Source: Escherichia phage Utah. Taken from it: a stretch of DNA of 59,024 nt. Made by a program: the position numbers and the translations under genes. Positions 1 to 59,024 of this stretch are shown here, in pieces (the stretch's first letter is position 1; the number at the start of each line of letters is the position of its first letter). The notes under the pieces were generated by a model. That model searched no databases. It saw only the letters and a list, made by a program, of their open reading frames with translations, and was not told the DNA's origin. The stretch lies in the sequence record KY014601.1; one strand, given 5' to 3'.

Positions 1-224
1 GGTGCGCAGAGCCGCTTTCTCGGAAAATGGGCCGGATCTGCCATAGCCCCGCTTTGCGAAATCAATAACTTAGCCGAAAAACCGAATTTCTCCCGTAGGG
101 AGTCTCCAAATCGCGGTGGTGACGGGGGTGCGGGCGGAACGGCGCTTTAGCCCCGCAATCGGTTGATTGTATTACTGTTTTACCCGGTGGGCGGGTGCTG
201 ACCAAGTCCACGGCAGCAGTATCA

Positions 225-504
225 GGTTACAAGTTACAGACGGGTTACAAGTTTTTCACTTTGTAACCTCTGACTATCTAACTGTTTTTACAACGTTTTT
301 CTTCTATAAAGTTACAAGTTACAAATAAAGTATAGTAATAGTCCAGAAATAGAGAAAACGAGGTAAAAATGTGAATTTTATATAGGGGGGAATTTTACCC
401 GGGCGCTAAACCACTTCGGTTTGTAACCTGAATACCCGGATCGCTGAGAGCCGCGCCGCCACTGGCCTGAACATGGTTACAAACGGCGAAAATGGTATGT
501 AACC
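225..504. repeat. Cluster of at least 8 GGTTACA/TGTAACC half-sites (direct and inverted) around an AT-rich stretch; candidate replication origin or operator array
   Basis: GGTTACAAGTTACA at 225-238 and 311-324; GGGTTACAAG 242-251 facing TTGTAACC 261-268; TTGTAACC 421-428; GGTTACAAA 475-483 facing TGTAACC 498-504; AT-rich 270-400; no convincing ORF in 1-613. Confidence 0.5.
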
Positions 505-545
505 TTTTGCCCGTTTTGGCCGTTTTCTTGCGTTTCAATAACAAA

Positions 546-593
546 TTTGTTATACGTCTTGACCTGAATCCTGCTATAATTTATTTGTTATAA
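546..593 (+). promoter_or_regulatory. Extended -10 promoter (TGCTATAAT, 572-580) for the HTH gene, bracketed by direct TTTGTTATA repeats (546-554, 584-592)
   Basis: TGnTATAAT match 34 nt upstream of ATG 614; RBS AAGAGG 602-607; nearby TTGACC (559-564) is only 10 nt from the -10, so not a canonical -35. Confidence 0.4.
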
Positions 594-613
594 ACAGCAA
601 AAAGAGGTCAAAA

Positions 614-901
614 ATGCAGCACGATGAATGCCGTGAAACGTTGATGGATTTCAAACGACAATTACAGACACATTTGAAGGCGATTTTACGTCGTCAGGGG
701 GTCACACAGAGCGCGCTTGCGACGATGATCGGCGTACACCAGTCAAGATTAAGTTTCATGCTTAACAGTGACGCAGACAGAGTTTCGATCGATAAACTCA
801 TTGAAGCGATAGTGAAACTGGATGGCGTGTTTATGGTGAAAATCGGAGATCAAACAGACATAAATCGAGTGCGGTACAAGGAGTGCGAAGACAACGTTTG
901 A
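614..901 (+). CDS. XRE-family helix-turn-helix transcriptional regulator (Cro/CI-like)
   Basis: 95 aa; HTH segment QSALATMIGVHQSRLSFMLN typical of XRE/HTH_3 regulators; own promoter and terminator. Confidence 0.6.
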   Translation: MQHDECRETLMDFKRQLQTHLKAILRRQGVTQSALATMIGVHQSRLSFMLNSDADRVSIDKLIEAIVKLDGVFMVKIGDQTDINRVRYKECEDNV

Positions 902-912
902 CAGACAAAAAC

Positions 913-937
913 AAGGCCGGATTTCCCGGCCTTTTTA
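913..937. terminator. Bidirectional rho-independent terminator between convergent genes
   Basis: GGCCGG(915-920)-ATTTC-CCGGCC(926-931) followed by TTTTT; reverse strand also has a T-run after the stem. Confidence 0.6.
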
Positions 938-941
938 TCGA

Positions 942-3527
942 CTAAACTTCGTCTTCATCGTCAAACGGGTCTGGCTTTTTGCCGACCAGTTTTTCGACTT
1001 CTGCGTCATGCCGTTTTAACGTAGTCTGCACCCATGACGAGTTAAGTTTCCCCGCGTCATCGAATGCCCCTTTGACCCGCTTACGGACATAAACGCGGCC
1101 AGATTCGCCGCCAAATTTGACCACGCCGCCCGGCTTGAAGCCCAATTCCATAAGCATGTTTTTCAGGCGGTTCGTCTTCGGCATTTCCACGTCTGTCATT
1201 TCGAGGAATGCGTTTTTCAGGGACGGCACGAAGATGACGTCGCGGTGTACGCCCGGCGTCGTTCCGTCACGAAGCATTTGTGCGATTGCGCCTTCCACGC
1301 CATCGTCAGACGCGTCGGCCATGACCGCGAATGCTTCGGTGTCCTGCGGTGCGTGTCCTTTGGCATCGAAATCCTTTCCGATCTCCCAATCGAGGAACCA
1401 CTTTTTGATAGCAGGTGCGTGGTTTTCGATTGCCCGGTACACGTTTTTGAAGAAGCGCGCGCGTTCAGTCTTCGACCCGTAAACCCGCTCCATGTCCAGA
1501 TGATTTTCTGCCTGCGTTGACACCACCAGATAACGACGCTGGTTTTCATCGAGTGGCAATGCGTTGAAGTGGTTGGTGAACATCATTTTGCTGCTGGTGT
1601 TCACTACTTCCTTCGGCTTGCGGCCCTTTGGCTCAATCTGGAAGCGGTCGTTTGTGATGAATTCCTTCTGGCGTTCCACCGCGCTGTACCTATCGCCTTT
1701 GTCGTAGATCTCTTCCACGATTTTCAGGATGTGGCCCTCGGCCCAATCGCTGAAACGGCCATTCATCACGGTGTTTGACACATAGCCCACGTTCGACGCG
1801 CCGAGCATCCGCGACATGATGATGCCGAGCGTCGTTTTACCAGAACCATGCGCACCACGGATCAGAAGCGAGTAGTTGATGCGTTTCGTTGGGTGCTGAA
1901 TAACCCACGCCATCCAGTCCAGAACATAGCGGCGTTCCTTCTCGTTCGGGAAAAGCACGATGAAGAAGTCTTTGATGATCTCCAGCGCCTTTTTGTCGTA
2001 CGGAGAAAGGTCAGTCGCGGCCTCCGGAATGGATTCAGGGTCAAAAGAGTTCAGCCACGTACGCCCACGGTCGTCAATAAAGAATTCCGGCCCGATCACC
2101 CCCTCTTTCGGCTTCCACACAGATTCCGGCATGTCACCGTGCATCGCCGGGTAGTACATCGCGTCCCAAACGATAGGAACCGGGCGGACTACCGACGCAT
2201 AGTGGACAGGCTTGAAGGCTTCTTCCTCAAACACGCATTTTTTCGCAAAAGCGACGTCGAAAGCGCCTTTTGTGATGTAATCGCCCGTGGTTTTTTCGAT
2301 AAAACTGTCATTTGCCTTCGAGAAAACGAAGTTTTTCAGCCACTGCGGAGTCTCTTTTGACCCGTAATCGAAGCCCAAAAGCTCCCTTTTGTCACCAGCA
2401 GTGAGGCGGAAGTTGTTGATCCTGCGGTATGCTTCGGCCGCAATCTGGACGATGGCCTTGCGGGTAAGCCCGAAAATCTGCGCTTTTTTGAATGATTCGG
2501 CCCACGCATTCCAGTCATTCGCCTCGGTACACTCGGCGAAAGCCTCGCGGTACTCGATGGCGCGTTCTTCCTGCTCGGCTTTCTCGATGTCCTGCACTTC
2601 TTTGATGATGGTGCCGAGCGTGATCAGTCGAGTCGAGTTGTGCGCGAAGCCCTTATCCCACTTGTATTCGAAATCACCTTCGTCGAAGTTGTGTGCCTGC
2701 ATGGCCCATTCGCGGGCAATGGCCTTCGCCTCGTCCTGATCGCGGCAGGAAATTTGCAGCGCGGCCAGTACGGTGATGTAGTTCTCGTAATCTTCCGGGT
2801 TCGGGTATTTCAGGACGATGTCGCGCAGTTCATCGTACGTGCCGTCCCACTTTTTGACGTCAGACAGCGCGGCCCAATCGTCATCGTCTGCCGAACCGAT
2901 AGACTCATAACCGTTCATTGGCCGTTTGACCATTGTCCAGCCCAAGTCCTTCGCGTATCGGTCGAATTCGGCGGCGATCTCGCGAGCGGTATCGAGGCTG
3001 ATCTCTTCGAGGTCAAGGTCGGCGGCGTTGTTCAGCGGATTCTCGCCATCAATCCAGTAATAGTCGCGCTTGGTGTCCGGGTGGATACCGTACGCAACGA
3101 ACTGCTGGCCGTCGGCGAGGATTTCAACTGCATGGCGCTGGCCGAAGTCGTCTTCCCACACGCCGGATTTCACTTTGGCGAACGGGTTTTCGGTTCGGTA
3201 CAGGTAGAGTTTCTTCGGCTCCCGGCCGATACGACATGGCGCTGCACCGACGTTCTCGGCGATCCAGTCTGCCATGTGCGCCACGGCGTCTTCATCGTAA
3301 ACGTCGATGTCAACCGCCGGGGTGTATTTGGTCAGAATCCCGATGCCGTTATTCGTATAGCGTTTCGCCCAACGCTGGATCTGCTCCTTATCATTGATTG
3401 TTCGTTCCCAATCTTCACCGATAGGGCGTTTGCCCGCACCCTTCTTATCGGCGTCCGGGGCGTAGATAGGTACGATGGTGTACCCATTCCCCCAAAGCGT
3501 TTCGCCGTACTCTTGCCAGTAGTTCAT
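942..3527 (-). CDS. Bifunctional primase-polymerase (PrimPol N-terminus) fused to D5/SF3-type helicase
   Basis: 861 aa; N-terminal PrimPol-like region (TIVPIYAPDADKKGAGKRPIG..., VDIDVYDED acidic motif); C-terminal Walker A GAHGSGKTT; acidic tail ...DDEDEV. Confidence 0.8.
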   Translation of the reverse strand: MNYWQEYGETLWGNGYTIVPIYAPDADKKGAGKRPIGEDWERTINDKEQIQRWAKRYTNNGIGILTKYTPAVDIDVYDEDAVAHMADWIAENVGAAPCRIGREPKKLYLYRTENPFAKVKSGVWEDDFGQRHAVEILADGQQFVAYGIHPDTKRDYYWIDGENPLNNAADLDLEEISLDTAREIAAEFDRYAKDLGWTMVKRPMNGYESIGSADDDDWAALSDVKKWDGTYDELRDIVLKYPNPEDYENYITVLAALQISCRDQDEAKAIAREWAMQAHNFDEGDFEYKWDKGFAHNSTRLITLGTIIKEVQDIEKAEQEERAIEYREAFAECTEANDWNAWAESFKKAQIFGLTRKAIVQIAAEAYRRINNFRLTAGDKRELLGFDYGSKETPQWLKNFVFSKANDSFIEKTTGDYITKGAFDVAFAKKCVFEEEAFKPVHYASVVRPVPIVWDAMYYPAMHGDMPESVWKPKEGVIGPEFFIDDRGRTWLNSFDPESIPEAATDLSPYDKKALEIIKDFFIVLFPNEKERRYVLDWMAWVIQHPTKRINYSLLIRGAHGSGKTTLGIIMSRMLGASNVGYVSNTVMNGRFSDWAEGHILKIVEEIYDKGDRYSAVERQKEFITNDRFQIEPKGRKPKEVVNTSSKMMFTNHFNALPLDENQRRYLVVSTQAENHLDMERVYGSKTERARFFKNVYRAIENHAPAIKKWFLDWEIGKDFDAKGHAPQDTEAFAVMADASDDGVEGAIAQMLRDGTTPGVHRDVIFVPSLKNAFLEMTDVEMPKTNRLKNMLMELGFKPGGVVKFGGESGRVYVRKRVKGAFDDAGKLNSSWVQTTLKRHDAEVEKLVGKKPDPFDDEDEV

Positions 3528-3805
3528 TCAAGGATTTCCCCTGTTTCGCTGTCCGTTTTGATCCATGAAGGGTTAGTCAGCCAATGCGGACGGATGCCGC
3601 AGTGAGGGACAGCTTTGCAAACTTTTTCGGCCACGCTGCTCGTTACGTTGTTCTGCACGGCCCATAACAATGTCGGGTAACTGATCTTCGCTGCCTTCGC
3701 CAGTTCGGCCATTCTGGCGTTCGGGTCTACCTCCAAAGCCGCTTGCATCATGAGAAATTTGACCCGCATCCGGTCGTCGTTTAAAGCCCAATCTGGAAAT
3801 CGCAT
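3524..3805 (-). CDS. Small putative DNA-binding protein (HTH-like), first gene of leftward primase operon
   Basis: 93 aa; segment MAELAKAAKISYPTLLWAVQNN resembles an HTH; 4-bp overlap with primase-helicase start; promoter immediately upstream. Confidence 0.4.
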   Translation of the reverse strand: MRFPDWALNDDRMRVKFLMMQAALEVDPNARMAELAKAAKISYPTLLWAVQNNVTSSVAEKVCKAVPHCGIRPHWLTNPSWIKTDSETGEILE

Positions 3806-3847
3806 AGTGATGCCCTCGCGTAATGTGCGCGTGTTATAGATTTGCGG

Positions 3848-3876
3848 ATATTATATCCGGGCTTGACATCTGTCAA
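3848..3876 (-). promoter_or_regulatory. Leftward sigma70-like promoter (TTGACA-17-TAATAT) embedded in two palindromes
   Basis: Minus strand: TTGACA (3871-3876), 17-nt spacer, TAATAT (3848-3853); plus-strand palindromes GGATAT-T-ATATCC (3846-3858) and TTGACA-TC-TGTCAA (3863-3876) overlap -10 and -35. Confidence 0.55.
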
Positions 3877-3890
3877 GTTGGCCAGTTATT

Positions 3891-3941
3891 CGGGTACCAA
3901 AGGCGCTTTATGTCCGGAAAACAAAGGGCTTGCGGTACCCG
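3891..3941. promoter_or_regulatory. 8-bp inverted repeat CGGGTACC ... GGTACCCG, candidate operator in divergent control region
   Basis: CGGGTACC at 3891-3898 and GGTACCCG at 3934-3941, 35 bp apart. Confidence 0.3.
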
Positions 3942-3965
3942 AATAAAAAATTTCTAAAAAAGTGT

Positions 3966-3995
3966 TTGACAGTGATTCGGCGTTTGGGCCATACT
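3966..3995 (+). promoter_or_regulatory. Candidate rightward promoter for the long plus-strand operon
   Basis: TTGACA 3966-3971, then weak -10 CATACT about 18 nt downstream; ATG 4048 with GGAG RBS. Confidence 0.3.
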
Positions 3996-4047
3996 TCATC
4001 CCGTCAACACGACACGACCTTTTAAACACTTAACGGAGTAGAAAATT

Positions 4048-4464
4048 ATGTCTGGTATCTTCGAACAACTGCTGGCTGAACAACAAAAAACCAACACCCT
4101 GCTGGAAGGCGTTCTGGCAGCACTGAAAGGCGGCGCGGTGAACACTTCCGCTGACGCTGGTAGCGAAACTACTGAAAAAACCACCACCACCAAAGGCGGT
4201 GCTAAGGGCGGCGCGAAAGGCGGTGCAGGTAAAACCGAAACTAAAGCGGTCAAGCCTAAACACACCAAAGACGAAGTAGTCGCGGCTGTCGTTGCGGTTA
4301 AAGACGCGTTCGGCGCGCCGGAAGCCAAGAAAATCACCGCACACTTCGGCCTCGCCAAAGTCGCGGAAGCGAAGGAAGAACACTTCGACGAAATCGTCGA
4401 AATGTGTGAAGCCAAACTGGCTGAAAAAGATGAAGGCGGTAACGGCGAAGAAGACGACGTTTAA
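4048..4464 (+). CDS. Hypothetical Ala/Lys/Gly-rich protein with acidic C-terminal tail
   Basis: 138 aa; KGGAKGGAKGGAGK low-complexity segment; ends ...GNGEEDDV; good RBS. Confidence 0.5.
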   Translation: MSGIFEQLLAEQQKTNTLLEGVLAALKGGAVNTSADAGSETTEKTTTTKGGAKGGAKGGAGKTETKAVKPKHTKDEVVAAVVAVKDAFGAPEAKKITAHFGLAKVAEAKEEHFDEIVEMCEAKLAEKDEGGNGEEDDV

Positions 4465-4525
4465 TCTTTCGCCCCGCATCGGCTCCCTTCGGGGGGCCGT
4501 TTTTCACACCAACGGAGAGGCAATT

Positions 4526-4855
4526 GTGACCAGCATTACTTTCACCAACGTAGCAACATCCGGCGGCGCAGTTCTCGCGCGCACTTGGGCGGAGTTTCGT
4601 TTTCAAATCGGTGATCGCGATGTGCTGTTCAGAGTTACTTCACCTGTTTCGAAACACGAAGCGCCGCTGCTCGTAACCCATGCTGCATCGGGCTATCGAG
4701 TGTGCGACGTCTGGTGGGACGACGTGGCGAAGACTCGCTTTAACGCAGGCCGCAATAATTACAGCGGGGCAGGCGCTAGGGCATTGGTAGCGACGATTGA
4801 GCGAGTCGGCGAACACCGATTCCTCAATGCGATAAAGGCGTATCCGAATGAGTAG
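4526..4855 (+). CDS. Hypothetical protein (GTG start)
   Basis: GTG at 4526 preceded by GGAGAGG RBS; longer ATG-initiated ORF (4292) would overlap previous gene by 170 nt and span a terminator-like hairpin. Confidence 0.4.
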   Translation: MTSITFTNVATSGGAVLARTWAEFRFQIGDRDVLFRVTSPVSKHEAPLLVTHAASGYRVCDVWWDDVAKTRFNAGRNNYSGAGARALVATIERVGEHRFLNAIKAYPNE

Positions 4856-6185
4856 TAAGTCACTGTTAGTCCGCATCATGCGGGAATTCGGCGGTGGCGG
4901 CCACTCAATCTTCGCGCCTTCTGCGTCAGCGCGTTGGATCGCATGTTCTGGAAGCCTGATAGCCGGGCTTTTCGAGCATGACGAAACCATCTACGAGGCG
5001 GCGGAAGGCACGGTGGCCCACGGAATCGCCGAACAATGGCTGCGAACGGATGTCCGGCCAACCCATTTAATCGGTACGGTCGAGACGATCACGGAAGGCG
5101 GTGTCAGCCATGACATCCCCATTACTCGGTCAATGCTCGACTCGGTTCAGGAGTACGTTGACTGGTGCCGATTTGAAGAGGGTGAAATGTTCACGGAAAT
5201 CCGGGTCTGGTTTACCGACCTGATGCCGCGAGCGAACCCGGATGAACCTGACGAAGACCCGATCGAGTTTGTCGCTCAGGGCGGAACGGCGGATAATATC
5301 ATCATCCGCGACCGAACCTTGATCGTGACCGACCTGAAATACGGGACTGGCGTTCAGGTTTTCGCGGAAGGGAACCCGCAGGCGCTACTTTACGCGTACG
5401 GTGCGTACCGCGCTTTCTCGGATGAATACGAGTTTGACCGTATTGTCATCCGGATCGCGCAGCCGAGGCTCGACCATTTCGATACGTGGGAAATCACGAT
5501 TGACGAATTGTTAGAGTTCGCGGAGTATGCCCGGGAGCGAATTGCAGCGGCATGGAGCCTTACCGCGCCGCGCCGCGCATCCCTGAAAGGGTGTCGTTTT
5601 TGCCGGGCAGCACATAACTGCGCAGCGATAGCGTACATGATGGAATGCGCAGTGGGCGGGGATGTGGAATTCCTTGAAGCTGAATTCGGGGAGGAAGAAA
5701 TGTCAGTATTGCGTGATGCGCTGGCGCAGGAGTATAAATTCCGGCGTGCGCAGTTCGGGAACCTGACAACCGAGCAGATGGCGAAGATCCTGCCATACCG
5801 CAAGGTGGTCGAAAACTGGTTCTCGCGCCTTGACTTCGAACTGGAACGCCGCGCAATGAACGGCGAGAAGGTACCGGGTCAAAAGCTGGTGGAGTCGCGG
5901 ACAAACCGCAAATTCGCCAACGAGAAAGATGCGATCGCGCTGTTCAAGTTCCTCGATATCGAAGAGGACAAGTACATCGAGCGCAAACTGCGTACCCCGG
6001 CGCAGATGGAAGAAGTGCTCAGGGATGAATTGGGCGTGTCCCGGGCTGGCGCGCCGAACATCATCGCGGGGATCGTCTACAAGCCGGAAGGCAAGCCTAC
6101 ACTGGCACCGCTTACCGATAAGCGGCCACCACTGGACGGCAAGTATTCCGGGGCGTGGGACGACGAAGATGATGACGAAGTGTAA
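4848..6185 (+). CDS. PD-(D/E)XK nuclease with Cas4/RecB-like Fe-S cysteine cluster (DUF2800-like)
   Basis: 445 aa; N-terminal Cys in WIACSGS plus C-terminal CRFCRAAHNC; DxK-type motif IVTDLKYG; acidic tail ...WDDEDDDEV; position next to SSB and PolA. Confidence 0.65.
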   Translation: MSSKSLLVRIMREFGGGGHSIFAPSASARWIACSGSLIAGLFEHDETIYEAAEGTVAHGIAEQWLRTDVRPTHLIGTVETITEGGVSHDIPITRSMLDSVQEYVDWCRFEEGEMFTEIRVWFTDLMPRANPDEPDEDPIEFVAQGGTADNIIIRDRTLIVTDLKYGTGVQVFAEGNPQALLYAYGAYRAFSDEYEFDRIVIRIAQPRLDHFDTWEITIDELLEFAEYARERIAAAWSLTAPRRASLKGCRFCRAAHNCAAIAYMMECAVGGDVEFLEAEFGEEEMSVLRDALAQEYKFRRAQFGNLTTEQMAKILPYRKVVENWFSRLDFELERRAMNGEKVPGQKLVESRTNRKFANEKDAIALFKFLDIEEDKYIERKLRTPAQMEEVLRDELGVSRAGAPNIIAGIVYKPEGKPTLAPLTDKRPPLDGKYSGAWDDEDDDEV

Positions 6186-6239
6186 ACCCGTAAAACCGTA
6201 GAAAGTAAACCCGTAAAACAGTAAACCGAGGATATTAAG

Positions 6240-6836
6240 ATGGCCGAGAAATTAGTCCCTGCGAAAAAAGTCAAGAATGGCGTGCTGTACAAATCTGGTC
6301 ACATCAAGATTTCTAACGTACGTGCTTCTTACCCGCACCTCGATAAGCCGTACGGCGGTGAAGACGGCGGCGAGCCGAAATACTCGCTGACGCTTTTGAT
6401 GCCGAAAGACAGCCACGGCGAGATCGAGAAAATCATCCGTGAGCAGATCGAAGTCACCAAGAAGAACCACAAGACAGGCGCGCTGAAAGTCGCCCCGTCC
6501 ATGTTGTTCATCAAAGACGGTGATACCGATTTTCCGGATAAGCCGGAATGCGAAGGGATGTGGGTTATCTCCGCACGCGAAAGCAAACGCCCGGATGTGT
6601 ATAACATCGAGCGCGAAGAGTTGACTACCTCTTCCGAAATTCTGGAAGAGATCTACGGTGGTTGTTGGGTGTCGGTTGTCATCCGTCCGTGGTCGCAGGA
6701 AAACAAATTCGGCAAACGCGTTAACGCCAACCTGATTTCCGTTCTGAAACGCAAAGACGACGAGCCGTTCGGTGAAGGTCGTGTGGACACGTCCGACGCG
6801 TGGGATGAAGACGAAGATTGGGAAGACGAAGTGTAA
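6240..6836 (+). CDS. Single-stranded DNA-binding protein-like (phage SSB, DUF2815-like)
   Basis: 198 aa; position between nuclease and DNA polymerase; long acidic C-terminal tail ...DTSDAWDEDEDWEDEV as in SSBs. Confidence 0.5.
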   Translation: MAEKLVPAKKVKNGVLYKSGHIKISNVRASYPHLDKPYGGEDGGEPKYSLTLLMPKDSHGEIEKIIREQIEVTKKNHKTGALKVAPSMLFIKDGDTDFPDKPECEGMWVISARESKRPDVYNIEREELTTSSEILEEIYGGCWVSVVIRPWSQENKFGKRVNANLISVLKRKDDEPFGEGRVDTSDAWDEDEDWEDEV

Positions 6837-6861
6837 TGTACGCCCTCGGGCGGTAATACAA

Positions 6862-6886
6862 GGCCCGCCGCGTGCGGGCTTTTTTC
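6862..6886 (+). terminator. Rho-independent terminator/attenuator after SSB-like gene
   Basis: GCCCGC-CGCGT-GCGGGC followed by TTTTTT (6880-6885). Confidence 0.55.
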
Positions 6887-6902
6887 ATACAGGAGCGTTA
6901 AC

Positions 6903-8942
6903 GTGACCGATTGCATTAATCTGGACTATGAATCCCGAAGCCGGGTGAACCTTAAAACGAACGGATTCGACCGATATTCGAACGACGAATCGACTAAAAT
7001 TCTGATGGGCGCATGGTCTATCAATGGCGGAGCGGTGCAGCACATCGACCTTCACCGAGGGAAGAAGTTGCCCGGCGAACTGCGTGAAGCGCTGGAAGAC
7101 CCGGCCGTCGAGAAGTGGGCCTTTAACGCGCAGTTCGAACGCGTAATGACCCGCCGGGTGCTCGGCATCAAGACGCCGTATAAATCGTGGCGCTGTACGA
7201 TGGCGCTGGCGTACATGCTCGGCTTTGCTGGCGACCTTCTGGCCGTCGGCACGCAGATCGGCTTGCCGGAAGAGAAACTGAAAGACCCGGAAGGCAAGCG
7301 CCTGATCGACCTGTTCAGCAAGCCGCAGCGTGTCACGAAGAAAAACCCGTTTGAGTGGCGCAATGAAGCGACCGACCCGGAAGACTGGTGGCACTTCTGC
7401 AAATATAACGTGCGGGACGTTGAAACCGAACTGGCGATTAAAGCCCGCCTGATGCGGTACCCGGTTCTGGATGCCGAATGGGACATGTACGCGCTGGATC
7501 AGTTCATCAACGATACAGGCGTGATGATTGACCGCGAATTCGCGTACTCGGCGCTGGCGCTCGCAGAGGCGCGCAAACCGCAGATTATCGAAGAAATGGC
7601 CGACATCACTGGCCTGAACAACCCCAATTCCCCGGCGCAGTTAACACCGTGGCTCAAAGAGCGCGGCTATCCGTTCAGCGACCTTCGCAGTGACACCGTC
7701 AACAAGGTCATTCGCGAAGCCGATGAAAACGGCGTTGACCCGGATGCGATCCGCGTGCTGCGGATGCGCCTGAATAGCGCGAAAAACTCCCTGTCAAAAT
7801 ATCAGACCATGATTGACGCGGCTGGCGAAGATGGCCGATTCCGCTTCTCGCTGCAATTCGCCGGGGCAAGCCGCACGAACCGTTGGGCTGGCCGCCGTAT
7901 TCAGACTCAAAACCTGCCGAGAACGCCGAAGCTGATCGAGGACGTGACCGACCTGTCCATCGTTAACAAGATGATCCACCAGCGCGACCTTGATGCGTTG
8001 ACGCTGTATGTGGGCGAGCCGATGGACGCGCTGGTGGGCTGCATTCGCTCCGCCTTCATCCCGACGCCGGGCCACAAGTTCATCGTTGCCGACCTGTCGT
8101 CCATCGAATCCGTGGTCATCGGGTGGCTGACAAACTGCAAATGGTTCATGGACACGCTGGCGGCCAAGCACGACCTTTACCGTTCATTCGCGGCTCACTG
8201 GCTGCACCTGCCGTACGAAGAAACGAAGCCACACCGCCCGAAAGCCAAACCTGCTACCCTCGGCGCGGGCTATCGCCTCGGCGGCGGCCACATGGACGAG
8301 AATGGCAAGAAGACCGGACTGTGGGGCTACGCCGAAAACATGGGCGTACACATGACGCAGAAAGAGGCAGAAGAGTCGGTACAGGCGTTCCGCGACCTTT
8401 GCCCGGAAATTGTGCGCGCATGGTATGACCTCGAAAACGCGGTATTCAAGGTTATCCGTACCCGTCAGGCCGTCGTATGGGGCTGTCTGATCATCGAATA
8501 CACAAAACCTTTCCTGACCATCCGTCTGCCGTCTGGCCGCAAAATGTATTACTTCCGTCCGCGTCTGGTCGAGCGCCAGATGACCGTTCAGAAAGGGCCG
8601 AAGAAGGGTGAGAAGTACACAAAGACCAACTTCCAGTACGAAGGCAAGGTGGAAGGAAGCGGCACCAAGTGGGGCAAGATTTACAGCCACGGCGGTAAGC
8701 TGGTGGAAAACATCGTTCAGGCGCTGGCGCGCGACGTGCTCGCCGAAGGTCTGAAAAAGGCGCACCGCATGGGCTTCCGGATCGTCATGCACATCCACGA
8801 TGAAATCGTAACCGAAGTGCCGGAAGACAGCCCGCTGACCGTGGACGACCTTATTTCCTGCATGGCGGCCGAACTACCGTGGGCCGAAGGGCTACCGCTT
8901 GGCGCTGCCGGGTGGGAAGGCTATTTCTACCGTAAGGATTAA
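6903..8942 (+). CDS. Family A DNA polymerase with 3'-5' exonuclease domain
   Basis: 679 aa; Exo I-like DYESRS near N-terminus; motif A-like DLSSIE; motif C HDE in MHIHDEIVTEV; GTG start. Confidence 0.85.
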   Translation: MTDCINLDYESRSRVNLKTNGFDRYSNDESTKILMGAWSINGGAVQHIDLHRGKKLPGELREALEDPAVEKWAFNAQFERVMTRRVLGIKTPYKSWRCTMALAYMLGFAGDLLAVGTQIGLPEEKLKDPEGKRLIDLFSKPQRVTKKNPFEWRNEATDPEDWWHFCKYNVRDVETELAIKARLMRYPVLDAEWDMYALDQFINDTGVMIDREFAYSALALAEARKPQIIEEMADITGLNNPNSPAQLTPWLKERGYPFSDLRSDTVNKVIREADENGVDPDAIRVLRMRLNSAKNSLSKYQTMIDAAGEDGRFRFSLQFAGASRTNRWAGRRIQTQNLPRTPKLIEDVTDLSIVNKMIHQRDLDALTLYVGEPMDALVGCIRSAFIPTPGHKFIVADLSSIESVVIGWLTNCKWFMDTLAAKHDLYRSFAAHWLHLPYEETKPHRPKAKPATLGAGYRLGGGHMDENGKKTGLWGYAENMGVHMTQKEAEESVQAFRDLCPEIVRAWYDLENAVFKVIRTRQAVVWGCLIIEYTKPFLTIRLPSGRKMYYFRPRLVERQMTVQKGPKKGEKYTKTNFQYEGKVEGSGTKWGKIYSHGGKLVENIVQALARDVLAEGLKKAHRMGFRIVMHIHDEIVTEVPEDSPLTVDDLISCMAAELPWAEGLPLGAAGWEGYFYRKD

Positions 8943-8943
8943 C

Positions 8944-9231
8944 ATGGCCGAGCCGATAATCAGAGAATCGAAGGTCGAAAAGCGCTGCTGCGAATACGCG
9001 CAGGGGCGCGGGTGGTGGGTGTCAAAATTCACCTCCCCCGGCAAAAAAGCCGTCCCGGATCGCGTGCTGATCCGTGGCGGCATTGTGCTTTTTATCGAAT
9101 TCAAACGCCCCGGCGAAGAACCAACGGCGCAGCAGTATCACCGCCACAAGGAAATGCGCAAGGCCGGGGCTAACGTGACATGGGTGGACAATTTTGCAGA
9201 CTTTAAAAACTACATTATCGCCTTTGAGTAG
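8944..9231 (+). CDS. VRR-NUC domain nuclease
   Basis: About 96 aa from ATG 8944 (MAEPIIRESKVEK...); conserved E/K pattern IVLFIEFKRPGEEPTAQQ typical of VRR-NUC. Confidence 0.6.
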   Translation: MAEPIIRESKVEKRCCEYAQGRGWWVSKFTSPGKKAVPDRVLIRGGIVLFIEFKRPGEEPTAQQYHRHKEMRKAGANVTWVDNFADFKNYIIAFE

Positions 9232-10753
9232 AGCGCTCGCGTACTGCCTGCGGACGGTTAAACTGAACCGCAGCGACATGCACGACTATCAGGACGAAGG
9301 CGTCCAGTTCATCAAAGACCATCCGTACTGCGGCATGTTCGTAGACCTCGGCTTGGGTAAGACTGTCATGACCGGGACGGCCATGCTCGACCTGATCGCG
9401 GACGGCGAAATCAACAAAGTCCTCGTCGTCGCGCCGAAGCGCGTGGCCCGTACCGGGTGGCCGACGGAATTCGACGAGTGGGGCCACCTGTGTTTCTACA
9501 AGATGTCGGTCATCGCCGGGAACGCCAAAGAGCGCGCAGCGGCCGCGAGTAAGGACTGCCATTTTTACACGATCAGCGTGGATAACATTGCGTGGCTGTG
9601 TGAGCACTTCAAGACGAAATGGCCGTTCGACGCCGTGGTGCTGGACGAGTCGAGCATGTTCAAATCCCACACCTCGCAGCGCTTCAAACTGCTGCGCCGG
9701 GTGCGGAAGTACATCAAACGGATCGTCGAGTTGACGGCCACGCCTGCGGCCGAAGGGTACATGGGTATCTTCTCGCAAATTTACCTGCTGGACGAAGGCG
9801 AGCGCTTTGGCTCCACCATCGGCGGTTATCAGGAAAACTACTTCACGCAGAACCGCTACAACTTCAAATGGAAACTTCGCCCCGGTGCGGAAGACGAGAT
9901 TATTCGGAAGATTTCTGATATATGTTTAGTCATGAAAGCGGAAGACTACCTTGACATGCACGAACCGAATTTCGTTCCTGTCCCGGTCGAGTTAGACGGG
10001 GAGACGGCGGAGCGGTACCGCATGATGGAGGAAGAGAGCCTCGTCGAGATTATGCCGGACGATTTCGATGAACATCTGGATGACCCAATCGTGATCGAAG
10101 CGGAGCAGGCCGCGTCTTTGCAGTCGAAGTTATTGCAGATGTGCTCAGGCTTCATCTACGACACGAAAATCGTTGGCATAACGCAAGACGACAAGGTCAT
10201 TAAGCAGAAGGACACGTACAGGCTGCACGACCTGAAATTCGATGCACTGGAAGAACTGCTGGAAACCACGCTGGCCGATAAAAACGTGCTGATCGCCTAT
10301 CACTTCAAGCCGACCCTCGAACGACTGAAAGAGCGGTTTAAAGATCTGGTGGTCATGGATGATGACGGTAAGTGCATCAAGAAGTGGAACGCCGGAAAGA
10401 TTCGACTGCTGGCCGCGCACCCTCAGTCAGCGGGACACGGTTTAAACCTCCAGCATGGGGGCCACGTCATCGTCTACATCGACAATCCGTGGTCGCTCGA
10501 ACGCTTCCTGCAATTCAACGGCAGACTTCACCGTCAGGGCCAGAAGTACCCGGTTACTATCTACCAGTTCAAAGCCATGCTGCGAACACCGAACGGGCTT
10601 CTGGCCGAGACAGCGGACGACGTCGTGATTCAGGCGCTGAACGACAAAGAGGACGTGCAGGACGCGTTCTTCGAACTGCTCGAACGCATCAAAGGGCGCA
10701 TCAAACGCCGCAAGAAATCGAAAAATAAAGGGGTATGGGATGACGAAGAGTAA
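9194..10753 (+). CDS. SNF2-family (SF2) ATP-dependent helicase
   Basis: Motif I DLGLGKT, motif II VVLDESSMFK, C-terminal helicase motifs HPQSAGHGLNLQ and NGRLHRQGQ; start ambiguous (ATG 9194 overlaps VRR-NUC; alternative ATG 9278). Confidence 0.8.
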   Translation: MQTLKTTLSPLSRALAYCLRTVKLNRSDMHDYQDEGVQFIKDHPYCGMFVDLGLGKTVMTGTAMLDLIADGEINKVLVVAPKRVARTGWPTEFDEWGHLCFYKMSVIAGNAKERAAAASKDCHFYTISVDNIAWLCEHFKTKWPFDAVVLDESSMFKSHTSQRFKLLRRVRKYIKRIVELTATPAAEGYMGIFSQIYLLDEGERFGSTIGGYQENYFTQNRYNFKWKLRPGAEDEIIRKISDICLVMKAEDYLDMHEPNFVPVPVELDGETAERYRMMEEESLVEIMPDDFDEHLDDPIVIEAEQAASLQSKLLQMCSGFIYDTKIVGITQDDKVIKQKDTYRLHDLKFDALEELLETTLADKNVLIAYHFKPTLERLKERFKDLVVMDDDGKCIKKWNAGKIRLLAAHPQSAGHGLNLQHGGHVIVYIDNPWSLERFLQFNGRLHRQGQKYPVTIYQFKAMLRTPNGLLAETADDVVIQALNDKEDVQDAFFELLERIKGRIKRRKKSKNKGVWDDEE

Positions 10754-11309
10754 TGCGCCACTGGCAACCCGGAATCGCCGCTCTAATGCGCCGGACGCCG
10801 ATACCGAAGCGATGATCTTTCAGGGCTGCAACATCACGCAACTGGCGAAGCTGTTTCGCATGGAGCGCCGGGACATCACGCCGAAAATCATGGATGTCCC
10901 GCCTGTCGGCGAGCGTGGCGGGTACCCGATCTACGCGGTTCACGAAGTGGCCCCGTACCTCGTTAAGCCGCTGTACGATGTCGAGACGTACCTGCGCCGC
11001 ATGAATTTCAAGGATCTGCCGAAGGAGTTGTCGAAAGAGTTTTGGGCCGGGCAGCGTGCAAAGCAGGACTTCGACATCAAAGCGGGAAACCTGTGGGAAA
11101 CCGAGAAGGTGATCGAGCACTTCGGCGAGGCGGTGAAGGTGCTGCGCATGTCGATGTTGCTCATTCCCGACACGCTGGCGCGTCAGGCCGGACTCAGCGA
11201 GCCGCAACGTCAGGTCATCACGTCATCCATTGACGCCATGCTGAACGACCTGTCGAGCGCGCTGATCGATAAGTTCAACGGCGACGAGGTGGATGACGAT
11301 GAAGTTTAA
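10740..11309 (+). CDS. Terminase small subunit (Nu1-like) with acidic C-terminus
   Basis: Immediately upstream of and overlapping TerL; HTH-like N-region ITQLAKLFRMERRDITPKI resembling lambda Nu1 N-terminus; ends ...DEVDDDEV; possible alternative start at 10812. Confidence 0.55.
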   Translation: MTKSNAPLATRNRRSNAPDADTEAMIFQGCNITQLAKLFRMERRDITPKIMDVPPVGERGGYPIYAVHEVAPYLVKPLYDVETYLRRMNFKDLPKELSKEFWAGQRAKQDFDIKAGNLWETEKVIEHFGEAVKVLRMSMLLIPDTLARQAGLSEPQRQVITSSIDAMLNDLSSALIDKFNGDEVDDDEV

Positions 11310-13374
11310 GAGCATCGGGCAGATTATCAGTTCGGTGGCCGAGCAGTTACGTCCGCCAATGCGCATGACGGTGGCCGACGCGGCCGCCAAGTATCGCTAC
11401 GTCAACCAACCCGGCGCATACGTCGGGGATTGGCTTAACTCGACGACGCCGTACATGGTCGAGCCGATGAACATGATGAACAGCCGGGCGTACGACAAGA
11501 TGGCCTTTGTCGGCCCGGCGCAGTCCGGTAAAACCGATGCGCTGATCCTGAATAGCATTGTCTATTCGGTGAAAGTTGACCCGATGGATCTGATGGTCTA
11601 CTGCCCGACGTCAACGGCCGCGCGCGACTTCTCGATGCGACGTGTAGACCGTCTTCACCGCCATAGCCCGAAGGTGGGCGAAATGCTGATGAAGAACCGC
11701 GACGCCGACAACAAATTCGACAAACACTACGTCACAGGCATCATCCTGACGTTGAGTTATCCGTCAGTAACCGAACTGGCCGGGCGTCCCGTTGGTCGCA
11801 TCATCATCACCGACTACGACCGTATTGACGACGACATCGGCGGCGACGGTAACGCCTTCGACCTCGCATCAAAACGTACGACGACCTTCGGGTCGTTTGC
11901 CATGTGTGCAGCCGAGTCATCGCCATCGCGCCCGATTAAAGACCCAAGCTGGATTAAGCGCACGCCCCACGAAGCCCCGCCGTGTGACGGGATTGTCGGC
12001 CTGTACAACCGTGGCGACCGCCGCCGCTGGAAATGGCCGTGTCCGCATTGCGACCAGTATTTCGAAGGTACCTTCCAGCTTTTGAAGTGGAACACGAAAG
12101 ACGCCGATGGCAACCCTCTAACCAACCTCGAAAAGTCGGAGACAGTGCGCATGGCCTGTCCACACTGCGGCTGCGAAATAGACCCGGTTGATAAGTATGA
12201 AATGAACCTGTGGGGGATGTGGGTGCCGGAAGGCTGTCATGTCAACGAGTTGGGCCAACTGGCCGGGGTACCGATGCGCTCGTCGTTCGCGTCCTTCTGG
12301 CTTCGCGGAACGGCGGCCGCATTCATCACATGGCAGAAACTGGTTCTGAACTACCTCGATGCGATGGATGACTACGAGCGTACGATGTCCGAAGAGTCCT
12401 TGAAGAAATTCTGGAACAACGACATGGGCGAACCGTACGTGCCGAAGGCGATCGAGACGGTACGCGTTCCGGAAGCGCTGAAAGCCCGCGCCGAGAAGTG
12501 GCCGGAACAGACGGTGCCGAAGAATGTGCGGTTCTTGGCGGCCACGGTGGACGTGCAGAAGCATAGCTTTGAAGTGTCGGTGCATGGTGTGGCCCCCGGC
12601 TACCCGTTCGACACCTATCTGATCGACCGCTTCAACATCACGAAATCGCGCCGACTCGATGACGATGGCGACCCGAAAATCCTGCACCCGGGCGCGTACC
12701 TCGAAGATTGGGATCTCATTGAAACCGAAGTGATGAACAAGACGTATCCGCTGTCCGATAATTCGGGCCGTTCGCTGCCGATCAAGATGACCGCGTGCGA
12801 CTCCGGTGGTGAAGCCGGGGTAACGGGCAACGCGTACGAATTCTTCCGGAAACTGCGGAAGGAAGGGAAAACCGGGCGCTTCTGTCTGGTGAAGGGCGAC
12901 CCGAAAGCGAACAACCCGCGCACCCGTGTAGCGCTACCGGACTCCAACCAGAAAGACAAGAAAGCCATCGCACGCGGCGACGTTCCGGTGCTGATGATTA
13001 ACTCGAACGTGATGAAAGACAGCCTGAACGGCCGACTGGACGTCGTGGAGCCGGGCAAAGGCATGTACCACATCCCGGACTGGATGGGCGACGCGGTATT
13101 CGCCGAACTGTGTACGGAGACGCGTGACGAGAAAGGCTGGCACAACCCATCCCACGCCCGAAACGAAACGTGGGACTTGGCATATTATTTATTGGGAATT
13201 TGCGTCAGTGGCCGCGTGCTCGGGATTGAGCAGATAGATTGGGATAACCCGCCATCATGGGCGGCCGAGTGGGACGATAACAGCATGGTTATTTTACCGC
13301 AGAGCGATGAACCTATTGATGCACCGAAAGATACCGAATACAGTTTCGAGAAACTCGCAATGGCGTTAGCATAG
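11293..13374 (+). CDS. Terminase large subunit (lambda gpA-like)
   Basis: 693 aa; Walker A-like GPAQSGKT; lambda gpA-like C-terminal segment NETWDLAYYLLG; gene order TerS-TerL-W-portal. Confidence 0.85.
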   Translation: MTMKFKSIGQIISSVAEQLRPPMRMTVADAAAKYRYVNQPGAYVGDWLNSTTPYMVEPMNMMNSRAYDKMAFVGPAQSGKTDALILNSIVYSVKVDPMDLMVYCPTSTAARDFSMRRVDRLHRHSPKVGEMLMKNRDADNKFDKHYVTGIILTLSYPSVTELAGRPVGRIIITDYDRIDDDIGGDGNAFDLASKRTTTFGSFAMCAAESSPSRPIKDPSWIKRTPHEAPPCDGIVGLYNRGDRRRWKWPCPHCDQYFEGTFQLLKWNTKDADGNPLTNLEKSETVRMACPHCGCEIDPVDKYEMNLWGMWVPEGCHVNELGQLAGVPMRSSFASFWLRGTAAAFITWQKLVLNYLDAMDDYERTMSEESLKKFWNNDMGEPYVPKAIETVRVPEALKARAEKWPEQTVPKNVRFLAATVDVQKHSFEVSVHGVAPGYPFDTYLIDRFNITKSRRLDDDGDPKILHPGAYLEDWDLIETEVMNKTYPLSDNSGRSLPIKMTACDSGGEAGVTGNAYEFFRKLRKEGKTGRFCLVKGDPKANNPRTRVALPDSNQKDKKAIARGDVPVLMINSNVMKDSLNGRLDVVEPGKGMYHIPDWMGDAVFAELCTETRDEKGWHNPSHARNETWDLAYYLLGICVSGRVLGIEQIDWDNPPSWAAEWDDNSMVILPQSDEPIDAPKDTEYSFEKLAMALA

Positions 13375-13384
13375 GAGAACCACC

Positions 13385-13639
13385 ATGACACCAGAAGAAT
13401 GCCGCGCGCAATATCGCCTCATGCTCAAAGAAGCGATGGATGCGTACCACCAATTAAACCTCGGCGGCTCGGTGCGCGTCGTGGTGGATCAGAACAGTGA
13501 ACGCGTGGAATATACCGCAGCGAACCGACAAAGCCTATGGGCCTACATCGTTCGACTGCAAAACGCGATTAATTCGGACAACCCTTGCGCGGCCTTCATG
13601 GGCCTACCAAGTTCACCAGCAGGATTCTTATTCCCATGA
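13385..13639 (+). CDS. Head-tail joining protein (lambda gpW-like)
   Basis: 84 aa; RVVVDQNSERVEYTAANRQSLWAYIVRLQ and C-terminal PAGF resemble lambda gpW; sits between TerL and portal. Confidence 0.6.
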   Translation: MTPEECRAQYRLMLKEAMDAYHQLNLGGSVRVVVDQNSERVEYTAANRQSLWAYIVRLQNAINSDNPCAAFMGLPSSPAGFLFP

Positions 13640-15315
13640 CCGAGAAAAAGAGAAGCACTACACAACGGGCGAAGAAAGCGGCAAAGACCGCCGACGTCGC
13701 TACGTTGGACGCCACGCCGCAGAATCCTTCGGCACTCGGTGGCGGCTTAGAGGGGGCTGAACGGAACACGCGTGAAATGTTCCGCTGGACGCCTGCCATC
13801 ATTTCACCAGACCAGCAGATCGCCCAAGACGGTACGCTGGCGCTTTCGCGTGCGCAGGACATCGTACAGAACGACGGCTACGCATTTGGCGCGGTGGCGA
13901 TTCACCGTGACAGCGTCGTCGGCTCGCAGTACAAACTCAACTCGAAACCGAATTCGCTGGTGCTCGGCGCGCCGGAAGGTTGGGCGGATGAATTTCAGGA
14001 GGTAGTCGAGGCGCGCTTCAACATGGTGGCCGAGTCTCCTGAAAACTGGTTCGATGCCCGCCGGATGAACACGCTGACCGGGCTTGTCCGTCTGGCCGTT
14101 GGCGGCTTCATCATGACCGGGGAAGTTCTGGCGTCATGCGAGTGGATGAAGCCGAAGGGAACCCGTATGCAGCGCCGTCCGTTCGGCACTGCGATCCAGA
14201 TGATTTCGCCGTACCGTCTGTCCAACCCGGACAACATCATGGACGACAAGTATCTGCGCTCCGGCGTCAAACTGGATGAAATGGGCGCTCCGATCGGCTA
14301 CTGGCTGCGTAAAGCGTTCCCGGGCGACCCGACTGACCTCGAACAATGGCGATGGGAATACCAGCCCGCTCGCTTCGATTGGGGCCGACGTCGGATGATC
14401 CACATCATCGAAGCGCTGCTGCCGGGCCAGACTCGCGGTATCAGTGAAATGGTCGCAGCGTTGAAGCAGATGAAGATGACCCGAAACTTTCAGGAAGTCA
14501 CGCTGCAAAACGCCATCGTCAACGCGACCTACGCGGCCGCCATCGAATCAGAATTGCCGTCTGACGTGGTCTTCAATCAGATGGGGATGGGACAGACGCC
14601 GTTCGGCGACATCCTGAAAACCTACATGGGGAGTCTGGCCGAGTACATCGCCGGATCGAAAAACATCGCAATCGACGGGGCGAAAATCCCGCACCTGTTC
14701 CCCGGTACGAAACTGAAAATGCAGCCCGCAGGAACGCCGGGCGGAGTCGGAACCGATTATGAAGAATCGTTGCTCAGGAACATCGCCGCATCACTCGGCC
14801 TTTCGTACGAGCAGTTCAGCCGCGACTATACGAAAACGAACTACTCTTCTGCCCGCGCTTCGATGGCTGAAACGTGGAAGTACATGGAAAGCCGTAAAAA
14901 GCTGGTAGCCGACCGTTTCGCGTCGATGATTTATACGTTGTGGTTGGAAGAAGAGGTTAACGCTGGTAATGTTCCACTGCCGCCGGGCTTCACTTGGCGC
15001 GACTTCTACGACCCGATGAAACGTGACGCGCTTTGCAACGCAGAATGGATCGGCGCGAGTCGCGGCCAGATCGACGAGAAGAAAGAAACCGAAGCCGCTA
15101 TCCTTCGCATCAAGAATGGCCTGTCAACGTACGAAGCAGAAATCGCCCGCCTCGGTGGGGACTTCCGCGAAGTATTCAAACAGCGCGCCCGCGAAGAAGG
15201 CATCATCAAAGATTTGGGCCTTGATTTCTCCGGCAAGATGGTCGAAGGGACGGAGGCAAGCGGTTCAACTGGCAGCACTGGCTCGGACAACAACGAAGAG
15301 GATACGAAGGAATGA
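13636..15315 (+). CDS. Portal protein (lambda gpB-like)
   Basis: ATG 13636 overlaps gpW stop (ATGA); about 560 aa; position between W and prohead protease. Confidence 0.8.
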   Translation: MTEKKRSTTQRAKKAAKTADVATLDATPQNPSALGGGLEGAERNTREMFRWTPAIISPDQQIAQDGTLALSRAQDIVQNDGYAFGAVAIHRDSVVGSQYKLNSKPNSLVLGAPEGWADEFQEVVEARFNMVAESPENWFDARRMNTLTGLVRLAVGGFIMTGEVLASCEWMKPKGTRMQRRPFGTAIQMISPYRLSNPDNIMDDKYLRSGVKLDEMGAPIGYWLRKAFPGDPTDLEQWRWEYQPARFDWGRRRMIHIIEALLPGQTRGISEMVAALKQMKMTRNFQEVTLQNAIVNATYAAAIESELPSDVVFNQMGMGQTPFGDILKTYMGSLAEYIAGSKNIAIDGAKIPHLFPGTKLKMQPAGTPGGVGTDYEESLLRNIAASLGLSYEQFSRDYTKTNYSSARASMAETWKYMESRKKLVADRFASMIYTLWLEEEVNAGNVPLPPGFTWRDFYDPMKRDALCNAEWIGASRGQIDEKKETEAAILRIKNGLSTYEAEIARLGGDFREVFKQRAREEGIIKDLGLDFSGKMVEGTEASGSTGSTGSDNNEEDTKE

Positions 15316-16628
15316 GCAACCACGTAAGAGCGAGCGTCTCAATGGCGCTCAGTCGAATGAACGGCCAGCCGATCGCCATTCGCGAGAATGACCCGACGCT
15401 GCTGACCAACATGCAGCAGATGATGTCCTGCGATGACGAAGATTTTCAGGAGCGCGCTGAACAGCAGATGCGCGAAAACCTGTGTGCAGCGTACGGCGTT
15501 GGCCGACCGTCTGCGGACAAGCCTTTCGCCTTCTCGAACGGCCTCGCCATCATCCCGATTCACGGCACCCTGATTAACCGCTATGGCGGGTATTACTACG
15601 GCTACGTGACGGGCTACAATTTTATCCGCAGTCAGCGTAATGCAGCGCTGGCCGACCCAGATGTCGAGGCTATCATCTACGACGTTAACTCGAACGGCGG
15701 GGAAGCAGCAGGCTGTTTCGAGCTGTCACAGGAAATGTTTGATACACGCGGCGAGAAACCTTCGCTGGCGGTTGTCGATTCAAACTGCTATTCTGCGGCA
15801 TATGCGTTGGCGAGCGCAGCGGATAAAATCGTTGTAACGCCGTCCGGCGGTGCCGGAAGCATCGGTGTTATCGCCCTCCACATCGACATGTCGAAGATGT
15901 TGGCGGACATCGGTATCACCGTGAATATCATCAAGTCCGGGGAGCACAAAGCCGACGGCAACCCGTACGAACCAATGAGCGATGAAGTACGAGCAGACTG
16001 GCAAGCGAGCGTAGATTCAATGCGTACCGACTTCGTCAATCTTGTCGCTCAAAACAGGGATTTAGATCCGAAAGTGGTGCGCGACACCGAAGCGATGTGC
16101 TATAACGCTGGTGAAGCGATGTCAATCGGTCTAATTGACGCGGTATCAACGCCTTCGAAGGCTGTTACCGAATTCCTCAACGGGCCGTCCGATAACAGCC
16201 CGGATCACTCAGGAGCGAACGCAATGAGCTTTACGCAAGAAGAAATGGACGCAGCCCGCGCAGAGGCGGCGACCAACGAACGAACCCGCATTGCCGGGAT
16301 CATGGGCTGTGATGCAGCGGCTAACCGTACCAAACTGGCAAACCACATCGCCTTCAACACGAATATGTCCGTTGAAGACGCGACTGCAATGCTGACCAAT
16401 TCCGCCGAAGAACCGAAAGCCGCTGTTACGACTACCGTCGTTGACGCTGCTGCGCCGGGTAAAACCGGAACCGAAGCGAAGGGTGACAGCCCGTTCGATT
16501 CAGTGATGGCAAGCGCGGAACATCCTAACGCTGGTGCCGATGCAGGCAACGAGCAGGAAGGCGCGAAAGAAACGGCTGGCCTGATGGCGGCAATGACCGC
16601 TGTCGCTGGCAACAACATGGCTAAGTAA
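15312..16628 (+). CDS. Prohead protease, S49/ClpP-class (lambda gpC-like), with Ala-rich C-terminal extension
   Basis: 438 aa; S49-like active-site region VVDSNCYSAAYALASAADKIVVTPSGGAGSIGVIA; C-terminal third is Ala/Thr-rich and scaffold-like. Confidence 0.75.
   Translation: MSNHVRASVSMALSRMNGQPIAIRENDPTLLTNMQQMMSCDDEDFQERAEQQMRENLCAAYGVGRPSADKPFAFSNGLAIIPIHGTLINRYGGYYYGYVTGYNFIRSQRNAALADPDVEAIIYDVNSNGGEAAGCFELSQEMFDTRGEKPSLAVVDSNCYSAAYALASAADKIVVTPSGGAGSIGVIALHIDMSKMLADIGITVNIIKSGEHKADGNPYEPMSDEVRADWQASVDSMRTDFVNLVAQNRDLDPKVVRDTEAMCYNAGEAMSIGLIDAVSTPSKAVTEFLNGPSDNSPDHSGANAMSFTQEEMDAARAEAATNERTRIAGIMGCDAAANRTKLANHIAFNTNMSVEDATAMLTNSAEEPKAAVTTTVVDAAAPGKTGTEAKGDSPFDSVMASAEHPNAGADAGNEQEGAKETAGLMAAMTAVAGNNMAK
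16224..16628 (+). CDS. Candidate nested scaffolding protein (Nu3-like), in-frame internal start within protease gene
   Basis: ATG 16224 is in frame with 15312 ORF and preceded by AGGAG (16211-16215); encodes the Ala-rich C-terminal 134 aa; mirrors lambda C/Nu3. Confidence 0.4.
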   Translation: MSFTQEEMDAARAEAATNERTRIAGIMGCDAAANRTKLANHIAFNTNMSVEDATAMLTNSAEEPKAAVTTTVVDAAAPGKTGTEAKGDSPFDSVMASAEHPNAGADAGNEQEGAKETAGLMAAMTAVAGNNMAK

Positions 16629-16642
16629 TAGGGGATCTTCGG

Positions 16643-17062
16643 ATGAATCTTTTGACTATGATGGCCGCCTCCAGCCTGCCTAACTATCTGGCTGGAAACG
16701 GCGACCTCGGCTCTTGGGAGCCAACCCAAATCTTCGCAGGTGAAGCGGATATTGTGACCGAAGGCGGTGCCGCTGGCGCTGACATCGAGATCTATCAGGT
16801 TATCGCGAAGAACGCCGCTGGCGCTATGGTGCCACATGACCCGACTGCGACCACTGGCACGTCTCCGGACGAAGTACCAGCACCGCAGTCTGTGGCTATC
16901 GGTATCGCAGCGCAGCCCGCGAAGTCCGGCCAGAACGTGCCGTACTACATCGGTGGTGTATTCAACCACGCTGCCCTCGGTTGGCACGCGTCGCTTGATA
17001 CGCTGGCAAAACGTCAGGCGGTCTTCGACCGTACTAACATCCACATCGGCAATCTGTACTAA
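16643..17062 (+). CDS. Head decoration protein (lambda gpD-like)
   Basis: 139 aa; between protease/scaffold and major capsid gene; Ala/Gly-rich like gpD. Confidence 0.55.
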   Translation: MNLLTMMAASSLPNYLAGNGDLGSWEPTQIFAGEADIVTEGGAAGADIEIYQVIAKNAAGAMVPHDPTATTGTSPDEVPAPQSVAIGIAAQPAKSGQNVPYYIGGVFNHAALGWHASLDTLAKRQAVFDRTNIHIGNLY

Positions 17063-17074
17063 GGAGCAGCGCAA

Positions 17075-18139
17075 ATGGCTGGACTTTACACTACTTACCA
17101 ACTGCTCGAAGTACAGCGCAAGCTGAAAACGCTGCCTGCGTTCTTCCTGCAATGGTTCCCGCGCCAGATTAACTTTCAGGAAGACATGATTGCCTTCGAT
17201 AAAGTTATTCAGGACGTAACCCGCGTCGCTCCGTTCGTTGCACCCAACGTACAGGGCCGCGTGATCAAAGAAAGCGGCTACAACACGAAGACTTTTAAAC
17301 CTGCCTACGTGAAGCCGAAACATGTCATCGACCCTAACATGATCATCCCGCGTCAGCCGGGTGAAGCGTTGGGTACTGGCACCCTGTCTATCGCGCAGCG
17401 CCGCGACCGTGTCATCGCATATCTGCTGATGAAACACCGCGCCATGCACGAAAATACGTGGGAATGGATGGCGGCGCAGGCTGCGCAATACGGTTACGTT
17501 GACGTTCAGGGTCAGGACTACCCGCTGGTGCGTGTAGACTTCGGCCGTGATGCAGCGCTGACCATGACAACCGACTGGACTGCCAGCGGCGTCACCCTGA
17601 TGGACATGATTGCTGACCTGCGTGACGGTCAACGTCTGGTGTCCGATAAGTCCATGTCCGGCACCGTGATCCGCGACTACGTCTTCGGCGGCGACGCTTG
17701 GGATCAGTTCGTCAAGGTCGGCGGTAAAGAACTGTGGGGCAAAGATGGCCTGATGGACTCAACCATCCGTGGGTCTGAAACCAACGTTACCCGCCTGTGG
17801 GACGACGTGGAAGGCGTTCAGTACATGGGCGAACTGGTAGGGGCTAACGGTGCTGGCCGTATGCGTATTTGGGTGAACACTCAGAAATACCGCGACCAGA
17901 ACGACCAAGAACAGTTCCTGATGAAGCAGAAGGCGGTAATGGGTATTTCCTCGGCGATCGAGGGCGTACGTTGCTTCGGCGCGATTCTGGACAAAGGTGC
18001 GGGCTATCAGGCGCTTGATTACTTCCCGAAAATGTGGGATCAGGAAGACCCGAGTGTGGAATACCTGATGTCTCAGGGCGCACCACTGATGGTTCCAGCA
18101 GACCCGAACGCGTCGTTCCTGCTGACCGTGATGTCCTAA
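17075..18139 (+). CDS. Major capsid protein (lambda gpE-like)
   Basis: 354 aa; N-terminal YTTYQLLEV and YVKPKH motif, C-terminal SQGAPLM resemble lambda gpE (YTTAQLLA, YVKPKH, SAPLM). Confidence 0.85.
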   Translation: MAGLYTTYQLLEVQRKLKTLPAFFLQWFPRQINFQEDMIAFDKVIQDVTRVAPFVAPNVQGRVIKESGYNTKTFKPAYVKPKHVIDPNMIIPRQPGEALGTGTLSIAQRRDRVIAYLLMKHRAMHENTWEWMAAQAAQYGYVDVQGQDYPLVRVDFGRDAALTMTTDWTASGVTLMDMIADLRDGQRLVSDKSMSGTVIRDYVFGGDAWDQFVKVGGKELWGKDGLMDSTIRGSETNVTRLWDDVEGVQYMGELVGANGAGRMRIWVNTQKYRDQNDQEQFLMKQKAVMGISSAIEGVRCFGAILDKGAGYQALDYFPKMWDQEDPSVEYLMSQGAPLMVPADPNASFLLTVMS

Positions 18140-18200
18140 TAACCCGTAATTCAAACCTACGATCCGCCTGTACCGGGCGGGTCGCTTTGAGGAAAGAGCC

Positions 18201-18494
18201 ATGCCAAAACGTAAAGTTCTCCAGACCGTCATCGTTTACCGCGACGGCGCGCGTATCAAACCGTCCATCGGCGAGATCTTCGATTTCAAACAAGCCGAAC
18301 TGGACAGCATCAACAAAATCAACCCGGATGCCATCGGCCGCCCGGTGATGGAAGTTGACATGGAAAATCAGGCAGCGCAGGAAGCCGCAGCGCAGCAGGC
18401 GAAAGCTGAAACGTCCAAAAAAGACGAGAAGGCTGACGGTGCTAAGAAAAACGCCAAAGACGATAAAAAGTCTGGCGCGGAAGACGAAGTCTAA
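18201..18494 (+). CDS. Hypothetical head-associated protein with Lys-rich region and acidic C-terminus (FI position)
   Basis: 97 aa; ends ...KKSGAEDEV; location equals lambda FI slot. Confidence 0.45.
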   Translation: MPKRKVLQTVIVYRDGARIKPSIGEIFDFKQAELDSINKINPDAIGRPVMEVDMENQAAQEAAAQQAKAETSKKDEKADGAKKNAKDDKKSGAEDEV

Positions 18495-18496
18495 TT

Positions 18497-18862
18497 ATGG
18501 CTTCTAACTTCGCAGCAATTAAAGCGAAGGCTCGCAGGGACGTACACGCGTCCCTGTCAGTACCTGCTCGCTACGAGAATTATTCGCAGGACGTCATCGT
18601 CGAAGGTCTTAGCGTCCGCTGGCACAACAAAATCGCTATCATGGGCGATCTTGAAAACGGCGGATACGCGAACATCGTTGAGGGCGTCGAGCGAATCATT
18701 TTCACGCGTGAAGAACTGGCCGTCAAAGGCGTGGTGCTGTCCGAAGGCGATAGCATCATAATGACGGCCGAGGGCTACGAGAACGCCCGTCTGGTTCTCA
18801 AAACGCAAGAACCCATCGTCGGGCCAGTGGAAGTCGTCTGGCAGGTGGCGAGGGCCGACTGA
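18497..18862 (+). CDS. Putative head-tail adaptor / head completion protein (FII position)
   Basis: 121 aa; position between capsid and tail completion genes; no motif recognised. Confidence 0.4.
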   Translation: MASNFAAIKAKARRDVHASLSVPARYENYSQDVIVEGLSVRWHNKIAIMGDLENGGYANIVEGVERIIFTREELAVKGVVLSEGDSIIMTAEGYENARLVLKTQEPIVGPVEVVWQVARAD

Positions 18863-19488
18863 TGCCTGTTAACGTGTTAGCGATTGGCTCCAACGAGTTG
18901 AAGGAGTATCTGGAACAGGTACCGGAAATCGCTAACAACTCGATCCGCATGGCGATTAATAGCGTGGCTGCTGGCAAGGGCATGACCCTTATCAAGAAGT
19001 CGATGACCGACGAGATCGCCTTTCCATCCGGCTATCTCAACGCAGACCGCCTAAAGCTAACTAAGCGCGCCACTCAGACCAACCTCGAAGCCGTCATTAC
19101 CGGGCGTAAACGCGCCACCAGCCTCGCCCGTTTCGTTACTGGCGGGGCGATGGTCGCTAATAGCAAACGGGGCGGCGGCGTACAAGTTCGCGTGAAGAAG
19201 GGTAAGACCACCTACCTGAAAAACGCGTTTCTGGTGCGCCTGAACAAAGGGGCCAGTCTTACCGAGGACAACTACAACATCGGTCTGGCCGTACGGCTTT
19301 CCGCCGGGGAATCCTTATCTAACAAACGCTCGCAGCACAAGTCATGGCTCGTACCGGGCCGCGTCGCATTGCTGTACGGGCCGTCGGTAGATCAGGTCTT
19401 CGCGGAAGTGTCCGAGACGGTCGCGCCGAAGATAGGTGACATGGTAGCGGCAGAATTCCATCGTAATTTCGCGAGGCTGTCTAAATGA
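18862..19488 (+). CDS. Tail completion protein (lambda gpZ-like)
   Basis: 208 aa; N-terminus IGSNELKEYLEQVPEIANNSIRMAINSVAAG resembles lambda gpZ (GLEQAVENL...AAMAINRVASS). Confidence 0.55.
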   Translation: MPVNVLAIGSNELKEYLEQVPEIANNSIRMAINSVAAGKGMTLIKKSMTDEIAFPSGYLNADRLKLTKRATQTNLEAVITGRKRATSLARFVTGGAMVANSKRGGGVQVRVKKGKTTYLKNAFLVRLNKGASLTEDNYNIGLAVRLSAGESLSNKRSQHKSWLVPGRVALLYGPSVDQVFAEVSETVAPKIGDMVAAEFHRNFARLSK

Positions 19489-19988
19489 GTCAAAGGCTTG
19501 ACATTCTTAAAGCATTGACAGCGCACCTTGAACAGATCACCATTGCAAACGGATACGCTTATGACCTGAAAGGTAAAGTGTATCGCGGGCGCGACCGATT
19601 TGGGGCGGACTTCACGGCCCGCCTGCCTATCGTGTCGATCCTCGAAGCGAAGGCCACCGACTACGGTAGCTTTGCCAACGAGGAACAGACCGTACGCATG
19701 GACGATTGGGTGCTGCTGGTACAGGGGTGGGTCAAAGATGACCCGCGAAACCCTACCGACCCGGCGTACGAACTGCTGGCCGAGGTGGAAAAAAGACTGG
19801 CTATGCTGGTGGCGAAGGACGAGCAGGGGCAACCGATGTATCCAGCCCTCTACCGCTTGGGTGGGAAGATTGCTAAACTCACACTCGCGCAGCCCGTTGT
19901 CAGACCACCAGAAGACGGCTTGTCCGATACGGCGTTTTTCTTCCTACCTGTTAGGGTAGGACTCAAAGTGGACATTAGGAATCCTTAA
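19485..19988 (+). CDS. Tail terminator protein (lambda gpU-like)
   Basis: 167 aa; position between Z-like and major tail genes. Confidence 0.45.
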   Translation: MSQRLDILKALTAHLEQITIANGYAYDLKGKVYRGRDRFGADFTARLPIVSILEAKATDYGSFANEEQTVRMDDWVLLVQGWVKDDPRNPTDPAYELLAEVEKRLAMLVAKDEQGQPMYPALYRLGGKIAKLTLAQPVVRPPEDGLSDTAFFFLPVRVGLKVDIRNP

Positions 19989-20001
19989 CAGGAGAAACAG
20001 A

Positions 20002-21141
20002 ATGAACGATAACTACCAGAATAACTACGTGGTAGGTCGCGGAACGGTCTACTTTGACCGATTCCAAGACGGCACTAACCGTAAGACAGGTGAAATGTAT
20101 TTCGGTAACACGCCGGAATTCACCATCAACACCGATTCCGAAACGCTGGATCACTACTCTTCTGATCACGGTATGCGCGTGATGGATGCGTCCGTCCTGC
20201 TGGAAGCGTCTCAGGGCGGTACCTTCACCTGTGACAACATCAACGCGGATAACCTCGCGCTGTGGTTCCTCGGTGAAGTATCGAACACCACTCAGACGCA
20301 GCAGACTGACGCGAAAGAAGTGTTCAACCCGATTATGCGCGGCCGTTACTATCAACTCGGCACCACTGACGATAACCCGACGGGTGTTCGCAGCGTGACT
20401 AACTTCCAGATGGTCAAGGCGGACGCGTCCATCGCGATTTCCGTTGGTTCAGGCGACATCACTTCTATCGTGGGTGCCACCGTCGTTAACCCGGCTGGTA
20501 ACTACGAAATTGATCTGGAAGCGGGCCGTATCTACATCGAGCCGGATTCAGCCGACCTCGCGGGCAACGTGCAGATCGCGGTTCAGTACGACGTTGATGC
20601 GCAGAAACGTACGCTGGTCATTGGCAAGTCCAACATGGTGTACGGCGCGCTGCGCATGATCTCCGATAACCCGGTGGGTCTGAACAAGAACTACTACTTC
20701 CCGAAAGTGTCCATCGCGCCGGACGGCGATTATGCACTGAAAGGCGACGACTGGCAGGTCATGTCCTTCACCTTCAAGGCCATGCAGCTTAACAACATCA
20801 CGCAGCGCGTCTACATCGACATCGTCGAAGCGGCCGCAGCGGTTGACCCGACCTCGCAACGCACCATCGAGATCTCGCCTGCATCGACCTCGGCCGCATC
20901 CGGTGGCGCAGGTGTCGTTTGTACGGTGACTGTCCGTGACGGCACTGGCACAGCCGTTCAGGGTGATGCAGTGACGTTTACCACCGTTTCCGGTGCGACC
21001 GTTACGCCTAACAGCGCGACGACCGGGGCTACCGGGACGGCGACCACCACCGTCAACCGTGCCGCCGCTGGTACCGCGACTGTCACCGCCACGCTGGCGA
21101 ATGGCAAAGCGGCCACGACGGGTACCATTACCTTCTCGTAA
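20002..21141 (+). CDS. Major tail tube protein (gpV-like) with C-terminal Ig-like domain
   Basis: 379 aa; C-terminal ~90 aa Thr/Ala/Gly-rich beta-rich segment (VVCTVTVRDGTGTAVQGDAVTFTTVSGATVTP...) typical of Big_2 Ig-like domains; strong terminator follows. Confidence 0.75.
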   Translation: MNDNYQNNYVVGRGTVYFDRFQDGTNRKTGEMYFGNTPEFTINTDSETLDHYSSDHGMRVMDASVLLEASQGGTFTCDNINADNLALWFLGEVSNTTQTQQTDAKEVFNPIMRGRYYQLGTTDDNPTGVRSVTNFQMVKADASIAISVGSGDITSIVGATVVNPAGNYEIDLEAGRIYIEPDSADLAGNVQIAVQYDVDAQKRTLVIGKSNMVYGALRMISDNPVGLNKNYYFPKVSIAPDGDYALKGDDWQVMSFTFKAMQLNNITQRVYIDIVEAAAAVDPTSQRTIEISPASTSAASGGAGVVCTVTVRDGTGTAVQGDAVTFTTVSGATVTPNSATTGATGTATTTVNRAAAGTATVTATLANGKAATTGTITFS

Positions 21142-21160
21142 TACATGCCAAACTGATAAA

Positions 21161-21184
21161 GCGCCTTCGGGCGCTTTTCTTTTA
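21161..21184 (+). terminator. Rho-independent terminator after major tail gene
   Basis: GCGCC-TTCG-GGCGC then TTTTCTTTT. Confidence 0.7.
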
Positions 21185-21237
21185 TCTGCAAGTATGTGCT
21201 ACATTAACGACGGATTAGCGCAAAGGAGATCCGTCAA

Positions 21238-21699
21238 ATGTCATTAGCAGATTACGCACCAGAAATCGAAGAAATCACCATCCCGGCCAGACACGGTAAA
21301 AAGGCTGGCTCGTTTAACGTCCGTGGGCTTTCCTTCCACGACATTTCCAAAATCATCCGCGTCCACTATCACGACCTTGATGGCCTGTTCGACCTGTACC
21401 AGAAGACTGCCGGGGAAGACCTGACGGCCATCGCTACGGGGCGTTTCGCCGTGTCGCTGGTATCGGACGCGCCGGGGCTGGTGGCACATGTCATCGCGCT
21501 GGCCGCCGACGAAGAAGCCGAACTGGAAAAGGTACAGACGCTGCCGCTTCTGGTGCAGTTCGACGCCTTGAAAAAGATTGCTGGTCTGACGTTCTCGGAC
21601 GTTGAAGAAGTAAAAAAGATGTTCGCTCAGGTAATGGAGCAGATCGGCAAGATGAAGGGCGAAGAGGCGGGGTCGAAACCCGGTCAAAGCGCGAAATAG
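21238..21699 (+). CDS. Tail assembly chaperone (gpG-like)
   Basis: 153 aa; directly upstream of tape measure; contains slippery site near 3' end. Confidence 0.6.
   Translation: MSLADYAPEIEEITIPARHGKKAGSFNVRGLSFHDISKIIRVHYHDLDGLFDLYQKTAGEDLTAIATGRFAVSLVSDAPGLVAHVIALAADEEAELEKVQTLPLLVQFDALKKIAGLTFSDVEEVKKMFAQVMEQIGKMKGEEAGSKPGQSAK
21612..21618 (+). other. Programmed -1 ribosomal frameshift slippery heptamer A_AAA_AAG
   Basis: In G frame codons are gta AAA AAG atg; the -1 frame is open from 21612 through 21941 with no stop. Confidence 0.6.
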
Positions 21700-21941
21700 T
21701 TCTCGACTTCCACAATAACCTTCGTGCCACGGTGTCCTTCCTCATGTCCGAGGGACACCCGGCCGCCCGGCATTACCCGTTAGGATATTTGTGGTCAGAA
21801 ACGAAAATCGCGAAGCGCCGGGTAAACGCGGGTTATGTCACCCAAAGTTTACTGATGCAGTCCTGTATCGGCGCTGTACTCAACGGCAAGAAAGGCGGGA
21901 AAGAGTATAAAAAACTAATCAAGGAATTATCTGATGGCTAA
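21612..21941 (+). CDS. -1 frame extension producing G-T fusion tail assembly chaperone (gpGT-like)
   Basis: Open -1 frame after slippery site ends 7 nt inside tape measure gene; ORF track shows only the 21732..21941 part from an internal GTG. Confidence 0.5.
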   Translation, partial: KKDVRSGNGADRQDEGRRGGVETRSKREIVLDFHNNLRATVSFLMSEGHPAARHYPLGYLWSETKIAKRRVNAGYVTQSLLMQSCIGAVLNGKKGGKEYKKLIKELSDG

Positions 21942-24900
21942 CAGTAAAGACGTCGAGCTACGAATCCGGGCGAGGGACTACAGCCAGAAGCCCCTAAAGG
22001 CTGTGACCAGCGCCATTGAGCATATGGCGAAGGCGCAGGACGAACAGCGTAAAGCAGCCGAGCGCGGTGAAATCTCGACGCGTGATCTGGAAGCCGCATA
22101 CAAAAAGCTGGAAAGTGCCGGGAACCAACTGCTTAAACTCAACTCGCTGATCGAGGTGTTCAAACGGCAGAATCAGGCCATGACGGAGGCGACGGCCAAG
22201 ACCGAAGCACTCCGCCAGAAACAGGCCGACCTCCAGAAGACCTACGATGCAACCGCGAATGTTACGCAGAAACAGGAACGGGCGCTGGCCCGGGTAACAC
22301 GTCAGGTCGAAGCCGCAACCCGCGCGGAAGCGAATCAGGCTGATCGCGTGAACCGGGCCGCCCGCGACCTCGAACGATACGGGATCGAGACGTCGAAAGT
22401 TGGGGCGGCCCAAGCGGGTATCATCACCAGCGTCGCGCAGGTTAACCGTGTCCTCGAACGTCAGGACGAAATCATTTCAACGTCTGCTGCTGCGGCCGCA
22501 CAAGCGAAGGTAATTCGTGGATTGCAGCAGCAGGCAGATCAGGCGATGGCGACGGCGCGAGGGTACCAAACCCTCGGCCGCGTGGTGCAGCAGGCAACCG
22601 GGCAACTCGGGCCGCTTGGCACGCAGATCCAGACCATCGTCAGTCCGGCAGAAGCGGCGCGCCGCACGCTGTCCGGCCTTGAGAAGCAGGTACACGGCGT
22701 TACTACCGAACTGGCCCGTAACAGTAAGGAAGTGGAAAACGTCGCTCAGAAAGTCCGAATGCTCAACGAGGCGAATAAAACAGTCTCGGCGCTGGCGCAG
22801 CAAATCGACCTGTACCGCCAGCAGGTGTCAACCCTTCGGAACGCCCGCACTGAATACCAACAAGCGCGACAAGACGTCATCAAGTTAGCACAGCAGATGC
22901 GCACCGCGACAACTGATACGGGCGCTTTAGGTATTCAGATGCAGGCCGCCCAACAACGGCTATCCGCAGCCGCGACGGCCATGCGAAACACGGCCACGGC
23001 CGCACGGTCTACACAAGCCGCATTACGTGCAGCACAGGTGGACACTCGCAACCTGTCCGATGCGGAAGCCCGGCTGATCTCCACCAGCCAACAATCGGCC
23101 GCAGCGCTTAACACGCTGTCCACCGCGACGAACCGGAACAGCCAAGCGGCGCGCGACGGCTCAAAGGCGTGGTCACTGTTCCGGGACGAGGGCCGTACCA
23201 CGTTGTCCTTCCTGCAACGTATTCGCGGTGAAGTGCTGGCGCTGACGACCACTTACATCGGTTTTCAGGGGGCTATCAATCTGGCGGGCGGCGCGATCGA
23301 CGCGTACAAGAACCGTCAGCAGGCGATGGTCAAGATTTCGAACGTGGTGGGTAACAGCCAAGCGGCCATCAACAAAGAGTGGGATTACATGCGCGATCTG
23401 GCGAACACGCTCGGGATCGACATCACCACCTTGTCGCAGTCGTACACGAAATTCGCCGTGTCCGCGAAGGCGGTTGGCCTGTCATTGCAGGACACAAAGT
23501 TCATCTTCGAAAGCGTAGCGAAAGCGGGCCGTGTCTTCCACTTGTCACAGGCCGACATGGAAGGCGTATTCCGTGCGCTGGAACAGATGCTGTCGAAGGG
23601 TCAGGTGTATGCGGAAGAATTGCGCGGCCAATTGGGTGAACGTCTCCCGGCGGCTTTCGCGCTGTTCGCAAAAGGCATGGACATGACCACCGCCGAATTG
23701 ATGAAGGCAATGCAAAACGGGGAAGTCACTGGCGAGGCGGTTATCAACTTCGCCCGCGAGCAGGCCAAAGCGATCGACGCGCAACTCGAAACAGCGCAGA
23801 AAGGCGTTGATGCAATGGAAGCGCGCGCCCGTAACGCCATGAACGCGTTCCAACTGGCATTGGCCGACGCAGGCTTTATCGAAGCGTACGTGCAGATGCT
23901 TAACAAGATCACCGACTTCCTGAACAGCGAGGATGGCCGGGCGGCCGCCGTTAAACTCGGCGAGGCGTTCGGCACGTTGGCCGACGCTGTGACGTGGTGC
24001 ATCGAGAACGTGGACACGCTGATCACCGCGTTAAGCATTCTGGCCGGGCTGAAAGTGGTGCAGTTCATCGGCGGCATGATTTCGGGCCTTAAAAACCTGC
24101 TGCCGCTGTTCAGCACGCTCGGTAAAATCGGCGATGGCATTATCACGGTGCTGGAAGGTGTCGCGGCCAGAATGATTGCGGCACAAGGGGCCGTAGGGCT
24201 TCTCGGCATCGCGTTGAAAGGGCTGACCCGGTTAATCCCGATTGTCGGGTGGGCGCTGCTGGCCTACGACATCGGTGCCATCATGTACGACCAGTCGCAG
24301 ACCTTCCGCGAGGCGGTCAACGCGGTCATCCGGGACTTCAAGAACCTCGGCAATCAACTGGCGGCCGTCGTCGATTCTATCCCGGCGCTGCTGTACGATC
24401 TGGCCGTGTCGGTGCTGCGCCCTATTACCACGATGTTCGCCGACACCACGCAGGCGATTATTAAGTGGATCGCGGATGTCCTGAAACTGATCCCGGGCGT
24501 TGGTCAAGGGCTGTCCGAGTGGGCCACATCCATCGGCGACGACCTGACGAAAGAGCAGCGCGGCTTCCTCGAATCGACTGGCCGTATTTGGGATAACGTC
24601 AATAAGCAGTGGGTGAAACTGAACGACGAAATGGTCGCGAAGAACGCCGATGCGACTGACAAGATTCGCGGGCAGGTCAACCAACTGGCCGCCGACATGG
24701 CCGCTATCACGAAGGGTGATGGCTTCCAGTTCACGCAAGACCCGGGAACAGGCGTCACGAAGCGCAGCCGTGAAATCGCGGGCCTGACGAAAGAACTGAA
24801 CAAGATGGAAGAGGCGGCCAAGAAGGCGGACGTTGCATCGCGTAAAGCCGAACAGCGGAAGAACCTGTCCGGCCGCCTCGCCATCATTGACGAGGAATTT

Positions 24901-26229
24901 GCGCCGCAGTACGCCCGCGCTAAGTCGATTGGCGGCTCGGAGGGTGACGCCCTTACCAAACGTCTTGACGCCGTCGTGGCCGCGCGCAAGAAGGCAGAAA
25001 CGACCCTCTTCAACTCGCAGCAACGTACGACGGGTGGTATCAAGAAACAGGAAAACGCATTACAGGCGCTGATCAACAAGTACAACGAGTTGAATGCTGC
25101 CGTCGGCGTGAAGGAAGTTAAGATTGACCCGAATGCCACGTTTGACGACCGTCTGGCCGCTAAACTGGCCGCCGTCAATACGCAGTACGATCAGCTGATC
25201 GCCAAGTCGAAGAAACTCGGGACTGGCGGGCAGAATCTGGCCGGGCAGTTCGAAGACCTGCGCAAACGCAATCTGGAATACGCGACCACGCAGGCCAAAC
25301 TCGAAGAACTGAAACGCATTGAGGATCAGTTAAACTCGCAGCAGGAGACGAAGAAAAACCTGCTGGACGAAATCAACGCCAAACAGCAGGCCGGGATTAT
25401 CTCCGAAAACGAAGCTGTCGCGCAGACGGTAGCCTTGTATCAGAACATGAATGCGGGCATCGCGTCGTCAGCCGAGCAGCTTGACGTCTTTGCGCAGAAG
25501 ATTAAAGACACGATGTCGCCGGAAGAATTCAGCCGCATCATGGCGCAGATTGCATCCATCAAAGCCGGGCTGGTGGACGTCACAGGCACCTTCACGACGA
25601 TGGACACGACTGTCGTTCAGGGTGTACTGGACGGAATGAGCACGGCGCTGTCATCCATCGTTGATGAAATGGCGTTGGTGGTGGCCGGGTCACAAAGCAT
25701 TGGCGATGCGTTCTCAAACCTCGGCGTGGCCGTGGCACGGTTCTTCGCAGACTTCTTGCAGAAGATCGCAATGGCAATCTTGCAGCAGATGGCGCTCAAC
25801 GCGTTGGCCTCTATGGGGGGTGGCATCGGTTCGGCGGCCGTTGCATTAGGCGGCACCGTGGCGAAACATAACGGCGGCACCGTCGGCAGTAAGACAACTG
25901 GTGGCACGCAGATGAAGGGCGGGATCAGCCCGGCCATGTTCGCGAATGCTCCGCGTTTCCATGACGGCGGCCTGCCGGGCTTGCGTTCTGACGAAGTCCC
26001 GACCATTCTGCAAAAAGGCGAACAGGTACTGTCGAAGGATGACCCGAACAACGTGCTTAACCAGTCGCGCGGCGGCGGCCAGACGGCGCAGTCGCCACAA
26101 GGTCTTCGCTTCGTGCTGGTGGATGACAGGTCGAAAGTGCCGGAAGCCATGAACACGCCGGAAGGAGAAAAGGCGGTGATGCAGATTCTTCAACGCAACG
26201 TACCGACGTTGAAAAACTTAGTGGGATAA
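21934..26229 (+). CDS. Tail tape measure protein
   Basis: 1431 aa; Ala/Gln-rich coiled-coil N-half, hydrophobic Gly/Ala-rich segments; follows G/GT. Confidence 0.85.
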   Translation: MANSKDVELRIRARDYSQKPLKAVTSAIEHMAKAQDEQRKAAERGEISTRDLEAAYKKLESAGNQLLKLNSLIEVFKRQNQAMTEATAKTEALRQKQADLQKTYDATANVTQKQERALARVTRQVEAATRAEANQADRVNRAARDLERYGIETSKVGAAQAGIITSVAQVNRVLERQDEIISTSAAAAAQAKVIRGLQQQADQAMATARGYQTLGRVVQQATGQLGPLGTQIQTIVSPAEAARRTLSGLEKQVHGVTTELARNSKEVENVAQKVRMLNEANKTVSALAQQIDLYRQQVSTLRNARTEYQQARQDVIKLAQQMRTATTDTGALGIQMQAAQQRLSAAATAMRNTATAARSTQAALRAAQVDTRNLSDAEARLISTSQQSAAALNTLSTATNRNSQAARDGSKAWSLFRDEGRTTLSFLQRIRGEVLALTTTYIGFQGAINLAGGAIDAYKNRQQAMVKISNVVGNSQAAINKEWDYMRDLANTLGIDITTLSQSYTKFAVSAKAVGLSLQDTKFIFESVAKAGRVFHLSQADMEGVFRALEQMLSKGQVYAEELRGQLGERLPAAFALFAKGMDMTTAELMKAMQNGEVTGEAVINFAREQAKAIDAQLETAQKGVDAMEARARNAMNAFQLALADAGFIEAYVQMLNKITDFLNSEDGRAAAVKLGEAFGTLADAVTWCIENVDTLITALSILAGLKVVQFIGGMISGLKNLLPLFSTLGKIGDGIITVLEGVAARMIAAQGAVGLLGIALKGLTRLIPIVGWALLAYDIGAIMYDQSQTFREAVNAVIRDFKNLGNQLAAVVDSIPALLYDLAVSVLRPITTMFADTTQAIIKWIADVLKLIPGVGQGLSEWATSIGDDLTKEQRGFLESTGRIWDNVNKQWVKLNDEMVAKNADATDKIRGQVNQLAADMAAITKGDGFQFTQDPGTGVTKRSREIAGLTKELNKMEEAAKKADVASRKAEQRKNLSGRLAIIDEEFAPQYARAKSIGGSEGDALTKRLDAVVAARKKAETTLFNSQQRTTGGIKKQENALQALINKYNELNAAVGVKEVKIDPNATFDDRLAAKLAAVNTQYDQLIAKSKKLGTGGQNLAGQFEDLRKRNLEYATTQAKLEELKRIEDQLNSQQETKKNLLDEINAKQQAGIISENEAVAQTVALYQNMNAGIASSAEQLDVFAQKIKDTMSPEEFSRIMAQIASIKAGLVDVTGTFTTMDTTVVQGVLDGMSTALSSIVDEMALVVAGSQSIGDAFSNLGVAVARFFADFLQKIAMAILQQMALNALASMGGGIGSAAVALGGTVAKHNGGTVGSKTTGGTQMKGGISPAMFANAPRFHDGGLPGLRSDEVPTILQKGEQVLSKDDPNNVLNQSRGGGQTAQSPQGLRFVLVDDRSKVPEAMNTPEGEKAVMQILQRNVPTLKNLVG

Positions 26230-26234
26230 TAACA

Positions 26235-27923
26235 ATGGCTTTGAGCGGACTGCGCCCCGCGCGCGAACAGTTTAACCAAGCAATCTACGACGCCCTTAAC
26301 GGGGCGTACCAGCTTTACGTTCAGGACGTCTTCGGGCAGGCGGCGGCCAACCAGACGTACTACATGGCGAAGTGGATGAAGTTGAAGGCCGGGTCATATA
26401 CGGCGGTCATGTATGTCGATGACTCCGGCACCCTGTCTATCGATCATGCCGTCGTCGCGACTGCGGCCATCGGCACCAATCCGAACAGCGGGGAGTTTAC
26501 GATCTCCGCCGACGGCGTGTACCGCTTTGACTGCATCTACTCCAACGTCCCGGCCGACACTCCGGCGTACATGGCATTCCAGCTAATCCTTGACGGCCAG
26601 ACCGTCGAGGTTAGCCGGGCCAACGACTTTATCGCGGACATCGTGCCGATCCCGGATAAGGCATTGGGGCCGAAGCCACCATACTCTGACGACGTCCGCC
26701 TGACATACCCGGTATTCCTGCCGCTGCCGAACTGGAAAGACGGCGTCACCGAGCGCATCGAGTGGCAAACTGACGTCATGATTTCCGAGTCCGGCGCAGA
26801 ACAGCGACGCCCGATCCGCCTGCACCCTCGCCGCTCATTCGAAGCGACGTTCCTGCGTTGGGAGGAAAAGCGTACGCTGCTCGACACGACCATCGCGGGC
26901 GTCGGCCAGTCTCCGTTACTCCTGCCTTTGTGGCACGACATGACAGCCACGGAAAACGACGCGCCAGCCGGGTCGGTGGACATCTTCGGCCAGTTCCGGG
27001 TGAAAGACTTCAACGTGGGTGACGTGGTCATGTTCAACCGTGGCACGACGTGGGACTATGAGACGAACATCATCGCCGGGCTGGACATTGACGCCGGGCA
27101 TATGACGCTGACGTTTGGCCTCCAGTCGGACACGCCGCGAGGCACGCGCCTGTATCCGGTTCGCGTTGCGCAGATCCGGGAGGCGATGAACGGCCAGCAG
27201 ATGACCGATAGCGTGTCACAGACCCAAGTCCGGTTCTTCTGCACAGAGAACTATGACCTGACGCCATCGTGGTCAGACTTCCCGGTCTACACCCGTACCG
27301 GGCTGCACATCTTCGTCCTGCCGGAAGATTGGGGATCATCCAATGAAATCACGTCTGACCGCCTGACCTACAATTTCGATAACCAGTCCGGCCCGGTGGT
27401 CATCGTTGACCCGGGCGGCCAGAACTACGGCACCGTGAAGAAGTCATACACCATTAACGGCCGCACAGCGGATCGGCAGTTCCGGCAGATCCTGTTCGCA
27501 CTCCGTGGCCGCACCAAGACTTTCCACCTACCGCTCGATACGAATGACTTCATTCTGTCCCGCGACATCAACCCGGCCGACGGCGCGCTCGTAGTCCGGC
27601 GCTGCGGTTATACTCAGTACATCGGCGGGACGCAGGAAACGAAACGTGACATCATGGTCGAACTGTACGACGGCACCAGAATCCCGACCACCATCATTTC
27701 GAGTCGTATCGTTGGGGATGAAGAGTGGCTATTCCTGTCACAGTCCATCCCGGCGACGTCCAGAAACGACGTCCGGCGCATCGGATATATCCCCGTAGCG
27801 CGATTAGATGTTGACGGAATCGAAATAAAACGGTTGACTGACTCGGCGGGCGTAAGTCAAGTTTCTCTGACCTTCAAGTTTTTCGACGATCGGAGGATTG
27901 CAACGCCCTTACCATTATCATAA
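26235..27923 (+). CDS. Minor tail protein (distal tail, gpM position)
   Basis: 562 aa; between tape measure and L-like gene; much larger than lambda gpM. Confidence 0.45.
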   Translation: MALSGLRPAREQFNQAIYDALNGAYQLYVQDVFGQAAANQTYYMAKWMKLKAGSYTAVMYVDDSGTLSIDHAVVATAAIGTNPNSGEFTISADGVYRFDCIYSNVPADTPAYMAFQLILDGQTVEVSRANDFIADIVPIPDKALGPKPPYSDDVRLTYPVFLPLPNWKDGVTERIEWQTDVMISESGAEQRRPIRLHPRRSFEATFLRWEEKRTLLDTTIAGVGQSPLLLPLWHDMTATENDAPAGSVDIFGQFRVKDFNVGDVVMFNRGTTWDYETNIIAGLDIDAGHMTLTFGLQSDTPRGTRLYPVRVAQIREAMNGQQMTDSVSQTQVRFFCTENYDLTPSWSDFPVYTRTGLHIFVLPEDWGSSNEITSDRLTYNFDNQSGPVVIVDPGGQNYGTVKKSYTINGRTADRQFRQILFALRGRTKTFHLPLDTNDFILSRDINPADGALVVRRCGYTQYIGGTQETKRDIMVELYDGTRIPTTIISSRIVGDEEWLFLSQSIPATSRNDVRRIGYIPVARLDVDGIEIKRLTDSAGVSQVSLTFKFFDDRRIATPLPLS

Positions 27924-27932
27924 GAGGGCATT

Positions 27933-28751
27933 ATGTCTTACAACATTATCGAGACGTCCAACGACAACGGCAGGCCCGTATTTATGTACGAGTTTCGCCT
28001 GCTGGATAAATACTGGCGTTATACCTCCGCAGACGCTAAAGTAAGTGCGCTGGGGAGCATTTGGGAACCGATGGGAGTGTCCGACGACGGGATTAAACAA
28101 ACGGGCGAGGCTAAGACGGATGCGCTAAATCTGACGCTGCCAAACTCGAATCCCGTCGTCGGCCTCTTCATCGGGACTCCCCCCGGCTCCCCCGTAACCC
28201 TGACTATCCGACGGATGCACCTTGACGATAACGACCCGGTGGTCTGTTATGTCGGCACCGTCGATAGCATCAATCAGGGCGAAAACCCTACCGTAGCAAC
28301 TGTCACCTGTTCAACCCTGTCGGCCACGATGGACAGAAATGGTCTGCGCCTGTCGTGGAGCCGTGGTTGTCCGCACGCGCTGTATGACGGCCAATGCCGC
28401 GTCAACAAAGAAGCCTTCCGCGTAGATGCCACCATCCTCACCGTCGGCGCGGGCACCGTTACAGCCGCTGCATACGCTACCCGGCCAGACGGGTACTTCG
28501 CGGGCGGCTTCATTGAGTGGATCGACCCGGTGTACGGCGTGGAACGGCGCGGCATCGAAACCCATACAGGGAACACCATCACCATCTTTGGTACCGTAGA
28601 CGGCTTGGCCGGGGGCTACATCCTCAAGACTTACCCGGGATGCCCGCGCACCAGTACGGCCTGTGATACCATCTTCAACAATCTGGCGAACTTCGGCGGT
28701 ATCCCGTCGCTGCCAGACCGTTCCCCGTTCGACGGCAACCCAATCTTTTAA
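27933..28751 (+). CDS. Minor tail protein L-like (Fe-S cluster cysteines)
   Basis: 272 aa; C-terminal NLANFGG and Cys pairs (GCPHALYDGQC, GCPRTSTAC) resemble lambda gpL C-terminus (NVGNFGG, Cys cluster). Confidence 0.65.
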   Translation: MSYNIIETSNDNGRPVFMYEFRLLDKYWRYTSADAKVSALGSIWEPMGVSDDGIKQTGEAKTDALNLTLPNSNPVVGLFIGTPPGSPVTLTIRRMHLDDNDPVVCYVGTVDSINQGENPTVATVTCSTLSATMDRNGLRLSWSRGCPHALYDGQCRVNKEAFRVDATILTVGAGTVTAAAYATRPDGYFAGGFIEWIDPVYGVERRGIETHTGNTITIFGTVDGLAGGYILKTYPGCPRTSTACDTIFNNLANFGGIPSLPDRSPFDGNPIF

Positions 28752-28762
28752 GGAGAATCGCT

Positions 28763-28993
28763 ATGTGGTGGGCGTTAGCAATGCTGGTGGCCTCGGTGCT
28801 GATCAACGCGGCCCTCGCGCCGAAGCCTGCATCGGCAAAACCAGCAACAATTCAAGATTTCGACATCCCGCAGGTGAAGGAAGGCACGCCGCAGTCGGTG
28901 GTATTCGGCGAGGTGTGGACAGCCGACTGGCAGGTATTGGGCTTCGGCAACTTCCGAACCAAAGCAGTTAAAGCGAAACAGGCGAAAAAATAA
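28763..28993 (+). CDS. Small hypothetical tail-region protein with N-terminal hydrophobic segment
   Basis: 76 aa; WWALAMLVASVLINAALA hydrophobic N-terminus. Confidence 0.35.
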   Translation: MWWALAMLVASVLINAALAPKPASAKPATIQDFDIPQVKEGTPQSVVFGEVWTADWQVLGFGNFRTKAVKAKQAKK

Positions 28994-29232
28994 TGAGCAG
29001 ACACGACGAGCCGCAGGATCAGCCGCGCATCTTTATGCGCCATGCCCGGAAACTCGGGTATTGCAAAAACGGGTCGGAGCGCTTGGCCGAGCGCTTCGGG
29101 ATCACCTTCGAACAATTCCTACGGGAAGGCTACCCGGTAGCGGAAGCCATGAAGTCCGCAAACCCGCTGCTGCGTAAGGCCGCAGCCGTGGCCCAACAAG
29201 AATGGGACGAGGCGCACGCACATGGGAAGTAA
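28993..29232 (+). CDS. Small hypothetical tail-region protein
   Basis: 79 aa; overlaps neighbours by 1 and 11 nt. Confidence 0.35.
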   Translation: MSRHDEPQDQPRIFMRHARKLGYCKNGSERLAERFGITFEQFLREGYPVAEAMKSANPLLRKAAAVAQQEWDEAHAHGK

Positions 29233-32200
29233 AGCCAAGAAGGTTACGGTTGGGTACAAATACTACATGGGCCTGTTTATGGGCCTTTTCCGTGGCCCGG
29301 TGAATGAGATTGTCGAGATCCGCGTGGGCGACCGTACCGCGTGGACAGGCTCAATCACTGGCAACACAACCATCCGGATCAACCGCGAAGACTTGTTCGG
29401 CGGCACGAAGGCGGAAGGCGGCATTGATGGCCCGCTCGAAGTTTACATGGGCGCGCCGACGCAGACCGTCAGCCAGAAGTTAAAGAACATGCTCGGTGGC
29501 CGTCAGCCGGAATTCCGTGGCGTCGTTACCGCATACTTCGACGGTCTTATCTGCGCCATGAATCCGTACCCGAAGCAGTGGAAATTCAAGGCCCGCCGCT
29601 CTACAGCCGGGTGGACTGGCGGCGTCTGGTATCCGGAAAAATGTCTGGTCAAGATGCAGGGGTACGACGGTCAGGGCAATCAGCACGAAATCCATGCCAT
29701 GAACCCGGCGCACATCCTGTATGAGTGCCAGTCGAACTACGAATGGGGCCGTGGCCTGTCACGCTCGCTTATCGACGATACGACGTTCCGCCTCGCGGCC
29801 GACACCCTGTTTAACGAAAACTTCGGCCTTTGCATCCGATGGAACCGTCAGGACACGCTCGAATCGTTCATGCAGCTTATCCTCGACCATATCGGCGGTG
29901 CGATGTACGTCAGCAAAGTGACGGGTAAACTGTCCCTGCGGTTGATCCGGAAGGACTACGACTTCGACACGCTGCCGATCTTCGACACGGATTCCGGGCT
30001 GCTGTCCATTCAGGAAGCGACCAACGCGTCTCCGGCCAATCTGGTTAACGAAGTGGTCGTGACCTACCACAACCCGATCATGGACGAAGACCAGCAGGTG
30101 CGTAGCCACAACCTCGCGCAGATCCAGAATCAGGGCTGTCTGAACAGCAATACGATTGAATACCTCGGCATCCCTACCGGGAAACTGGCGATGCAGGTGG
30201 CACAGCGTGACTTGCGCGCCGCGTCAACCAACGTCCGCCGTTTCACCGTGATCTGTGACCGCCGGGCATGGAACGTGCAACCGGGCGACGTGCTGAAAGT
30301 GCGTGACCCGAAACAGCGCGGCCTGACCGAAGTGGTTATCCGCGTCGGTACCGTAGAAGACGGCACGCTGCCGGACGGCAAGATCAAGGTTGTCGCGCTG
30401 CAAGACCAGTTCGCCTTCCAGTTAAACACGTTCAACCAAGTCGAGCCGCCAGCCGGGTATGAGCCAGACCTGATTCCTGCGATTGCCCGCCGCATCGTGT
30501 ACGAAATGCCGTACGTGGATTTGGTGCAGCAGTTACCGGACGGTGAACTGAATGCCGTTGGCCCTAACGATGCGTTTATCAACTCGCAGGCTGAGAAGCC
30601 GACCGACATGTCCGCCGCGTATGACATGGGTATCATGGCCGAAGGTGAATCCGGCTTCGACATCCGTGGCAACGGTGACTTCGGCGCGTTCGGATCACTG
30701 GCCGCCGACATCGACTACCTGTCAACGCAAATCATCCTGTCCGAAATGACCGACATGTGGGACGACGTTCAGCCCGGATTTGTGGCGCGCATCGCCAAGC
30801 CTGTTCTTGACGGCCAACGCACGCAGATGGAAATCGCCGAAGAGTTTGTCCGCATCGACGCCATCAATGGCAACGTGATTACCGTAGCGCGCGGCGTACT
30901 CGACACTATCCCATTCCGCCACCAGAAAAGCGAAATGCTTTGGGTGACGACGTACGACGGCGGTACTGACTGGCAGAAATACGCGGGCAACGAGTCCATC
31001 GACATCAAAATCCTGCCGTGGACATTGGGCGGCGGCCGCTTCCCGATTGAAGATGCGCCGATTGATCATCTGGACATGGACTTCCGCCAAATCCGCCCAT
31101 ACCCGCCGGGCAACGTGCAGCACTATCTCGCTTCGACGTCAACTCTGCAACGCTGGTATGTACCGTCCGCGCTGACCTACACGGCCAACGCCGGGGAAAC
31201 GCCTGACACGTACACCCTGACTTGGGCGCACCGCGACCGGATCCTGCAAGGCGATAAGCCTGTCCCGCACATCGACGGCGACATCGGGCCTGAACCGGGA
31301 ACCTCGTACACTATCCGCGTCTACAATCAGGAAGGAACGTTGGTTCGCACCGAGTCAGGTATCAACGGCACGACGTGGAATTGGCCGTACGCAACCGCAG
31401 CGGCTGACATGAATGTCGAAGCCAGCCTGTTTGACCCGGTGCTCGCGACGCTCCGCCTGACGTCTGTCCGCAATGGCCGTGAAAGTTGGGAATACTACGA
31501 AATGAAGGTCAGCGTTTATAAGAAGCCGCCGCAGTTCGTATATGACGCCAGCCTGATGCAGTTTGCTGCGCAGCCGTACAACGCCGCCAGTGATCCTAAC
31601 CCGCCAACGCCACCGATGGACGGCCCGTATGTTTCGTCCCTGATGCAGTTTGCCGCGCAGCCAGATGGTAGCGAGGACTTCGGCCCGGCGGAAAGCATGA
31701 ATGGCCCGAACGTGGCGCTACTGCCGCACCAAGTCACGCAGACGTCGTCAATCATTACGCCGCTCGATACGCTGCTGTACGAAACCCCGTACATCCAGTT
31801 ATCCCGCGACGGCCGTGACCTGAACACGTCGAAAGTCAGCGCATACGTGGCGCGTTCGTCCGACCGCACCGTCGATTCGTATACCCTGTTCACCAAGCAC
31901 GAAGCGGACGCAAACTACACGTCGGCCGGGACTCAGCCGTGGACACCGTGGGGCATGACCACCGTCGGCCTCGGCTTCTTCACGGACGAAGTGACCCTCG
32001 ACCCGACGTCGGATAAAGACGGCGTTCCTATCGCTGGCGCGCAGGTGGGCGACCTTCTGCTTATCGATCAGGAATTGATGTCCATCACCGCCATCAACGG
32101 CCGCACGTACAAGATTGGGCGTGGTGTGGCTGACACCATTCCGGCGCAGCACTACAGCCGCCGTCCGGTCTGGCTGATCTCCGTGGGCTTCGGCTACTCC

Positions 32201-33112
32201 GACATGGCATTCGGCGATAACGAAAAGGCGATGGTCATCATTCGCCCGGATACCTACGGCACCGACATCCCGCTGAACAAGCTGTACCCGCTCCAGTTGC
32301 AGATGCAGTACCGTCCGAAACGTCCATACCCGCCGGGTCTGATGATGATTGGCGGCCAACCGTTCTTCAACACCGCGAGCGGACTGGCAGACGATTTCAA
32401 CCCGTACAACAATCTGAAAGCGAAAGACGTGGTATGCACGTACGCACACCGCAACCGTGTATCACAATCCACCACGGCGCGCGACCACTTCGCCGTCGGC
32501 ATCACTCCGGAACCGGGCGTGAAGTACCGCGTGCGCATTGGTTATGCGTACTGGTCGCAGTCCGGAAGCGGCTTCTCGCTGCTGTCTCAGTTCGAAACGG
32601 AAGACGCGGGCTTCATCATGCGCGCGGCCGACCTTGAACGTTGGGGCCGTCAGGCGGGCTATGCGCAAGACGCTGGCGGCTACTCCACGTTAAACGTGAC
32701 CGTCAACGCGATTCGTGATGGAATGCTGAACTGGCAGGGATATACGATGACCGTGCGCGTGCCGTCCTTCCCGCTTCCTCCGGGACAGAAACCGGGCGGT
32801 GGCGATGGGCCGTGGAACCCGCCGGGCGGTGGCAATACTGGCGGTACTACTCCGCCGACGGAGCCGCCGGATCGTCCAGACCCGAGCGAGCCGGGCACCA
32901 CTGACCCATCCGAGCCGACGAAGCCGGACGAGCCGGAAGAACCGCAGCCACCAGTCGATCCGGAAGACCCGGATACTGACCCGCCGGAACCGCCGGAACC
33001 GCCCGTTGACCCGACCAACGTACCGGGATGGTCATTGAGTTGGGATCACGGTTGGGCGATGACACTGCCAGATTTCCGATATGTTCCACCAGCAGAAGAG
33101 GAACCTGAATAA
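29222..33112 (+). CDS. Host specificity / central tail fibre protein (lambda gpJ-like) with Pro/Asp/Glu-rich C-terminal region
   Basis: 1296 aa; N-terminus MGSKAKK... like gpJ MGKGSSKG...; internal duplication SLMQFAAQP x2; C-terminal PPGQKPGGGDG...PPEPPEPPVDP low-complexity stretch. Confidence 0.7.
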   Translation: MGSKAKKVTVGYKYYMGLFMGLFRGPVNEIVEIRVGDRTAWTGSITGNTTIRINREDLFGGTKAEGGIDGPLEVYMGAPTQTVSQKLKNMLGGRQPEFRGVVTAYFDGLICAMNPYPKQWKFKARRSTAGWTGGVWYPEKCLVKMQGYDGQGNQHEIHAMNPAHILYECQSNYEWGRGLSRSLIDDTTFRLAADTLFNENFGLCIRWNRQDTLESFMQLILDHIGGAMYVSKVTGKLSLRLIRKDYDFDTLPIFDTDSGLLSIQEATNASPANLVNEVVVTYHNPIMDEDQQVRSHNLAQIQNQGCLNSNTIEYLGIPTGKLAMQVAQRDLRAASTNVRRFTVICDRRAWNVQPGDVLKVRDPKQRGLTEVVIRVGTVEDGTLPDGKIKVVALQDQFAFQLNTFNQVEPPAGYEPDLIPAIARRIVYEMPYVDLVQQLPDGELNAVGPNDAFINSQAEKPTDMSAAYDMGIMAEGESGFDIRGNGDFGAFGSLAADIDYLSTQIILSEMTDMWDDVQPGFVARIAKPVLDGQRTQMEIAEEFVRIDAINGNVITVARGVLDTIPFRHQKSEMLWVTTYDGGTDWQKYAGNESIDIKILPWTLGGGRFPIEDAPIDHLDMDFRQIRPYPPGNVQHYLASTSTLQRWYVPSALTYTANAGETPDTYTLTWAHRDRILQGDKPVPHIDGDIGPEPGTSYTIRVYNQEGTLVRTESGINGTTWNWPYATAAADMNVEASLFDPVLATLRLTSVRNGRESWEYYEMKVSVYKKPPQFVYDASLMQFAAQPYNAASDPNPPTPPMDGPYVSSLMQFAAQPDGSEDFGPAESMNGPNVALLPHQVTQTSSIITPLDTLLYETPYIQLSRDGRDLNTSKVSAYVARSSDRTVDSYTLFTKHEADANYTSAGTQPWTPWGMTTVGLGFFTDEVTLDPTSDKDGVPIAGAQVGDLLLIDQELMSITAINGRTYKIGRGVADTIPAQHYSRRPVWLISVGFGYSDMAFGDNEKAMVIIRPDTYGTDIPLNKLYPLQLQMQYRPKRPYPPGLMMIGGQPFFNTASGLADDFNPYNNLKAKDVVCTYAHRNRVSQSTTARDHFAVGITPEPGVKYRVRIGYAYWSQSGSGFSLLSQFETEDAGFIMRAADLERWGRQAGYAQDAGGYSTLNVTVNAIRDGMLNWQGYTMTVRVPSFPLPPGQKPGGGDGPWNPPGGGNTGGTTPPTEPPDRPDPSEPGTTDPSEPTKPDEPEEPQPPVDPEDPDTDPPEPPEPPVDPTNVPGWSLSWDHGWAMTLPDFRYVPPAEEEPE

Positions 33113-33852
33113 TGCCGAAAAAGACAGCCCCGAATCAGGGGCTACCCTACGGGTGGATTCGCGGGGAAGACTATTGGGGTGGCCCGATGTCAGACTCGCA
33201 AATCTTCCTCGACACCACGCTATTCCTGACACTGGAATCGCTGACCTTCTCCGCTCCGCCGCCGGACGTGGTGGACGGGGCCACCTACGTCGTCGCGGCT
33301 AACCCGACGGGGGCGTGGGCCGGACATGAAGGCGATGTGGCCGTGTACGTGGAAAAGGTCTGGACGTTTTACAAGCCTCGTTACGGATGGCGCGCTCGCG
33401 TCCGTTCGTACGAGAAATTCTTGTGGTTTAACGGCACGACGTGGCTTGACGAGGCGACCGGGGAAGACCCGGTCAACCCTGACCCCGACCCAAGCGTTAA
33501 GCCGAAATGGTACGACATCGGCGTGACAGTGTCGGACAGCATGTACGCGAATGAACCCGTCGTGCATCTGCCGATCCTTGACCCGATGTATCTGCCTGCC
33601 AATATGGTTGGCTCACAGTTCGACATGGCCGACGGCGCAAGCCCGGCCTATTACCAATTCCGCGTGCAGCGCAACGGCCAGAACGTCGCAACGATGACCG
33701 TGGAAATCGGAAACTTCAACGCATCGTTTACCACTGCCGGGGGCAACCCGATTTCCTTCGCCGCCGGGGATCGCATGACGGTTCGCGCGCAGCAGGAAGC
33801 CGTCGCCGGGATGAAAAACTTTGGCTTCGTAATTCGCATGGGACTGGTCTAA
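33112..33852 (+). CDS. Hypothetical tail-associated protein
   Basis: 246 aa; start overlaps J-like stop. Confidence 0.4.
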   Translation: MPKKTAPNQGLPYGWIRGEDYWGGPMSDSQIFLDTTLFLTLESLTFSAPPPDVVDGATYVVAANPTGAWAGHEGDVAVYVEKVWTFYKPRYGWRARVRSYEKFLWFNGTTWLDEATGEDPVNPDPDPSVKPKWYDIGVTVSDSMYANEPVVHLPILDPMYLPANMVGSQFDMADGASPAYYQFRVQRNGQNVATMTVEIGNFNASFTTAGGNPISFAAGDRMTVRAQQEAVAGMKNFGFVIRMGLV

Positions 33853-33861
33853 GGGGATCAC

Positions 33862-34869
33862 ATGGCAAGTTATTTTGATGGATATGAGCAGTTCCGTTCG
33901 ACGGACACGTCTAACCCGGGAACCTTTATGCGGCTCGCCGGGTACACGGTTCGAGGCGCGATTTCGGCGGGTCTTGGCCGCCTCCCGGCGAGCATCGGAC
34001 TGTACACGCTGAACAGCGCCTACGAGCGCGACTGGACATGGGGTGGCGACACCCTCACCATCGGCTTTGCGTGCAAGCAGCAGGCGCGTGGCGCGCTATT
34101 TGGGCTAAAGGTCGGTGACGCCACTGGCCGCGATGTTCCGCATGTCGTTGTCTACACTGACCCGGTGTCGGCGCTCGTCACCATCCAGACCGGGCCAGAC
34201 CAGTCGGAAGTCGGGTATGTCACGCCGATCCCGACACGCTGGTATTACTATGAAGTCGTGATGAACCGCGCCACGAAGGTTATCGAGGTGTTTGTCAACG
34301 GGAAATCGGACGTAGCCTATACACTGCCGGACGTCATTGCGGCGTCGGCCGTCGTGCGCATGGTCTTCAACCCGTTCGACATGCTGCCATCGTTCCCTGC
34401 CGATGCGAACTACAAGGAAGACACGAAGGTATTCGACGACATGTACGCGCAGGACGGCGGCCGCTTAGGGGCCATCCAGATCAGCGGACGTCTGCCGGAC
34501 GGCGACCGTGATACCGAATGGGGCGTGGCCGGGCCTAACCCGACGGCAGCGCATAACCAGATGGTCGGCCGACTGCCGCCAGACATGGCAAACATGTACA
34601 TCTACACTGGTACGAATGACCGTCACGACTCGTTTATCTCGACGGCGAAGTTACCGGATAACGGGGCCATTCTGGCGCAGGGACTGATCGCATTAGTCCG
34701 GAAGGCCACGGCCGACCCGGTGTCGATTATCGCGAACATTGACAGTCACACCGTTACCCTGTCGAATATCGGCCGTAATTGGGAATATCGTTACGCGCAA
34801 TTCACCACAAGCGGTTATGATCGAGCCGCCATTGAAGCCGCCGAATTCGGTGTGCGTTCAGTAATTTAA
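33862..34869 (+). CDS. Lectin-like (LamG/ConA-like signature) putative receptor-binding protein, paralog 1
   Basis: 335 aa; shares MxxFxDGYD N-terminus, WYYYEVV...IEVFVNG, IQISGRLP, YIYTGTND motifs with the two following genes. Confidence 0.5.
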   Translation: MASYFDGYEQFRSTDTSNPGTFMRLAGYTVRGAISAGLGRLPASIGLYTLNSAYERDWTWGGDTLTIGFACKQQARGALFGLKVGDATGRDVPHVVVYTDPVSALVTIQTGPDQSEVGYVTPIPTRWYYYEVVMNRATKVIEVFVNGKSDVAYTLPDVIAASAVVRMVFNPFDMLPSFPADANYKEDTKVFDDMYAQDGGRLGAIQISGRLPDGDRDTEWGVAGPNPTAAHNQMVGRLPPDMANMYIYTGTNDRHDSFISTAKLPDNGAILAQGLIALVRKATADPVSIIANIDSHTVTLSNIGRNWEYRYAQFTTSGYDRAAIEAAEFGVRSVI

Positions 34870-34879
34870 AGGGGTTACT

Positions 34880-35842
34880 ATGCTGAAATTTATGGACGGT
34901 TTTGACCAGCTACGCGGCTGGTCTGACGTTACGGATGGGCTGACCAAATGCGGGTACACCGTGTCTGGCACGCCTACGTTAGAAGAAGGACGCGTGGCTA
35001 CGCAGATGGCGGTATCACTGCCGGACACGGCCAGCCTGAAACGCGTGTTCACCTCCGGGGCCACGAAGGTCGTGTTTGGCTTTGCCTTCCGCGCTATCGG
35101 TCTGCGCCACACCCTGATCACCATCAAAGATGTCGCGACGATTACGTGGAACGAGACTGACGGGAAGATCACGGCCGCTGGCGGTACCGGAACGGCGGTG
35201 CTGCTGCTGGACTTGTGGTACTACATCGAAGTGGTTCTGGACAAGACTACCAGCACGATCGAGGTGTACGTGAACAACGGGCTGGACATCACCGCTCCTT
35301 CGCCGTCGAGCGCTAACCCGGTCACTAACTATGAAGTCACATGGGCGGGCGTTGCCACGGCGCAGTTCCTTCTCGACGACATCCAGTTCATCGACAACCA
35401 GCCGGGTAAGTATACCGGGCGCATCGGGCCTATCCAGATCACCAGCCGCTTGCCGATGGTGGACGTGGACAAAGAATGGTCGCCGTCATCCGGCAATGAT
35501 CACTACCCGCTCGTCTACAATCAGCCGCCCGTCGAGGGGTCGTACATCCAGTCGAACACGTCCGGCGCGACCGACACGTTTCTATCAAACACCGTCATCC
35601 CTGATACGCAAAACATTCTGGCCGTCGGCATGACCGTGCTGAACAAAAAGTCAGACGTGGACAACCGTCAGTTAGGCATGGTCATCGGCCAAAAAGGCGA
35701 CACGCAAAAAGAAGTTATCGACGCGGCGCTATCCACGACTGAAAAGTATAGTTATGCTGTGTTCGAGACGAACGCGGCCGGGCAAGACTGGAATGACGAA
35801 CGACTCAGCGAAGCGCCGTTCGGCGTCATCGTAAGACCATAA
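34880..35842 (+). CDS. Lectin-like putative receptor-binding protein, paralog 2
   Basis: 320 aa; WYYIEVV...IEVYVNNG, IQITSRLP, YIQSNTSGATD. Confidence 0.5.
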   Translation: MLKFMDGFDQLRGWSDVTDGLTKCGYTVSGTPTLEEGRVATQMAVSLPDTASLKRVFTSGATKVVFGFAFRAIGLRHTLITIKDVATITWNETDGKITAAGGTGTAVLLLDLWYYIEVVLDKTTSTIEVYVNNGLDITAPSPSSANPVTNYEVTWAGVATAQFLLDDIQFIDNQPGKYTGRIGPIQITSRLPMVDVDKEWSPSSGNDHYPLVYNQPPVEGSYIQSNTSGATDTFLSNTVIPDTQNILAVGMTVLNKKSDVDNRQLGMVIGQKGDTQKEVIDAALSTTEKYSYAVFETNAAGQDWNDERLSEAPFGVIVRP

Positions 35843-35855
35843 GGAGCATACCGAA

Positions 35856-36875
35856 ATGTTTAAATTCTGTGACGGGTACGACCACTATGCCGAAATCGGC
35901 GCGAAGGGTACGGCCCTACAAAGTTATCTGGAAGCCGCCGGGTACGTGGTGCGTAATGCCAGCGATTCCACGTTTTCCGTTGTCGAGGGCCGCCGGACAG
36001 GTGCGCGTGCGCTGAAATTCACCGTGGCCGCCAGTTCATCTGTCAACGCCTCACTGTCATGGGGATTCACCACGACGGCCTCGTCAGTCGTCTTCGGATT
36101 TGCCATGAAAGCCGGGCTATCCCGTATGCGTATCGCGCGTATCGAGAACATCGTGGACATCGAGTGGGACACCACGACCGGGAAAATCCGCGTAGGCGAG
36201 CAGTTAGGCGTCAACCCGCTGATCCTGAACGCATGGTACTACTTCGAAATCGAGATCGATAAGACGGCCAACACCGTCAAGGTCTACGCGAATAACGAAT
36301 TGCAGTTAACCGTTACGCCATCGAGTGCGCCGACCACCACGTACACAATCGTTTGGGGGCAGACGGGTACCGCACCTAATGCTGGCGAACAGACACTGGA
36401 TGACTTCTACGTGATCGACGGTTCCGGTAGCCGCAACAACGCGCGCCTGACTCCGGTCGAAGTGACCAGTCGTATGCCAACGGCCGACGTTTCTACGCAG
36501 TGGGAAGTCGTGAACGCCTCGTCTGCCACGCCGCACTATCAGATCGTGTCACAGCTTTCCCCGGGCGGCGAGTCGAAGCCATACCTGCAATCGAACACCG
36601 CAGGGGCGACCGATATGTACCGTTCGAACGTGACGCTGCCGAACAATAACCAGATCTTCGCCGTGTCCGTCATCGCGTACGCCCGTAAAGGCGACCTTGA
36701 TGATCGTAAACTCGGGCTGGTGGTCAACACGGAAGGCGGTACGCCGACTGAAATTCAGGTGCCGCTCACCGAGTCGTACAAGTATTATCAGGCATCGTTC
36801 GAGCAAGCGCCGGGCGGAAGTGACTGGAACCAGAACAACGTCGAATCTTTGCAATTCGGCATCATCACTCGATAA
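35856..36875 (+). CDS. Lectin-like putative receptor-binding protein, paralog 3
   Basis: 339 aa; WYYFEIE...VKVYANN, VEVTSRMP, YLQSNTAGATD. Confidence 0.5.
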   Translation: MFKFCDGYDHYAEIGAKGTALQSYLEAAGYVVRNASDSTFSVVEGRRTGARALKFTVAASSSVNASLSWGFTTTASSVVFGFAMKAGLSRMRIARIENIVDIEWDTTTGKIRVGEQLGVNPLILNAWYYFEIEIDKTANTVKVYANNELQLTVTPSSAPTTTYTIVWGQTGTAPNAGEQTLDDFYVIDGSGSRNNARLTPVEVTSRMPTADVSTQWEVVNASSATPHYQIVSQLSPGGESKPYLQSNTAGATDMYRSNVTLPNNNQIFAVSVIAYARKGDLDDRKLGLVVNTEGGTPTEIQVPLTESYKYYQASFEQAPGGSDWNQNNVESLQFGIITR

Positions 36876-36889
36876 GGGAGGGACTCACT

Positions 36890-38116
36890 ATGCCTGTAGT
36901 ATGGCACTGCGGTTTTAATGGTTTTATCAACAATGCGTCGGGGCAGGGTCAGTCTAACCTGTTTATCAACACAAACGATAACGTGGCGGGAGGCCATGCC
37001 CTCTCCACCGACAATTTAATTAATAACGTTTTTGGTCGTGGAAACGGCAACCAAAACGGCGGCTTTCTCCCTCTGATCACTTACTACGGATGTAAATGGA
37101 CGGCATCCGGGTCGTACGGGTCGTCTTATGTTTTTGGTCGTGTTAAGCCGTCTTTCTTTGATAATTCCGTGCCATGCCTAAGCACCGAACAATACCAACC
37201 TGCTAACCAATCTGACTGGTGGGCCGGGTGGCAGTTCCGAATTGATTTGTGCTGGCCTTCGGCGGAACGCCTGACGACGTCGTGGCGCATGGGCTTCCGT
37301 ATTGGCCGCGCAACACACCCCACATACAATATTGGTTATCAAGTCTATATCTGCCCGGCAGGTATTAACGGCGCAGAAGGCCGAGACTTATATCGTATCC
37401 CGATCACTGCGGGTCAGGACGAGAAGTATATGGAGGTGGAATGGTTGGCGGGTACCAAGACCCTTAACATCTATCTGAACGACGAACTTGTCTCGACCCG
37501 CACCAACTACACCGCCTACGATATGTCGTACGGCCTTATTTTGGTGTGCGAACATTACGCTAGCAATAGCACTAGCTCCACACCGTTCTTCGGTTTTGAA
37601 CTGCGGGACATGTATGTCCAGAAAATCGTTTCAGATGCAGATCAACGCCTCGGGTCTTCGACGAAAGTATATGCGTTCAATCCCGTTAATGACGATGTTG
37701 TACAGTTCTCTCGGCCAGACGCATATTCGTCAAACGCCGCCGTCGCGGCAACGCCGATCGCTCCCGGTGGTATCACCCCGACGCCGTCGCAATCTACTGC
37801 AATTCTCGGGGCGGACGTGGTCGGACAGCAAGACCTGTATAACATTGACATTTCCAAAGTCAGCACACGTCTGGCGTCGATTGAAGCGGTTAACGTCCGG
37901 ACGATGGCCCGAAATCCGTTGCTTGGAAATAGACAATCTGCCGCGATCGCCAAGTCCGGGGCCACTCAAACCCAAAGCGAGAACACATCGACGCTCGAAC
38001 AAGGCGGCCTGTGGCGTTTCAACACGTTGCAGATGGTGTCTGACCCGGCGGATGGCTCGCGCTGGAACCTTACAAAACTGGCCGGGCTTAAAGTCGGTAC
38101 CAAATTCGTCGCGTAA
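36890..38116 (+). CDS. Hypothetical tail-region protein, possibly divergent fourth paralog
   Basis: 408 aa; MEVEWLAGTKTLNIYLNDEL loosely resembles the WYY..E...VYVNN core. Confidence 0.4.
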   Translation: MPVVWHCGFNGFINNASGQGQSNLFINTNDNVAGGHALSTDNLINNVFGRGNGNQNGGFLPLITYYGCKWTASGSYGSSYVFGRVKPSFFDNSVPCLSTEQYQPANQSDWWAGWQFRIDLCWPSAERLTTSWRMGFRIGRATHPTYNIGYQVYICPAGINGAEGRDLYRIPITAGQDEKYMEVEWLAGTKTLNIYLNDELVSTRTNYTAYDMSYGLILVCEHYASNSTSSTPFFGFELRDMYVQKIVSDADQRLGSSTKVYAFNPVNDDVVQFSRPDAYSSNAAVAATPIAPGGITPTPSQSTAILGADVVGQQDLYNIDISKVSTRLASIEAVNVRTMARNPLLGNRQSAAIAKSGATQTQSENTSTLEQGGLWRFNTLQMVSDPADGSRWNLTKLAGLKVGTKFVA

Positions 38117-38125
38117 GGGGGCCAT

Positions 38126-40321
38126 GTGGCGGATGAAGACGTAGGTATCAGCGCGGCCAAACTGGTCGGCGAAGCCTTGCAGTGGAATGGCGCGAAGCCC
38201 AAACTCACATACCTGTCCCGGTGTGTGGGCGAAGCGTTAGCCATTTCCGCATTGAACATCGACGCGGCGAAAAACTTCGGGGAGGTTTTGCAGTGGGACG
38301 GTAAATTGCCGTCCATCTTCCGCGCGGCCGAGTTGGTCGGCGAAGTGCTGGCGATTCAGAAGATGGAGATCCGCGCGTCAACGATGGTCTGTGAAGCACT
38401 GGTCAAAGAGCCGCAATTTATGGCGGCCGAAATGATCTGCGAGGCTATCGGTCAGGCGGCCACGGAACGGCCACCGCTTTACGCAGATGCGGTTTATCAG
38501 TACGTCACGCAGCACGATGTCGTACCGCCGTTGTCGGATGTCATTTCGCCGGAAAGTCTGTACACGTTGTGGAATTACGCCATTGTCCAGCGGCCGATCG
38601 ATGCCCCGATTTCCTACAACATCGTGAAGCAGGCGGTGACGCTGTCCGTTCTGGCGTCGCCTATCGTGACTATTTCGTACGACAAGGTGAAGACCGCGTG
38701 GTCGTATGCCGTGGTGTCCGCGACGCTCGGTGACTTCCCGCTGCCGGATGAAATGTGGTCGAAGATCAGCACGAAACAGGCGTGGAATCTGGTATTGCAG
38801 TCGATCGACATCCCGTACGTCCCGACGTCTGGTGTGTTCGTTCGCCATGAATCGACGCTGGTGGTTCAGGCCCATCCGCTGCCGATGTACACGACGCCTG
38901 CGTCCGTGAAGTCGAACGTGGTTCTGGCCGCGCAGAAGCGCCCGGTTGAACGACTCCCGCGCTCAAGGACTCGCGTGGCGCAGGCATTATCGCAGGCCGT
39001 TACCGCGTTGCCGATCCCGATGCCCCGGTCAAACGTGTTCGCCGCGCAGACGCTGTCACAGGCGGTCATCCCGGCGGACTTCGTTGACCCGACTGTCGGT
39101 GTCGAGCACGCGGCCGCAGTGACGTCGTATGCTGTTTGCGAGTATCAGGTGTCGCTTCCTATCAGTTACACGCGCGCGAAGACCCTGACGCCGCTGGTGC
39201 TGCAATTTAGCGATAACCAACGAACCATCCCGCTGTCCACGATGCGCACCAAACACGTTTCGTCTCAGTTCTTGGTCAAGTCTGACTTGCGCCCGGTGCT
39301 GTCTCGGATGCGCACCAAACACGTTTCGTCTCAGTTCTTGGTCAAGTCTGACTTGCGCCCGGTGCTGTCTCGGACGCGCGTTAAACAGGTACGCGGCTAT
39401 GCGGTGCGGGCGGAAGAGTACACGCCTCCGATTAACCTGCTGGTATGGTCGCGCGCTGACGCTGTTCGCATGTCGGTGGTGCAGCAGGCAACGGACTACC
39501 CTGACCCGGGAATACCTACAACGTCGGCCATCGTTAGTGCGGCCACGGCGTACCACGTCATGAAAGCGCTGGACTACGAAGACCCGAACGATATGTGGGA
39601 GGCGAGCAAGGTTCAGACCGTGCCGCAGTTATTAGAGAAGGTGGTGAAAGCCCAACCGCTCCGGCTCCCGATCTCGTACGCTCCGCTGGCGCAATTTGTT
39701 GAACTGGTGACGCGGTACCAATACATGCCGCCTCCGGGTGAAGTTGCCGAGTCCGGTATCCATGTTCGTCAGGTAATGCAGCCAGTGGCGTTCCGCGCGA
39801 CGTACCCTGACCCGACTGTCCCGGTATCCTACCTGACGGTCAATCAGGTACTGGAGCACATCGCGACCCCGGCCGACTACCCGGACGCCCACCTGCCGAC
39901 GTCGGACGCGATTGTAAATCAGGTATTGGAACACGTTGCGCAGATTGACGATTTCCCTGATCCCGGTACCATGTTCCGGCCGCTTATTGTCAGCCAGATC
40001 ATTCAGCAGGCGGCACAGGATGCGTCTTACCCGGATTGGAGCACACTGCATAAACCGCTTGCGGTTCAGCAGGTAATTCAGCATGTATCAATGACGGCGG
40101 AATACCCTGACAAGGACGTCCCGCAATCATTTGCAAAGGTGTCTCAAGTTTTGCAGCACTATGCCGATAAAGCTAATTACCCAGACAAAGATGCTCCCCA
40201 ATCCACGCTACGAGTCCGTCAGGTACTTGAGCAGGTAATGATGCGCGACAAGTCGATGTACGAAATGCCGCAGCCACCACGGAAACATCGGGTGCAAATC
40301 ACTTGCCGCTTTGTGTACTGA
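38126..40321 (+). CDS. Highly repetitive protein (N-terminal VGEALQW repeats, tandem 22-aa duplication, C-terminal YPD repeats); possible fibre
   Basis: 731 aa; GTG start after AAGGGGG RBS; repeats LVGEALQWNG / FGEVLQWDG / LVGEVLAI; six or more YPDx units with VNQVLEH / VSQVLQH. Confidence 0.5.
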   Translation: MADEDVGISAAKLVGEALQWNGAKPKLTYLSRCVGEALAISALNIDAAKNFGEVLQWDGKLPSIFRAAELVGEVLAIQKMEIRASTMVCEALVKEPQFMAAEMICEAIGQAATERPPLYADAVYQYVTQHDVVPPLSDVISPESLYTLWNYAIVQRPIDAPISYNIVKQAVTLSVLASPIVTISYDKVKTAWSYAVVSATLGDFPLPDEMWSKISTKQAWNLVLQSIDIPYVPTSGVFVRHESTLVVQAHPLPMYTTPASVKSNVVLAAQKRPVERLPRSRTRVAQALSQAVTALPIPMPRSNVFAAQTLSQAVIPADFVDPTVGVEHAAAVTSYAVCEYQVSLPISYTRAKTLTPLVLQFSDNQRTIPLSTMRTKHVSSQFLVKSDLRPVLSRMRTKHVSSQFLVKSDLRPVLSRTRVKQVRGYAVRAEEYTPPINLLVWSRADAVRMSVVQQATDYPDPGIPTTSAIVSAATAYHVMKALDYEDPNDMWEASKVQTVPQLLEKVVKAQPLRLPISYAPLAQFVELVTRYQYMPPPGEVAESGIHVRQVMQPVAFRATYPDPTVPVSYLTVNQVLEHIATPADYPDAHLPTSDAIVNQVLEHVAQIDDFPDPGTMFRPLIVSQIIQQAAQDASYPDWSTLHKPLAVQQVIQHVSMTAEYPDKDVPQSFAKVSQVLQHYADKANYPDKDAPQSTLRVRQVLEQVMMRDKSMYEMPQPPRKHRVQITCRFVY
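39241..39372 (+). repeat. Perfect 66-bp tandem duplication inside the repeat-protein gene
   Basis: 39241-39306 is identical to 39307-39372 (GATGCGCACCAAACACGTTTCG...GTGCTGTCTCG), encoding MRTKHVSSQFLVKSDLRPVLSR twice. Confidence 0.9.
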
Positions 40322-40339
40322 CAATTGACGGGTTAATAT
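40311..40339 (+). promoter_or_regulatory. Candidate promoter for lysis cassette (TTGTGT-17-TAATAT) directly abutting a terminator hairpin
   Basis: TTGTGT 40311-40316, TAATAT 40334-40339; predicted start would fall inside the 5' arm of the 40344-40370 hairpin. Confidence 0.35.
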
Positions 40340-40343
40340 TCTT

Positions 40344-40370
40344 AGCGGGCTTGTCCCGCTAATTTTTTTT
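40344..40370 (+). terminator. Rho-independent terminator after repeat-protein gene
   Basis: AGCGGG-CTTGT-CCCGCT followed by TTTTTTTT (40363-40370). Confidence 0.7.
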
Positions 40371-40385
40371 GTGAGGAAGCACCCA

Positions 40386-40724
40386 ATGAGCGAAATGGAA
40401 CGGGAACGGCCGGGGGATACCTCCGGCGGCATCAAGTTAGACTTGTCTGTCAATCTCCCCACGATTCTGACGATGGCTTCGATGCTGGTGGCGGCGGTAC
40501 TGTACGTCAATAACCGCTTCGCCGACCTATCAAATCAGAACACGCAGACGGACACCCGGCTTACCAACGTAGAGAAACGTCAGGACTCCACTGAAGCGGC
40601 GTTCACGGTTCTCCGGGCCGAAACCGTCTCGCAAAACTCCGCCCTTCGATCAGACCTTCGCGCCGACATGCGCGACCTGAAACAAAGCGTGGATACCCTA
40701 TCTTCCCAAATGATGAGGAAATAA
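40386..40724 (+). CDS. Putative holin-like membrane protein with C-terminal coiled-coil
   Basis: 112 aa from ATG 40386 (RBS GAGGAAG); single TM-like segment LPTILTMASMLVAAVLYV; directly upstream of lysin-like gene. Confidence 0.4.
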   Translation: MSEMERERPGDTSGGIKLDLSVNLPTILTMASMLVAAVLYVNNRFADLSNQNTQTDTRLTNVEKRQDSTEAAFTVLRAETVSQNSALRSDLRADMRDLKQSVDTLSSQMMRK

Positions 40725-40727
40725 CCG

Positions 40728-41441
40728 ATGGCTAAACAGAAGCCGCGCGGGATTCGCAATAACAACCCGGGCAACATCGAGTGGGGGTCGCCGTGGCAAG
40801 GGCTGATCCCGCGTAACGAGGCGACGGACAGCCGCTTCGCGCAGTTCAAAGACCCGGCATCCGGCATCCGCGCCATTGCTGTCACCCTGACCACCTACTA
40901 CGACAAGCGCAAGGCCAACGACGGCAGCAAAATCGACTCGGTTCGCGAAGTGATCGAGCGGTGGGCACCCGCCGTTGAGAACAACGTATCTGCATACGCT
41001 AAACAGGTGGCCGCCGTTCTGGCCGTTGACCCGAATAGCGAAACGCTGAATCTCCACGACTACGACACCATGCGCGGTCTGGTGGAAGGCATCATCCGCC
41101 ACGAAAACGGGAACCCGGAAGCGTTCGGCCTGACGCCGTACAGCAACGCGAATATGTGGTACTCGGACGAAGTGATCGAGGAGGGTCTGCGCCGGGCGGG
41201 CATCGTTAAGGCGGCCAAGCCTGTTAACCGTACCACCGTGGCCGCGACAAGCGTGGCAGGACTCGGCGCGGCGCAACTGGTTGACATGGTACAGCCCGTC
41301 AAGGCTGCGATGGACAGCGCCCACGGTGATATTTCTTCCGGTGATTGGGTACGCATCGCATTCGGCGCGGCCACAATCGCGATTGGCCTGTACATGGGAT
41401 GGGTCGCGTACCGGAAGCATCGGGCCGGGGCCGCTGCATGA
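40728..41441 (+). CDS. Putative peptidoglycan hydrolase (endolysin-like) with C-terminal transmembrane segment
   Basis: 237 aa; N-terminal GIRNNNPGNIEW motif that I recall from phage muramidase-type proteins (family uncertain); C-terminal hydrophobic WVRIAFGAATIAIGLYMGWVAY; followed by spanins. Confidence 0.45.
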   Translation: MAKQKPRGIRNNNPGNIEWGSPWQGLIPRNEATDSRFAQFKDPASGIRAIAVTLTTYYDKRKANDGSKIDSVREVIERWAPAVENNVSAYAKQVAAVLAVDPNSETLNLHDYDTMRGLVEGIIRHENGNPEAFGLTPYSNANMWYSDEVIEEGLRRAGIVKAAKPVNRTTVAATSVAGLGAAQLVDMVQPVKAAMDSAHGDISSGDWVRIAFGAATIAIGLYMGWVAYRKHRAGAAA

Positions 41442-41692
41442 CGGGGCTACTCGCCCGGATTAAGACGGGCGTCCTTGCGGCGCTCGTTTTCGTTGTGGCC
41501 CTCTTCGGCGTCTGGCGGGCAGGACGCGCGAAGGGCAAACAGGATCAGATTAATAACCAGAACTACGACACGTTGCGGGAACAGGCAAACGCGGATAAAA
41601 ATGTGGCCGAGGTGCATAATGAAATCAATAAACTCCCTGATGGTGGCGCTAACGATCTGCTTCGCCGTAAGTGGATGCGTCGAAAGGATTAA
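41438..41692 (+). CDS. Inner-membrane spanin (Rz-like)
   Basis: 84 aa from ATG 41438 (ATGA overlap with previous stop); N-terminal TM GVLAALVFVVALFGVW, then charged coiled-coil region. Confidence 0.5.
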   Translation: MTGLLARIKTGVLAALVFVVALFGVWRAGRAKGKQDQINNQNYDTLREQANADKNVAEVHNEINKLPDGGANDLLRRKWMRRKD

Positions 41693-41822
41693 CCCTGCGC
41701 CGTCTTTCTGTTCTGTCGCGCGCGCCATCTACATCGGCGAGGAAGACGTGCTGACAGATGAAACCGCACGGCAGATCGCCACCCACGATGAAATCGGCGA
41801 ACGGCTATGCGGCTGGAAATAG
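41619..41822 (+). CDS. Outer-membrane lipoprotein spanin (Rz1-like), overlapping i-spanin in another frame
   Basis: 67 aa from ATG 41619; signal peptide with lipobox LTICFAVSGC. Confidence 0.5.
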   Translation: MKSINSLMVALTICFAVSGCVERINPAPSFCSVARAIYIGEEDVLTDETARQIATHDEIGERLCGWK

Positions 41823-42284
41823 TTAAATGGTCGGGTGGGTAATAATCACAGTACGTTCACCCTCGATTGTCTGGTGGTACCGCAGTGAGGACACCAGATG
41901 ATCGAGGTTATTGAAGACCGGGATATTCAGCCGCTTCGCCTCTTCCACCTCAGCGCGGGTACCGGAACTGCGCATCGCATCTTCGCCAATCAGCAGAACC
42001 GCGTCACAACGGCGCATCAATTCCATCGTGCATTCCAGCCAATATTCGTCCGGTATCTCGCCCTCTGTCTTGTGCTCGAAGTGGGCCGTGTTCAGGTGCG
42101 GAGTAACCGGGAACATCTTGTGGACGTAAAGTTGATCGACAACCGACACGGCCGTCTCTTCGGCTTTCAGGATGTTGACCGTCGTCGGAACGGTGCAGCC
42201 CGAACCGATGATGTACGGGCGGTACGGCCCGGCCAGATAGATCATGACGGGCTTGGCCGCCGGGTTACACATATTCACGTTCAT
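41823..42284 (-). CDS. Nucleoside 2'-deoxyribosyltransferase / DNPH1-like protein
   Basis: 153 aa; VMIYLAGPY N-terminal motif and LLIGEDAMRSSGTRAEVEEA resembling the catalytic-Glu region of deoxyribosyltransferase-fold enzymes. Confidence 0.5.
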   Translation of the reverse strand: MNVNMCNPAAKPVMIYLAGPYRPYIIGSGCTVPTTVNILKAEETAVSVVDQLYVHKMFPVTPHLNTAHFEHKTEGEIPDEYWLECTMELMRRCDAVLLIGEDAMRSSGTRAEVEEAKRLNIPVFNNLDHLVSSLRYHQTIEGERTVIITHPTI

Positions 42285-42565
42285 ATTAAGCCTCGGTTAT
42301 ATTCGTCCACGTATTTTTCATTTTCAGGAGATCGGTCTACCTGATTAATCTCGCTGAACTCGCAGGAAATAATATCCCCACTAGGCAGGCGCACCCGCCA
42401 AAAAACATCCTCTTCACGCGGCCCGGTGCGTTCCCATTCGAGCACGGTTCCGTAGTATTTATGCCCGTTGAATCGGTCAGTGAAATGCACGGAGTCGCCT
42501 TTAATCGGCCAGCCCGGTTTTATCTTGGCACGGTATTTCCGTTTTATAGCCTCAACGTCGATCAT
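42281..42565 (-). CDS. Hypothetical protein
   Basis: 94 aa; operon context, 4-nt overlap with downstream gene. Confidence 0.45.
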   Translation of the reverse strand: MIDVEAIKRKYRAKIKPGWPIKGDSVHFTDRFNGHKYYGTVLEWERTGPREEDVFWRVRLPSGDIISCEFSEINQVDRSPENEKYVDEYNRGLI

Positions 42566-42640
42566 ACTTCATCCTCCTCAAAGTCTTCGTCAAAAAGGTC
42601 GGACTGGCCGCCGGAAAAGCTGACGACAAGCGGCGCTTTG

Positions 42641-43354
42641 TTAGTTGGCATCGGTTGAGTCCTCGCATAATGGTATGAAGTCCTTCGGGCCGTCGCCTGA
42701 ACCGGGGAAGCGCCGGAAGACCATTTCGTCTTCAATGGTCAGTTTATCCTTGCTGTTCCCGCGACGATAGAAGTCGGCCATGCCGCTCCCGTACGAACGG
42801 TCAATCCCGGCACCGTACGGATCTTGCGGGCAAAGTTCCAGCGCCAGCACTTCTCGCCAGTCAGGACGATCGATGCGGCTGACGATGCGATGGTTATTCG
42901 ACACCCGGCAGTACCCCGAGGCTATCAGCGTTTCCGCCAGCCGGGCCTGTTCCTTGCCGCGCATCGTTTTCGCGCGCTTGACATCCTCTTTCCTTGCCCG
43001 GGCGAAATACTCCCGCGAGAAGCGGCTACCGACGTTCTCCGCGAAGATGCGCTGGTCTTTGATGACCATGCCCCATTTCCGTCGGCTACCTTCTTCCACG
43101 TAGCGAATGGCCCCGGCGTAGCGCAGCAGCATGGCATCGGTCAGGCGGGCATTCTTCGGGTCTTTGGCTTTCCACCAGCCGTACACCTCCACCATGCGGG
43201 CCATCGCCTTGTCGCAGTACCACAACTCGGCGTGGCTGGTGGGCGAGTATGTTGGGTAAGACTTTGCGCCGCCGTCAAACGCCCGGTAGCAGTACCAGAC
43301 CCCGCCGCTGTACTGGAAGTGCGGTATCTTGTGATGCTCTTTCATCGTAGCCAT
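42641..43354 (-). CDS. Hypothetical protein
   Basis: 237 aa; Trp/Tyr-rich N-region; no motif recognised. Confidence 0.5.
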   Translation of the reverse strand: MATMKEHHKIPHFQYSGGVWYCYRAFDGGAKSYPTYSPTSHAELWYCDKAMARMVEVYGWWKAKDPKNARLTDAMLLRYAGAIRYVEEGSRRKWGMVIKDQRIFAENVGSRFSREYFARARKEDVKRAKTMRGKEQARLAETLIASGYCRVSNNHRIVSRIDRPDWREVLALELCPQDPYGAGIDRSYGSGMADFYRRGNSKDKLTIEDEMVFRRFPGSGDGPKDFIPLCEDSTDAN

Positions 43355-43355
43355 G

Positions 43356-43808
43356 TCAGTCCTCGGCCAGTTCAGGATTAATGGTAAACCGCAGCCCGTA
43401 CTTAAAATCGTTTACGGACAGCAGATGGATGATGTCGTCCGAGTTTTCTATCTTGATTCCCTTCGCGGCCAGCGCATCCCTCGGCGAAAGCCACGGATCG
43501 ATAGTTAACTGGCGGTATACCGGATCCATGTGTATCGGCGAGCCTTCGCGCACGATGAACGGCAGCGGGTACGGACGGCCAGACCGGGCGTGGATACGGC
43601 GTGGCCCGGGCGAACGGGTAATACCGTAGAACGATGCCATAACGTCGGGCAGCCCTTTCCCGTACATCGAGCGTACGACTTCTTCGTCGCCGCGCAGGAG
43701 CCGCTTAACGATATGCCGGACAAACGGGTACAGATCCCACTTCGCGCGTTGGCGGATGACCGAAGCCTGTCGGCGGGCCTCCTGCTGGAATAATGATCCG
43801 CGTTTCAT
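43356..43808 (-). CDS. Hypothetical protein
   Basis: 150 aa; tightly packed in leftward operon. Confidence 0.5.
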   Translation of the reverse strand: MKRGSLFQQEARRQASVIRQRAKWDLYPFVRHIVKRLLRGDEEVVRSMYGKGLPDVMASFYGITRSPGPRRIHARSGRPYPLPFIVREGSPIHMDPVYRQLTIDPWLSPRDALAAKGIKIENSDDIIHLLSVNDFKYGLRFTINPELAED

Positions 43809-44152
43809 TTTTTATATTTATCCTCTTCGTTGAAATTACGGACAGGCACGCCGTCCCAAATGCGTACGATGCCCGGGTGCGCCTCGCGCCACGATCCGAG
43901 CAGGTGGTCAGCCCACTCCTTCAAGTCTTCGCTGTATGCGGCCAGAAGTCGGTCTTCAATGGACTGGCGTTCCGCTGCGGACATCGGCCCGACCTGATGG
44001 ATGATGTCAAACCAGATCTCGTCGTGGACACCGTTGACGGCCACCAGATAGCCTTTTGCTTCCAGATCTGCGATGACGGCGTGGGTGCGGTCGGCTTTCA
44101 TGCGCATGTAGTTCATGCGGCGGCCCTCCCCCATAAGATTTGCAATGTGCAT
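43805..44152 (-). CDS. Hypothetical protein
   Basis: 115 aa; start uncertain (internal Met at 44116 would give a 2-nt overlap instead of 40 nt). Confidence 0.45.
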   Translation of the reverse strand: MHIANLMGEGRRMNYMRMKADRTHAVIADLEAKGYLVAVNGVHDEIWFDIIHQVGPMSAAERQSIEDRLLAAYSEDLKEWADHLLGSWREAHPGIVRIWDGVPVRNFNEEDKYKK

Positions 44153-44394
44153 GGCGGCTCGTCAGGATCGGAATAGATTTCGAACCCGGCGTCCTTTATC
44201 CAGCCGATCAGCATGGCGCGGGATTTATCGGACAGCGGGTGGTCGTTGTGTAACAGCGCGACCGTAGTGGTTGTCAGCCCGGCCGATGCGGCCCGGCGGA
44301 TAAGATGCTCCACCTCGCCACGCACTTCAATCGCTTCGGCAGTGTGGTGGTCAGTTGCGGCTTGATACATTTCTTCGGCGGTGATAGTCAGCAT
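44113..44394 (-). CDS. Hypothetical protein, first gene of leftward unit 4
   Basis: 93 aa; ATG 44394 preceded by GGGGG RBS and promoter at 44438-44467. Confidence 0.5.
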   Translation of the reverse strand: MLTITAEEMYQAATDHHTAEAIEVRGEVEHLIRRAASAGLTTTTVALLHNDHPLSDKSRAMLIGWIKDAGFEIYSDPDEPPCTLQILWGRAAA

Positions 44395-44415
44395 GTTGCC
44401 CCCTAAAGTAAAAAT

Positions 44416-44435
44416 CCCCGTTGTTGCCTTCGGGG
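44416..44435 (-). terminator. Terminator-like hairpin overlapping the start region of promoter 44438-44467
   Basis: Minus strand: CCCCG-AAGGCAACAA-CGGGG followed by AUUUU; lies between -10 and RBS. Confidence 0.45.
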
Positions 44436-44437
44436 AT

Positions 44438-44467
44438 AATATAGGTTATACACGCGACGTATGTCAA
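44438..44467 (-). promoter_or_regulatory. Leftward promoter with conserved spacer element (TTGACA-TACGTCGCGTGTATAAC-CTATAT)
   Basis: Minus strand -35 TTGACA (44462-44467); spacer contains ACGTCGCGTGTA core shared with promoters at 46494, 49756, 53083. Confidence 0.6.
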
Positions 44468-44474
44468 ACGGTTT

Positions 44475-44987
44475 CTAAGACTTTCTTTTCCGGGCGTGCT
44501 CCAGTCGATCACCGTGGCCCTTCTCGACCATGAAATCGCGGGTCTGTTTGTGCAGGTTGGCGATCGTTTCCTTCGTTTTCCACCAGCGCGCCACTATCCC
44601 TTCGCGCACTTCCCGTTCGCGGAACAGGACGGCCAAGTCATTCGCGGTGATGTCATACCCTTCGCACGCGGCCAAAACTCCGGCCTTGAATTCGTAGAAC
44701 AGGCTTTGGATCTCCCGGAATTCGGCCTCGGTTACGATCTCGATATTGACCGTTTTCCCTTCACCGATGTCGTCCTCGGTAAACAGGCACCCGGCTTCGC
44801 CAATGGCGCGGCCATCGTCCTTCCGGTAGCGCGTATTCCCTACGATGATCTGCGTCGGCGTGGTGCGCTCTACGCGTCGTTTCACGGCGAAGGTTACTTC
44901 CGGGCTGTACCCGATACGGATGCTGTTACGCTCCAGTGTCATGTCGCCAGTTTCGAGGTGTCCGAATCTCAATTTTTTATCGGCCAT
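44475..44987 (-). CDS. Hypothetical protein
   Basis: 170 aa; last gene of leftward unit 3. Confidence 0.5.
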   Translation of the reverse strand: MADKKLRFGHLETGDMTLERNSIRIGYSPEVTFAVKRRVERTTPTQIIVGNTRYRKDDGRAIGEAGCLFTEDDIGEGKTVNIEIVTEAEFREIQSLFYEFKAGVLAACEGYDITANDLAVLFREREVREGIVARWWKTKETIANLHKQTRDFMVEKGHGDRLEHARKRKS

Positions 44988-45223
44988 TCTGCGTATTCTC
45001 CCTTCGGTAATTCGTCAGTCACGTCGCGCTCGGCCCATTTCAGGAACGCTTCGCGGGTACAACTCGGGTAGTGTCGGCCGAAGCCTACGACCGGGCCGTC
45101 GTACTGGATGTGCGTGGCCCCGATGTACAGGATAGTGCGGTCGTTCACCAGTCCGTTTCGGTTCTGCGGCCGTTTACCGCGATAGGTGCGGCCGACTTTA
45201 AGTTTTAACTCTTCATCGGCCAT
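44969..45223 (-). CDS. Hypothetical protein
   Basis: 84 aa; overlapping neighbours. Confidence 0.45.
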   Translation of the reverse strand: MADEELKLKVGRTYRGKRPQNRNGLVNDRTILYIGATHIQYDGPVVGFGRHYPSCTREAFLKWAERDVTDELPKGEYAEWPIKN

Positions 45224-45458
45224 CGGTGTCCACCTCGACTTCGAACGTGCGCGGAACGGTCATGGTCAGCACGTCATTCTCGGTGAACGGTGACAGCGGT
45301 TCGTCGCCCGGCTGGAAGCGCAGCGTGACGCTGCCAACGTTGTGATACGTGATATAGCGAAGGCGGAACTGCTCGCCAAATATGGTAGCGAGTACGCCCG
45401 GCTTAACGTCTCCTGCGGGAATTTTCATGGTCATAGTCTCCAGTCTAACGGCTCCCAT
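45213..45458 (-). CDS. Hypothetical protein
   Basis: 81 aa. Confidence 0.45.
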   Translation of the reverse strand: MGAVRLETMTMKIPAGDVKPGVLATIFGEQFRLRYITYHNVGSVTLRFQPGDEPLSPFTENDVLTMTVPRTFEVEVDTDGR

Positions 45459-45625
45459 TGGCCGTCTCGTTTGATGTAGCAGCCGCTTAACGGGCTGTAT
45501 TTGGTTGGTAGTTCGGTCTGGACGCTGACGTCGTTACACCCGATCGCCGCGCCCACACGGCCAATGACAAACAGCACACCGCAGATAATCAATACAAACA
45601 GCGTTAGCGCAGCGATCTTCTTCAT
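45431..45625 (-). CDS. Small secreted or membrane protein (possible lipoprotein)
   Basis: 64 aa; N-terminal signal-like KKIAALTLFVLIICGVLFVIG with Cys. Confidence 0.45.
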   Translation of the reverse strand: MKKIAALTLFVLIICGVLFVIGRVGAAIGCNDVSVQTELPTKYSPLSGCYIKRDGQWEPLDWRL

Positions 45626-45635
45626 GGTGGCCCCT

Positions 45636-46454
45636 TTATTCCTTCGGTGGATTTGATTGGTGGCGATTTAGCCAGATGACAATCCCGGCAGTATAATTGA
45701 TCACGCCGAGCAACTCCCTAACCCTTTGGTCATGCGTTGGCAGGTTGACGCCTTCTACGACCTTCTTGCACACCTGATAGACCAATCCAAGCGGGCTATC
45801 GATCAGATCAGAAATGGCGTTCATCGGCTGCTGGCTGAACGGCAGGTCATTGGCGTGTCGCTCCCGCCCTTTACCATACGCGGCTTGCGTCAGCGCATCA
45901 TGCAGCACTTTGACTAATTCGGAATAATCGTTACTGTCTTTGATGTTCCGGAATTCGTACCGCCATGACCGGGAGGCCGACGGTGCAACGGCTTCCGGCG
46001 CGACGAGGGATTCGTTAAGCGGCCAGCCCTGCGCGAAGGCGAACATGATGTAATTCATCGCGTCGATGTACTGATTCTCTTCGAGACAACGACGAATGGC
46101 GTCGGAACATTGCTTCGGCCAGTCCGGCTGCATCCATCCCAATTCCAGCCCCGGGTTTTTGCGCTCGAACTGCACCAGACGGTCAAGCATGTAGCCGAAC
46201 GTCTTCTCGGCCTGTTCAACCGTTGGCGCGCTCAGTTTAGGGCGGCGCAGCACGATGACCGTCTCGGCGTCGGCGGCTTTCGGGATGGCGATCTCATTGT
46301 CCTTCATGGAATTGAGAAGGCCGAGCACGTAGTCGGTCGCGTCGTCGTCCGTTTCAAAGTCGTCCATGTCGAGGTTTAACGCGTTCATCACTGCGTTGCG
46401 GAAACGCTGCGCGGATGGCTTGCCAGCGTGCTTTTGTTTCTGTACGTCTACCAT
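45636..46454 (-). CDS. Hypothetical protein
   Basis: 272 aa; ATG 46454 lies right after hairpin T-run without clear SD, so true start may be internal (Met 46388). Confidence 0.5.
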   Translation of the reverse strand: MVDVQKQKHAGKPSAQRFRNAVMNALNLDMDDFETDDDATDYVLGLLNSMKDNEIAIPKAADAETVIVLRRPKLSAPTVEQAEKTFGYMLDRLVQFERKNPGLELGWMQPDWPKQCSDAIRRCLEENQYIDAMNYIMFAFAQGWPLNESLVAPEAVAPSASRSWRYEFRNIKDSNDYSELVKVLHDALTQAAYGKGRERHANDLPFSQQPMNAISDLIDSPLGLVYQVCKKVVEGVNLPTHDQRVRELLGVINYTAGIVIWLNRHQSNPPKE

Positions 46455-46463
46455 AATAAAAAA

Positions 46464-46491
46464 CTCCCGTTGGTGGATTAACCTTCGGGAG
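46464..46491 (-). terminator. Intrinsic terminator hairpin overlapping promoter 46494-46522
   Basis: Minus strand: CUCCCG-(16 nt loop)-CGGGAG followed by UUUUUU (plus A-run 46458-46463). Confidence 0.6.
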
Positions 46492-46493
46492 TA

Positions 46494-46522
46494 ATATTAA
46501 TTACACATGTCGCGTATGTCAA
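46494..46522 (-). promoter_or_regulatory. Leftward promoter (TTGACA-17-TAATAT) with conserved spacer element
   Basis: -35 TTGACA 46517-46522, spacer TACGCGACATGTGTAAT, -10 TAATAT 46494-46499. Confidence 0.6.
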
Positions 46523-46531
46523 ACGCTTTCT

Positions 46532-47218
46532 TTAAATCTCGTCCCACATCTTGATCCAGCGGTTCCGGATCTTGGCCGATACGTTAGCCAGTGGTGCGCC
46601 GATTTCCAGTAGCGTTTCACGGTCGATATACTCGTTGGGGAAGATGCGGTCAGTCGCCGGGTCGAAGATGTGGATGGCTGCGCCGAACCCGGCCGACGTG
46701 ATTTCGCTGCTGCCTTCCTTCGGCCGGAACCAGACTGGCGGTTCGAACCCGATGCGCCCTTTGATGAAGATGGTGCGCGTGGCGATAGCGTCCGGCCACC
46801 AGCTTTCCGACGTCGCCGCTTTGGTCAGCCAGATGGTGCCAGCGCCTTTTGCCCGTTCCTCGTCGGCCTTGCGCATGATGTGGGTCATCCCGGTAAGCGG
46901 TTCTTTCCCGGCGCGCTTCTGACTGTACGGCGGGTTAGCGTAGGCCCAAACTCGGGTCTTGGCGTCGAATTCGTCGCTGGCGTGGATCTCGGCCAGACGC
47001 TTCGCCCAATCCTGCCGCAGCGCGTTATCTTCGGCCGTAAAGAATCGCTCGCATTTGGCGTTCTGGCCGTCGGTGAACAGGTCGAGCACGATTGGCCCGT
47101 ACAGCTTGTTAATCGCTTGGAACAGCCACTCCGGCGTACGCCATTGGTCGCCTATCCACTTCGGTTCATGCTCGTCTAAACCTTTCAGCGCGTTCAGCGC
47201 ATCAACGTACTGACTCAT
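46532..47218 (-). CDS. DNA N6-adenine methyltransferase (phage Dam-type)
   Basis: 228 aa; N-terminal WRTPEWLF motif and catalytic ANPPY motif IV characteristic of phage N6-adenine MTases. Confidence 0.7.
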   Translation of the reverse strand: MSQYVDALNALKGLDEHEPKWIGDQWRTPEWLFQAINKLYGPIVLDLFTDGQNAKCERFFTAEDNALRQDWAKRLAEIHASDEFDAKTRVWAYANPPYSQKRAGKEPLTGMTHIMRKADEERAKGAGTIWLTKAATSESWWPDAIATRTIFIKGRIGFEPPVWFRPKEGSSEITSAGFGAAIHIFDPATDRIFPNEYIDRETLLEIGAPLANVSAKIRNRWIKMWDEI

Positions 47219-48318
47219 TAAAAAGTTTCTCCGTTCAGCAGGTCTTCGGCCTCAATGTAGAAGGCTTCGTATTTGTCAGCCGCCATCATGGACAGCGGGT
47301 GGGCGCCGGAATATTTACGGATCAGATCGCTGAACGTGGATGCGCTCATTGACGCGTGGATGCGGTTTATCATGTCCTTGACCATCTGCTGCGTGACTGG
47401 TTTTGGCGGAGGTGACAGCAGCAGGTTATCGCACATCGCATGGATGTACGTGACGATCGGTGCTGGCAGGTTCGCCACCAGATTCGCGTCAAGGCGGTAA
47501 TGCGGCGTGTCGAGGTACTCGGCGGCATGGTCAGGGTACGCCCGAAAGCCGGACAGGATCACCATGCGGGCCGTGGTCAGGTCGATGGCCGCCAGTTCTT
47601 CCCACGCGGCGCGGACTGACGCGGACTGTCGGGTGTACCGTACGTTATTCTGCATCGACTTAACCGTGGCGCGCAGCTTTGTGATCTCCCTGTCGTGCTC
47701 GGTGTTATCGTCAGCGTGTCGGCGATGGGCTTCGGCCAACTGGATTTGCAGACTGGTGACAGCGCTTTCCGCCGTATCGAGGCTGCGGGTCTTGGTATCC
47801 AGCGCTTCGCGTAGTGCGGCCAGTTCGCCCGGCGTGATGTTGGCGAGGCGCAGCGGTTCGAAGTCTTTCAGCGTCAGCGGGCCATCGCTGGTCATCTGTC
47901 CGGTCAGGCGCTGTATGTCCTGCATAGCGAGGCTTCCAGCCAGACCGATGCTGGTGGTGCCTGCAATCTTCGCGTATTTAGCGCTGGCACGTACCGTTTC
48001 GAGGATGGTGCTCAGGATCTGCTGGCACTGCTCGCGCTCCCACTCGGTCACTTCTGCGGCCGTTGGCGTAACCGCCGATGGGCGTTTAACTCGCGTCCAG
48101 TGAATGCGGATTTCCCGGGGCATTGCGTCGCCGTCCACCTCGACTTCATCGACTGACTGGATGTTCCCTTCCGGAACGCCGCAGTTATCGAGAAGGTATT
48201 TATGCGCCACGCACAGGATATGATTTGGGGATATGCCGCCTTCCTGCTCGATAGCCATGACGAGGATGTCTTTCAGGCTTTTGTCGTCGGTGATGTAAGT
48301 GACTTTTGGTTCGCTCAT
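47218..48318 (-). CDS. Hypothetical protein
   Basis: 366 aa; central coiled-coil-like region; no motif recognised. Confidence 0.5.
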   Translation of the reverse strand: MSEPKVTYITDDKSLKDILVMAIEQEGGISPNHILCVAHKYLLDNCGVPEGNIQSVDEVEVDGDAMPREIRIHWTRVKRPSAVTPTAAEVTEWEREQCQQILSTILETVRASAKYAKIAGTTSIGLAGSLAMQDIQRLTGQMTSDGPLTLKDFEPLRLANITPGELAALREALDTKTRSLDTAESAVTSLQIQLAEAHRRHADDNTEHDREITKLRATVKSMQNNVRYTRQSASVRAAWEELAAIDLTTARMVILSGFRAYPDHAAEYLDTPHYRLDANLVANLPAPIVTYIHAMCDNLLLSPPPKPVTQQMVKDMINRIHASMSASTFSDLIRKYSGAHPLSMMAADKYEAFYIEAEDLLNGETF

Positions 48319-48989
48319 TTGGATGCCTTTAAGATGTTAGAGAATTCAACGATGTTAACGATTTTGTGCTGGCGGCCGCTGTTCGATCTGGCGAGGCTGG
48401 CCGACTCCATCACGCGAGGATTCATTTCAACGCGCGGCGTGCGCCCGGTACCGTATTGATCCATGCTGCTCATGCGGTCAACGCTGATGCTGTACATCTG
48501 GCTGGCCGTCATCCAGTTACCCATCGTATTGATGAAAAATTCCATCGCCTGCAATGCGTCGAGTGCATAGACCAACGTGGACGCGTTGTCCGTGTACAGC
48601 ACGTACGCGCCGACGGACGGAACAACCTTATCGACGCCGCTCATGTATTCGGCGATCCACTCCGGCGGCACTGGCGGTACCGCTCGACATTCTCCGGACG
48701 CCGGGGTGCCGTACGGATAGGCGAAAGCCGGGCTGGCCGAAACGCGACGTCCGGTGGGCGTGGTCGTAACAGTTGCTTTCGGCTCGTCTTTCGGAAGGTT
48801 CTGGAGACAGGCCGGGCCGCCTTGCCAGCGTTTCCAGATCGTTTTCTTCGGCTCGTCTGACTCCGGAGCGGTACATGGCGGCGGGTCGATGTCATTCGCG
48901 TCCCATGTCTTCTGGCAGTCGCGACAATAAAACTGGTCGCTATGCTGCACGACGGATAAATGACTTCCGCCATTGGCTTCGATTCTCAT
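48315..48989 (-). CDS. Hypothetical protein with N-terminal Cys-rich (zinc-ribbon-like) segment
   Basis: 224 aa; FYCRDCQKTW...PPPC near N-terminus. Confidence 0.5.
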   Translation of the reverse strand: MRIEANGGSHLSVVQHSDQFYCRDCQKTWDANDIDPPPCTAPESDEPKKTIWKRWQGGPACLQNLPKDEPKATVTTTPTGRRVSASPAFAYPYGTPASGECRAVPPVPPEWIAEYMSGVDKVVPSVGAYVLYTDNASTLVYALDALQAMEFFINTMGNWMTASQMYSISVDRMSSMDQYGTGRTPRVEMNPRVMESASLARSNSGRQHKIVNIVEFSNILKASK

Positions 48990-49732
48990 ATCTCAACGTC
49001 CTCTTCTTTCAAAATGCGGAATGCGCCACCGCCGACTTTCCAGCCCTGCCATACGTCGGCCAGAAGCGCCGCCCGGTACTTCCGGCGAAACACGTTGTAG
49101 ATCATGTCCCAATTCTCGGATGGCAGGTCTGACGCGATACCGCCGCTCTCCCAAGCCCAATCGCGAGGCGACTGCGTCAGCCATTTCAGCGGGGGCCGGG
49201 GGTAGACGTACGGATTCGCCAGACCGCAGGCCACCAGCCCGCGTTTAATCCATGCACGTTGCCACCATAAATCGTGAACCGTCTTCCCGGCGATGAATTC
49301 TTCGTCCAGCATCGCGCACAGGATCGTCATGGCGGCCTTTTCTGCGTTCATGGGTACGCCAATGTCGTCCCAATCTTCCAGCGCGGCCCTGACGCCGTCA
49401 GCGCTGCCGTCGTCGTTGCTGGAGGCTGAACGGTCATGCAGGATGACGTCGAAAACCATGAACGGGAACACGACCTGTTCGCCGTTCCGCGTGTATTTCG
49501 GGTTAGGCTCGCTGAACATAGCCGAGTACAGGCGGCGGACGTGGTCTTCGAGATCCGGGACGAAGCCCGTCAGGTTGTCGGTTGTATCGGCGTTAACGAC
49601 TTCAATGTCGGTTCCGTTGGTGCGGATCAGGCAGCGCGGCCCGTATGGCAGGGGGAAAACGTACAGCACTTCTTTCCCGATCAACGCTTGGTTGAAAGGT
49701 ACGAATTTCATTACGTGGGTCTTCATCGGCAT
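48986..49732 (-). CDS. Hypothetical protein, first gene of leftward unit 2
   Basis: 248 aa; ATG 49732 with AAGGAG RBS downstream of promoter 49756-49784. Confidence 0.5.
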   Translation of the reverse strand: MPMKTHVMKFVPFNQALIGKEVLYVFPLPYGPRCLIRTNGTDIEVVNADTTDNLTGFVPDLEDHVRRLYSAMFSEPNPKYTRNGEQVVFPFMVFDVILHDRSASSNDDGSADGVRAALEDWDDIGVPMNAEKAAMTILCAMLDEEFIAGKTVHDLWWQRAWIKRGLVACGLANPYVYPRPPLKWLTQSPRDWAWESGGIASDLPSENWDMIYNVFRRKYRAALLADVWQGWKVGGGAFRILKEEDVEI

Positions 49733-49755
49733 GACTCCTTTGTTATGGTACGGGA

Positions 49756-49784
49756 ATATTAGTCGTACACGCGACGTACGTCAA
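49756..49784 (-). promoter_or_regulatory. Leftward promoter (TTGACG-17-TAATAT) with conserved spacer element
   Basis: -35 TTGACG 49779-49784, spacer TACGTCGCGTGTACGAC, -10 TAATAT 49756-49761. Confidence 0.6.
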
Positions 49785-49808
49785 TAACTTTATTCGGGGC
49801 AAAAGAAA

Positions 49809-49835
49809 GCCCGCGTAAAGGGATTGCGGGCTTTT
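49809..49835 (-). terminator. Bidirectional rho-independent terminator ending leftward unit 1
   Basis: GCCCGC (49809-49814)-loop-GCGGGC (49826-49831) with TTTT on plus side and AAAAGAAA (U-run on minus transcript) on the other. Confidence 0.65.
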
Positions 49836-49921
49836 GGAAGGTGGCATCCGAAGATTACCACTGGCTTAAAGCGGACAACGCAGGAGCCGATAAGGAAGCA
49901 CTATGCCGAGTCCGCAGTTAA

Positions 49922-50197
49922 TCATATGTCGGGGTTACTGTAAATAAGATTCCAGTATTTGTACTCCTTCAAGTCCAGTTCGATGACGCATGGGTCATCC
50001 AGCGCGCTCAGGCAGGTGCCGTAGTCCTCGACAAAGACGCAGGAGGATTCCGGGTGATGCAGCAGTCGCACCCGTCGGTAGTTCAGGTGCCATTCCGGAC
50101 TGAACACATGGTTCTCCGGCTGGCGTATCAGCATGATCTGGCCTGTCGTTCTGACCTGCCAGTATTGGTCTACTTGGGGCGTGGCATAGGCTCCCAT
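49922..50197 (-). CDS. Hypothetical protein
   Basis: Start placed at internal ATG 50197 (RBS AAGGAG) rather than 50329 to avoid 128-nt overlap with upstream gene. Confidence 0.4.
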   Translation of the reverse strand: MGAYATPQVDQYWQVRTTGQIMLIRQPENHVFSPEWHLNYRRVRLLHHPESSCVFVEDYGTCLSALDDPCVIELDLKEYKYWNLIYSNPDI

Positions 50198-50201
50198 TTC
50201 G

Positions 50202-50435
50202 TTACTCCTTTTTGTCCGCTCTGTCCCGGTAAACGCGGGTACCCATCTTCCCGTAGATCTGGTCTTGCAACGTGAACCGGATGGACAGGCGGATGTTAAG
50301 CCGATAGCCCATTCGACGCAGATAGCCAAGATCCTGCGGCTTCACGCCTTCGATAAAGAACGAATCGCCGTCCTTCATCCCGAGCAGAAGTTTTTCGTGA
50401 GTTTCACGCACGCTTTTGTCGGTAGTCGCGGCCAT
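50202..50435 (-). CDS. Hypothetical protein
   Basis: 77 aa; immediately downstream of RdgC-like gene. Confidence 0.45.
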   Translation of the reverse strand: MAATTDKSVRETHEKLLLGMKDGDSFFIEGVKPQDLGYLRRMGYRLNIRLSIRFTLQDQIYGKMGTRVYRDRADKKE

Positions 50436-50437
50436 TG

Positions 50438-51526
50438 TTAAACCTCGTCGTCGTCTTCTTCGTCGTCTTCTTCGTCGTTCAGCGTTCCGGTGTACTCGAC
50501 TACCTGCCCGGCCTCGTCCAGCACGCTGATCACCGCACGCAGGGACTTATCGAGTTGGAACAGGTTAGCCATCATGGTCAGGAACTGGCCGCCGTCGGTG
50601 CCGTAGCGTTCGAGCGTGGCGTCGTAGTTCGCATCAACGTCGGCCTCGCCGATGTGGATACCGGACAGGATGGCTTTGTCGGACAGGCGGAAGTACACGG
50701 TGTCGATGCCCGGGCATTGCGTATCGACTTCGAGATCCAGCGCGCGGACAGTCCAGTGACGTGACAGCAGGTCAACCACCGACTCGTCTTTGAAGATGTC
50801 CGTGTCCTTCATCTTGACGTCGTCGCCATCGTCGTGTTTCAGGTGGATAAACGCATCGCCCTTGATGCCGTCCTGCTGGCCGAGAACCGCGCGCTGCATT
50901 AACTGGCGCAGCTCATACTCGCTCGGCAGGAGGTGTTCGACGGGCCATGTGCCGAGCGCGGTACGGATCAGCGCGCTGCACTCTTCTGCCGTCTTCGCGC
51001 TCGACGTGAACACGTACACGAACGGGGCGGACAGGATGACGTTGACGCGGGAAGGGCGGATAGGCGCGTGTTTCAGCATTTCCGCTTCCACGTCGTCCTT
51101 CATCTGCGCCCAATCCTTGCGGTTCGGCTCCCAACCCTCGATCTCTTTCTCCCGCAACGCGGCCATGCGCTTCACGACTTCATTTCGTACGCTGACGCCG
51201 GGCAACACACGTTCGCGTTTCTCGATCTGGAAGACGATGGCGTTTGTCCCGGGGATGGCGAGGGCGAATTTGCTGTCAACCTCTTCGCCGTACGCTGCAA
51301 AGCCCATTGTCTTGTAAGACGCCTCCGGCGGATCTGACACTTCATGCTTTTCGAGTGCATCGCTTAACGCTCCTTTAGCGAAAGACGTCACCGCCTCTTC
51401 GTCAACGTTCGGCAGATTCAGGATCAGGCGGTGCAGCGGCTTGACCTTCTCGTTACCGTCGTTGGCCGCGTCATACAGCGCGCCGAGGTGCAGGATAATG
51501 GCTTTCTCATAACCCTTGATTTTCAT
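50438..51526 (-). CDS. RdgC-like recombination-associated protein with long acidic C-terminal tail
   Basis: 362 aa; region SALIRTALGTWPVEHLLPSE resembles E. coli RdgC (LALLRKSLGSLPVVPLS); ends ...NDEEDDEEDDDEV. Confidence 0.55.
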   Translation of the reverse strand: MKIKGYEKAIILHLGALYDAANDGNEKVKPLHRLILNLPNVDEEAVTSFAKGALSDALEKHEVSDPPEASYKTMGFAAYGEEVDSKFALAIPGTNAIVFQIEKRERVLPGVSVRNEVVKRMAALREKEIEGWEPNRKDWAQMKDDVEAEMLKHAPIRPSRVNVILSAPFVYVFTSSAKTAEECSALIRTALGTWPVEHLLPSEYELRQLMQRAVLGQQDGIKGDAFIHLKHDDGDDVKMKDTDIFKDESVVDLLSRHWTVRALDLEVDTQCPGIDTVYFRLSDKAILSGIHIGEADVDANYDATLERYGTDGGQFLTMMANLFQLDKSLRAVISVLDEAGQVVEYTGTLNDEEDDEEDDDEV

Positions 51527-51869
51527 TCTCTATGGCTCCCAAGTTGATTAGATTGGCTGGTGCTCCGTGGTACATGGATTGCGCTGCATGGAACATCGCG
51601 GCGCGTAGTGCTTCTTTGGCCGCCCGAAGGCCCGCCATTGATTCAGCGTACTGGTCGCTGACCGTGTTATACGCCGCCTCGTCGTTGTCCAGCGTGGCGA
51701 GGTCGAGCATTTTGGTACTATGGGCCTGCACGTCGTCTTCCATGTCCTTGAAAAACGTCTCAAGGGCAGACAGTTTGCAGGTGATTTGGTCTAACCGGAC
51801 TTTGCGCAGTTCTTGGTACTGCACGCGAACGAATTCAATGCCTTCCACCAGCCACCTCCACGACGACAT
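51507..51869 (-). CDS. Hypothetical protein
   Basis: 120 aa. Confidence 0.45.
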   Translation of the reverse strand: MSSWRWLVEGIEFVRVQYQELRKVRLDQITCKLSALETFFKDMEDDVQAHSTKMLDLATLDNDEAAYNTVSDQYAESMAGLRAAKEALRAAMFHAAQSMYHGAPANLINLGAIENENQGL

Positions 51870-52170
51870 TCTGCACTTCCGGGCATGGCATATTCGTCAT
51901 GGCCCAATCCAGAAACTTCACGATGTACATGCGCATGGCCGCACATTCGTCCGCGCCACGGGCCTTGCCGTGCTTCGCGATGGCCGGGTCGCCGGACTGA
52001 TAGAAGGTCACGCGGTGATTCGTGGCCGACGACACCTTGATCCCGGTGTGCGTGGCATGGATGGTCACGCTGTAGATCCGCTCGATAGCGCGGAACGCCG
52101 GGACGACGTCGATGCGGCCTTTCGGGTGAATAGCGTTGTTCACCATCAACGCGGTATTAGTCGGCTGCAT
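51835..52170 (-). CDS. Hypothetical protein
   Basis: 111 aa. Confidence 0.45.
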   Translation of the reverse strand: MQPTNTALMVNNAIHPKGRIDVVPAFRAIERIYSVTIHATHTGIKVSSATNHRVTFYQSGDPAIAKHGKARGADECAAMRMYIVKFLDWAMTNMPCPEVQNVVVEVAGGRH

Positions 52171-52597
52171 TGAGCGGATCCTCTTTCAGACGGTAGGTGA
52201 TGGTGTCCGGGCGAGTCGCGTCGATTTCCAGTTCAGGCATCTGCCCGGTGATCAGGCGGGACGGCGTAAGAACTGCGGTGCGCAGGCCGTTCTCGAACAT
52301 GATGTTGGCCGCCGTGACCAGCGAAATACTTTCGATGTGGTCTTGGGTCTGGTCGAGGCGGCGCTGTAACAGTTCGACCTTCTCGGCGTTCTCGTCCGGA
52401 ATGTCGAAGGCAGACCGCAATCCGGCGATCAATGCGATGGCGTCCGCGCGGGTCAGGGGGGTGGCGATCTCGGTGTCACCGTTGTCCTTCTCGATGTAGA
52501 TCTCGCCCTCTTTTTGGCCGGGCTTCTTATAGATAAAGGCCGTACGGGCAATGTCTCGTACCGGACTCAGTTCAATAGGGTGGTGCGTTGTTTTCAT
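52157..52597 (-). CDS. Hypothetical protein
   Basis: 146 aa. Confidence 0.45.
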   Translation of the reverse strand: MKTTHHPIELSPVRDIARTAFIYKKPGQKEGEIYIEKDNGDTEIATPLTRADAIALIAGLRSAFDIPDENAEKVELLQRRLDQTQDHIESISLVTAANIMFENGLRTAVLTPSRLITGQMPELEIDATRPDTITYRLKEDPLNAAD

Positions 52598-52668
52598 CGG
52601 TGTGCGTCCTATAGGGTGTCAGGTCAAAAGGGTGGTACGCCATTTTTCAGGCGTGCCGTCCTACGTTT

Positions 52669-53040
52669 TTAAACTTCGTCGTCGTCCGCGACGTCGGTGG
52701 CCGTACAGGTTACGACGGCCTGAATGAACATGCGGCCAGACGGGTAAGTCACCAGTGCGGATTCCATACTGAACCGTTGGCCGTGGTGTTTCATGGCGTT
52801 CCGGATGGAAGAATTAAGGCTGGCCCGCATCTTCGCTTTGAGGGCATTGGCCTCGTCCTGTACCTGCGAAAGCGTACGGTCAAGCGGGAGTTCTTGGGAC
52901 AGGGTGTACACGCCACCGACTTCCAGCGCAATGAGGTTCCCCACGACGCTGTACACGCGCACGCGTGACGGCAGTTCAACATCCGGCTCGGTCGTCATCA
53001 TTGCGCCAGTCAGTTCGGCCGGGCTTAGTTCTTTGCTCAT
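52669..53040 (-). CDS. Hypothetical early protein with acidic C-terminus, first gene of leftward unit 1
   Basis: 123 aa; ends ...TDVADDDEV; promoter 53083-53111 upstream. Confidence 0.5.
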   Translation of the reverse strand: MSKELSPAELTGAMMTTEPDVELPSRVRVYSVVGNLIALEVGGVYTLSQELPLDRTLSQVQDEANALKAKMRASLNSSIRNAMKHHGQRFSMESALVTYPSGRMFIQAVVTCTATDVADDDEV

Positions 53041-53082
53041 TGGGATGGCTCCAGTTGGTTCGTTAAATGTTACGTTCGGAGA

Positions 53083-53111
53083 ACAATAGTTCTACACGCG
53101 ACGTATGTCAA
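53083..53111 (-). promoter_or_regulatory. Leftward early promoter (TTGACA-17-TATTGT) with conserved spacer element
   Basis: -35 TTGACA 53106-53111, spacer TACGTCGCGTGTAGAAC, -10 TATTGT 53083-53088. Confidence 0.55.
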
Positions 53112-53164
53112 TTCATTTCATCCAGTAATTATGATGACCGGGTGACGCTCCAGTTTAGTTTCAG

Positions 53165-53409
53165 CCGGATGACGTTTTGAAGTAAGGCGGGTGGCCGGGC
53201 CGCCGGGCTTCAACCGGGTAACTTTTTCAAGTAAGCGCGGAACGTCGCAACGACAACCGGACAGGTTTTTCAAGTAAGCCCGTCGGCCGGGTGAAATTGC
53301 CCCGACGCTGGTGGACAAAACCGTCAGCCGGGTAGGTTTTTGAAGTAAGGACTGGCCGCGTTGTTCAAAATTTTTCAACCGGGTAACTTTTTCAAGTAAG
53401 CCCGTCGGG
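53165..53409. repeat. Five direct iteron-like repeats, consensus CCGG(G/A)NA(A/G)NNTTTT(C/G)AAGTAAG
   Basis: Copies start at 53165, 53214, 53257, 53328, 53379 (spacing 43-71 bp); followed by AT-rich patch and a GC-rich block 53440-53700; no ORF. Confidence 0.6.
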
Positions 53410-53706
53410 AATTTTTATAGAGAAAGTCAGGCCCGGCGCGGTCTGCCGTTGTGGGCGGTTGTCGTTTTTGGCGGAATTTCGTACAAATCGTTATAAATCA
53501 ATGGTTTAACCTATGCGCCGATCGGCCTGTTTTGGCCCGGTTGGCGTCGGTTTTTCATATAGAATTCAAGGGTTTAGGACGTGGCGCCGCGTGCCGTTTG
53601 GCGGTGTGCCGGGGCGGGGGCCGTGGGGCGCGGCGGTGCAATGCGGCCCGGCGTGGCGATCGGTGGCGCTTTTATGTGCGGTTACTCAAATAATATGAAA
53701 AAAGAT

Positions 53707-53753
53707 TTGACGCACGCCGCGTATATCATCTACATTTGAATTCCCTTCGGGGG
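53707..53753 (+). promoter_or_regulatory. Rightward promoter unit with conserved core and 5' UUCG stem-loop
   Basis: TTGACGCACGCCGCGTATATCAT-CTACAT then CCCTTCGGGGG; about 47-nt unit nearly identical to 56484-56530. Confidence 0.55.
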
Positions 53754-53800
53754 ACGGGGCAAAAAGTCCAGGCGATAAACTAACTTTATGAGGTATCACG

Positions 53801-54058
53801 ATGGAAAAGGTATATAACGCGATCAAGGGTCAGACGTTGCAACATTGGTTAACTATTGCCATCAAGCGCGACGAAAACGGAGACGCGACGGTCGAACTAC
53901 GCAGCACGATCCACGTTAACCGGGTGAGCACGCTTTCTTTTTCATGGGGGAAGGAATTCACCGACGCCGATATTTTGAATGACGCCGATTTATTACGCGT
54001 CATTTATCAGAAGTATGGGCGCGAAATTTTCACCGCTGATTTTACACGTAACATCTAA
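53801..54058 (+). CDS. Hypothetical protein (AT-richer right-arm operon)
   Basis: 85 aa; RBS GAGGT; A/T-rich codon third positions by eye. Confidence 0.5.
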   Translation: MEKVYNAIKGQTLQHWLTIAIKRDENGDATVELRSTIHVNRVSTLSFSWGKEFTDADILNDADLLRVIYQKYGREIFTADFTRNI

Positions 54059-54076
54059 TTTAATAAGGGGATCACT

Positions 54077-54616
54077 ATGCAAACCATTAACACCAAATAC
54101 CATAACGGGAAAATCGTTGCGACGTCGTGGAATGGCTGGACGCGTTCAGAATATGACGCGGCGTTATCCAGTGAGCAAAATCACCGCGCCGCCGCTGAAA
54201 AGCTAATCATTAAACTGAATAAAGGCCGCTCGATGGAATGGGGGATCGTGAATAGTGCGCCATCCGTGCCGGGCGTGCGTGGTAAAGATAACGGCTGGAC
54301 GTTTATTATTGGTTATGTGCCGGAGGTTGCGCCGCTGGATATGTCAATCACTGTTAAATTCTGCCCGGCAACAAATAAAGGCCCGGCGTTTATGCGCGCT
54401 TATTCGTGGTTAGTGCCGCGCGGGATCAAGGTTAACTATTCGCCACGCGTCGCCGACGGGTCAGATATTCAGGCAAACGCACGTTATGCGGCGGGAATCA
54501 TGTTAGACCGCATTAATGAAATATGCCGCGAGGGGGGCGATCTCTTAGGCTGGAAAATCGCGGACTATGTGCAACTTTACGACGGCGATCGCCTGTTCAC
54601 ACTGAAATCTAATTAA
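54077..54616 (+). CDS. Hypothetical protein
   Basis: 179 aa. Confidence 0.5.
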   Translation: MQTINTKYHNGKIVATSWNGWTRSEYDAALSSEQNHRAAAEKLIIKLNKGRSMEWGIVNSAPSVPGVRGKDNGWTFIIGYVPEVAPLDMSITVKFCPATNKGPAFMRAYSWLVPRGIKVNYSPRVADGSDIQANARYAAGIMLDRINEICREGGDLLGWKIADYVQLYDGDRLFTLKSN

Positions 54617-54630
54617 TCCGGGGGCGCGTC

Positions 54631-54831
54631 ATGTTAATGGCTATTATCTTGATCGGTTATTCAATAATTGCGGCTGTTATATATCACGACGCGCGGGCGG
54701 TGTGGCGTCGCTGTAAGGTTGAGCGCCGTTATTCTTTCGGGCGCAAAACGTTTTATTTACGCGAGCGTAAAACGGGCCGTTTGATCGGCTGTTCAAATAA
54801 TTTTTTCACTCTTCTGTTACAAGGGGCGTAA
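54631..54831 (+). CDS. Small hypothetical membrane protein
   Basis: 66 aa; N-terminal hydrophobic MLMAIILIGYSIIAAVIY. Confidence 0.4.
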   Translation: MLMAIILIGYSIIAAVIYHDARAVWRRCKVERRYSFGRKTFYLRERKTGRLIGCSNNFFTLLLQGA

Positions 54832-54833
54832 CC

Positions 54834-55457
54834 ATGCGTACTATTTCACTTTATACTTTTAATGAACTGTCAGACGTCGCGAAAGCAAAAGCGATCGAAA
54901 ATTACCGCGAATATAAGAGCGGCGATCAATTCGACTTTTCAGAATACAAAGAAAGCCTACGTGAATTTTGTGATGATCTATGCGTCGAGGTGCGCGACTG
55001 GTCATACGGTCTGGGCGGTTGCGATGTTCGCTACGAAATTAATCATAGTTCAGATGTGGAAGATTTATCCGGCGTACGTGCGTACAAATGGATCATTAAT
55101 AATGTTAATGCGTTTAATATGCGTCGCCGCGTTTATCGTGAATACCGTGAAGTCAATAACCACGGTTTTAAACAAAAGGCGTCTTTCGTTAAATGGGTTA
55201 GCGGGGTGTTCAACGCGTCCGACGATTGCCCATATACAGGCGTATGCTATGACGAATCATTATTGAAGCCTTTTCGTGACTTCCTGAAAAAGCCGGATAA
55301 CCGCACGATCGCGGAACTGATACGCGAATCTATAGACGGGTATTGTTCGGATATGCTCGACGAACTGGAAGGCCGCGAAAGTGACGAATATTTACGGGAT
55401 GAACTGGAAAACGGCGACACGCCTGAATTTTTTGAAAACGGCGCTATTTATAACTAA
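54834..55457 (+). CDS. Hypothetical acidic protein
   Basis: 207 aa; D/E-rich throughout (e.g. DELEGRESDEYLRDELENGDTPEFFENG). Confidence 0.5.
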   Translation: MRTISLYTFNELSDVAKAKAIENYREYKSGDQFDFSEYKESLREFCDDLCVEVRDWSYGLGGCDVRYEINHSSDVEDLSGVRAYKWIINNVNAFNMRRRVYREYREVNNHGFKQKASFVKWVSGVFNASDDCPYTGVCYDESLLKPFRDFLKKPDNRTIAELIRESIDGYCSDMLDELEGRESDEYLRDELENGDTPEFFENGAIYN

Positions 55458-55468
55458 TCGGGGGATCT

Positions 55469-55672
55469 ATGGGTCATATGTATGGCGTTATCTTGTCAAA
55501 TGGTACGCATTGCGACACGTCAACCACGGAAAAGGGCGCGAAAAATTACGCCACGCGCCACGGGTACAAGGAAGTAAGCCGCCGCCTGAATTGCGGCTAT
55601 AGCGTCGAAATCGTAGCACATCGCGCCGGGTCGAAATGGATCGCCGGGCCTGCTGACCACTCAACCAAATAA
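55469..55672 (+). CDS. Hypothetical protein
   Basis: 67 aa. Confidence 0.4.
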   Translation: MGHMYGVILSNGTHCDTSTTEKGAKNYATRHGYKEVSRRLNCGYSVEIVAHRAGSKWIAGPADHSTK

Positions 55673-55682
55673 GGGGATCACC

Positions 55683-56231
55683 ATGAAACTGAATATTACC
55701 GCGCCGGGCCTTTTCTTTAATCGTAGCGGCGACCGCGTCACCGTGGATCAAATCGTTTTAGAGAATAGCGCCGGGGCCGTCGTGTCATTCCCGGTTAAGG
55801 GGCGGATCTGGAAAATGTACCGGGGCGCATATCGTCCGCGTGAGTTTAAGATCTGGACGGCGTCGGGCAAGTTTTACGCGGGCGAACAATCCCGATCACC
55901 GTGGGATATTGTCGGCGAGGTTGTCGCGGACGATGTGCGCCCGGTCTACTGGCAAGATCTGACCGATGACCAGAAAGCGCAAGCCGCCGCCAAATATCAC
56001 AACGGTGAAGGCACGCCGGGCGATTATTTCACCTATACGCCGGATCAATTCATTGTAATTAATGGTGACGTGTACGATCTGGACGCCGACGCGTCAGTCT
56101 ATGAGGTCGAAGGGTTAAAAGGTCATGTGCGCATACTGGAAAGCTCAAAGGCGGACGGGGCCGCGCTGGCGGTGCAATGTGTGGACGGCTGGCGGGTAAT
56201 AAGCGTTTACCGCGTACAGGTGACATCATGA
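55683..56231 (+). CDS. Hypothetical protein
   Basis: 182 aa. Confidence 0.5.
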   Translation: MKLNITAPGLFFNRSGDRVTVDQIVLENSAGAVVSFPVKGRIWKMYRGAYRPREFKIWTASGKFYAGEQSRSPWDIVGEVVADDVRPVYWQDLTDDQKAQAAAKYHNGEGTPGDYFTYTPDQFIVINGDVYDLDADASVYEVEGLKGHVRILESSKADGAALAVQCVDGWRVISVYRVQVTS

Positions 56232-56449
56232 ATAAAACCGGATTTTCGGGGAACGCCGCTAGGGCCGCGATCAAGTTTACCGCGTGCGGCGCGATCGTGG
56301 TGTTTATCGGGGCGGCGGTTATTTTCGGCGACAACGTCGGGCCGTATAAAGTGTTTTTGTATACCGTCGCCGGGGGCGTATGTGTGCGCCTGATTTGGCC
56401 TACACAAGACGAAGGCGACGCACTTATAAAACGGGATGACGGGCCGTAA
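56228..56449 (+). CDS. Small hypothetical membrane protein
   Basis: ATG 56228 overlapping previous stop (ATGA); hydrophobic AAIKFTACGAIVVFIGAAVIF; 5' end contains 27-bp repeat also found at 58480. Confidence 0.4.
   Translation: MNKTGFSGNAARAAIKFTACGAIVVFIGAAVIFGDNVGPYKVFLYTVAGGVCVRLIWPTQDEGDALIKRDDGP
56233..56259 (+). repeat. 27-bp perfect direct repeat, copy 1 (TAAAACCGGATTTTCGGGGAACGCCGC)
   Basis: Identical to 58480-58506; together they flank a ~2.2 kb block containing a promoter copy and four genes. Confidence 0.85.
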
Positions 56450-56483
56450 AGGTGACGCGGCCGACGATTAAAGAGAAAAGTTA

Positions 56484-56530
56484 TTGACGCACGCCGCGTA
56501 TATCATTTATATTTAAATTCCCTTCGGGGG
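56484..56530 (+). promoter_or_regulatory. Second rightward promoter unit (TTGACG-17-TTATAT) with conserved core and UUCG stem-loop
   Basis: TTGACGCACGCCGCGTATATCAT-TTATAT then CCCTTCGGGGG; gene ATG 56575. Confidence 0.6.
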
Positions 56531-56574
56531 CCGGGGGCAATGGGGCCGACGGTTAGCAAAACAGGTGCTACAAA

Positions 56575-57735
56575 ATGACACATGATCAAATCGTTGCAAT
56601 GGTTGGAAAATATAACATCAAGGCCGATCGCGCCGTGTCTTACAACTTTGATAAATACGGTTCAACGCAAGTCGAGATCCGCGAGGTGGACGGCGGATCA
56701 TTAATCTGGCGTGCGTGGTCTTATGAAAGCAATTTCGAAAACGTGTTAGAAAGCGCGCTTGATCATTCCGGTGTGCTGAAAACCGCCGACGAAATCGCCG
56801 AACAGGAAGCCGCCGCACGCGCTCAACGCTTGCGCACTGACGCAATTTTCTTCGATGTTCACGGGTTCGAAGATGATTTCATCCTCAACCTTTCCGACTT
56901 TACCCGCGCTGAAATCGAAGCGGAGATCATCGCGATGAATGCAGAATTAAACGCGGCAAGCGCCAACGCCGACGCCGACGCGGTTGATCACGTTTTACGC
57001 TCAACAAATCCGGCGGGGGAATACGTTTATTTAAAGCGCGGTTACTGGATGTTAGATCTTGATGACGCGGAGATCCTCAACGCCCGCCCGGATATTCACT
57101 GGACAAGCCTTTACGACACGCCGATCGAATATGTGACCGTTGAGCAGGCCCGCAAGGATGACCCGGAAAGCGATTTCATCAAACAACTTAAAGCGGGCTA
57201 CGTGACCGCCCCGACCGACTACGTCGATCGCGCGTGCGCCGCCGTTGAGCGGGGAAACGTTAACGCATCGGGGATCGTGCTGCATACCTTGCGCGACAAA
57301 ATCGACGGCGAATTTTACGAAATCGCGACACGTATTAGCCCGGCGGAATATCAGCTTTATCGTGTGCGCGTTGTCGTGTCCTGCTGCATTGATGGCGCAT
57401 TTCATAATGTCATTGAACTGGATCGCGATGTGAACACGGTTGAGCACGTCCGCGACGTGGTGCGCGTCGGCTGCATGAAACAATATATCAAGCAAGCCCG
57501 CGCGACGTATACCGCGACCGGGGCCGCCACGCTCAACAATGACAAGACGGCGACCCGCATCAAGATTAAAACCGTTGCGGGAATGACGTTGATCGCTAAA
57601 ACCGAAGACGTGATTTTTTCAGATAGCGGCCTGTTTTGCTCCGCGTGGTTGATGCGTCTTGATTTGCTGGAAAACAAGACTTACGCGCAAGCCGTCACGA
57701 CGTCGCAGATCAAAACCATCGAATTCATCAAATAA
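56575..57735 (+). CDS. Hypothetical protein
   Basis: 386 aa; no motif recognised. Confidence 0.5.
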   Translation: MTHDQIVAMVGKYNIKADRAVSYNFDKYGSTQVEIREVDGGSLIWRAWSYESNFENVLESALDHSGVLKTADEIAEQEAAARAQRLRTDAIFFDVHGFEDDFILNLSDFTRAEIEAEIIAMNAELNAASANADADAVDHVLRSTNPAGEYVYLKRGYWMLDLDDAEILNARPDIHWTSLYDTPIEYVTVEQARKDDPESDFIKQLKAGYVTAPTDYVDRACAAVERGNVNASGIVLHTLRDKIDGEFYEIATRISPAEYQLYRVRVVVSCCIDGAFHNVIELDRDVNTVEHVRDVVRVGCMKQYIKQARATYTATGAATLNNDKTATRIKIKTVAGMTLIAKTEDVIFSDSGLFCSAWLMRLDLLENKTYAQAVTTSQIKTIEFIK

Positions 57736-57778
57736 GGATCATCACAATGGGTATTAACATCATTAAACTGGATCGAGG

Positions 57779-57994
57779 TTGGTAATTATGGCGGGATTAT
57801 GGTTTTTCGTTGTGACGATGTGCGGCGCGGTTGGTGCTGATAATAAGGCGGCGGATTGTCATGATTATGTGATTGACGCGGGGATCTCGTTTGACGATTG
57901 CCGCGCGTCCGTGGCGGCTTATCCGGGCCGCATTGGCTTATATTCCGCACGTTGTGACCGGGGCGAGGCGGTAGAAGGGGGCAACGATGAATAA
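57779..57994 (+). CDS. Small hypothetical Cys-containing protein
   Basis: 71 aa; hydrophobic N-terminus, four Cys. Confidence 0.4.
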   Translation: MVIMAGLWFFVVTMCGAVGADNKAADCHDYVIDAGISFDDCRASVAAYPGRIGLYSARCDRGEAVEGGNDE

Positions 57995-58238
57995 AGGCCA
58001 ATACCGCGCCGCGCGTCGCCTGATACGTGATAACGGGATCTATGCGTTGCGATGGCTGGACGATGACACCGCGCCGATCATGGACGTGTTAGCAAGCCAG
58101 CATGATGACCAGTTAAAGACAAGGGCGGCGATCGTGGCGTACAGCGCCCGCGCCGGGCTTCCCTGTAATGTGCGTAAAACGGCGTCACTTGATCTTTTAG
58201 CGCGGTACAATGACCGCAAGGCGGCCCACAATGGATAA
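57987..58238 (+). CDS. Hypothetical protein
   Basis: 83 aa. Confidence 0.45.
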   Translation: MNKGQYRAARRLIRDNGIYALRWLDDDTAPIMDVLASQHDDQLKTRAAIVAYSARAGLPCNVRKTASLDLLARYNDRKAAHNG

Positions 58239-58482
58239 GGCGCAACGCTTAACGGCTGCACGTATGGCGGCGGATCGGTATGCCGGGATCGCACGGGCAA
58301 AAGGTTTTAAGCGTCATATTGATGGCGTGACGTTTACCCGGGCTGATGCGGATCTAACGTGGGATGACCGGGCGCGCGCTTTCCGTGTGACGCTGTACAA
58401 AATGGACGGGGCCGCACGTCTTTCCGTTGCCACTGTACGCGCGAATGCGATGCTTAACGTGCTGTTAAAAGCGTTTATCTAA
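58231..58482 (+). CDS. Hypothetical protein
   Basis: Start placed at ATG 58231 (overlap with previous stop) instead of 58210. Confidence 0.4.
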   Translation: MDKAQRLTAARMAADRYAGIARAKGFKRHIDGVTFTRADADLTWDDRARAFRVTLYKMDGAARLSVATVRANAMLNVLLKAFI

Positions 58483-58506
58483 AACCGGATTTTCGGGGAA
58501 CGCCGC
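58480..58506 (+). repeat. 27-bp perfect direct repeat, copy 2
   Basis: TAAAACCGGATTTTCGGGGAACGCCGC immediately after the stop of the last right-arm gene. Confidence 0.85.
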
Positions 58507-58551
58507 ACGATCCCTTTTAACCTGTTTTGACATATTCCCCATGTATCAAAG

Positions 58552-58575
58552 GCCGCCTATCCGGGCGGCTTTTTT
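58552..58575 (+). terminator. Rho-independent terminator ending the right-arm operon
   Basis: GCCGCC-TATCCG-GGCGGC followed by TTTTTT (58570-58575). Confidence 0.7.
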
Positions 58576-58585
58576 ATTGCCTTTC

Positions 58586-58783
58586 TGATATACGCGGCGT
58601 GCGTTGCGGTGCCGTGTAGCGGGCCTATGGTGTGCCGTGTGCGATGATATACGCGGCGTGCGCATGGCGGCCCGTCCTGATTTCTTCCTTCCTGATATAC
58701 ACGACGTGCATCAAAGCGGCCTTATGTGCGCGCTATGCCGTATGGCGGCCCGCTATGGTGCTGCATGATATACGCGGCGTGCG
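58586..58783. repeat. Four direct repeats of TGATATACGCGGCGTGCG (reverse complement of the rightward promoter core), lacking a good -35
   Basis: Copies at 58586, 58645, 58693 (variant TGATATACACGACGTGCA), 58766; spacing 48-73 bp; copy 4 reverse complement matches 53710-53729 over 20 nt. Confidence 0.75.
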
Positions 58784-59024
58784 TTGGCGTTATGCGGCTG
58801 CATATGGCTATCTATTCCCCTTTCTATGGTATCCCCTGCTATATGGTGTGACGGGGCGTTATTGTATGCCCTTATTTCGACCGCTACGGGGGGTAGACGG
58901 GGCGATCGTGGTGTAAGGTATGACTACCTATTACGATCTATCTTGCGTGGCGTGGCGGGCGGCTGAGGAAGAATTACGGTCATGCTTTCAAAAAGGTACT
59001 TACCCGGCGATCGGTCGGCCCGGG

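Follow-up and report, generated by a model that had tools for sequence, protein, structure and literature searches.

A palindromic element in the spacers of six Utah promoters

We identified a 15-bp dyad, CAYACG-N3-CGTRTG, as the conserved unit in the spacers of six promoters of Escherichia phage Utah. Its sequence features suggest that it is probably the site of a phage-encoded DNA-binding protein. The window analyzed, 59,024 nt in length, comprises the entire genome of a Chi-like phage (Chivirus). In each of the promoters (P1–P6, Table 1), a near-consensus −35 hexamer is followed by a 17–18 bp spacer and preceded by an A-rich UP-like tract (−42 to −40); P4 is the leftward half of a divergent promoter pair. 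The dyad is centered at about −24, and its left arm overlaps the final two −35 bases.

Table 1. Promoters, dyad copies, and associated features in the Utah window. Scores are from a position weight matrix (PWM) trained on other genera only.
Feature	Position	Strand	Details
gp3	3524..3805	-	93 aa; predicted Cro/CI-like helix-turn-helix; candidate binder
P1 promoter	44438..44467	-	TTGACA, 18-nt spacer, TATATT; −35 start 44467
P1 dyad	44449-44463		CATACG-TCG-CGTGTA; 19.2 bits
P2 promoter	46494..46522	-	TTGACA, 17-nt spacer, TAATAT; −35 start 46522
P2 dyad	46504-46518		CATACG-CGA-CATGTG; 18.5 bits
P3 promoter	49756..49784	-	TTGACG, 17-nt spacer, TAATAT; −35 start 49784
P3 dyad	49766-49780		CGTACG-TCG-CGTGTA; 13.6 bits
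P4 promoter	53083..53111	-	TTGACA, 17-nt spacer, TATTGT; −35 start 53111
P4 dyad	53093-53107		CATACG-TCG-CGTGTA; 19.2 bits
P5 promoter	53707..53736	+	TTGACG, 18-nt spacer, TACATT; −35 start 53707
P5 dyad	53711-53725		CGCACG-CCG-CGTATA; 14.6 bits
P5 extended 21-bp quasi-palindrome	53708-53728		TGACGCACGCCGCGTATATCA
P6 promoter	56484..56513	+	TTGACG, 18-nt spacer, TATATT; −35 start 56484
P6 dyad	56488-56502		14.6 bits; extended form 56485-56505
Hairpin and U run	58548..58580	+	intrinsic-terminator-like; end of rightward P6 operon
Non-promoter copy 1	58585..58603	-	CGCACGCCGCGTATATCAG; directly past + strand terminator
Non-promoter copy 2	58644..58662	-	CGCACGCCGCGTATATCAT
Non-promoter copy 3	58692..58710	-	TGCACGTCGTGTATATCAG; degenerate; 9.3 bits
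Non-promoter copy 4	58765..58783	-	CGCACGCCGCGTATATCAT

A first-pass annotation had placed a conserved spacer element in these six promoters, and each of them carries it there. The core proposed at the time, ACG[CT]CGCGT[AG]TA, is superseded by the 15-bp dyad, and the feature start given then (40311) has no bearing on the element. The pattern TTGACNNACGNCGCGT has five exact matches in the window against 0.01 expected from shuffles; it misses the sixth site, P2, because the initial alignment was approximate. The P2 spacer is the common dyad with one transition. With the PWM, the nine top-scoring sites in the whole 59-kb window are the six promoters and three of four additional copies near the right end. 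Nine sites reach at least 12 bits; in 100 simulations the count averaged 1.9 and never exceeded 6. Good sigma70-like promoters at 3876 (−), for gp3, and 3966 (+), for gp4 onward, do not contain the dyad, which thus marks one promoter class and not all promoters.

Conservation and orientation of the dyad

Conservation was evaluated in an alignment of 34 promoters, drawn from six genera and anchored on TTGACA. Positions A−28, C−27, T−20, and T−18 carry 1.8–2.0 bits, which equals the information of the −35 hexamer and exceeds that of the −10 interior. G−26, C−22, and G−21 carry 1.1–1.3 bits, and Y−29 (only C or T) and R−19 (only A or G) carry about 1 bit each, substitutions at these last two positions being transitions only. 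Sequence is unconstrained at the central triplet, toward the 3′ end of the spacer, in the flanks, and in the −10 interior, the last of which carries 0.3–0.4 bits. The triplet reads CCG, CGG, TCG, CGA, or TGA in Chi-type phages and GAA, AAT, AAA, or ATT in N137. Orthologous promoters carry the dyad in both orientations: where Utah has ACGTCGCGT, the Enc34 and L007 orthologs of that promoter have its reverse complement, ACGCGACGT. Both half-sites are alternating purine-pyrimidine tracts.

Dyad copies near the right cos end

We identified four further dyad copies at 58585–58783, in noncoding DNA by the right cos end. A promoter scan of 58400–59024 detected no promoter-like site, and these copies are without −35 and −10 hexamers. 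The terminator-like hairpin directly precedes the cluster. Like the rightward promoters, the right-end copies have an extended 19-nt form. The first-pass annotation overlooked these copies outside any promoter.

The Utah cluster is kept in 97 phage records. RedJac has four to five dyad copies in its right-end noncoding DNA, and non-promoter copies are also present in Enc34 (two), Stilesk (two), N137 (one), and XAP3 (one). By contrast, the Saba and JS26 genome ends are free of the dyad that each of these phages uses, and a right-end cluster is thus not a universal feature. In L005 and Season12, all cluster copies are altered together (TATATCA to TATACCA), which indicates concerted evolution. 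The right-end copies interleave with other cos-proximal repeats (CCATAGsC-like).

These observations bear on two rival explanations. The six promoters might be paralogous copies of a mobile promoter cassette, their likeness kept by duplication and gene conversion, with selection for promoter strength alone. P1, P2, P5, and P6 are modules of promoter plus stem-loop, Chi-like genome homology ends directly past the P5 module (query position 760), and the joint change in L005 and Season12 is of the kind that such copying would leave. T4-type PeSL (promoter-early stem-loop) elements offer a precedent: they also combine a repeated early sigma70 promoter with a downstream stem-loop between gene blocks, and at least one Utah module (P5) lies at a mosaic junction. 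However, PeSLs come from another group of phages, do not have a palindromic spacer element as their defining feature, and are not proposed operators, whereas in the Utah modules conservation is highest in the spacer dyad. We consider the cassette explanation improbable, since conservation is symmetric and position-specific (2 bits in the spacer against 0.3 in its neighbors and the −10 interior), and the dyad is kept across genera with unalignable flanks and in copies without promoter hexamers. Other lineages, moreover, have different dyads at the equivalent position.

The dyad could alternatively be read by RNA polymerase itself, with a phage-modified specificity (as the first-pass annotation had offered), or act through DNA structure at supercoil-sensitive promoters. 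The dyad lies in the part of the spacer that sigma and the beta′ zipper come close to, and the alternating half-sites and transition-only substitutions at −29 and −19 are compatible with a structural signal. This explanation is nevertheless very unlikely: copies exist without −35 or −10 hexamers, the element is palindromic while polymerase contacts are not, and the promoters are already near consensus at −35 and −10. The alternating tracts span just 6–10 bp and fall out of phase at the center, and dyads of other lineages are non-alternating (Saba, ACCG...CGGGGT).

Lineage-specific replacement of the motif

The distant family members Saba, Kokobel1, and JS26 keep the promoter architecture with different spacer motifs. 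Seven Saba promoters read TTGACT-ACCG-N3-CGGGGT, the Kokobel1 motif is TTGACA-CCk...mGGT, and JS26 has other conserved spacers, those of its early promoters being unlike those of its middle promoters. In some XAP3 and Stilesk promoters the dyad is degenerate. RedJac and Kokobel1 share the host Providencia stuartii and have different dyads. Motif type thus tracks phage lineage and not host, which favors a phage-encoded dimeric DNA-binding protein over a host factor and over a determinant for RNA polymerase. Dyad symmetry, occurrence in either orientation, recurrence outside promoters, and replacement in other lineages together support the earlier suggestion that the element behaves as a regulator binding site.

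A host transcription factor through which a flagellotropic phage reads host physiology seems a remote prospect. In its favor, the Chi-type dyad is common to phages of Salmonella, Hafnia, Klebsiella, and Providencia. Its distribution over promoters and a cluster near the genome end superficially resembles the CtrA pattern of alphaproteobacterial flagellotropic phages; in phages that depend on pili or flagella, CtrA sites are clustered in promoters and at the genome termini (PMC9437464). Against a host factor, the motif resembles none of the enterobacterial factors known to us, and the dyad follows lineage on a single Providencia host. JS26, which has a Serratia host, is without the Chi-type dyad, whereas Chi itself infects Serratia marcescens (PMC11291754), a host also recorded for close relatives of Chi such as Smarc6.

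Candidate binding proteins

The first-pass annotation named two possible binders, an XRE-type protein (gp1) and a small helix-turn-helix (HTH) protein (gp3). gp1 is ruled out as the general binder: Enc34 and Stilesk do not encode it yet keep the motif. It is a mosaic gene, and Season12 has a 35%-identical allele with unchanged dyad sites.

gp3 is a plausible binder, and our identification of it as the dyad-binding protein is tentative. It is present in every family member examined, always upstream of the primase gene, and is the only recognizable HTH protein kept in all genomes. No Pfam family, including HTH_3, matched gp3 at E ≤ 0.01. AlphaFold2 predicts its structure with high confidence (pLDDT 94.7), and the best structural neighbors are all Cro/CI/XRE-type dimeric operator binders, with weak fold matches (Foldseek E 0.04–0.4, TM 0.4–0.55). 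The predicted fold places the recognition helix at residues 43–51. The five genera that have the Chi-type dyad all share recognition-helix residues Y43, T45, W48, and N52, and the helix differs in Saba and Kokobel1 (SVRGVSQAIERG) and in JS26. The helix is altered wherever the motif is altered. Three lineage classes underlie this correspondence, and overall sequence divergence is a confounder (the JS26, Saba, and Kokobel1 orthologs are 21–25% identical to Utah gp3).

A phage protein other than gp3 is a less probable binder that still deserves weight. Candidates could include the ~30 right-arm proteins of unknown function, with autoregulation by an early product. A packaging or cos-associated protein is another option that would account for the cluster by cos, and the interleaved CCATAGsC-like repeats also speak for this reading. 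The gp3 control region also contains unrelated palindromes in the gp3 promoter (TTGACAGATGTCAA and CCGGATATAATATCCGG) as well as two GGTACC sites in the gp3–gp4 intergenic region. Either set could be the real target of gp3 instead. Most early products are without a detectable family, so an unseen DNA-binding fold is possible. Conversely, no other conserved protein has an HTH or other DNA-binding signature. The ~33 right-arm ORFs encode no Pfam DNA-binding domain, and a PHROGs scan of 16 of them placed none in a DNA-binding or regulator family. The equivalent of gp70, annotated elsewhere as 'DNA binding', is a protein with two transmembrane helices. Right-arm gene content also varies in mosaic fashion from one genus to another, yet the dyad does not change within the Chi group.

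A putative operator and comparison with known systems

On balance, we lean toward the dyad being an operator for a phage dimeric HTH protein that mediates a Cro-like shut-off, with gp3 as the best candidate. Repression is the somewhat favored effect of the putative binding. P1–P6 would fire with unmodified host sigma70 polymerase once the DNA enters, as expected from their near-consensus −35 hexamers, 17–18 bp spacers, and UP-like tract. A regulator, perhaps gp3, would then build up, fill the dyads, and compete with sigma region 4 and polymerase for the −35 hexamer and spacer, so that the right-arm operons of this virulent phage would be turned down together. The four right-end copies may play an auxiliary role, by forming loops or being filled cooperatively with P5 and P6; alternatively, they may serve in titration or as a roadblock behind the terminator. 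Shared repressor control would be an ordinary kind of regulation, not yet described for the Chi-like phage family.

RNA-seq of JS26 assigns the counterpart of the leftward block, and the cluster containing the gp3 ortholog, to the middle class, with only the rightward-block counterpart early (PMC8754663). Simple early shut-off may thus not fit all six promoters. The coordinated control of 'all early units' proposed in the first-pass annotation was also overstated, given this class assignment and the gp1, gp3, and gp4 promoters that are without the element. The JS26 promoters of the leftward-operon counterpart look constitutive, although their class is middle.

Several known systems share parts of this arrangement. 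Restriction-modification C proteins are small XRE-fold dimers that bind short palindromes (C-boxes) over the −35 hexamer and spacer, and C.BclI, C.AhdI, and C.Kpn2I are among the structural neighbors of gp3. Unlike the proposed Utah regulator, each C protein controls one promoter, its own, by binding paired C-boxes and works as a delayed switch between activation and repression; there is no sequence relation, and the site sequence differs. MerR-family operators (merO, soxS, copA, zntA) likewise place a dyad near −24 in the spacer, with a left arm overlapping the 3′ end of the −35 hexamer. However, their overlong 19–20 bp spacers are untwisted by the regulator, whereas Utah spacers have the optimal 17–18 bp, and Utah encodes no MerR-family protein. 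In phage P1, the single regulator C1 acts at many scattered single operators, most overlapping promoters, and coordinates operons. The P1 operators are asymmetric 17-mers, in contrast to the symmetric 15-mers in fixed spacer register in Utah, and C1 maintains lysogeny, whereas Chi is virulent; homology between the two systems is not expected.

The lambdoid Cro/CI operators (lambda OR/OL, 434, P22) differ in having three adjacent cooperative sites at each of two promoters, compared with one site at each of six or more dispersed promoters in Utah. Utah is also virulent, with no CI-type immunity repressor recognized, and binding to its dyad is only proposed. In other respects the lambdoid operators are similar: short dyads with a non-contacted center overlap the −35/−10 region of strong early promoters that serve divergent units, and a small dimeric HTH protein of the phage is the presumed binder, the class to which the predicted gp3 fold belongs. 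Lambdoid Cro lowers early transcription during lytic growth, in parallel with the proposed shut-off, and lambda OL and OR act cooperatively by forming a loop over the 2.3 kb between them, a model for the Utah right-end cluster.

Genome identity and layout

We identified the window as a complete Chi-like genome, because it starts with GGTGCGCAGAGC, identical to the cos overhang published for phage Chi (PMC4342425), and shares 93–97% identity with Chivirus genomes, TS13, iEPS5 and Chi among them. Chi has been described as lytic (PMC4342425), and we recognised no CI-type repressor or integrase among the window proteins scanned. An Rfam scan of 40000–59024 gave no match.

Features of the Utah genome considered here (promoters P1–P6 are placed by the start of the -35 hexamer)
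Feature	Position	Strand	Remarks
Left region	left 10 kb		gp1 (HTH), primase gp2, gp3 ('transcriptional regulator'), replication genes
Structural and lysis genes	after left 10 kb		
Right arm	~41.8–58.5 kb		~34 genes, mostly unknown
Right-arm leftward block	53.1 to 41.8 kb		
Right-arm rightward block	53.7 to 58.5 kb		
P1, P2, P3, P4	44467, 46522, 49784, 53111	-	dyad promoters
P5, P6	53707, 56484	+	dyad promoters
P1 stem-loop	44405–44437		terminator-like, with U run; -11 kcal/mol; directly past -10
P2 stem-loop	46458–46493		terminator-like, with U run; -14.6 kcal/mol; directly past -10
P5, P6 leader hairpins	53740–53760, 56517–56535		UUCG loop
Near-site	45875–45893		within ORF 45636–46454
Right-end dyad copies	58585–58603, 58644–58662, 58692–58710, 58765–58783	-	noncoding DNA
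Terminator of rightward operon	58548–58580		
gp1	614–901		XRE/HTH_37 protein
gp3	3524–3805	-	93-aa product
Chi gp70 equivalent	56228–56449		
Sigma70-like promoter (gp3)	3876	-	TTGACA-17-TAATAT; no dyad, other palindromes
Sigma70-like promoter	3966	+	TTGACA-18-CATACT; no dyad, other palindromes
Probable gp1 promoter	~576–584		extended -10 type
gp3 leader tract	3818–3840		alternating purine/pyrimidine
GGTACC sites	3893–3898, 3934–3939		upstream of gp4 promoter
Direct repeats	53140–53410		between P4 and P5
GTTACAA cluster	220–505		left-end noncoding DNA
CCATAG(C/G)C motif	58626–58860, 40–52		both sides of cos

Six right-arm promoters carry a dyad in the spacer

The first-pass annotation proposed six promoters with a conserved spacer, and all six sites lie where it placed them. 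A consensus scan also calls them sigma70-like promoters: each has a near-TTGACA -35 and a TAnnnT -10 separated by 17 ± 1 bp, and each is intergenic with a co-oriented gene. The sequence TTGACNNACGNCGCGT occurs exactly five times, against 0.01 expected. The P2 spacer reads CATACG-CGA-CATGTG, which is the dyad with a single G-to-A transition; P2 had seemed divergent because the earlier alignment was only approximate. We built a symmetrised 15-bp weight matrix (PWM), for which promoters from five other phages (L007, Enc34, XAP3, Stilesk and N137) were the sole training set. Its nine best matches in the window are exactly the six promoters and three right-end sites, and nine sites score at least 12 bits, whereas 100 simulations with a first-order Markov model gave 1.9 on average.

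The premise that the spacer is conserved proved sound for part of it, which matches the hexamers in conservation across 34 promoters from six genera aligned on TTGACA. The resulting motif, CAYACG-N3-CGTRTG, is centred at -24 and spans -31 to -17, or -33 to -13 in an extended form. It covers the 3' end of the -35 hexamer, whose two final bases belong to the left arm of the motif, and in the rightward promoters the symmetry reaches 21 bp (TGA-CGC-ACGC-C-GCGT-ATA-TCA).

Information content by promoter position (34 promoters, six genera)
Position	Bits
TTGAC of -35 hexamer	2.0
A-28, C-27, T-18	1.8
T-20	2.0
G-26, C-22, G-21	1.1–1.3
Y-29 (C/T only), R-19 (A/G only)	~1
Central triplet, -25 to -23	0.5–0.8
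Spacer 3' part, -16 to -13	0.4–0.85
-10, T-12/A-11/T-7	1.5–1.8
-10, inner three bases	0.3–0.4
Downstream flank	~0

Judged from sequence, the conserved part of the spacer behaves as a dyad. Its central base is C or G depending on the phage (ACGCCGCGT versus ACGCGGCGT), Enc34 and L007 have, at the orthologous promoter, the reverse complement (ACGCGACGT) of the window's leftward core ACGTCGCGT, and Klebsiella phage N137 keeps the arms around AT-rich centres (CACG-GAA-CGTATG, CACG-AAT-CGTGTT and TACG-ATT-CGTGTG). The element thus has the form of an operator, being symmetric over about 14–18 bp, tolerant at its centre and overlapping polymerase recognition elements. Two variants occur in the window: CATACG-TCG-CGTGTA at the leftward promoters, and CGCACG-CCG-CGTATA-TCA at the rightward promoters and in a cluster of copies near the right end.

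Several familiar promoter types fit the conserved bases poorly. We rejected an extended -10 (TRTG) reading of the conserved GTRTG, since its register is off by 3 bp relative to the -10, and likewise a 'TATCAT' in the rightward spacer as an alternative -10, since it has no -35 at a usable distance. MerR operators share the position of the dyad, at -24 and overlapping the -35, but MerR-type activation, which we rejected on this ground, is defined by spacers of 19–20 bp rather than the 17–18 bp found here; no MerR domain occurs in the products scanned. A middle promoter of the T4 MotA type, in which a -30 box replaces the -35, is at odds with the consensus TTGACA/G present as the -35 in all copies. 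In the dyad promoters an AAA at -42 to -40 is also conserved and looks like a proximal UP subsite. Given this AAA, the consensus -35 and the optimal spacers, these promoters should be strong without any additional factor.

Stem-loops lie 3' of P1, P2, P5 and P6, and none follows P3 or P4. At P1 and P2 the left arm of the GC stem overlaps the predicted transcription start, so that transcripts reading through from upstream would terminate and those initiated at the promoter would lack the hairpin. This compact overlap of terminator and promoter is kept in Enc34, L007, N137, Stilesk and XAP3.

The predicted P5 and P6 transcripts share a conserved leader, AAATTCCCTTCGGGGG, with a UUCG-loop hairpin that may act as a 5' stabiliser. 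The same leader lies behind the two early promoters of Serratia phage JS26, despite their different -35 and spacer. In Season12, FSL SP-039 and S.Ent 1-35-3, homology to the window ends just past P5 and its leader (~53759; query position 760), and small contigs match the P5 promoter module only; the P5 cassette thus looks, from these alignments, like a recombination junction.

A near-site, CTGACGCAAGCCGCGTATG (11.6 bits), lies on the transcribed strand inside an open reading frame and could be a vestigial promoter/operator or a chance match. Single matches of the L012 type in IMG/VR loci look like chance matches, because by our own estimate the pattern is short for a collection of that size; the 19-nt L012-type site has a non-promoter context and is identical in sequence in five short contigs.

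The dyad recurs without promoters at the right end

Searching the genome and its relatives for the motif, as had been proposed, yielded further copies at the right end of the window and counterparts in other genera. We identified four right-end copies just beyond the terminator of the rightward operon, 240–440 bp from the right cos end. They have 19 nt (CGCACGCCGCGTATATCAT) in common with the P5 and P6 spacers and lack -35 and -10 hexamers; a promoter scan of 58400–59024 returned no site. The cluster is conserved in 97 phage records. Non-promoter copies are also present in the right-end noncoding DNA of RedJac (four to five, up to 21 bits), Enc34 (two, one inverted), Stilesk (two), N137 (one, perfect) and XAP3 (one).

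These copies bear on the suggestion that the shared spacer is a specificity determinant for a modified host polymerase. Because the dyad persists where there is no promoter, and does so in genera with unalignable flanks, it is a site in its own right rather than a polymerase determinant. The extended form is common to the cluster and to P5 and P6 only, which suggests a functional link between the cluster and the rightward promoters. The cluster lies 2.1 kb from P6 and 4.9 kb from P5. The cluster might support looping or cooperative occupancy (like lambda OL-OR), titrate the binder, or form a roadblock that reinforces the terminator before cos. We regard a replication origin as less likely, since a separate iteron-like array lies between P4 and P5.

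All four cluster copies in phage locus L005, and the three detected in Season12, read GTATACCA in place of GTATATCA, and the P5 spacer of L005 has the same GTATACCA reading as its cluster. This concerted change suggests gene conversion among copies. A CCATAG(C/G)C motif (for example CACACCATAGGCCCG and TGCCATAGCCCCGC) is interleaved with the dyad copies and recurs across cos; repeats of the ATAGCCCG type also flank the JS26 genome end. The motif may be tied to cos/terminase recognition.

The type of dyad follows phage lineage

More distant Casjensviridae retain the promoter architecture with a changed spacer sequence. Proteus phage Saba has seven right-arm promoters of the form TTGACT-ACCG-N3-CGGGGT, also with a dyad overlapping the -35, and the form in Providencia phage Kokobel1 is TTGACA-CCk...mGGT. 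The two early promoters of JS26 have a common spacer, TTTGCAT-CCGkCsCATATTCGG, and its middle promoters have another conserved spacer.

By analogy with the CtrA sites of alphaproteobacterial flagellotropic phages (PMC9437464), it would otherwise be attractive to see the dyads as sites for a host factor, in which case the type of motif should follow the host. RedJac, with a Chi-type dyad, and Kokobel1, with a Saba-type dyad, nevertheless share Providencia stuartii as the host of isolation. The Chi-type dyad is absent from JS26, a Serratia phage, whereas Serratia marcescens is a host of Chi itself (PMC11291754). Across these phages the motif type tracks phage lineage, not host; this is the signature of phage-borne regulator/operator pairs that co-evolve, and it speaks against the CtrA analogy.

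gp3 is the leading candidate for the dyad-binding protein

The XRE-type protein gp1 had been suggested as a possible regulator acting on the element. Its gene is mosaic and dispensable: the allele of the window occurs in only ~33 records, Season12 and other Chi-like phages have a 35%-identical allele in the same place, and the gene is missing from Enc34 and Stilesk. The dyad sites of Season12 are unchanged. We therefore exclude gp1 as the general binder. By tblastn, the closest of its other relatives belong to Pseudomonas PAK_P-type myoviruses.

The gp3 gene, in comparison, is conserved in every genome examined, and its position is always directly upstream of the gene for primase. A profile search run against 1.8 billion representatives recovered a small family of ~93-aa proteins with a common scaffold (MxFPxWA...RLxYL...AAL...LxxLAxxAGV...WLxxP) and a hypervariable segment at the recognition helix; a word-indexed protein search gave two matches only. 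gp3 has no Pfam match and no sequence match in the PDB, and it falls in PHROG 7401, labelled 'unknown function'. The AlphaFold2 model, which is confident (pLDDT 94.7), predicts a helix-turn-helix at residues 32–38 and 43–51. Its best Foldseek neighbours, which are weak (E 0.04–0.4, TM 0.4–0.55), are all dimeric operator binders of the Cro/CI/XRE type, including HigA-operator complexes, ClgR, SinR-N, restriction-modification controller proteins and 434 repressor.

The helix residues Y43, T45, W48 and N52 are invariant in the five genera with a Chi-type dyad. Both the helix (SVRGVSQAIERG) and the dyad are of another type in Saba and Kokobel1, which have them in common, and the JS26 helix differs again. 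This co-variation fits gp3 as the binder, in a comparison of only three classes that is confounded by overall divergence. The intermediate homologues P0007 and P0008 are encoded on contigs that end short of the promoters.

Among the right-arm products, Pfam found no DNA-binding domain (~33 ORFs) and PHROGs no DNA-binding or regulator family (16 of these). The equivalent of Chi gp70 is annotated as a 'DNA binding protein' in the XAP3 and N137 records; the protein is small and has two hydrophobic segments that span the membrane, and we rejected it as the binder. That label appears to be wrong.

A possible shut-off of the right arm

From the sequence comparisons and the gp3 model, we infer that the dyad is bound and that binding represses, with gp3 as the best candidate for the binder. 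A dimer on the dyad (-31 to -17) would leave no room for sigma region 4 or the polymerase. The expected effect is repression, in which the right arm would be shut off in a Cro-like manner. Gene-level timing is available from RNA-seq of JS26, in which the short unknown genes (the counterpart of the Chi rightward operons) are early. Middle expression is seen there for the methylase/RdgC block, which corresponds to the leftward operons, and for the replication block, to which the gp3 orthologue belongs (PMC8754663). By analogy with this distant relative, the timing is consistent with a regulator that appears a little after the first genes it controls, and timing may differ between the leftward and rightward promoters.

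It is conceivable, though we consider it doubtful, that such control extends across the Casjensviridae, with a ~93-aa Cro-like gp3 family co-evolving with lineage-specific spacer dyads of otherwise constitutive sigma70 promoters, and with the cos-end cluster of the Chi group coupling shut-off to genome-end events (for example looping onto early promoters, or DNA entry, circularisation or packaging).

Relation to known systems

The proposed mode of working resembles that of lambdoid Cro/CI operators, and the dispersal of sites over the genome resembles that of phage P1 C1 operators. Unlike the lambdoid switch, which has tandem cooperative operators (three per control region) and an immunity repressor, the Chi-like system has one dyad per promoter, no recognised immunity repressor and a virulent phage. 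The T4 PeSLs share the modular look of promoter plus stem-loop. They lack, however, a palindromic spacer, which is the most conserved part of the Chi-like promoters, whose one mosaic junction lies right after P5; the group of phages that defines PeSLs is T4-type, not that of the window.

The searchable literature yielded no account of the dyad motif or of the promoters that carry it. No promoters are mentioned in the Chi genome paper, which names only 'two putative transcription regulators' (PMC4342425). The principle of an operator within a promoter is textbook and the regulon and gp3 family are undescribed, so the advance is one of annotation and mechanism for one phage family, not of principle.

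Chi is the classic flagellum-dependent phage, and Chi-like phages are in development for Salmonella biocontrol. The analysis provides a testable ten-site regulon defined by a 15-bp consensus, a single leading candidate protein (gp3) with the other candidate (gp1) excluded, and natural specificity variants (the Chi, Saba/Kokobel1 and JS26 types), exchange of which could prove the pairing. Were this confirmed, the promoter/operator/repressor sets would also serve as compact orthogonal parts, each a strong sigma70 promoter that has its operator built in.

Control regions without the dyad

Two further near-consensus sigma70-like promoters flank the divergent gp3/gp4 region, and the probable gp1 promoter has TGCTATAAT. 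All three lack the dyad, which therefore marks the right-arm promoter class only. Two other palindromes, TTGACAGATGTCAA and CCGGATATAATATCCGG, lie over the hexamers of the gp3 promoter (3848–3876), and GGTACC pairs like that upstream of gp4 are found in the same intergenic region of Enc34, Stilesk, XAP3, N137 and JS26. The recurrence of these elements points to a second, separate control system.

The gp3 leader contains a conserved alternating purine/pyrimidine tract of 12–18 bp (N137 CGCGTGTGTGTGCGTGTA, Stilesk CGCATGTGCGCGTGTG) that includes one dyad half-site. Its reading as an autoregulatory copy of the dyad found no support: the PWM gives it no score, and a similar GCGC-rich element occurs in Saba and Kokobel1, which have other dyads.

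Between the divergent P4 and P5 we identified five direct repeats of ~22 nt, CCGG(G/A)T..TTTTTCAAGTAAGc, and JS26 has six repeats with the related core GGTACTTGAGAAAGCC at the equivalent place between its divergent blocks (L033 6750–6990). The repeats look like iterons, making the region a candidate replication origin flanked by early promoters. Finally, seven of the genome's nine GTTACAA heptamers fall, in both orientations, in left-end noncoding DNA (e.g., GGTTACAAGTTACA); this cluster has no relation to the promoter dyad and is a candidate set of sites for a terminase (cosB-like) or a regulator.

Follow-up and report, generated by a model that had tools for sequence, protein, structure and literature searches.

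Hairpins with T-runs directly abut the -10 box of two early promoters in the Chi-like phage Utah and may sort RNA by its origin

Two promoters in the leftward early operon of Escherichia phage Utah carry a GC-rich hairpin and T-run directly against the -10 hexamer. Our preferred reading, which we think probable, is that these are composite cassettes of about 80 nt that would stop incoming RNA while locally started transcripts escape. The window analysed is the whole Utah sequence (59,024 nt), a complete Chi-like phage genome (Casjensviridae). It holds two overlapping copies of the cassette, site 2 (44467-44410) and site 3 (46522-46458), both on the minus strand, and one conventional copy with the terminator ahead of the promoter. 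A further candidate on the plus strand, site 1, does not share this design.

Promoters and hairpins at the three sites

Sites 2 and 3 belong to a family of sigma-70 promoters with six members in the window, which have the -35, spacer, and -10 in common. The family pattern has 6 matches in the whole window against 0.54 expected, and the spacer carries a conserved operator-like inverted repeat. The site 2 promoter matches the sigma-70 consensus at 11 of 12 positions with 18-nt spacing, and the site 3 promoter at 10 of 12 with 17-nt spacing. An A-rich tract lies upstream of both. The ORF upstream of site 3 has a Dam Pfam match. Coordinates are collected in Table 1.

All three sites have stems of 7-8 bp with 5-6 GC pairs; folding energies run from -10.9 to -14.1 kcal/mol, and each stem leads into T5 to T8. 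At sites 2 and 3 a 7-bp GC-rich stem begins 0-1 nt past the -10 hexamer, closer than the roughly 5-10 nt given in a first-pass annotation of this DNA. A strong sigma-70 match directly followed by a stem and T-run occurs twice in the window. The mean in 100 dinucleotide shuffles was 0.01, and none of the 100 reached two. Efficient intrinsic terminators typically have loops of 3-8 nt; the loops are longer at site 2 (10 nt) and site 3 (16 nt), and a terminator scan of the window called neither hairpin.

The two sites differ in how the ribosome-binding site (RBS) is arranged. The Shine-Dalgarno sequence (SD) of site 2 is separate from the hairpin stem. At site 3 the SD GGGAG (46468-46464) lies within the 3' arm of the stem, 9 nt upstream of ATG 46454, and the T-run doubles as the SD-to-ATG spacer. 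The first-pass annotation was therefore wrong to describe this ATG as lacking an SD. Since the SD sits in the 3' arm, the correction extends the model of that annotation and does not undermine it.

That annotation had also counted three overlaps of hairpin and promoter. Near-consensus promoters and the shuffle test uphold the count at sites 2 and 3, but the promoter at site 1 is doubtful. The candidate matches 7 of 12 consensus positions, its -35 TTGTGT falls within the tail-fibre ORF, and it was called neither by the promoter scan nor by a relaxed scan; site 1 is thus unsupported as a promoter. Its terminator is conserved; the tail-fibre gene ends ahead of it (stop 40319-40321) and the lysis cassette begins after it (ATG 40386). 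On folding, starts at +5 to +7 would leave a GC stem of 4-6 bp, which makes the escape logic weak here. Site 1 is an ordinary conserved terminator at the tail-fibre/lysis junction, and the abutting -10-like box is a weak promoter at best.

Table 1. Promoter, hairpin, and translation-start features of the three sites and of the other family promoters in the window
Feature	Position	Strand	Details
Site 1 -10-like hexamer	40334-40339	+	TAATAT; sole -35 at 17 nt is TTGTGT (40311-40316), inside tail-fibre ORF
Site 1 terminator	40342-40370	+	TTAGCGGG-CTTGT-CCCGCTAA (40342-40362), then T8 (40363-40370); canonical intrinsic; 5-nt loop
Site 2 -35 hexamer	44462-44467	-	TTGACA; 7 nt past TAG stop (44477-44475) of upstream 170-aa gene
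Site 2 spacer	44461-44444	-	18 nt; inverted repeat ACATACG-TCG-CGTGTAT
Site 2 -10 hexamer	44438-44443	-	TATATT
Site 2 hairpin	44414-44437	-	ATCCCCG (44437-44431) / CGGGGAT (44420-44414); loop AAGGCAACAA, 10 nt; dG -10.9
Site 2 T-run, SD, and start codon	44392-44413	-	T-run to 44410; SD AGGGGG (44404-44399); ATG 44394-44392 (93-aa gene)
Site 3 -35 hexamer	46517-46522	-	TTGACA; 9 nt past TAA stop (46534-46532) of Dam-like methylase gene
Site 3 spacer	46500-46516	-	17 nt; operator-like inverted repeat ACATACG-N3-CATGTGT
Site 3 -10 hexamer	46494-46499	-	TAATAT; other possible register AATATT (46498-46493)
Site 3 hairpin	46463-46492	-	ACTCCCG (46492-46486) / CGGGAGT (46469-46463); 16-nt loop; dG -14.1
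Site 3 T-run and start codon	46452-46462	-	TTTTT (46462-46458), then ATT, ATG 46454-46452 (272-aa gene)
Conventional-order sister module	49755-49833	-	terminator AAGCCCGC...GCGGGCTT and T-run (49833-49807), 22 nt, then promoter
Promoter of conventional sister module	49784-49756	-	TTGACG-N17-TAATAT; family member
Leftward family promoter, first (operon start)	53083-53111	-	without terminator
Rightward family promoter, first	53707-53736	+	then CCC-TTCG-GGG hairpin (53743-53752), without T-run
Rightward family promoter, internal	56484-56513	+	without terminator; CCC-TTCG-GGG hairpin (56520-56529)

Predicted start sites and fate of the two RNAs

Each cassette fits five elements into the gap from one gene's stop codon to the following start codon: an A-rich tract, a promoter, an operator-like repeat, a putative terminator, and an RBS. 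The C-rich 5' arm of the terminator would fill the discriminator, which spans the 6-7 nt that separate the -10 from +1. A polymerase arriving from the upstream gene would transcribe both arms, and a 7-bp GC stem would form beside the U-run, leading to termination. Sequence, folding, and conservation all point to this step. A local polymerase would instead start about 7-8 nt past the -10. From sigma-70 geometry and the preference for a pyrimidine at -1 and a purine at +1, the predicted start sites are G44431 at site 2 and G46486 at site 3, which are also the final bases of the two 5' arms. Without that arm, local RNA would form no terminator and would read into the downstream genes.

Folding of the two RNA species agrees with this division. 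The stem forms with a probability of 0.96-0.98 in read-through RNA at sites 2 and 3. RNA starting 7-8 nt past the -10 keeps at most 2 bp of the stem at site 3 and 0 at site 2, and RNA from +7 or +8 starts has structure worth only 0 to -2.6 kcal/mol. The first-pass annotation had proposed folding RNA from each candidate +1; the expected loss of the stem is seen at sites 2 and 3 but not at site 1, where the residual stem described above is left. The wider idea that incoming RNA is stopped while local RNA escapes fares the same way. Folding, together with the conservation, covariation, and mutual exclusivity set out below, speaks for it at sites 2 and 3, and site 1 drops out.

A second layer of control is predicted at site 3 and most orthologues, where read-through RNA would also be masked for translation while the SD of the local mRNA is free. 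This follows from the sole SD being the 3' arm, with the U-run as the SD-to-AUG spacer. At site 3, GGGAG has a probability of 0.00 of being unpaired in read-through RNA; in RNA from G46486 the value is mostly 0.4-0.7, so that in silico the RBS is sequestered only in upstream-initiated RNA. The net effect would be that no early gene block is expressed from any promoter but its own, and these promoters are probably co-regulated. A terminator downstream of the -10 gives the promoter no protection against occlusion by an incoming polymerase.

Conservation, terminator placement, and competing explanations

A hairpin and T-run directly past the -10 also occur in Chivirus, Redjacvirus, Zhonglingvirus, Yonseivirus, Serratia phage Smarc5, and two more distant IMG/VR contigs, and the overlap layout is present in at least five related phage lineages. 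In Burkholderia phage AH2, the promoter family is present and the overlap is absent. Orthologous cassettes were collected from ST-101, Providencia PatoteraRojo, Serratia Smarc5, Klebsiella KPN N54, Salmonella SAP012, and IMG/VR contigs. Among 30 unique modules with about nine stem sequences, the stem starts 0-1 nt past the -10 in every one. The arms lie 4 to 17 nt apart. Conservation extends to the loop-flank motifs GAAGG...CCAACG. The arms covary: 93% of cells are paired, compared with 31-57% when the partners are slid. Double changes, found at three stem pairs, fill 10 cells, whereas shuffles give 3.7 +/- 1.4 and none of 500 reaches 10.

The cassettes of Utah and Smarc5 are about 80% identical, as estimated by eye and not from a computed alignment. 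The proteins flanking them are diverged homologues with 35-42% identity, and in KPN N54 the genes on either side of the cassette are unrelated. Judged from these sequence comparisons, the cassette is far better conserved than its flanking genes.

We surveyed family promoters in 10 genomes, among them 17 promoters with an overlapping hairpin and nine sisters with a conventional terminator. All 17 have a co-directional ORF stop within 19 nt of the -35, and none has a real terminator upstream (one weak 5-bp chance match was seen). At the nine sisters, a conventional terminator sits 20-33 nt upstream, and the downstream hairpin is missing. The two arrangements never occur together in the 10 genomes; being mutually exclusive, they appear to be interchangeable placements of the same element. 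Insulation is not universal, since some internal family promoters, such as 56484(+) and KPN N54 9478, have no terminator at all.

These data bear on four other explanations. The hairpin may act mainly after transcription, masking the SD in read-through RNA in the manner of IS10/IS50 fold-back inhibition and/or stabilising the 3' end of the upstream mRNA, with the T-run serving mainly as an A/U-rich spacer and terminating weakly. Several features fit. The 3' arm is the sole SD (GGGAG or GGGGG), and the T-run the spacer, at site 3 and in nearly all its orthologues (all but one lineage examined). In the distant orthologue L144 the stem survives beside a degraded T-run (AATTTCAATG), and the long loops argue for modest termination efficiency. 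A mainly post-transcriptional role is nonetheless unlikely. Site-2-type modules, which have a separate SD downstream, all retain a T5-6 run right after the stem. At sister promoters a canonical upstream terminator appears to take the place of the overlap, and the Redjacvirus and Zhonglingvirus versions have textbook loops of 4-7 nt, as do the orthologues in PatoteraRojo and SAP012.

The layout could also be a by-product of packing, in which an ordinary terminator and promoter are squeezed into a short gap, the overlap serves no regulatory end and only saves about 35 bp, and the promoter serves as the stop-to-hairpin spacer. The genome is indeed tightly packed, and the intergenic gaps are 77-80 nt at the overlapping cassettes compared with about 190 nt at the conventional module (49784). 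We hold this, too, to have little chance of being the answer. The 0-1 nt register is fixed over about nine stem variants in several genera, the GAAGG...CCAACG loop flanks are conserved, and sequence conservation in the cassette far exceeds that of the flanking genes, all of which argues for selection on the exact geometry. Packing predicts the same transcripts as our preferred model; only the reason for the layout differs.

Promoter-proximal premature termination is less probable still. Here the local RNA would contain the full hairpin and, unless antiterminated, would for the most part end about 35-45 nt from its start, as at lambda PR'-tR' with Q. The lambda Q-binding element lies between the -35 and -10, which is where the conserved spacer palindrome sits in these promoters. 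Furthermore, ONT-cappable-seq of Pseudomonas phages has revealed 42 5'UTR terminators right after promoters (PMC10914365). The geometry at Utah argues otherwise, as a stem starting 0-1 nt past the -10 in 30 of 30 modules should leave no complete hairpin downstream of the predicted start site. We know of no sigma-70 start site that close to the -10. Reading the sequence further upstream of sites 2 and 3 gave no other -10/-35 pair with usable spacing, and premature termination does not predict mutual exclusivity with an upstream terminator.

Finally, the inverted repeat past the -10 could be a DNA operator for a dimeric protein at +1, given that the palindrome overlaps the start site and a Cro/C1-type HTH protein is encoded at 614-901, but this is very improbable because arms that vary yet stay complementary, spacing of 4 to 17 nt, and a T-run that always follows are the signature of an RNA hairpin terminator and not of a protein-recognition site.

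Relation to known promoter-terminator cassettes

The principle of sorting RNA by origin is itself not new, since related logic operates in IS elements and T4 PeSLs. For IS10 and IS50, fold-back inhibition of read-through transcripts was reportedly described by Davis, Simons and Kleckner in 1985 and Krebs and Reznikoff in 1986. In these elements the start site lies within the 5' arm of an inverted repeat, and only external RNA folds and hides the ribosome-binding site. The logic is the same as in the Chi-like cassette, but the IS structures block translation only, have no U-run terminator, and reside in a transposon.

Sites 2 and 3 represent a geometrically novel form of the promoter-terminator cassettes known from T4 PeSLs and the IS200 left end. 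PeSLs are likewise short repeated intergenic cassettes of the early region, with an A/T-rich tract, sigma-70 promoter, stem-loop terminator, SD, and start codon (PMC2839356, PMC4122927), and they are more conserved than the genes they flank, as in Chi-like phages. In T4-type PeSLs the promoter closely follows the stem-loop (PMC4122927). In the Chi-like cassettes, found in siphoviruses of the Casjensviridae, the stem instead comes right after the -10, and some of its bases also form part of the discriminator and the predicted start site. At the IS200 left end, a rho-independent terminator lies inside the resident promoter region; outside RNA is stopped, and the element's own RNA starts beyond it (PMC4513863). 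IS200 thus resembles the proposed Chi-like design in embedding a terminator in a promoter and adding a second layer of SD sequestration. However, its hairpin (nt 12-34) lies entirely ahead of the start site (about nt 40), with the SD masked by a separate stem-loop (PMC4513863). The Chi-like start is predicted to fall within the hairpin, and a single hairpin would do both jobs at site 3. Lambda PR'-tR' and the phage 5'UTR terminators (PMC10914365) also place a terminator within a few tens of nt of a promoter. Their transcripts start upstream of the full hairpin and stop themselves, in contrast to the predicted Chi-like start inside the stem.

The nearest comparison is within Utah itself. The conventional junction (49833-49755) has the same promoter family at a leftward internal position and presumably the same function, but its elements are separate. 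One paper on a Chi-like phage reported rho-independent terminators to be absent (PMC9783114).

Shuffling of gene blocks via such cassettes has been proposed for T4 PeSLs (Arbiol 2010, PMC2839356; Comeau 2014, PMC4122927). Because it is far more conserved than the surrounding genes, the Chi-like cassette may also be a recombination joint. Tentatively, the ~80-nt cassette of enterobacterial Casjensviridae could be an all-in-one autonomous unit, made of the palindrome and a sigma-70 promoter, with a terminator for which the discriminator and the initially transcribed bases supply the sequence; at some sites the 3' arm and U-run would in addition act as the RBS. Upstream RNA would be terminated and silenced, local RNA would be immune, and the unit would perhaps be a portable joint for swaps of early blocks, comparable to T4 PeSLs.

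If correct, the model describes a very compact design in which one hairpin sorts RNA by origin, stopping and silencing only what comes in, and it would explain the separate promoter control of successive early gene blocks in Chi-like phages. It also supplies the first transcription-map hypotheses for a phage family in which regulation has hardly been studied, and would offer synthetic biology an insulated promoter part of about 45 bp.

Promoter–terminator junctions of the early operon

The window is a complete genome of a Chi-like siphovirus (Casjensviridae), and it starts with GGTGCGCAGAGC, the cohesive end published for E. coli phage Utah (PMC5374247). Across the 7-kb region studied here, identity is 99.5% with Salmonella phage TS13 and 94-98% with many Chivirus genomes; about 116 Chivirus records match the region. 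In it, the rightward late operon (tail fibre, followed by the lysis genes) and the leftward early operon converge and end, and two junctions internal to the early operon are also covered. An Rfam scan of the whole window matched no family. Of 20 flanking and early proteins run against Pfam, none was a Q-like antiterminator; the hits were Dam, DUFs, a primase, a polymerase and one Cro/C1 HTH protein. Neither promoters nor terminators of Chi-like phages are described in the literature we searched, and the Chi GenBank record carries no regulatory features.

A pattern search with alignment identified six members of a promoter family in the window. Each has an A-rich tract upstream and the shared sequence TTGAC(A/G)yACGnnnCGyrTr...TAATAT(T), and all contain the inverted repeat ACAyACG-N3-CGyrTrT across the -35 and spacer. 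At two of them, the internal junctions here called sites 2 and 3, a hairpin with a T-run abuts the -10. The promoters score 10/12 (site 3) and 11/12 (site 2) in a promoter scan, and the hairpins fold with -14.1 and -10.9 kcal/mol, respectively. The first-pass annotation placed the hairpin start ~5-10 nt after the -10; the sequence reads 0-1 nt after the hexamer. It also gave the ATG at 46454 no Shine-Dalgarno sequence (SD), which needs correcting, as GGGAG (46468-46464) sits 9 nt upstream, within the 3' arm.

Family promoters, inverted repeats and elements of sites 2 and 3
Feature	Position	Strand	Detail
Family promoter	53111	-	pattern search and alignment
Family promoter	49784	-	pattern search and alignment
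Family promoter (site 3)	46522	-	pattern search and alignment
Family promoter (site 2)	44467	-	pattern search and alignment
Family promoter	53707	+	pattern search and alignment
Family promoter	56484	+	pattern search and alignment
Inverted repeats	44444-44461, 46500-46516, 49762-49778, 53089-53105, 53713-53730, 56490-56507		family promoters
Inverted repeats in relatives	L004:14762; L208 gaps		family promoters
Site 3 upstream gene stop	TAA 46534-46532	-	Dam-like methylase; 9 nt before -35
Site 3 -35	TTGACA 46522-46517	-	then 17 nt
Site 3 -10	TAATAT 46499-46494	-	then single T before stem
Site 3 stem	ACTCCCG 46492-46486 / CGGGAGT 46469-46463	-	16-nt loop
Site 3 3' side	TTTTT, ATT, ATG (46454)	-	directly after stem
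Site 2 upstream gene stop	TAG 44477-44475	-	7 nt before -35
Site 2 -35	TTGACA 44467-44462	-	then 18 nt
Site 2 -10	TATATT 44443-44438	-	stem adjoins directly
Site 2 stem	ATCCCCG 44437-44431 / CGGGGAT 44420-44414	-	10-nt loop
Site 2 3' side	TTTT, A, CTTT, AGGGGG, CAAC, ATG (44394)	-	directly after stem
L-numbers are compared genomes or contigs; L208 is Burkholderia phage AH2.

A chance test counted strong promoter matches that run straight into a stem of 6 bp or more (with 4 or more GC pairs) and a T-run. There are two in the window against a mean of 0.01 in 100 dinucleotide shuffles, none of which reaches two (0/100).

Folding of read-through and locally started RNA

Sigma-70 starts usually fall on the 7th or 8th base past the -10, with a purine after a pyrimidine preferred. 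This spacing and preference point to G46486 and G44431 as the predicted starts, the base with which the 5' arm ends in both cases (CCC|GAAGG). In RNA arriving from the upstream gene and folded to the U-run, the stem has a mean pair probability of 0.97-0.98. With a start at +7 or +8, the RNA folds with 0 to -2.6 kcal/mol and keeps at most two terminator-stem pairs. We consider it reasonably probable that these junctions are composite cassettes, in which the upstream unit's terminator occupies the discriminator and start-site region of the promoter that follows. The overlapping hairpin would carry out the upstream unit's termination. This model depends on predicted RNA ends. Against it stand the long Utah loops (10 and 16 nt), one lineage with a decayed T-run and some internal family promoters without any terminator. 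A terminator placed downstream also leaves the promoter itself unshielded from incoming polymerase.

At site 3, the 3' arm is the SD and the U-run is the SD-ATG spacer, a layout found in all but one orthologous lineage examined (e.g. CGGGAGTTTTTTATG, CGGGGGTTTTTTATG, CGAGGGAATTTTTCATG). GGGAG has a probability of being unpaired of 0.00 in read-through RNA; in RNA from the predicted start, four of the five bases have 0.4-0.7 and the last has 0.15. Site-2-type modules have a separate SD past the U-run and still retain the U-run, which points to termination as the shared function, with SD masking as an added layer. The alternative, that the hairpin acts mainly in translation or stability, is rather unlikely.

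The first-pass annotation listed a third such junction, site 1 (plus strand, 40334-40370), and proposed that locally started RNA cannot form the stem. Its hairpin is a textbook terminator (40342-40362 with T8), 21 nt past the tail-fibre stop codon and 2 nt past TAATAT (40334-40339). The adjoining promoter fared less well. The sole properly spaced -35 is TTGTGT, within the ORF (7/12 matches), and neither scan of the window called it. Site 1 was rejected as a family promoter, lacking TTGACA at the correct spacing and the spacer palindrome. Loss of the stem on folding from candidate starts was borne out in silico at sites 2 and 3 but less so here, where starts at +5 to +7 would retain a 4-6-bp GC stem (-4 to -9.5 kcal/mol), with 3 nt between stem and U-run. 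Escape from the terminator would be less clean at site 1.

Terminator placement and comparison across phages

Terminator placement was tallied across ten genomes. At all 17 overlapping-hairpin promoters, a co-directional ORF stops within 19 nt of the -35, and none of them has a credible upstream terminator; the lone match (contig or genome L132) is a weak 5 bp. At nine other internal promoters the terminator lies 20-33 nt upstream, and no hairpin follows. The 49784(-) promoter in Utah is an example of this layout: it lacks the hairpin, and a canonical terminator (49833-49807, dG -13.2, T-run) lies 22 nt before the -35. Neither arrangement occurs at operon-initial or rightward promoters. Such mutual exclusivity is expected if the overlapping hairpin serves as the upstream unit's terminator. 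That the overlap is mere packing of neighbouring elements is unlikely.

Orthologous junctions were compared in ST-101 (Chivirus), Providencia PatoteraRojo (Redjacvirus), Serratia Smarc5, Klebsiella KPN N54 (Yonseivirus), Salmonella SAP012 (Zhonglingvirus) and 22 IMG/VR contigs located via the adjacent methylase. The order promoter, hairpin, T-run is retained in all. The stem starts 0-1 nt past the -10 in 30/30 unique modules, with about nine arm sequences (ACTCCCG, ATCCCCG, ACCCCCG, GACTCCCG, TCCCTTG, GTCCCCGTAG, ACCCCTGA, AACCCTGTAT, GCTCC) and loops of 4-17 nt. Promoter-proximal attenuation, as in Pseudomonas phage transcriptomes (PMC10914365), would also place a hairpin after a promoter; we rejected this reading as very unlikely because the stem adjoins the -10. 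Across 15 aligned sequences, pairing in the consensus helix is 93%, versus 31-57% with the 3' partners slid, and double-change cells number 10 versus 3.7 +/- 1.4 in shuffles (0/500 reach 10). Since pairing and double changes exceed these controls and the register is fixed, the comparison indicates selection on the hairpin as a structure and on its register relative to the -10. A DNA operator at the hairpin is highly improbable and was rejected, since the two arms covary and lie at variable distances.

The loop flanks GAAGG...(A/C)CAACG (minus strand, 44421-44430 and 46470-46485; genomes or contigs L002-L006 and L127-L145) are conserved across genera, while the terminator stems diverge and the mid-loop is variable. 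Proteins flanking the cassettes are only 35-42% identical across those genera. Where PeSL-style gene shuffling was considered, the genes around the KPN N54 cassette are unrelated, and those around the Smarc5 cassette are diverged homologues with 35-42% identity. The local mRNA would begin with GAAGG, and (A/C)CAACG would lie just 5' of the SD. Constraint on the initially transcribed region and leader is a plausible source of this conservation.

In fold-back inhibition of IS10 and IS50, the start site lies inside the 5' arm and the effect is on translation only. The closest named cassettes are T4-type PeSLs, whose stem-loop lies upstream of the promoter rather than downstream of the -10 (PMC4122927). 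The left end of IS200 embeds a terminator in the promoter region that blocks impinging transcription, but there the start site lies beyond the whole hairpin, and SD masking falls to a separate stem (PMC4513863). The Chi-like cassette combines these ideas in one geometry. We found no description of that geometry, on which the papers on Chi and Utah, like the GenBank record of Chi, are silent; it appears new, although the ideas it combines are known.

As an informal control, IMG/VR was scanned with a generic promoter pattern, which returned mostly unrelated sigma-70 promoters. Few have a hairpin and T-run abutting the -10. In contigs unrelated to Chi, a hairpin and T-run lie 1 nt (L046) or 6 nt (L050, L059, L066 and L081) past a consensus sigma-70 -10. 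Promoter–terminator overlap may be more widespread among phages.

The spacer palindrome and other elements

The inverted repeat is perfect in Serratia phage Smarc5 (ACACACG-CGA-CGTGTGT). The promoter family is also recognisable in Burkholderia phage AH2 (TGACAC-N9-GTGTC, as TTGACAC...GTGTC), and the overlapping terminator is absent there. With conserved arms around a free centre, the palindrome looks like a putative operator through which a dimeric regulator would act on all early promoters. A candidate binder is the 95-aa Cro/C1-type HTH protein (Pfam HTH_37/HTH_3) encoded at 614-901 (+), by the gene that comes first after the left cos end; a bidirectional terminator (913-933, AAGGCCGG...CCGGCCTT) lies behind it.

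Elsewhere in AH2 (L208:13540-13573), a terminator-like hairpin, ATCCCTACCG...CGGTAGGGAT, with TTTTC abuts an ATG. Its 3' arm holds the only SD-like bases, a terminator-as-RBS layout without a recognisable family promoter.

Both rightward family promoters in Utah have a CCC-TTCG-GGG tetraloop hairpin 6 nt past the -10 (53743-53752 and 56520-56529, +), followed by a G-rich tract without a T-run. These may stabilise the 5' ends of the rightward mRNAs. A strong sigma-70 promoter at 3847-3876 (-), TTGACA-N17-TAATAT, has its -35 inside a perfect palindrome, TTGACAGATGTCAA, and falls outside the early family. Five ~31-nt direct repeats (consensus CAACCGGGTAnnTTTTTCAAGTAAG; 53160, 53209, 53252, 53323 and 53374) occupy 53160-53404, in the ~600-bp gap between the divergent early promoters. 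Their iteron-like character suggests a replication origin or a regulator-binding array.

Follow-up and report, generated by a model that had tools for sequence, protein, structure and literature searches.

The lysis cassette of a Chi-like phage and its C-terminally membrane-anchored endolysin: a possible hairpin route to the murein

How can an endolysin that lacks an N-terminal export signal, but ends in a hydrophobic segment, gain access to the murein? The question is raised by a locus in Escherichia phage Utah (KY014601.1). The window, i.e. the whole stretch of 59,024 nucleotides that was analyzed, is a complete Chivirus genome from a Chi-like siphophage. Positions 40386-41822 contain the four genes that make up the late host-lysis cassette of a Chi-like Salmonella phage; nucleotide identity here is 99.4% to phage TS13 and 98.1% to BSPM4. 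The following features were assigned:

40342..40370, plus strand: intrinsic terminator, stem-loop TTAGCGGGC-TTGTC-CCGCTAA with a T8 run (terminator scan; also annotated in phage Siskin)
40386..40724, plus strand: gp37-like membrane protein, 112 aa, ATG to TAA (phrog_7686, E=1.9e-57; hydropathy)
40728..41441, plus strand: endolysin of the M4Lys/Enc34-ORF39 type, 237 aa, ATG to TGA (7Q47, E=1.4e-74; phrog_873, E=8e-83)
40728..41207, plus strand: catalytic domain of the endolysin, residues 1-160 (AF2 pLDDT >90 over 1-160; Foldseek match to 7Q47; invariant columns)
41438..41692, plus strand: i-spanin, 84 aa, its start overlapping the lysin stop as ATGA (phrog_1026, E=2.1e-23; Siskin annotation)
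41619..41822, plus strand: o-spanin, a lipoprotein of 67 aa with the lipobox VSGC (phrog_1275, E=4e-24)

The terminator closes the upstream 731-aa gene of the tail module and forms the 5' boundary of the cassette. The four co-oriented ORFs are real genes and not chance ORFs: the cassette is kept at a nucleotide identity of at least 90% in 102 phage records, and even where homologous proteins are only about 35% identical its layout is retained. Pfam and NCBIfam scans covered all four proteins and returned no match above threshold. The first-pass annotation, made from the letters alone, had described a four-gene lysis cassette in which a single-TM protein with a long charged C-terminal region precedes a putative peptidoglycan hydrolase (40728-41441) with a hydrophobic C-terminal segment, followed by an i-spanin in which an o-spanin (VSGC) starts in another frame. 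The ORFs were confirmed at exactly those positions and each of these descriptions was borne out: by a TMD at about residues 20-42 of the 112-aa protein, by the match of the lysin to 7Q47, by a membrane segment at about residues 207-228 of the lysin without an N-terminal signal or SAR domain, and by the two spanin PHROGs (1026 and 1275) and the published 'Chi' spanin families (PMC6139136).

The lysin consists of an N-terminal PHA02564-family catalytic domain and a C-terminal membrane module. Its N-terminus (MAKQKPRGIRNNNPGN) is directly the start of the catalytic domain, with the motif GIRNNNPGNIEW at residues 8-19. Residues 5-162 match the Enc34 endolysin's catalytic domain (7Q47; phmmer E=1.4e-74), and the AF2 model superposes on the same structure with a TM-score of 0.96 and an rmsd of 1.2 A at 72% identity (Foldseek). 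The active-site groove of the Enc34 endolysin comprises W79, Y95, and E131, the latter being the catalytic Glu (PMC8943055). By alignment these correspond to W79, Y90, and E126 of the lysin, all three invariant in 82 homologues; the numbering of the last two is shifted because the WAP motif of Enc34 ORF39 is followed by an insertion of 5 residues. The 237-aa protein is a phage endolysin with a glycosidase-type catalytic domain of the Enc34/PHA02564 fold and Glu126 as catalytic residue.

Both the enzyme and its cassette have been described before. M4Lys from BSPM4 (ORF_38, 'lysis protein A'; PMC7143992) is the same gene in the same cassette order: 235 of 237 residues are shared, and the only differences, T106M and M143T, lie in the catalytic domain, away from W79, Y90, and E126. 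The neighboring gp37 and i-spanin differ from their BSPM4 counterparts by two residues each. Enc34 ORF39 (PDB 7Q47; PMC8943055), from a Hafnia phage, belongs to the same family with PHA02564 domain and C-terminal two-helix TMD and is encoded in the same four-gene cassette. Its catalytic domain is 71-72% identical to that of the lysin, and its crystal structure comprises the truncated catalytic domain without the membrane module (PMC8943055). The architecture of this lysin was first flagged in the Siskin genome announcement (2019). A lysis cassette with a C-terminally membrane-anchored lysin is real and already known (M4Lys, 2020; Enc34 structure, 2022), and the window contributes no new member: the lysin is identical to a GenBank protein, that of TS13, and 99% identical to M4Lys.

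The experiments on M4Lys define what any mechanism has to accommodate. When full-length M4Lys is expressed on its own, E. coli lyses in 20-60 min, as seen only under T7 overexpression (PMC7143992). The 1-206 construct is soluble and non-lytic, although it degrades purified murein, while the module alone (158-237) is bacteriostatic. Truncation to 1-224 abolishes lysis; 1-226 and 1-225 are still lytic. Azide at 10 mM delays lysis but does not block it, which is a weak test of Sec dependence (all PMC7143992). Table 1 of that study also lists a trans-complementation plasmid (1-206 plus 158-237), for which no result is reported. In the case of Enc34 ORF39, the full-length protein is toxic, while removal of the C-terminus (deltaC) leaves a soluble, active enzyme (PMC8943055). 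Peptidoglycan degradation and a TMD-dependent lysis that needs no ORF_37 and is not blocked by azide should transfer from M4Lys, which is 99.2% identical, to the lysin studied here; activity on murein and lysis from within by way of the TMD are shown by experiment for Enc34 ORF39 as well. The first-pass annotation had also considered that the protein might lack muralytic activity or that its hydrophobic C-terminus might be a buried helix. Both points are answered in print, as M4Lys without its TMD degrades purified peptidoglycan and the TMD is needed for lysis from within (PMC7143992). Its suspicion that the release of the lysin may be unusual is shared by the discussion of the Enc34 study (PMC8943055).

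Two segments of the C-terminal module are relevant for its topology:

41232..41300, plus strand: proximal weakly hydrophobic segment, lysin residues 169-191 (TTVAATSVAGLGAAQLVDMVQPV; KD 1.33, GAST fraction 0.48)
41346..41411, plus strand: distal transmembrane helix, lysin residues 207-228 (WVRIAFGAATIAIGLYMGWVAY; KD up to 1.57, GAST 0.41)

The proximal segment, overlooked in the first-pass annotation, is rich in Gly, Ala, Ser, and Thr, and is directly preceded by a charged +5 linker (RRAGIVKAAKPVNR) whose positive residues are R155, R156, K161, K164, and R168. It is possible that it represents a SAR-like first membrane helix. In the distal TMD, small residues are conserved at positions 213, 218, 220, and 224 in the homologue alignment, and so are S204-G205 and R209; an acidic loop (residues 192-206) lies on its N-terminal side and a basic tail (RKHRAGAAA, 41412-41438) on its C-terminal side. 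The net charges in the lysin are +5 for the flank before the proximal segment, -2 for the loop, and +3 for the tail, and the corresponding means over 82 homologues are +4.1, -1.6 (negative in all), and +2.5. The same order of positive flank, weak Gly/Ala/Thr-rich segment, acidic loop, TMD, and basic tail is kept throughout these homologues, and the module is present in all full-length homologues listed. As this family-wide pattern corresponds to the positive-inside rule, it would favor an N-in/C-in hairpin. The charges of residues 155-237 fit such a two-TMD layout, with a proximal segment whose hydropathy is marginal (1.33) and whose AF2 confidence is low.

Published predictions diverge on this point. 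A two-helix TMD is the description given in the Siskin and Enc34 papers (Enc34: PMC8943055). For M4Lys, TMHMM alone among the predictors scored 169-191 as a TMD, and Phobius and Phyre2 returned one TMD only and placed the N-terminus outside (PMC7143992). The AF2 model of the full lysin, in which the module has a pLDDT of 36-68, cannot choose between one and two TM helices.

Class II holins, and pinholin S21 68 among them, form an N-in/C-in hairpin with a weak SAR-like helix 1, small-residue packing motifs in helix 2, and a basic C-tail. Residues 155-237 would share this layout, without detectable sequence homology. In contrast to pinholin S21 68, however, the putative hairpin is placed behind a 160-residue enzyme that would prevent helix 1 from moving out into the periplasm. 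In searches of the module, residues 157-237 matched only their own endolysin PHROG and no holin family in PHROGs and Pfam, and among 1.84 billion representatives, searched exhaustively with HMMER for residues 158-237, there were only 16 matches, all of them lysin C-termini or fragments, with no convincing stand-alone homologue. The short matches (58-171 aa) turned out to be fragments, internal deletions, or chimeric ORFs. The idea of a fusion with a known holin found no support by homology in these searches.

The partner of the lysin is less well defined. The protein encoded upstream, gp37, is hydrophobic over one region only, around residues 20-42 (nt ~40443-40511), where the Kyte-Doolittle 19-mer value reaches 1.76, with the conserved motif G-I-K-L-D-L-S-x-N-L-P-T-I at the start of the TMD. 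A polar, charged region of 70 residues follows, and AF2 models residues 20-111 as one continuous helix. Its GenBank names vary between lysis protein B, endolysin 2, Rz-like spanin, and holin; the PHROG is labeled 'Rz-like spanin', and the Siskin annotation calls the equivalent protein 'holin'. No holin family was matched in Pfam or NCBIfam, and the sub-threshold matches to V-SNARE, TraP, and LysB (an i-spanin; E=0.016) were set aside as coiled-coil noise. A dual-start (antiholin) motif was likewise dropped, as M1 and M4 are present here but not conserved in homologues. ORF_37 of BSPM4 has little effect on growth by itself and is not lytic, cells do not lyse when it is co-expressed with soluble M4Lys(1-206), and with full-length M4Lys it slows lysis (PMC7143992). 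gp37 is a candidate holin or lysis regulator.

The comparison across loci places the membrane module in a wider context. In 41 of 80 viral loci the catalytic domain occurs as a soluble endolysin of 133-196 aa, so elsewhere it folds inside the cytoplasm and waits there. The same layout of the module is also seen in subfamilies whose catalytic domains are only ~35% identical and whose TMD sequences are unrelated (L039-L043, L046). The small membrane protein encoded upstream is gp37-like in Chi-like phages, with gp37 recognizable at 22-29% identity in distant ones, and an unrelated protein with a C-terminal TMD in SSU5/pHCM2-like phage-plasmids; in L005, L006, L024, and L025 none adjoins the lysin gene. 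In L006, small membrane proteins are found on the opposite strand, and a holin may be encoded elsewhere where none adjoins. Homologous i-/o-spanins with a lipobox lie downstream in most of the TMD-lysin loci examined. Across the family, the spanins are conserved and the upstream 'holin' is not. One locus (L038) had appeared to encode an N-terminally anchored variant of the catalytic domain, but its ORF was over-extended and the real start lies at MALQPRGIRNNNPGN.

The best explanation of these data as a whole, with a probability of roughly 0.5, is a mechanism in which the C-terminal membrane module gives the lysin access to the murein. The membrane module would insert independently of Sec as an N-in/C-in helical hairpin, in which the weak SAR-like proximal helix (169-191) and the true TMD (207-228) surround a short acidic periplasmic loop. 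The folded catalytic domain would at first collect at the inner membrane, tethered there on the side of the cytoplasm. As shown for M4Lys, the enzyme needs the module to gain access to the murein, and at a high dose the module also suffices, which would occur by perturbing or permeabilizing the inner membrane. In this scheme gp37 would tune or trigger the timing rather than act as an indispensable large-hole holin, and the spanin pair, judged by its family membership, would then disrupt the outer membrane.

Several observations speak against the hairpin. The proximal segment is marginal, contains an invariant Gln183 and a mostly acidic position 186, has a pLDDT below 50, and is present in the 1-206 construct, which is nevertheless soluble. 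The charge argument loses weight because 1-226 is lytic and the basic tail thus dispensable. The tethered domain of ~18 kDa must still cross the membrane, while the module alone is bacteriostatic and not lytic and has neither a relative among the Pfam/PHROGs holin families nor a convincing stand-alone homologue. Finally, lysis by M4Lys alone was obtained only under T7 overexpression, and loci without an adjacent holin may encode one elsewhere (e.g. L006).

A more far-reaching version of the hairpin mechanism is tentative at best: the C-terminal 80 residues may be a built-in pinholin-like two-helix module (SAR-like helix 1, helix 2 with small-residue packing motifs, basic tail), making the enzyme a self-contained 'holin-endolysin' that would breach the inner membrane unaided, and gp37 an exchangeable timing regulator or inhibitor instead of the holin. 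If true, such a built-in module would explain why the same lysin is paired with unrelated partners, or with none, across lineages.

Rather unlikely, yet with several points in its favor, is a reverse signal-anchor or 'C-terminal SAR', in which the distal helix alone spans the membrane (N-out/C-in), the whole catalytic domain is exported to the periplasm and kept inactive at the membrane, and the enzyme is freed when gp37, acting as a pinholin, depolarizes the membrane. SAR endolysins such as P1 Lyz and phage 21 R carry a muralytic domain that is tethered by an N-terminal weakly hydrophobic, Gly/Ala-rich helix. The lysin shares with them the inner-membrane tether, the holin-independent lysis upon overexpression, and a possible dependence on membrane energization. 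It differs in its C-terminal anchor, the missing N-terminal export signal (no hydrophobic window occurs before residue 169 by hydropathy, so the signal-anchor that defines the SAR class is absent), the failure of azide to block lysis, and an unrelated catalytic fold. The single TMD with the N-terminus outside, as returned by Phobius and Phyre2 (PMC7143992), is at odds with the hairpin and agrees with the reversed anchor. The acidic loop and basic tail set the distal helix N-out/C-in under any model, and its Gly/Ala/Thr-rich composition (GAST 0.41) resembles SAR domains. The Enc34 authors speculate in a similar direction (PMC8943055), and the C-terminal TMD of LysAP from Acidovorax phage AP1 was called a SAR peptide by its authors (PMC8879335). 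LysAP also lyses E. coli alone, and deletion of its TMD (194-216, followed by cationic residues) abolishes lysis. Unlike the lysin, however, it has a GH24 (T4-lysozyme-like) catalytic domain that is unrelated to PHA02564, and HolAP, its holin, differs from ORF_37 in that it arrests growth and makes lysis stronger (PMC8879335). Against the reversed anchor, no known pathway moves an N-terminal domain of ~200 residues without a signal sequence (PMC8943055), and the conserved +4 to +5 linker would have to cross the membrane as well. The azide result and the lack of toxicity of gp37 alone, which contrasts with pinholins (PMC7143992), argue against it too. Moreover, the conserved proximal segment would be left without an explanation.

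Similarly doubtful is the canonical arrangement, in which gp37 would serve as the true large-hole holin in the infected cell, the lysin's C-terminal module would do no more than enrich the enzyme at the inner membrane, and the lysis seen with M4Lys alone would be an artefact, caused by overexpressing a membrane protein from T7. gp37 has the generic look of a holin (small, one TMD, charged C-terminal region, adjoining the endolysin, first in the cassette) and the corresponding name in Siskin. It is conserved in Chi-like phages and recognizable in distant ones, and the TMD module alone is only bacteriostatic (PMC7143992). The behavior of ORF_37 does not fit: it barely alters growth, it causes no lysis together with soluble M4Lys(1-206), and it retards lysis by the full-length enzyme (PMC7143992). 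Other lineages have swapped gp37 for an unrelated protein or have none adjoining, whereas the lysin module is always kept. The dual start is not conserved, and the sole family-level resemblance of gp37 is the sub-threshold match to LysB.

Very improbable, and already refuted by published enzymology (PMC7143992, PMC8943055), is the reading as a fragment of a virion or ejection protein with a buried C-terminal helix: the domain does occur within virion proteins of 830-1744 aa in 7 of 80 loci and in phage E1004's core protein gp29 (PDB 9vvp), and carries labels such as 'virion protein' and, in PHROGs, tape measure and head protein, but the gene lies between a holin-like gene and the spanins, after the tail-module terminator, M4Lys(1-206) and Enc34 deltaC lack the C-terminus and are still soluble and muralytic (PMC7143992, PMC8943055), expression of M4Lys lyses cells (PMC7143992), and AF2 does not confidently pack the C-terminal helix.

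The M4Lys/Enc34 type is among the few endolysin classes whose inner-membrane route fits neither the holin-release nor the N-terminal SAR model. A literature search on the mechanism (M4Lys, Enc34, PHA02564, Chivirus) found applied and engineering papers only and no topology study; M4Lys-type proteins are already in use as single-gene lysis devices. What is added here is the family-wide charge layout, which would predict an N-in/C-in hairpin, and the contrast between the non-conserved upstream 'holin' and the conserved spanins.

Downstream of the lysin, the two remaining genes encode a two-component spanin of the overlapped architecture. In the i-spanin, the TMD lies near the N-terminus (about residues 8-26; KD 2.19), and cysteine is absent. 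The o-spanin, with its lipobox at V17-S18-G19-C20 (nt 41667-41678), uses the +1 frame with respect to the i-spanin, overlaps it by 74 nt, and ends at 41822, past the i-spanin end at 41692. The 'Chi' i- and o-spanin families have been catalogued with Chi, iEPS5, and Enc34 among their members (PMC6139136), and these overlapped spanins likewise combine an i-spanin with an N-terminal TMD and a +1-frame lipoprotein o-spanin that extends past it. The pair described here shows no notable difference from them, both proteins being short (84 and 67 aa).

Four closely packed genes lie on the + strand at 40386-41822, and the coordinates and gene layout in the first-pass annotation were found to be base-exact when the ORFs were re-read.

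Lysis cassette and preceding terminator
40342-40370, intrinsic terminator (terminator scan), closing the tail module; the lysis cassette comes after it
40386-40724, + strand, gene 1 (gp37): 112 aa, one hydrophobic helix (~20-42), then a 70-residue polar charged region
40728-41441, + strand, gene 2 (lysin): 237 aa, starting MAKQKPRGIRNNNPGNIEW and ending in hydrophobic WVRIAFGAATIAIGLYMGWVAY (207-228) and the basic tail RKHRAGAAA
41438-41692, + strand, gene 3 (i-spanin): 84 aa, N-terminal TMD, ATGA overlap with the gene 2 stop
41619-41822, + strand, gene 4 (o-spanin): 67-aa lipoprotein precursor, lipobox VSGC (Cys20)

The single-TM protein with a long charged C-terminal region, described earlier ahead of the lysin, is indeed present; its residues 20-111 form a single long helix in the AF2 model. 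The o-spanin starts inside the i-spanin in another frame, as had been noted: gene 4 reads in the +1 frame and overlaps the last 74 nt of gene 3. Kongari et al. (PMC6139136) assign Chi, iEPS5 and Enc34 to 'Chi' families of i- and o-spanins whose architecture is overlapped. The hydrophobic C-terminus of the lysin (207-228) was confirmed by hydropathy, and a second, weaker hydrophobic segment at residues 169-191 had been overlooked. The feature is real, and its description and interpretation are correct. Published work already covers it, including enzymology, a deletion analysis and a crystal structure. What remains of value is the export mechanism, together with two comparative observations, namely the charge layout of the membrane module and the non-conservation of gp37.

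The reading of gene 2 as a peptidoglycan hydrolase is upheld by domain search and structure prediction of 40728-41441. The lysin matches 7Q47, the Enc34 endolysin's catalytic domain, at E=1.4e-74, and its AF2 model (82 homologues; pLDDT >90 over residues 1-160) superposes on 7Q47 with a TM of 0.96 and an rmsd of 1.2 A. W79, Y90 and E126 (Enc34 W79, Y95 and E131) are invariant among the 82 homologues, and the GIRNNNPGN motif is mostly invariant too. PHROGs assigns gene 1 to phrog_7686, the lysin to phrog_873 ('endolysin'), and the i- and o-spanin to phrog_1026 and phrog_1275 ('Rz-like spanin'). Pfam and NCBIfam hold no model for any of the four proteins.

The closest characterized enzyme is M4Lys of phage BSPM4, studied by Bai et al. 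(PMC7143992, 2020), which is 99.2% identical and differs only by T106M and M143T. Full-length M4Lys alone lysed E. coli in 20-60 min, and azide at 1-10 mM delayed this lysis but did not prevent it; the wall is thus reached without gp37 or azide-sensitive SecA. The 1-206 construct was soluble and non-lytic from within. It degraded purified peptidoglycan, giving glucosaminidase and possibly endopeptidase products, so that the catalytic domain is muralytic. The 158-237 fragment alone was bacteriostatic. Truncations 1-226 and 1-225 were still lytic and 1-224 was dead, indicating that the full distal TMD is needed for wall access from within. No later mechanistic or topology study was found in the literature on M4Lys, Enc34, PHA02564 or Chivirus.

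In the announcement of phage Siskin (PMC6498227, 2019), the endolysin was predicted to carry two C-terminal TMDs (N-in, C-in) and the holin an N-terminal TMD (N-out, C-in), and both were called potentially new classes. In the present lysin the net charges are +5 in the linker that leads into the proximal segment (RRAGIVKAAKPVNR), -2 in the inter-segment loop and +3 in the tail. The corresponding averages over the 82 homologues (52-97% identity) are +4.1, -1.6 and +2.5, and the loop value is never positive. Judged from sequence, this pattern follows the positive-inside rule for a hairpin that is N-in/C-in and has a short, acidic loop in the periplasm. Such hairpins are known to insert without SecA, as in M13 procoat and YidC, which would fit the azide result.

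Within the module, Q183, A194, S204 and G205 are invariant and G213 nearly so, while position 209 is Arg or Gln. Gly or Ala nearly always occupies positions 213, 218, 220 and 224, which suggests helix-helix packing. The Gly/Ala/Ser/Thr fraction is 0.48 in the proximal and 0.41 in the distal segment, versus 0.33 and 0.31 in the TMDs of gp37 and the i-spanin. In distant subfamilies (~35% catalytic-domain identity) the C-terminal sequences are unrelated, yet the order is kept: a basic linker comes first, then an Ala/Thr/Gly-rich segment containing an acidic residue, a short loop, a true TMD and a basic tail. The AF2 model is uninformative over the module (pLDDT 36-68). Stand-alone relatives of the module, sought as support for a holin-fusion origin, were not found.

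It is proposed, at roughly even odds (about 0.5), that the module forms an N-in/C-in hairpin and that the enzyme would first build up on the cytoplasmic face; at a critical level the module itself would compromise the membrane, with gp37 modulating timing and the spanins completing lysis. A reverse signal-anchor, in which the enzyme is already periplasmic, seems unlikely, because the basic linker is conserved and there is no export route; Cernooka et al. (PMC8943055) state explicitly that no mechanism is known by which a C-terminal signal exports a domain at the N-terminus. It is similarly doubtful that gp37 is a canonical holin and the TMD only a tether, since gp37 is not conserved and the ORF_37 experiments were negative: the BSPM4 homologue alone had almost no effect, could not rescue 1-206 and caused a slight slowing of lysis by full-length M4Lys (PMC7143992). 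All of these models are weakest on the step that physically brings an 18-kDa domain, tethered as it is, to the murein.

The gene ahead of the TMD-lysin differs between lineages. A gp37-like protein (N-terminal TMD and long helix) occurs in Chi-like phages and, at 22-29% identity, in loci L027, L029, L030 and L031. In SSU5-like loci (L004, at 2166-2489, L015-L019 and L021-L023) the upstream protein (104-111 aa) is soluble and helical in its N-terminal part and carries one TMD at the C-terminus (…FFGGIVSKITSFLITALLLGLAAYGVKNGLQ); it is unrelated to gp37 in sequence, mirrors its layout and is a candidate lysis partner. The Pasteurella prophage L005 has an 85-aa upstream protein without a clear TMD, and no small same-strand membrane ORF lies next to the lysin in L006, L024 and L025, where a holin may be encoded elsewhere. 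Homologues of the i-spanin and overlapped o-spanin follow in most TMD-lysin loci examined. In these gene comparisons, the variable upstream gene contrasts clearly with the linked spanins and the always-kept membrane module, which agrees with the M4Lys experiments, where ORF_37 was dispensable. In GenBank, gp37 bears four incompatible names (lysis protein B, putative endolysin 2, Rz-like spanin and holin), none with experimental support.

Architectures of the catalytic domain across 80 viral loci
With C-terminal TMD: 32 loci, 219-270 aa, with a single ORF call of 354 aa
Alone: 41 loci, 133-196 aa, with a single over-extended ORF call of 222 aa
Within a large virion protein: 7 loci, 830-1744 aa

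The TMD-lysin form extends beyond 'Chivirus and some relatives'. SSU5/pHCM2-like phage-plasmids (~110 kb) of Cronobacter and Salmonella carry it, and so do a Pasteurella prophage and a phage named Xanthomonas phage XAP3. Many phages use the enzyme as a soluble cytoplasmic endolysin, which shows that folding in the periplasm is not required. In phage E1004 the same domain makes up the N-terminus of core protein gp29 (PDB 9vvp); given this and the large proteins, the enzyme serves wall penetration at entry as well as lysis at exit. The domain is embedded at ~residue 245 in L066, L067, L080, L081, L085 and L086 (~835 aa) and at ~residue 580 in L049 (>1744 aa). L038, considered as an N-terminally anchored variant, was rejected as an over-called ORF.

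There are 102 phage records with ≥90% identity to region 40300-41900. Nearly all are from Chi-like Salmonella siphophages (Chivirus, Casjensviridae), among them TS13 (99.4%), iEPS5 (99.0%), BSPM4 (98.1%) and Siskin (97.8%). The lysin and both spanins are identical to those of TS13. The first 25 kb match the same group at 98-99%, by which the window is taken to be a complete Chivirus genome. Cassette copies of ~98% identity occur in GU169904.1 and OR848973.1, two records that bear the names Staphylococcus phage SA1 (147 kb) and Listeria phage LM 4-14-1 (2.9 kb). The first 25 kb are matched by further records under Listeria, Enterococcus and Staphylococcus names. Most likely all of these entries are contaminated or chimeric.

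Just 5' of the cassette, a 731-aa ORF (38126-40321, +) contains an exact tandem duplication (MRTKHVSSQFLVKSDLRPVLSR x2) and many degenerate ~30-40-residue repeats punctuated by 'YPD' motifs; relatives annotate it only as hypothetical or tail protein. Opposite-strand genes follow downstream, and directly 3' lies a convergent nucleoside 2-deoxyribosyltransferase-like gene (41823-42284, -; so annotated in Siskin and RefSeq relatives). A 93-aa antisense ORF (41447-41728, -) faces the i-spanin gene. The M4Lys paper calls it 'ORF_39'; its annotation is 'tail protein' in RefSeq BSPM4 (HWB10_gp39) and hypothetical in TS13 (AP13_039). The BSPM4 RefSeq record misses the i-spanin CDS altogether, and the antisense ORF is probably a spurious gene call displacing the real i-spanin.

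Follow-up and report, generated by a model that had tools for sequence, protein, structure and literature searches.

The lysis cassette of Chivirus phages (holin, endolysin, i-spanin and o-spanin) is joined tail to tail, with a spacer of 0 nt, to the last gene of a cluster read in the leftward direction, and this zero-spacer junction is genus-wide. Judged from the spacer series in related phages (+95, +23, 0, −7 and −56 nt), the junction arose by genome compaction. Around it we propose, tentatively and with somewhat less than even confidence, a model in which the lysis genes would be expressed by read-through past an upstream terminator, the lysis RNA would acquire a Rho-type 3′ end embedded antisense in the convergent gene, and an overlap of the leftward RNA with the lysis genes would follow as a by-product of the compaction.

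Results

Genome context of the junction

The window analysed here is the whole stretch of 59,024 nucleotides. A 2-kb query around the junction was 100% identical to MK249308 (Salmonella phage TS13) and about 100 Chi-like phage records matched it at 90–99%; on these sequence matches, the phage group is the genus Chivirus of the family Casjensviridae. The relatives compared below are GenBank phage records, and a search of IMG/VR for relatives returned four loci. The Chi genome paper describes a gene order with replication genes on the left, followed by the terminase and virion genes, the lysis genes and, on the right, 34 mostly unknown genes, and the gene layout in the window matches it. The coding strands in the window form four blocks (Table 1), and the genome has only two convergent junctions, 901/942 and 41822/41823. 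A covariance-model scan of positions 39500–45000 against Rfam gave no match at E values up to 1, and a literature search for a transcriptome of Chi, Chivirus or a Chi-like phage found none.

Table 1 Features of the window, and spacer lengths of the homologous junction in related phages (negative values are overlaps)
Feature	Position or spacer	Strand or direction	Remarks
Block 1	54077 across the cos site to 901	rightward	
Block 2	3805 to 942	leftward	Primase
Block 3	4048 to 41822	rightward	Exonuclease, SSB, DNA polymerase, helicase, terminase, virion genes, lysis genes
Block 4	53040 to 41823	leftward	
Bidirectional intrinsic terminator	903..943	both strands	AAAAACAAGGCCGG-ATTTC-CCGGCCTTTTTAT; fills the 40-nt spacer of the other convergent junction
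Strong intrinsic terminator (T8 terminator)	40342..40372	+	TTAGCGGG-CTTGT-CCCGCTAA, then T8; 8-bp GC-rich stem; in the gap between the tail-fibre and holin genes
Holin gene	40386..40724	+	First gene of the lysis cassette; ORF and Siskin annotation
Endolysin gene	40728..41441	+	
i-spanin gene	41438..41692	+	Overlaps the start of the o-spanin gene; ORF and Siskin annotation
o-spanin gene	41619..41822	+	67 aa, lipobox FAVSGC; last gene of the lysis cassette; translation MKSINSLMVALTICFAVSGC...; O-spanin in the Siskin annotation
Tail-to-tail junction TAG/TTA	41820..41825		Spacer 0 nt; o-spanin stop and complement of the TAA stop of the dRT-like gene
DUF7768 / nucleoside 2-deoxyribosyltransferase-like (dRT-like) gene	41823..42284	−	153 aa; last gene of the leftward cluster
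Imperfect weak hairpin, then UUUCAUCU	41762..41814	−	Just past the dRT-like stop in the leftward RNA
16-bp uninterrupted stem-loop, 15-nt loop	41861..41907	+ (rightward RNA)	Antisense within the dRT-like gene; candidate 3′-end, pause or protective hairpin
C-rich, G-poor tract	41943..42060	+ (rightward RNA)	Candidate Rho-utilisation region
Sigma-70-like promoter TTGACA-18-TATATT	44438..44467	−	11/12 matches; exact pattern also in Siskin and 118970_sal1
Junction in Lavrentievavirus PM87, E21	+95 nt		PM87 spacer: GC hairpin flanked on either side by T-rich tails; E21: equal spacing
Junction in Yonseivirus S9a, Salado	+23 nt		Spacer wholly a bidirectional terminator, AAAAAGCCCGG-N4-CCGGGCTTAxTTTTT, that extends into both stop codons
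Junction in Chivirus (TS13 and relatives)	0 nt		Without intrinsic terminator
Junction in Zhonglingvirus XAP3	−7 nt		Overlap
Junction in Sashavirus Sasha (outside Casjensviridae)	−21 nt		Overlap; partner of the o-spanin gene is a different gene, not dRT-like
Junction in Redjacvirus Stilesk	−56 nt		Overlap

A convergent junction without a spacer

The TAG stop codon of the o-spanin gene (41820–41822) is followed directly, from 41823, by the TTA that is the complement of the stop codon of the leftward gene, leaving a gap of 0 nt, as the initial annotation had reported. The product of the leftward gene matched DUF7768 in Pfam with an E value of 6.7e-8, above the curated cutoff, and gave weak matches to DUF4406 and Nuc_deoxyrib_tr, the latter below its cutoff; in relatives the gene is annotated as nucleoside 2-deoxyribosyltransferase. 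Both genes abut identically in the curated annotation of phage Siskin, and the hexamer TAGTTA is invariant in 13 of the 13 aligned Chivirus genomes. With a 181-nt query spanning the junction, at least 80% of the query was covered in 97 of the 100 matching phage records. Among the 60 matches listed there was no inserted spacer; the sole length change was a 1-nt insertion in a record marked UNVERIFIED, and the other departures from 181 nt were matches starting 2, 40 or 95 nt into the query. An apparent homology breakpoint exactly at the junction in STM1_BHU was rejected, since this record consists of concatenated coding sequences.

Pattern scans and a relaxed hairpin-plus-U search revealed no canonical intrinsic terminator within several hundred nucleotides of the junction on either strand, and a bidirectional intrinsic terminator in the junction spacer (a hairpin with an A-run on one side and a T-run on the other) is absent, the spacer being 0 nt. 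The earlier statement that the junction has no terminator is thus accurate for intrinsic terminators only, on both strands and over several hundred nucleotides. The accompanying statement that no hairpin intervenes holds trivially, there being no spacer for one to occupy, but it passes over a 16-bp hairpin that starts 39 nt downstream in the rightward RNA (41861–41907).

The sequence leading into the junction is uniform: the segment 41603–41827, which holds the o-spanin gene, is nucleotide-identical between clades that diverge by 10–18% next door, and the o-spanin gene has only 2 variable columns in 204 nt (9 genomes). A second, similar identity block lies at 40171–40367.

The homologous junction in related phages

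Across the relatives, the spacing of the homologous junction ranges from an ample spacer to a long overlap (Table 1). As read from these sequences, spacer loss is recurrent in the phage group, and the solutions differ. The hairpins embedded at the Zhonglingvirus XAP3 junction are strong, with z −4.18 for the early-side RNA and z −1.89 for the lysis RNA. In Redjacvirus, the lysis RNA has no unusual hairpin (z +0.35), and the early-side RNA gave z −1.86; since the lysis-side hairpin is missing there, an embedded hairpin is not a general solution. Terminators are present at 903–943 in the window and at the Yonseivirus and Lavrentievavirus junctions, indicating that the absence of one at the Chivirus lysis junction is a derived state rather than an inability to build one.

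A 16-bp hairpin antisense to the dRT-like gene

The rightward RNA past the o-spanin stop can form a hairpin that spans 39–85 nt from the junction and falls within the last 29 codons of the dRT-like gene, the stop counted. Its stem consists of 7 G-C, 7 A-U and 2 G-U pairs. The 45-nt window that contains it has a folding energy of −24.3 kcal/mol on the + strand versus −18.9 kcal/mol on the − strand; the hairpin is about 5 kcal/mol weaker in the leftward RNA because the G-U pairs become A-C mismatches. This 45-nt window belongs to the most stable 0.07% of the genome's windows, and about nine 45-nt windows on the + strand, which are more GC-rich, are equally stable. A custom stem scan that admitted Watson-Crick and G-U pairs and loops of 3–20 nt identified it as the longest uninterrupted stem on either strand of the 59-kb genome; an inverted-repeat finder had missed it because the G-U pairs interrupt exact seeds. 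In shuffled sequences about 0.85 stems of at least 15 bp are expected per strand, and a given 100-nt window would hold one with a probability of about 0.002, a post hoc estimate. Over the 108 nt of rightward RNA that follow the o-spanin stop, the fold gave z −2.38 against shuffles, 3 of 200 of which were as stable.

We then compared the hairpin across 13 Chivirus genomes, in which 98.2% of the pair cells hold standard pairs. In the clade of BP12C, 37, SP124, YP10S2 and SP019, the pair 41867/41901 has changed from U-A to C-G, with no intermediates, and at the protein level this corresponds to an Ile-to-Val substitution together with a synonymous change of an Asp codon. This compensatory event is the only one, and the loop-closing pair is lost in the same clade. 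The loop is hypervariable (8 of its 15 columns vary). In the stem arms 3 of 30 columns vary, against 17.5% over the whole gene, so that extra conservation of the arms is not significant. Among synonymous recodings of the dRT-like peptide NLDHLVSSLRYHQTIEG sampled with the codon usage of the phage itself, only 0.4% were as stable as the native hairpin (z −3.3).

The hairpin shares with intrinsic terminators a stable stem-loop (16 bp, −24.3 kcal/mol), but it has neither the short loop of about 3–8 nt nor the GC-rich stem, and the terminator scan did not report it. In addition, the tail 3′ of the stem is not conserved, being UUAUUGAA (UUAUUG) in TS13, CUAUUG in Chi and UCAUUG in the BP12C clade. 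A canonical intrinsic terminator is accordingly ruled out by the 15-nt loop and the weak, non-conserved U-tract. Nor does the hairpin lie between the two convergent genes, as the element of a collision-driven terminator would; it sits inside the dRT-like coding sequence.

A C-rich, G-poor tract downstream of the hairpin

The C-rich tract that follows has its peak at 41973–42050, starting 66 nt after the stem, with 28 C and 13 G (C/G 2.15); a C/G ratio of at least 1.8 occurs in 1.4% of the + strand windows. The corresponding ratio is 1.76 in Chi and weaker, 1.56, in phage 37, and a stretch with more C than G is found at this site in all relatives. An open reading frame antisense to the dRT-like gene (41898..42344, +) was weighed as a possible further gene at the end of the rightward operon and rejected: in Siskin, Chi, SP030 and phage 35 it is broken by stop codons. 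The RNA of the tract is therefore presumably untranslated. Positions 41973–42050 thus provide what a Rho-dependent end calls for, a C-rich, G-poor region just downstream in untranslated RNA, a composition that may reflect the dRT-like codons; the tract may be a passive by-product of their richness in G.

Transcription toward the junction from both sides

On the rightward side, the initial annotation had assumed a single late operon of about 38 kb. Strong intrinsic terminators at 4480–4499, 21158–21177 and 40342–40372 punctuate the block, so it is not uninterrupted, and the block starts with the replication genes for exonuclease, SSB, DNA polymerase and helicase and is therefore not purely late. 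Replication or nucleotide-metabolism genes are found on both strands, and the labels early and late are assumptions. The T8 terminator at 40342–40372 is also annotated in Siskin, and the Chivirus clades do not differ in its hairpin. It is one-directional, with no T-run on the leftward strand, and its end lies 13 nt short of the holin start, beside the holin ribosome-binding site. A promoter for the lysis cassette between the T8 terminator and the holin gene was considered and rejected: the interval contains none and is too short for one. We infer that the lysis genes are expressed by read-through past the T8 terminator, which, barring antitermination of late transcription, would also weaken the rightward flux arriving at the junction.

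On the leftward side, sigma-70-like promoters with a perfect or near-perfect −35 element lie in the gaps of the block at 53111, 49784, 46522 and 44467, and the leftward cluster appears to be driven by a promoter of the sigma-70 type. By its position, the promoter at 44467 would drive the last leftward unit, consisting of six genes from 44394 down to 41823. The 108 nt of leftward RNA after the dRT-like stop are no more stable than shuffled sequences (z −0.14), and the weak hairpin at 41762–41814, with a synonymous-recoding z of −1.9, does not stand out from the background. No convincing leftward terminator was found further into the lysis cassette; moderate windows with more C than G are present in the leftward RNA at 41622–41465 and 41222–41145.

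Since the junction has no factor-independent terminator, some transcript overlap is likely, and the expectation in the initial annotation that the two transcripts run into each other survives in this reduced form, mostly for the leftward RNA; the rightward RNA, however, meets the T8 terminator and then the conserved hairpin and the C-rich tract. Leftward read-through into the spanin genes would be the likelier of the two overlaps, because the leftward RNA has no comparable terminator element past the dRT-like stop.

Proposed model and alternative explanations

In the model that we favour, the strong terminator at 40342–40372 would reduce rightward transcription, and the lysis genes would be expressed only by the polymerases that read through it. 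The 3′ end of the lysis RNA would be set by a module of the Rho-dependent type lying antisense in the dRT-like gene, in which the 16-bp hairpin at 41861–41907, devoid of a U-tract, would shield the 3′ end or make the polymerase pause, and the untranslated C-rich, G-poor tract at 41943–42060 would load Rho. The leftward RNA, in turn, would extend tens to hundreds of nucleotides antisense into the spanin genes until it is stopped by Rho or by polymerase collision, and the resulting sense/antisense overlap, as the sequence suggests, probably exists as a by-product of compaction. Counting against the model are the single compensatory event in the hairpin, the stem arms without significant extra conservation, the other 45-nt windows of equal stability, the possible codon origin of the C-rich tract and the missing lysis-side hairpin in Redjacvirus. 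Moreover, if late transcription is antiterminated, as by lambda Q, it would ignore both the T8 terminator and Rho.

The initial annotation had instead proposed that both polymerase streams run freely and that late rightward antisense RNA silences the leftward early genes as a timing device. The lack of an intrinsic terminator at or near the junction agrees with such a device, and the strong internal rightward terminators could imply an antitermination that also ignores Rho, but the T8 terminator stands upstream of the lysis cassette, the conserved hairpin and the C-rich tract come right past the o-spanin stop, the rightward block is not purely late, and silencing early genes late in infection would bring little obvious benefit; we regard this timing device as very unlikely. 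Antisense regulation, if it occurs, could at least as plausibly act the other way: early leftward RNA from the promoter at 44467 would cover the spanin, endolysin and holin mRNAs and delay lysis until late transcription wins. The 11/12 sigma-70-like match 2.6 kb upstream, the leftward RNA past the dRT-like stop, which shows no unusual structure and no convincing terminator further left, and the missing T-run of the 40342 hairpin on the leftward strand are all in keeping with this possibility, as is the identity of 41603–41827 between clades, which is expected under a second constraint at the RNA level. The identity block could, however, be the trace of a recombination sweep, given the similar block at 40171–40367, and the windows with more C than G at 41622–41465 and 41222–41145 would let Rho stop an untranslated antisense RNA; a delay of lysis by leftward RNA is in our view unlikely. 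The two directions might also be combined, early leftward RNA pairing with the invariant spanin segment and the lysis mRNA, and later rightward RNA, from read-through or antitermination, passing the hairpin, which would set the amount that passes, and shutting the leftward cluster; such a two-way device is hardly probable.

Two further explanations dispense with antisense regulation. Head-on collisions could end both units if the 41861–41907 hairpin pauses both streams. This would suit a convergent pair that lacks an intrinsic terminator and a hairpin that can fold in either RNA (−24.3 kcal/mol rightward, −18.9 kcal/mol leftward), and Wang, Ju and Liu showed that fixing the collision site requires a hairpin element without terminator features. 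The element here is part of the dRT-like coding sequence, however, and leftward ends at it would give non-stop dRT-like mRNAs. Both units would also have to be active simultaneously, and the G-U asymmetry favours a role in the rightward RNA only; we consider bidirectional termination by collision improbable. A small but appreciable probability goes to compaction alone, with the hairpin incidental or serving the dRT-like mRNA or protein or the DNA, and with Rho, or RNase III acting on double-stranded RNA, ending both transcripts diffusely. The single covariation event, the lack of significant extra conservation in the stem arms, the roughly one stem of at least 15 bp per strand expected by chance in 59 kb, and the overlapping genes of Redjacvirus and Sashavirus, which have no equivalent lysis-side hairpin, speak for this explanation. 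Against it, the genome's longest stem would fall by chance within 100 nt past this stop, and in the correct orientation, with a probability of about 0.002 (calculated post hoc), the codon choice favours the stem in that only 0.4% of recodings are as stable, and the stem is kept while the loop is hypervariable.

Discussion

The zero-gap arrangement is an ordinary consequence of a compact genome. Convergent genes that abut or overlap are well documented already, as is antisense read-through, and the junction opens no major unsolved question. What is modestly new is a candidate: a putative Rho-type 3′-end module written antisense into a coding gene. Cis-antisense temporal control has been described in phages, as in the "anti-late" RNA of T4, oop and PaQ of lambda, sar of P22 and the convergent pR/pL of coliphage 186, and in these examples antisense RNA or interference has been demonstrated. 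The Chivirus junction is like them in having opposed units and a potential read-through antisense to another temporal class, predicted here from the sequence.

The closest parallel to the favoured model is provided by E. coli, in which Rho-dependent 3′ ends lie just after stable stem-loops without a U-tract, with rut sites immediately downstream, and the stem-loop shields the RNA from 3′ exonucleases (Dar and Sorek 2018, PMC6061677). The phage element resembles these ends in its stem-loop without a conserved U-tract, in the C-rich, G-poor tract downstream and in the untranslated RNA past the stop; unlike them, this putative Rho-dependent module is placed as a whole antisense in a convergent protein-coding gene. 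Overlapping bidirectional terminators with collision-driven termination have been described for convergent pairs of E. coli (Ju et al. 2019, as cited in Wang et al. 2022, bioRxiv 10.1101/2022.10.23.513370). They share with the Chivirus junction a convergent pair, a hairpin element that is not of the intrinsic type and possible head-on encounters of polymerases; their element is placed between the genes, whereas here it lies 39–85 nt inside one of them.

The bidirectional terminators at 903–943 and in Yonseivirus S9a and Salado also mark a boundary between the lysis or rightward unit and the leftward cluster, as does the junction studied here, but the Chivirus junction lacks a spacer, runs of A or T, and a GC-rich hairpin with a short loop. 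In Pseudomonas phages analysed by ONT-cappable-seq (PMC10914365), 28% of the termination sites lie in the downstream neighbouring gene and 9% antisense to genes, and bidirectional termination regions between convergent genes as well as phage antisense RNAs were reported; those sites were mapped experimentally, whereas the Chivirus element is predicted.

If the hairpin and the C-rich tract end the lysis transcript, the junction would be a clean natural example of a 3′-end module on the antisense strand of a coding gene, and it could be compared directly with the sister genera in which this junction still has a classical bidirectional terminator. It would then also be of use for phage annotation, because terminator finders skip coding regions, and would help the engineering of Chi-like therapeutic phages and the understanding of lysis-gene dosage.

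Predicted transcription signals on either side of the spanin/dRT-like junction

In front of the last leftward unit, a promoter-like site with an 18-nt spacer is followed directly by a hairpin. The predicted transcription start of this site (~44431) coincides with the end of the hairpin 5′ arm, and the terminator is therefore predicted to form only in RNA reading through from upstream. Transcripts starting at the site itself would escape termination. This arrangement is a predicted terminator-promoter overlap that would insulate the last leftward unit.

On the opposite strand, the codons that specify the transmembrane segment of the i-spanin contain a terminator-like hairpin. It probably arises incidentally from Val and Phe codons, but it could attenuate spanin expression.

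Features located in the window and at related loci
Feature	Sequence	Position	Strand	Composition
Promoter-like site and hairpin	Window	44404-44467	-	TTGACA-18-TATATT, then directly ATCCCCG-N10-CGGGGAT, then TTTTTACTTT
Terminator-like hairpin	Window	41464-41497	+	GACGGGCGTC-CTTGC-GGCGCTCGTT, then TTCGTTG
Identical o-spanin segment	Window	41603-41827
Identical tail-fibre 3′ end and T8 terminator	Window	40171-40367
Mosaic genes upstream of dRT-like gene	Window	42285-42640, 43356-43808
Region of the dRT-like and NinC/PAPS-reductase-like genes	Window	41823-43354
Minimal bidirectional terminator	Klebsiella phage Salado (locus L009)	3566-3588		Whole 23-nt spacer
Minimal bidirectional terminator	Klebsiella phage S9a (locus L013)	3444-3466		Whole 23-nt spacer
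o-spanin without annotation	Providencia phage Stilesk (locus L019)	1937-2137	-	Lipobox LSLSGC
o-spanin/dRT-like overlap	Stilesk (L019)	1937-1992		56 nt, tail-to-tail

Homologous junctions in relatives

In Salado and S9a, the spacer terminator overlaps the stop codons of both genes, and the two terminators have unlike loops (GCTA vs GAAA) and unlike A/T runs. The o-spanin and the annotated dRT-like gene of Stilesk overlap tail-to-tail, and the corresponding pair in Xanthomonas phage XAP3 (L012), where the o-spanin also lacks an annotation, overlaps by 7 nt. The record of Salmonella phage STM1 BHU (OL699877, L014), described as a 'partial genome', appears to consist of coding sequences joined through gaps of a constant 100 nt. 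Its product names seem mistaken (the dRT-like gene, for example, is called 'tail tip protein'), and the record is unsuitable for synteny comparisons.

Conservation and mosaicism around the junction

Chivirus clades whose adjoining genes differ by 10-18% have the o-spanin segment in common at 100% identity, and 130 nt of it lie outside the dual-coding overlap with the i-spanin. Among nine genomes compared, the o-spanin has only two variable columns in its 204 nt, both singletons. Identity is likewise universal in another block, which spans the tail-fibre 3′ end and the T8 terminator. These blocks may reflect a recombination sweep, a linker sequence or a further constraint at the RNA level.

Chivirus genomes show mosaicism in the genes immediately upstream of the dRT-like gene: indels there are large, and 31-38% of columns vary. 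In phage ST-118, the 3′ end of the dRT-like gene is recombinant and mixes the two clade haplotypes.

The neighbours of the DUF7768/dRT-like gene were compared between the window and loci L006, L007 and L012. A NinC/PAPS-reductase-like gene lies close to it: the two adjoin directly in phage 37 and FSL SP-124, and in TS13 a single small gene lies between them. DNA methyltransferase genes occur near the dRT-like gene in phage 37, as they do in two distant phages, XAP3 and Sasha. These neighbours hint at a nucleotide- or DNA-modification module.
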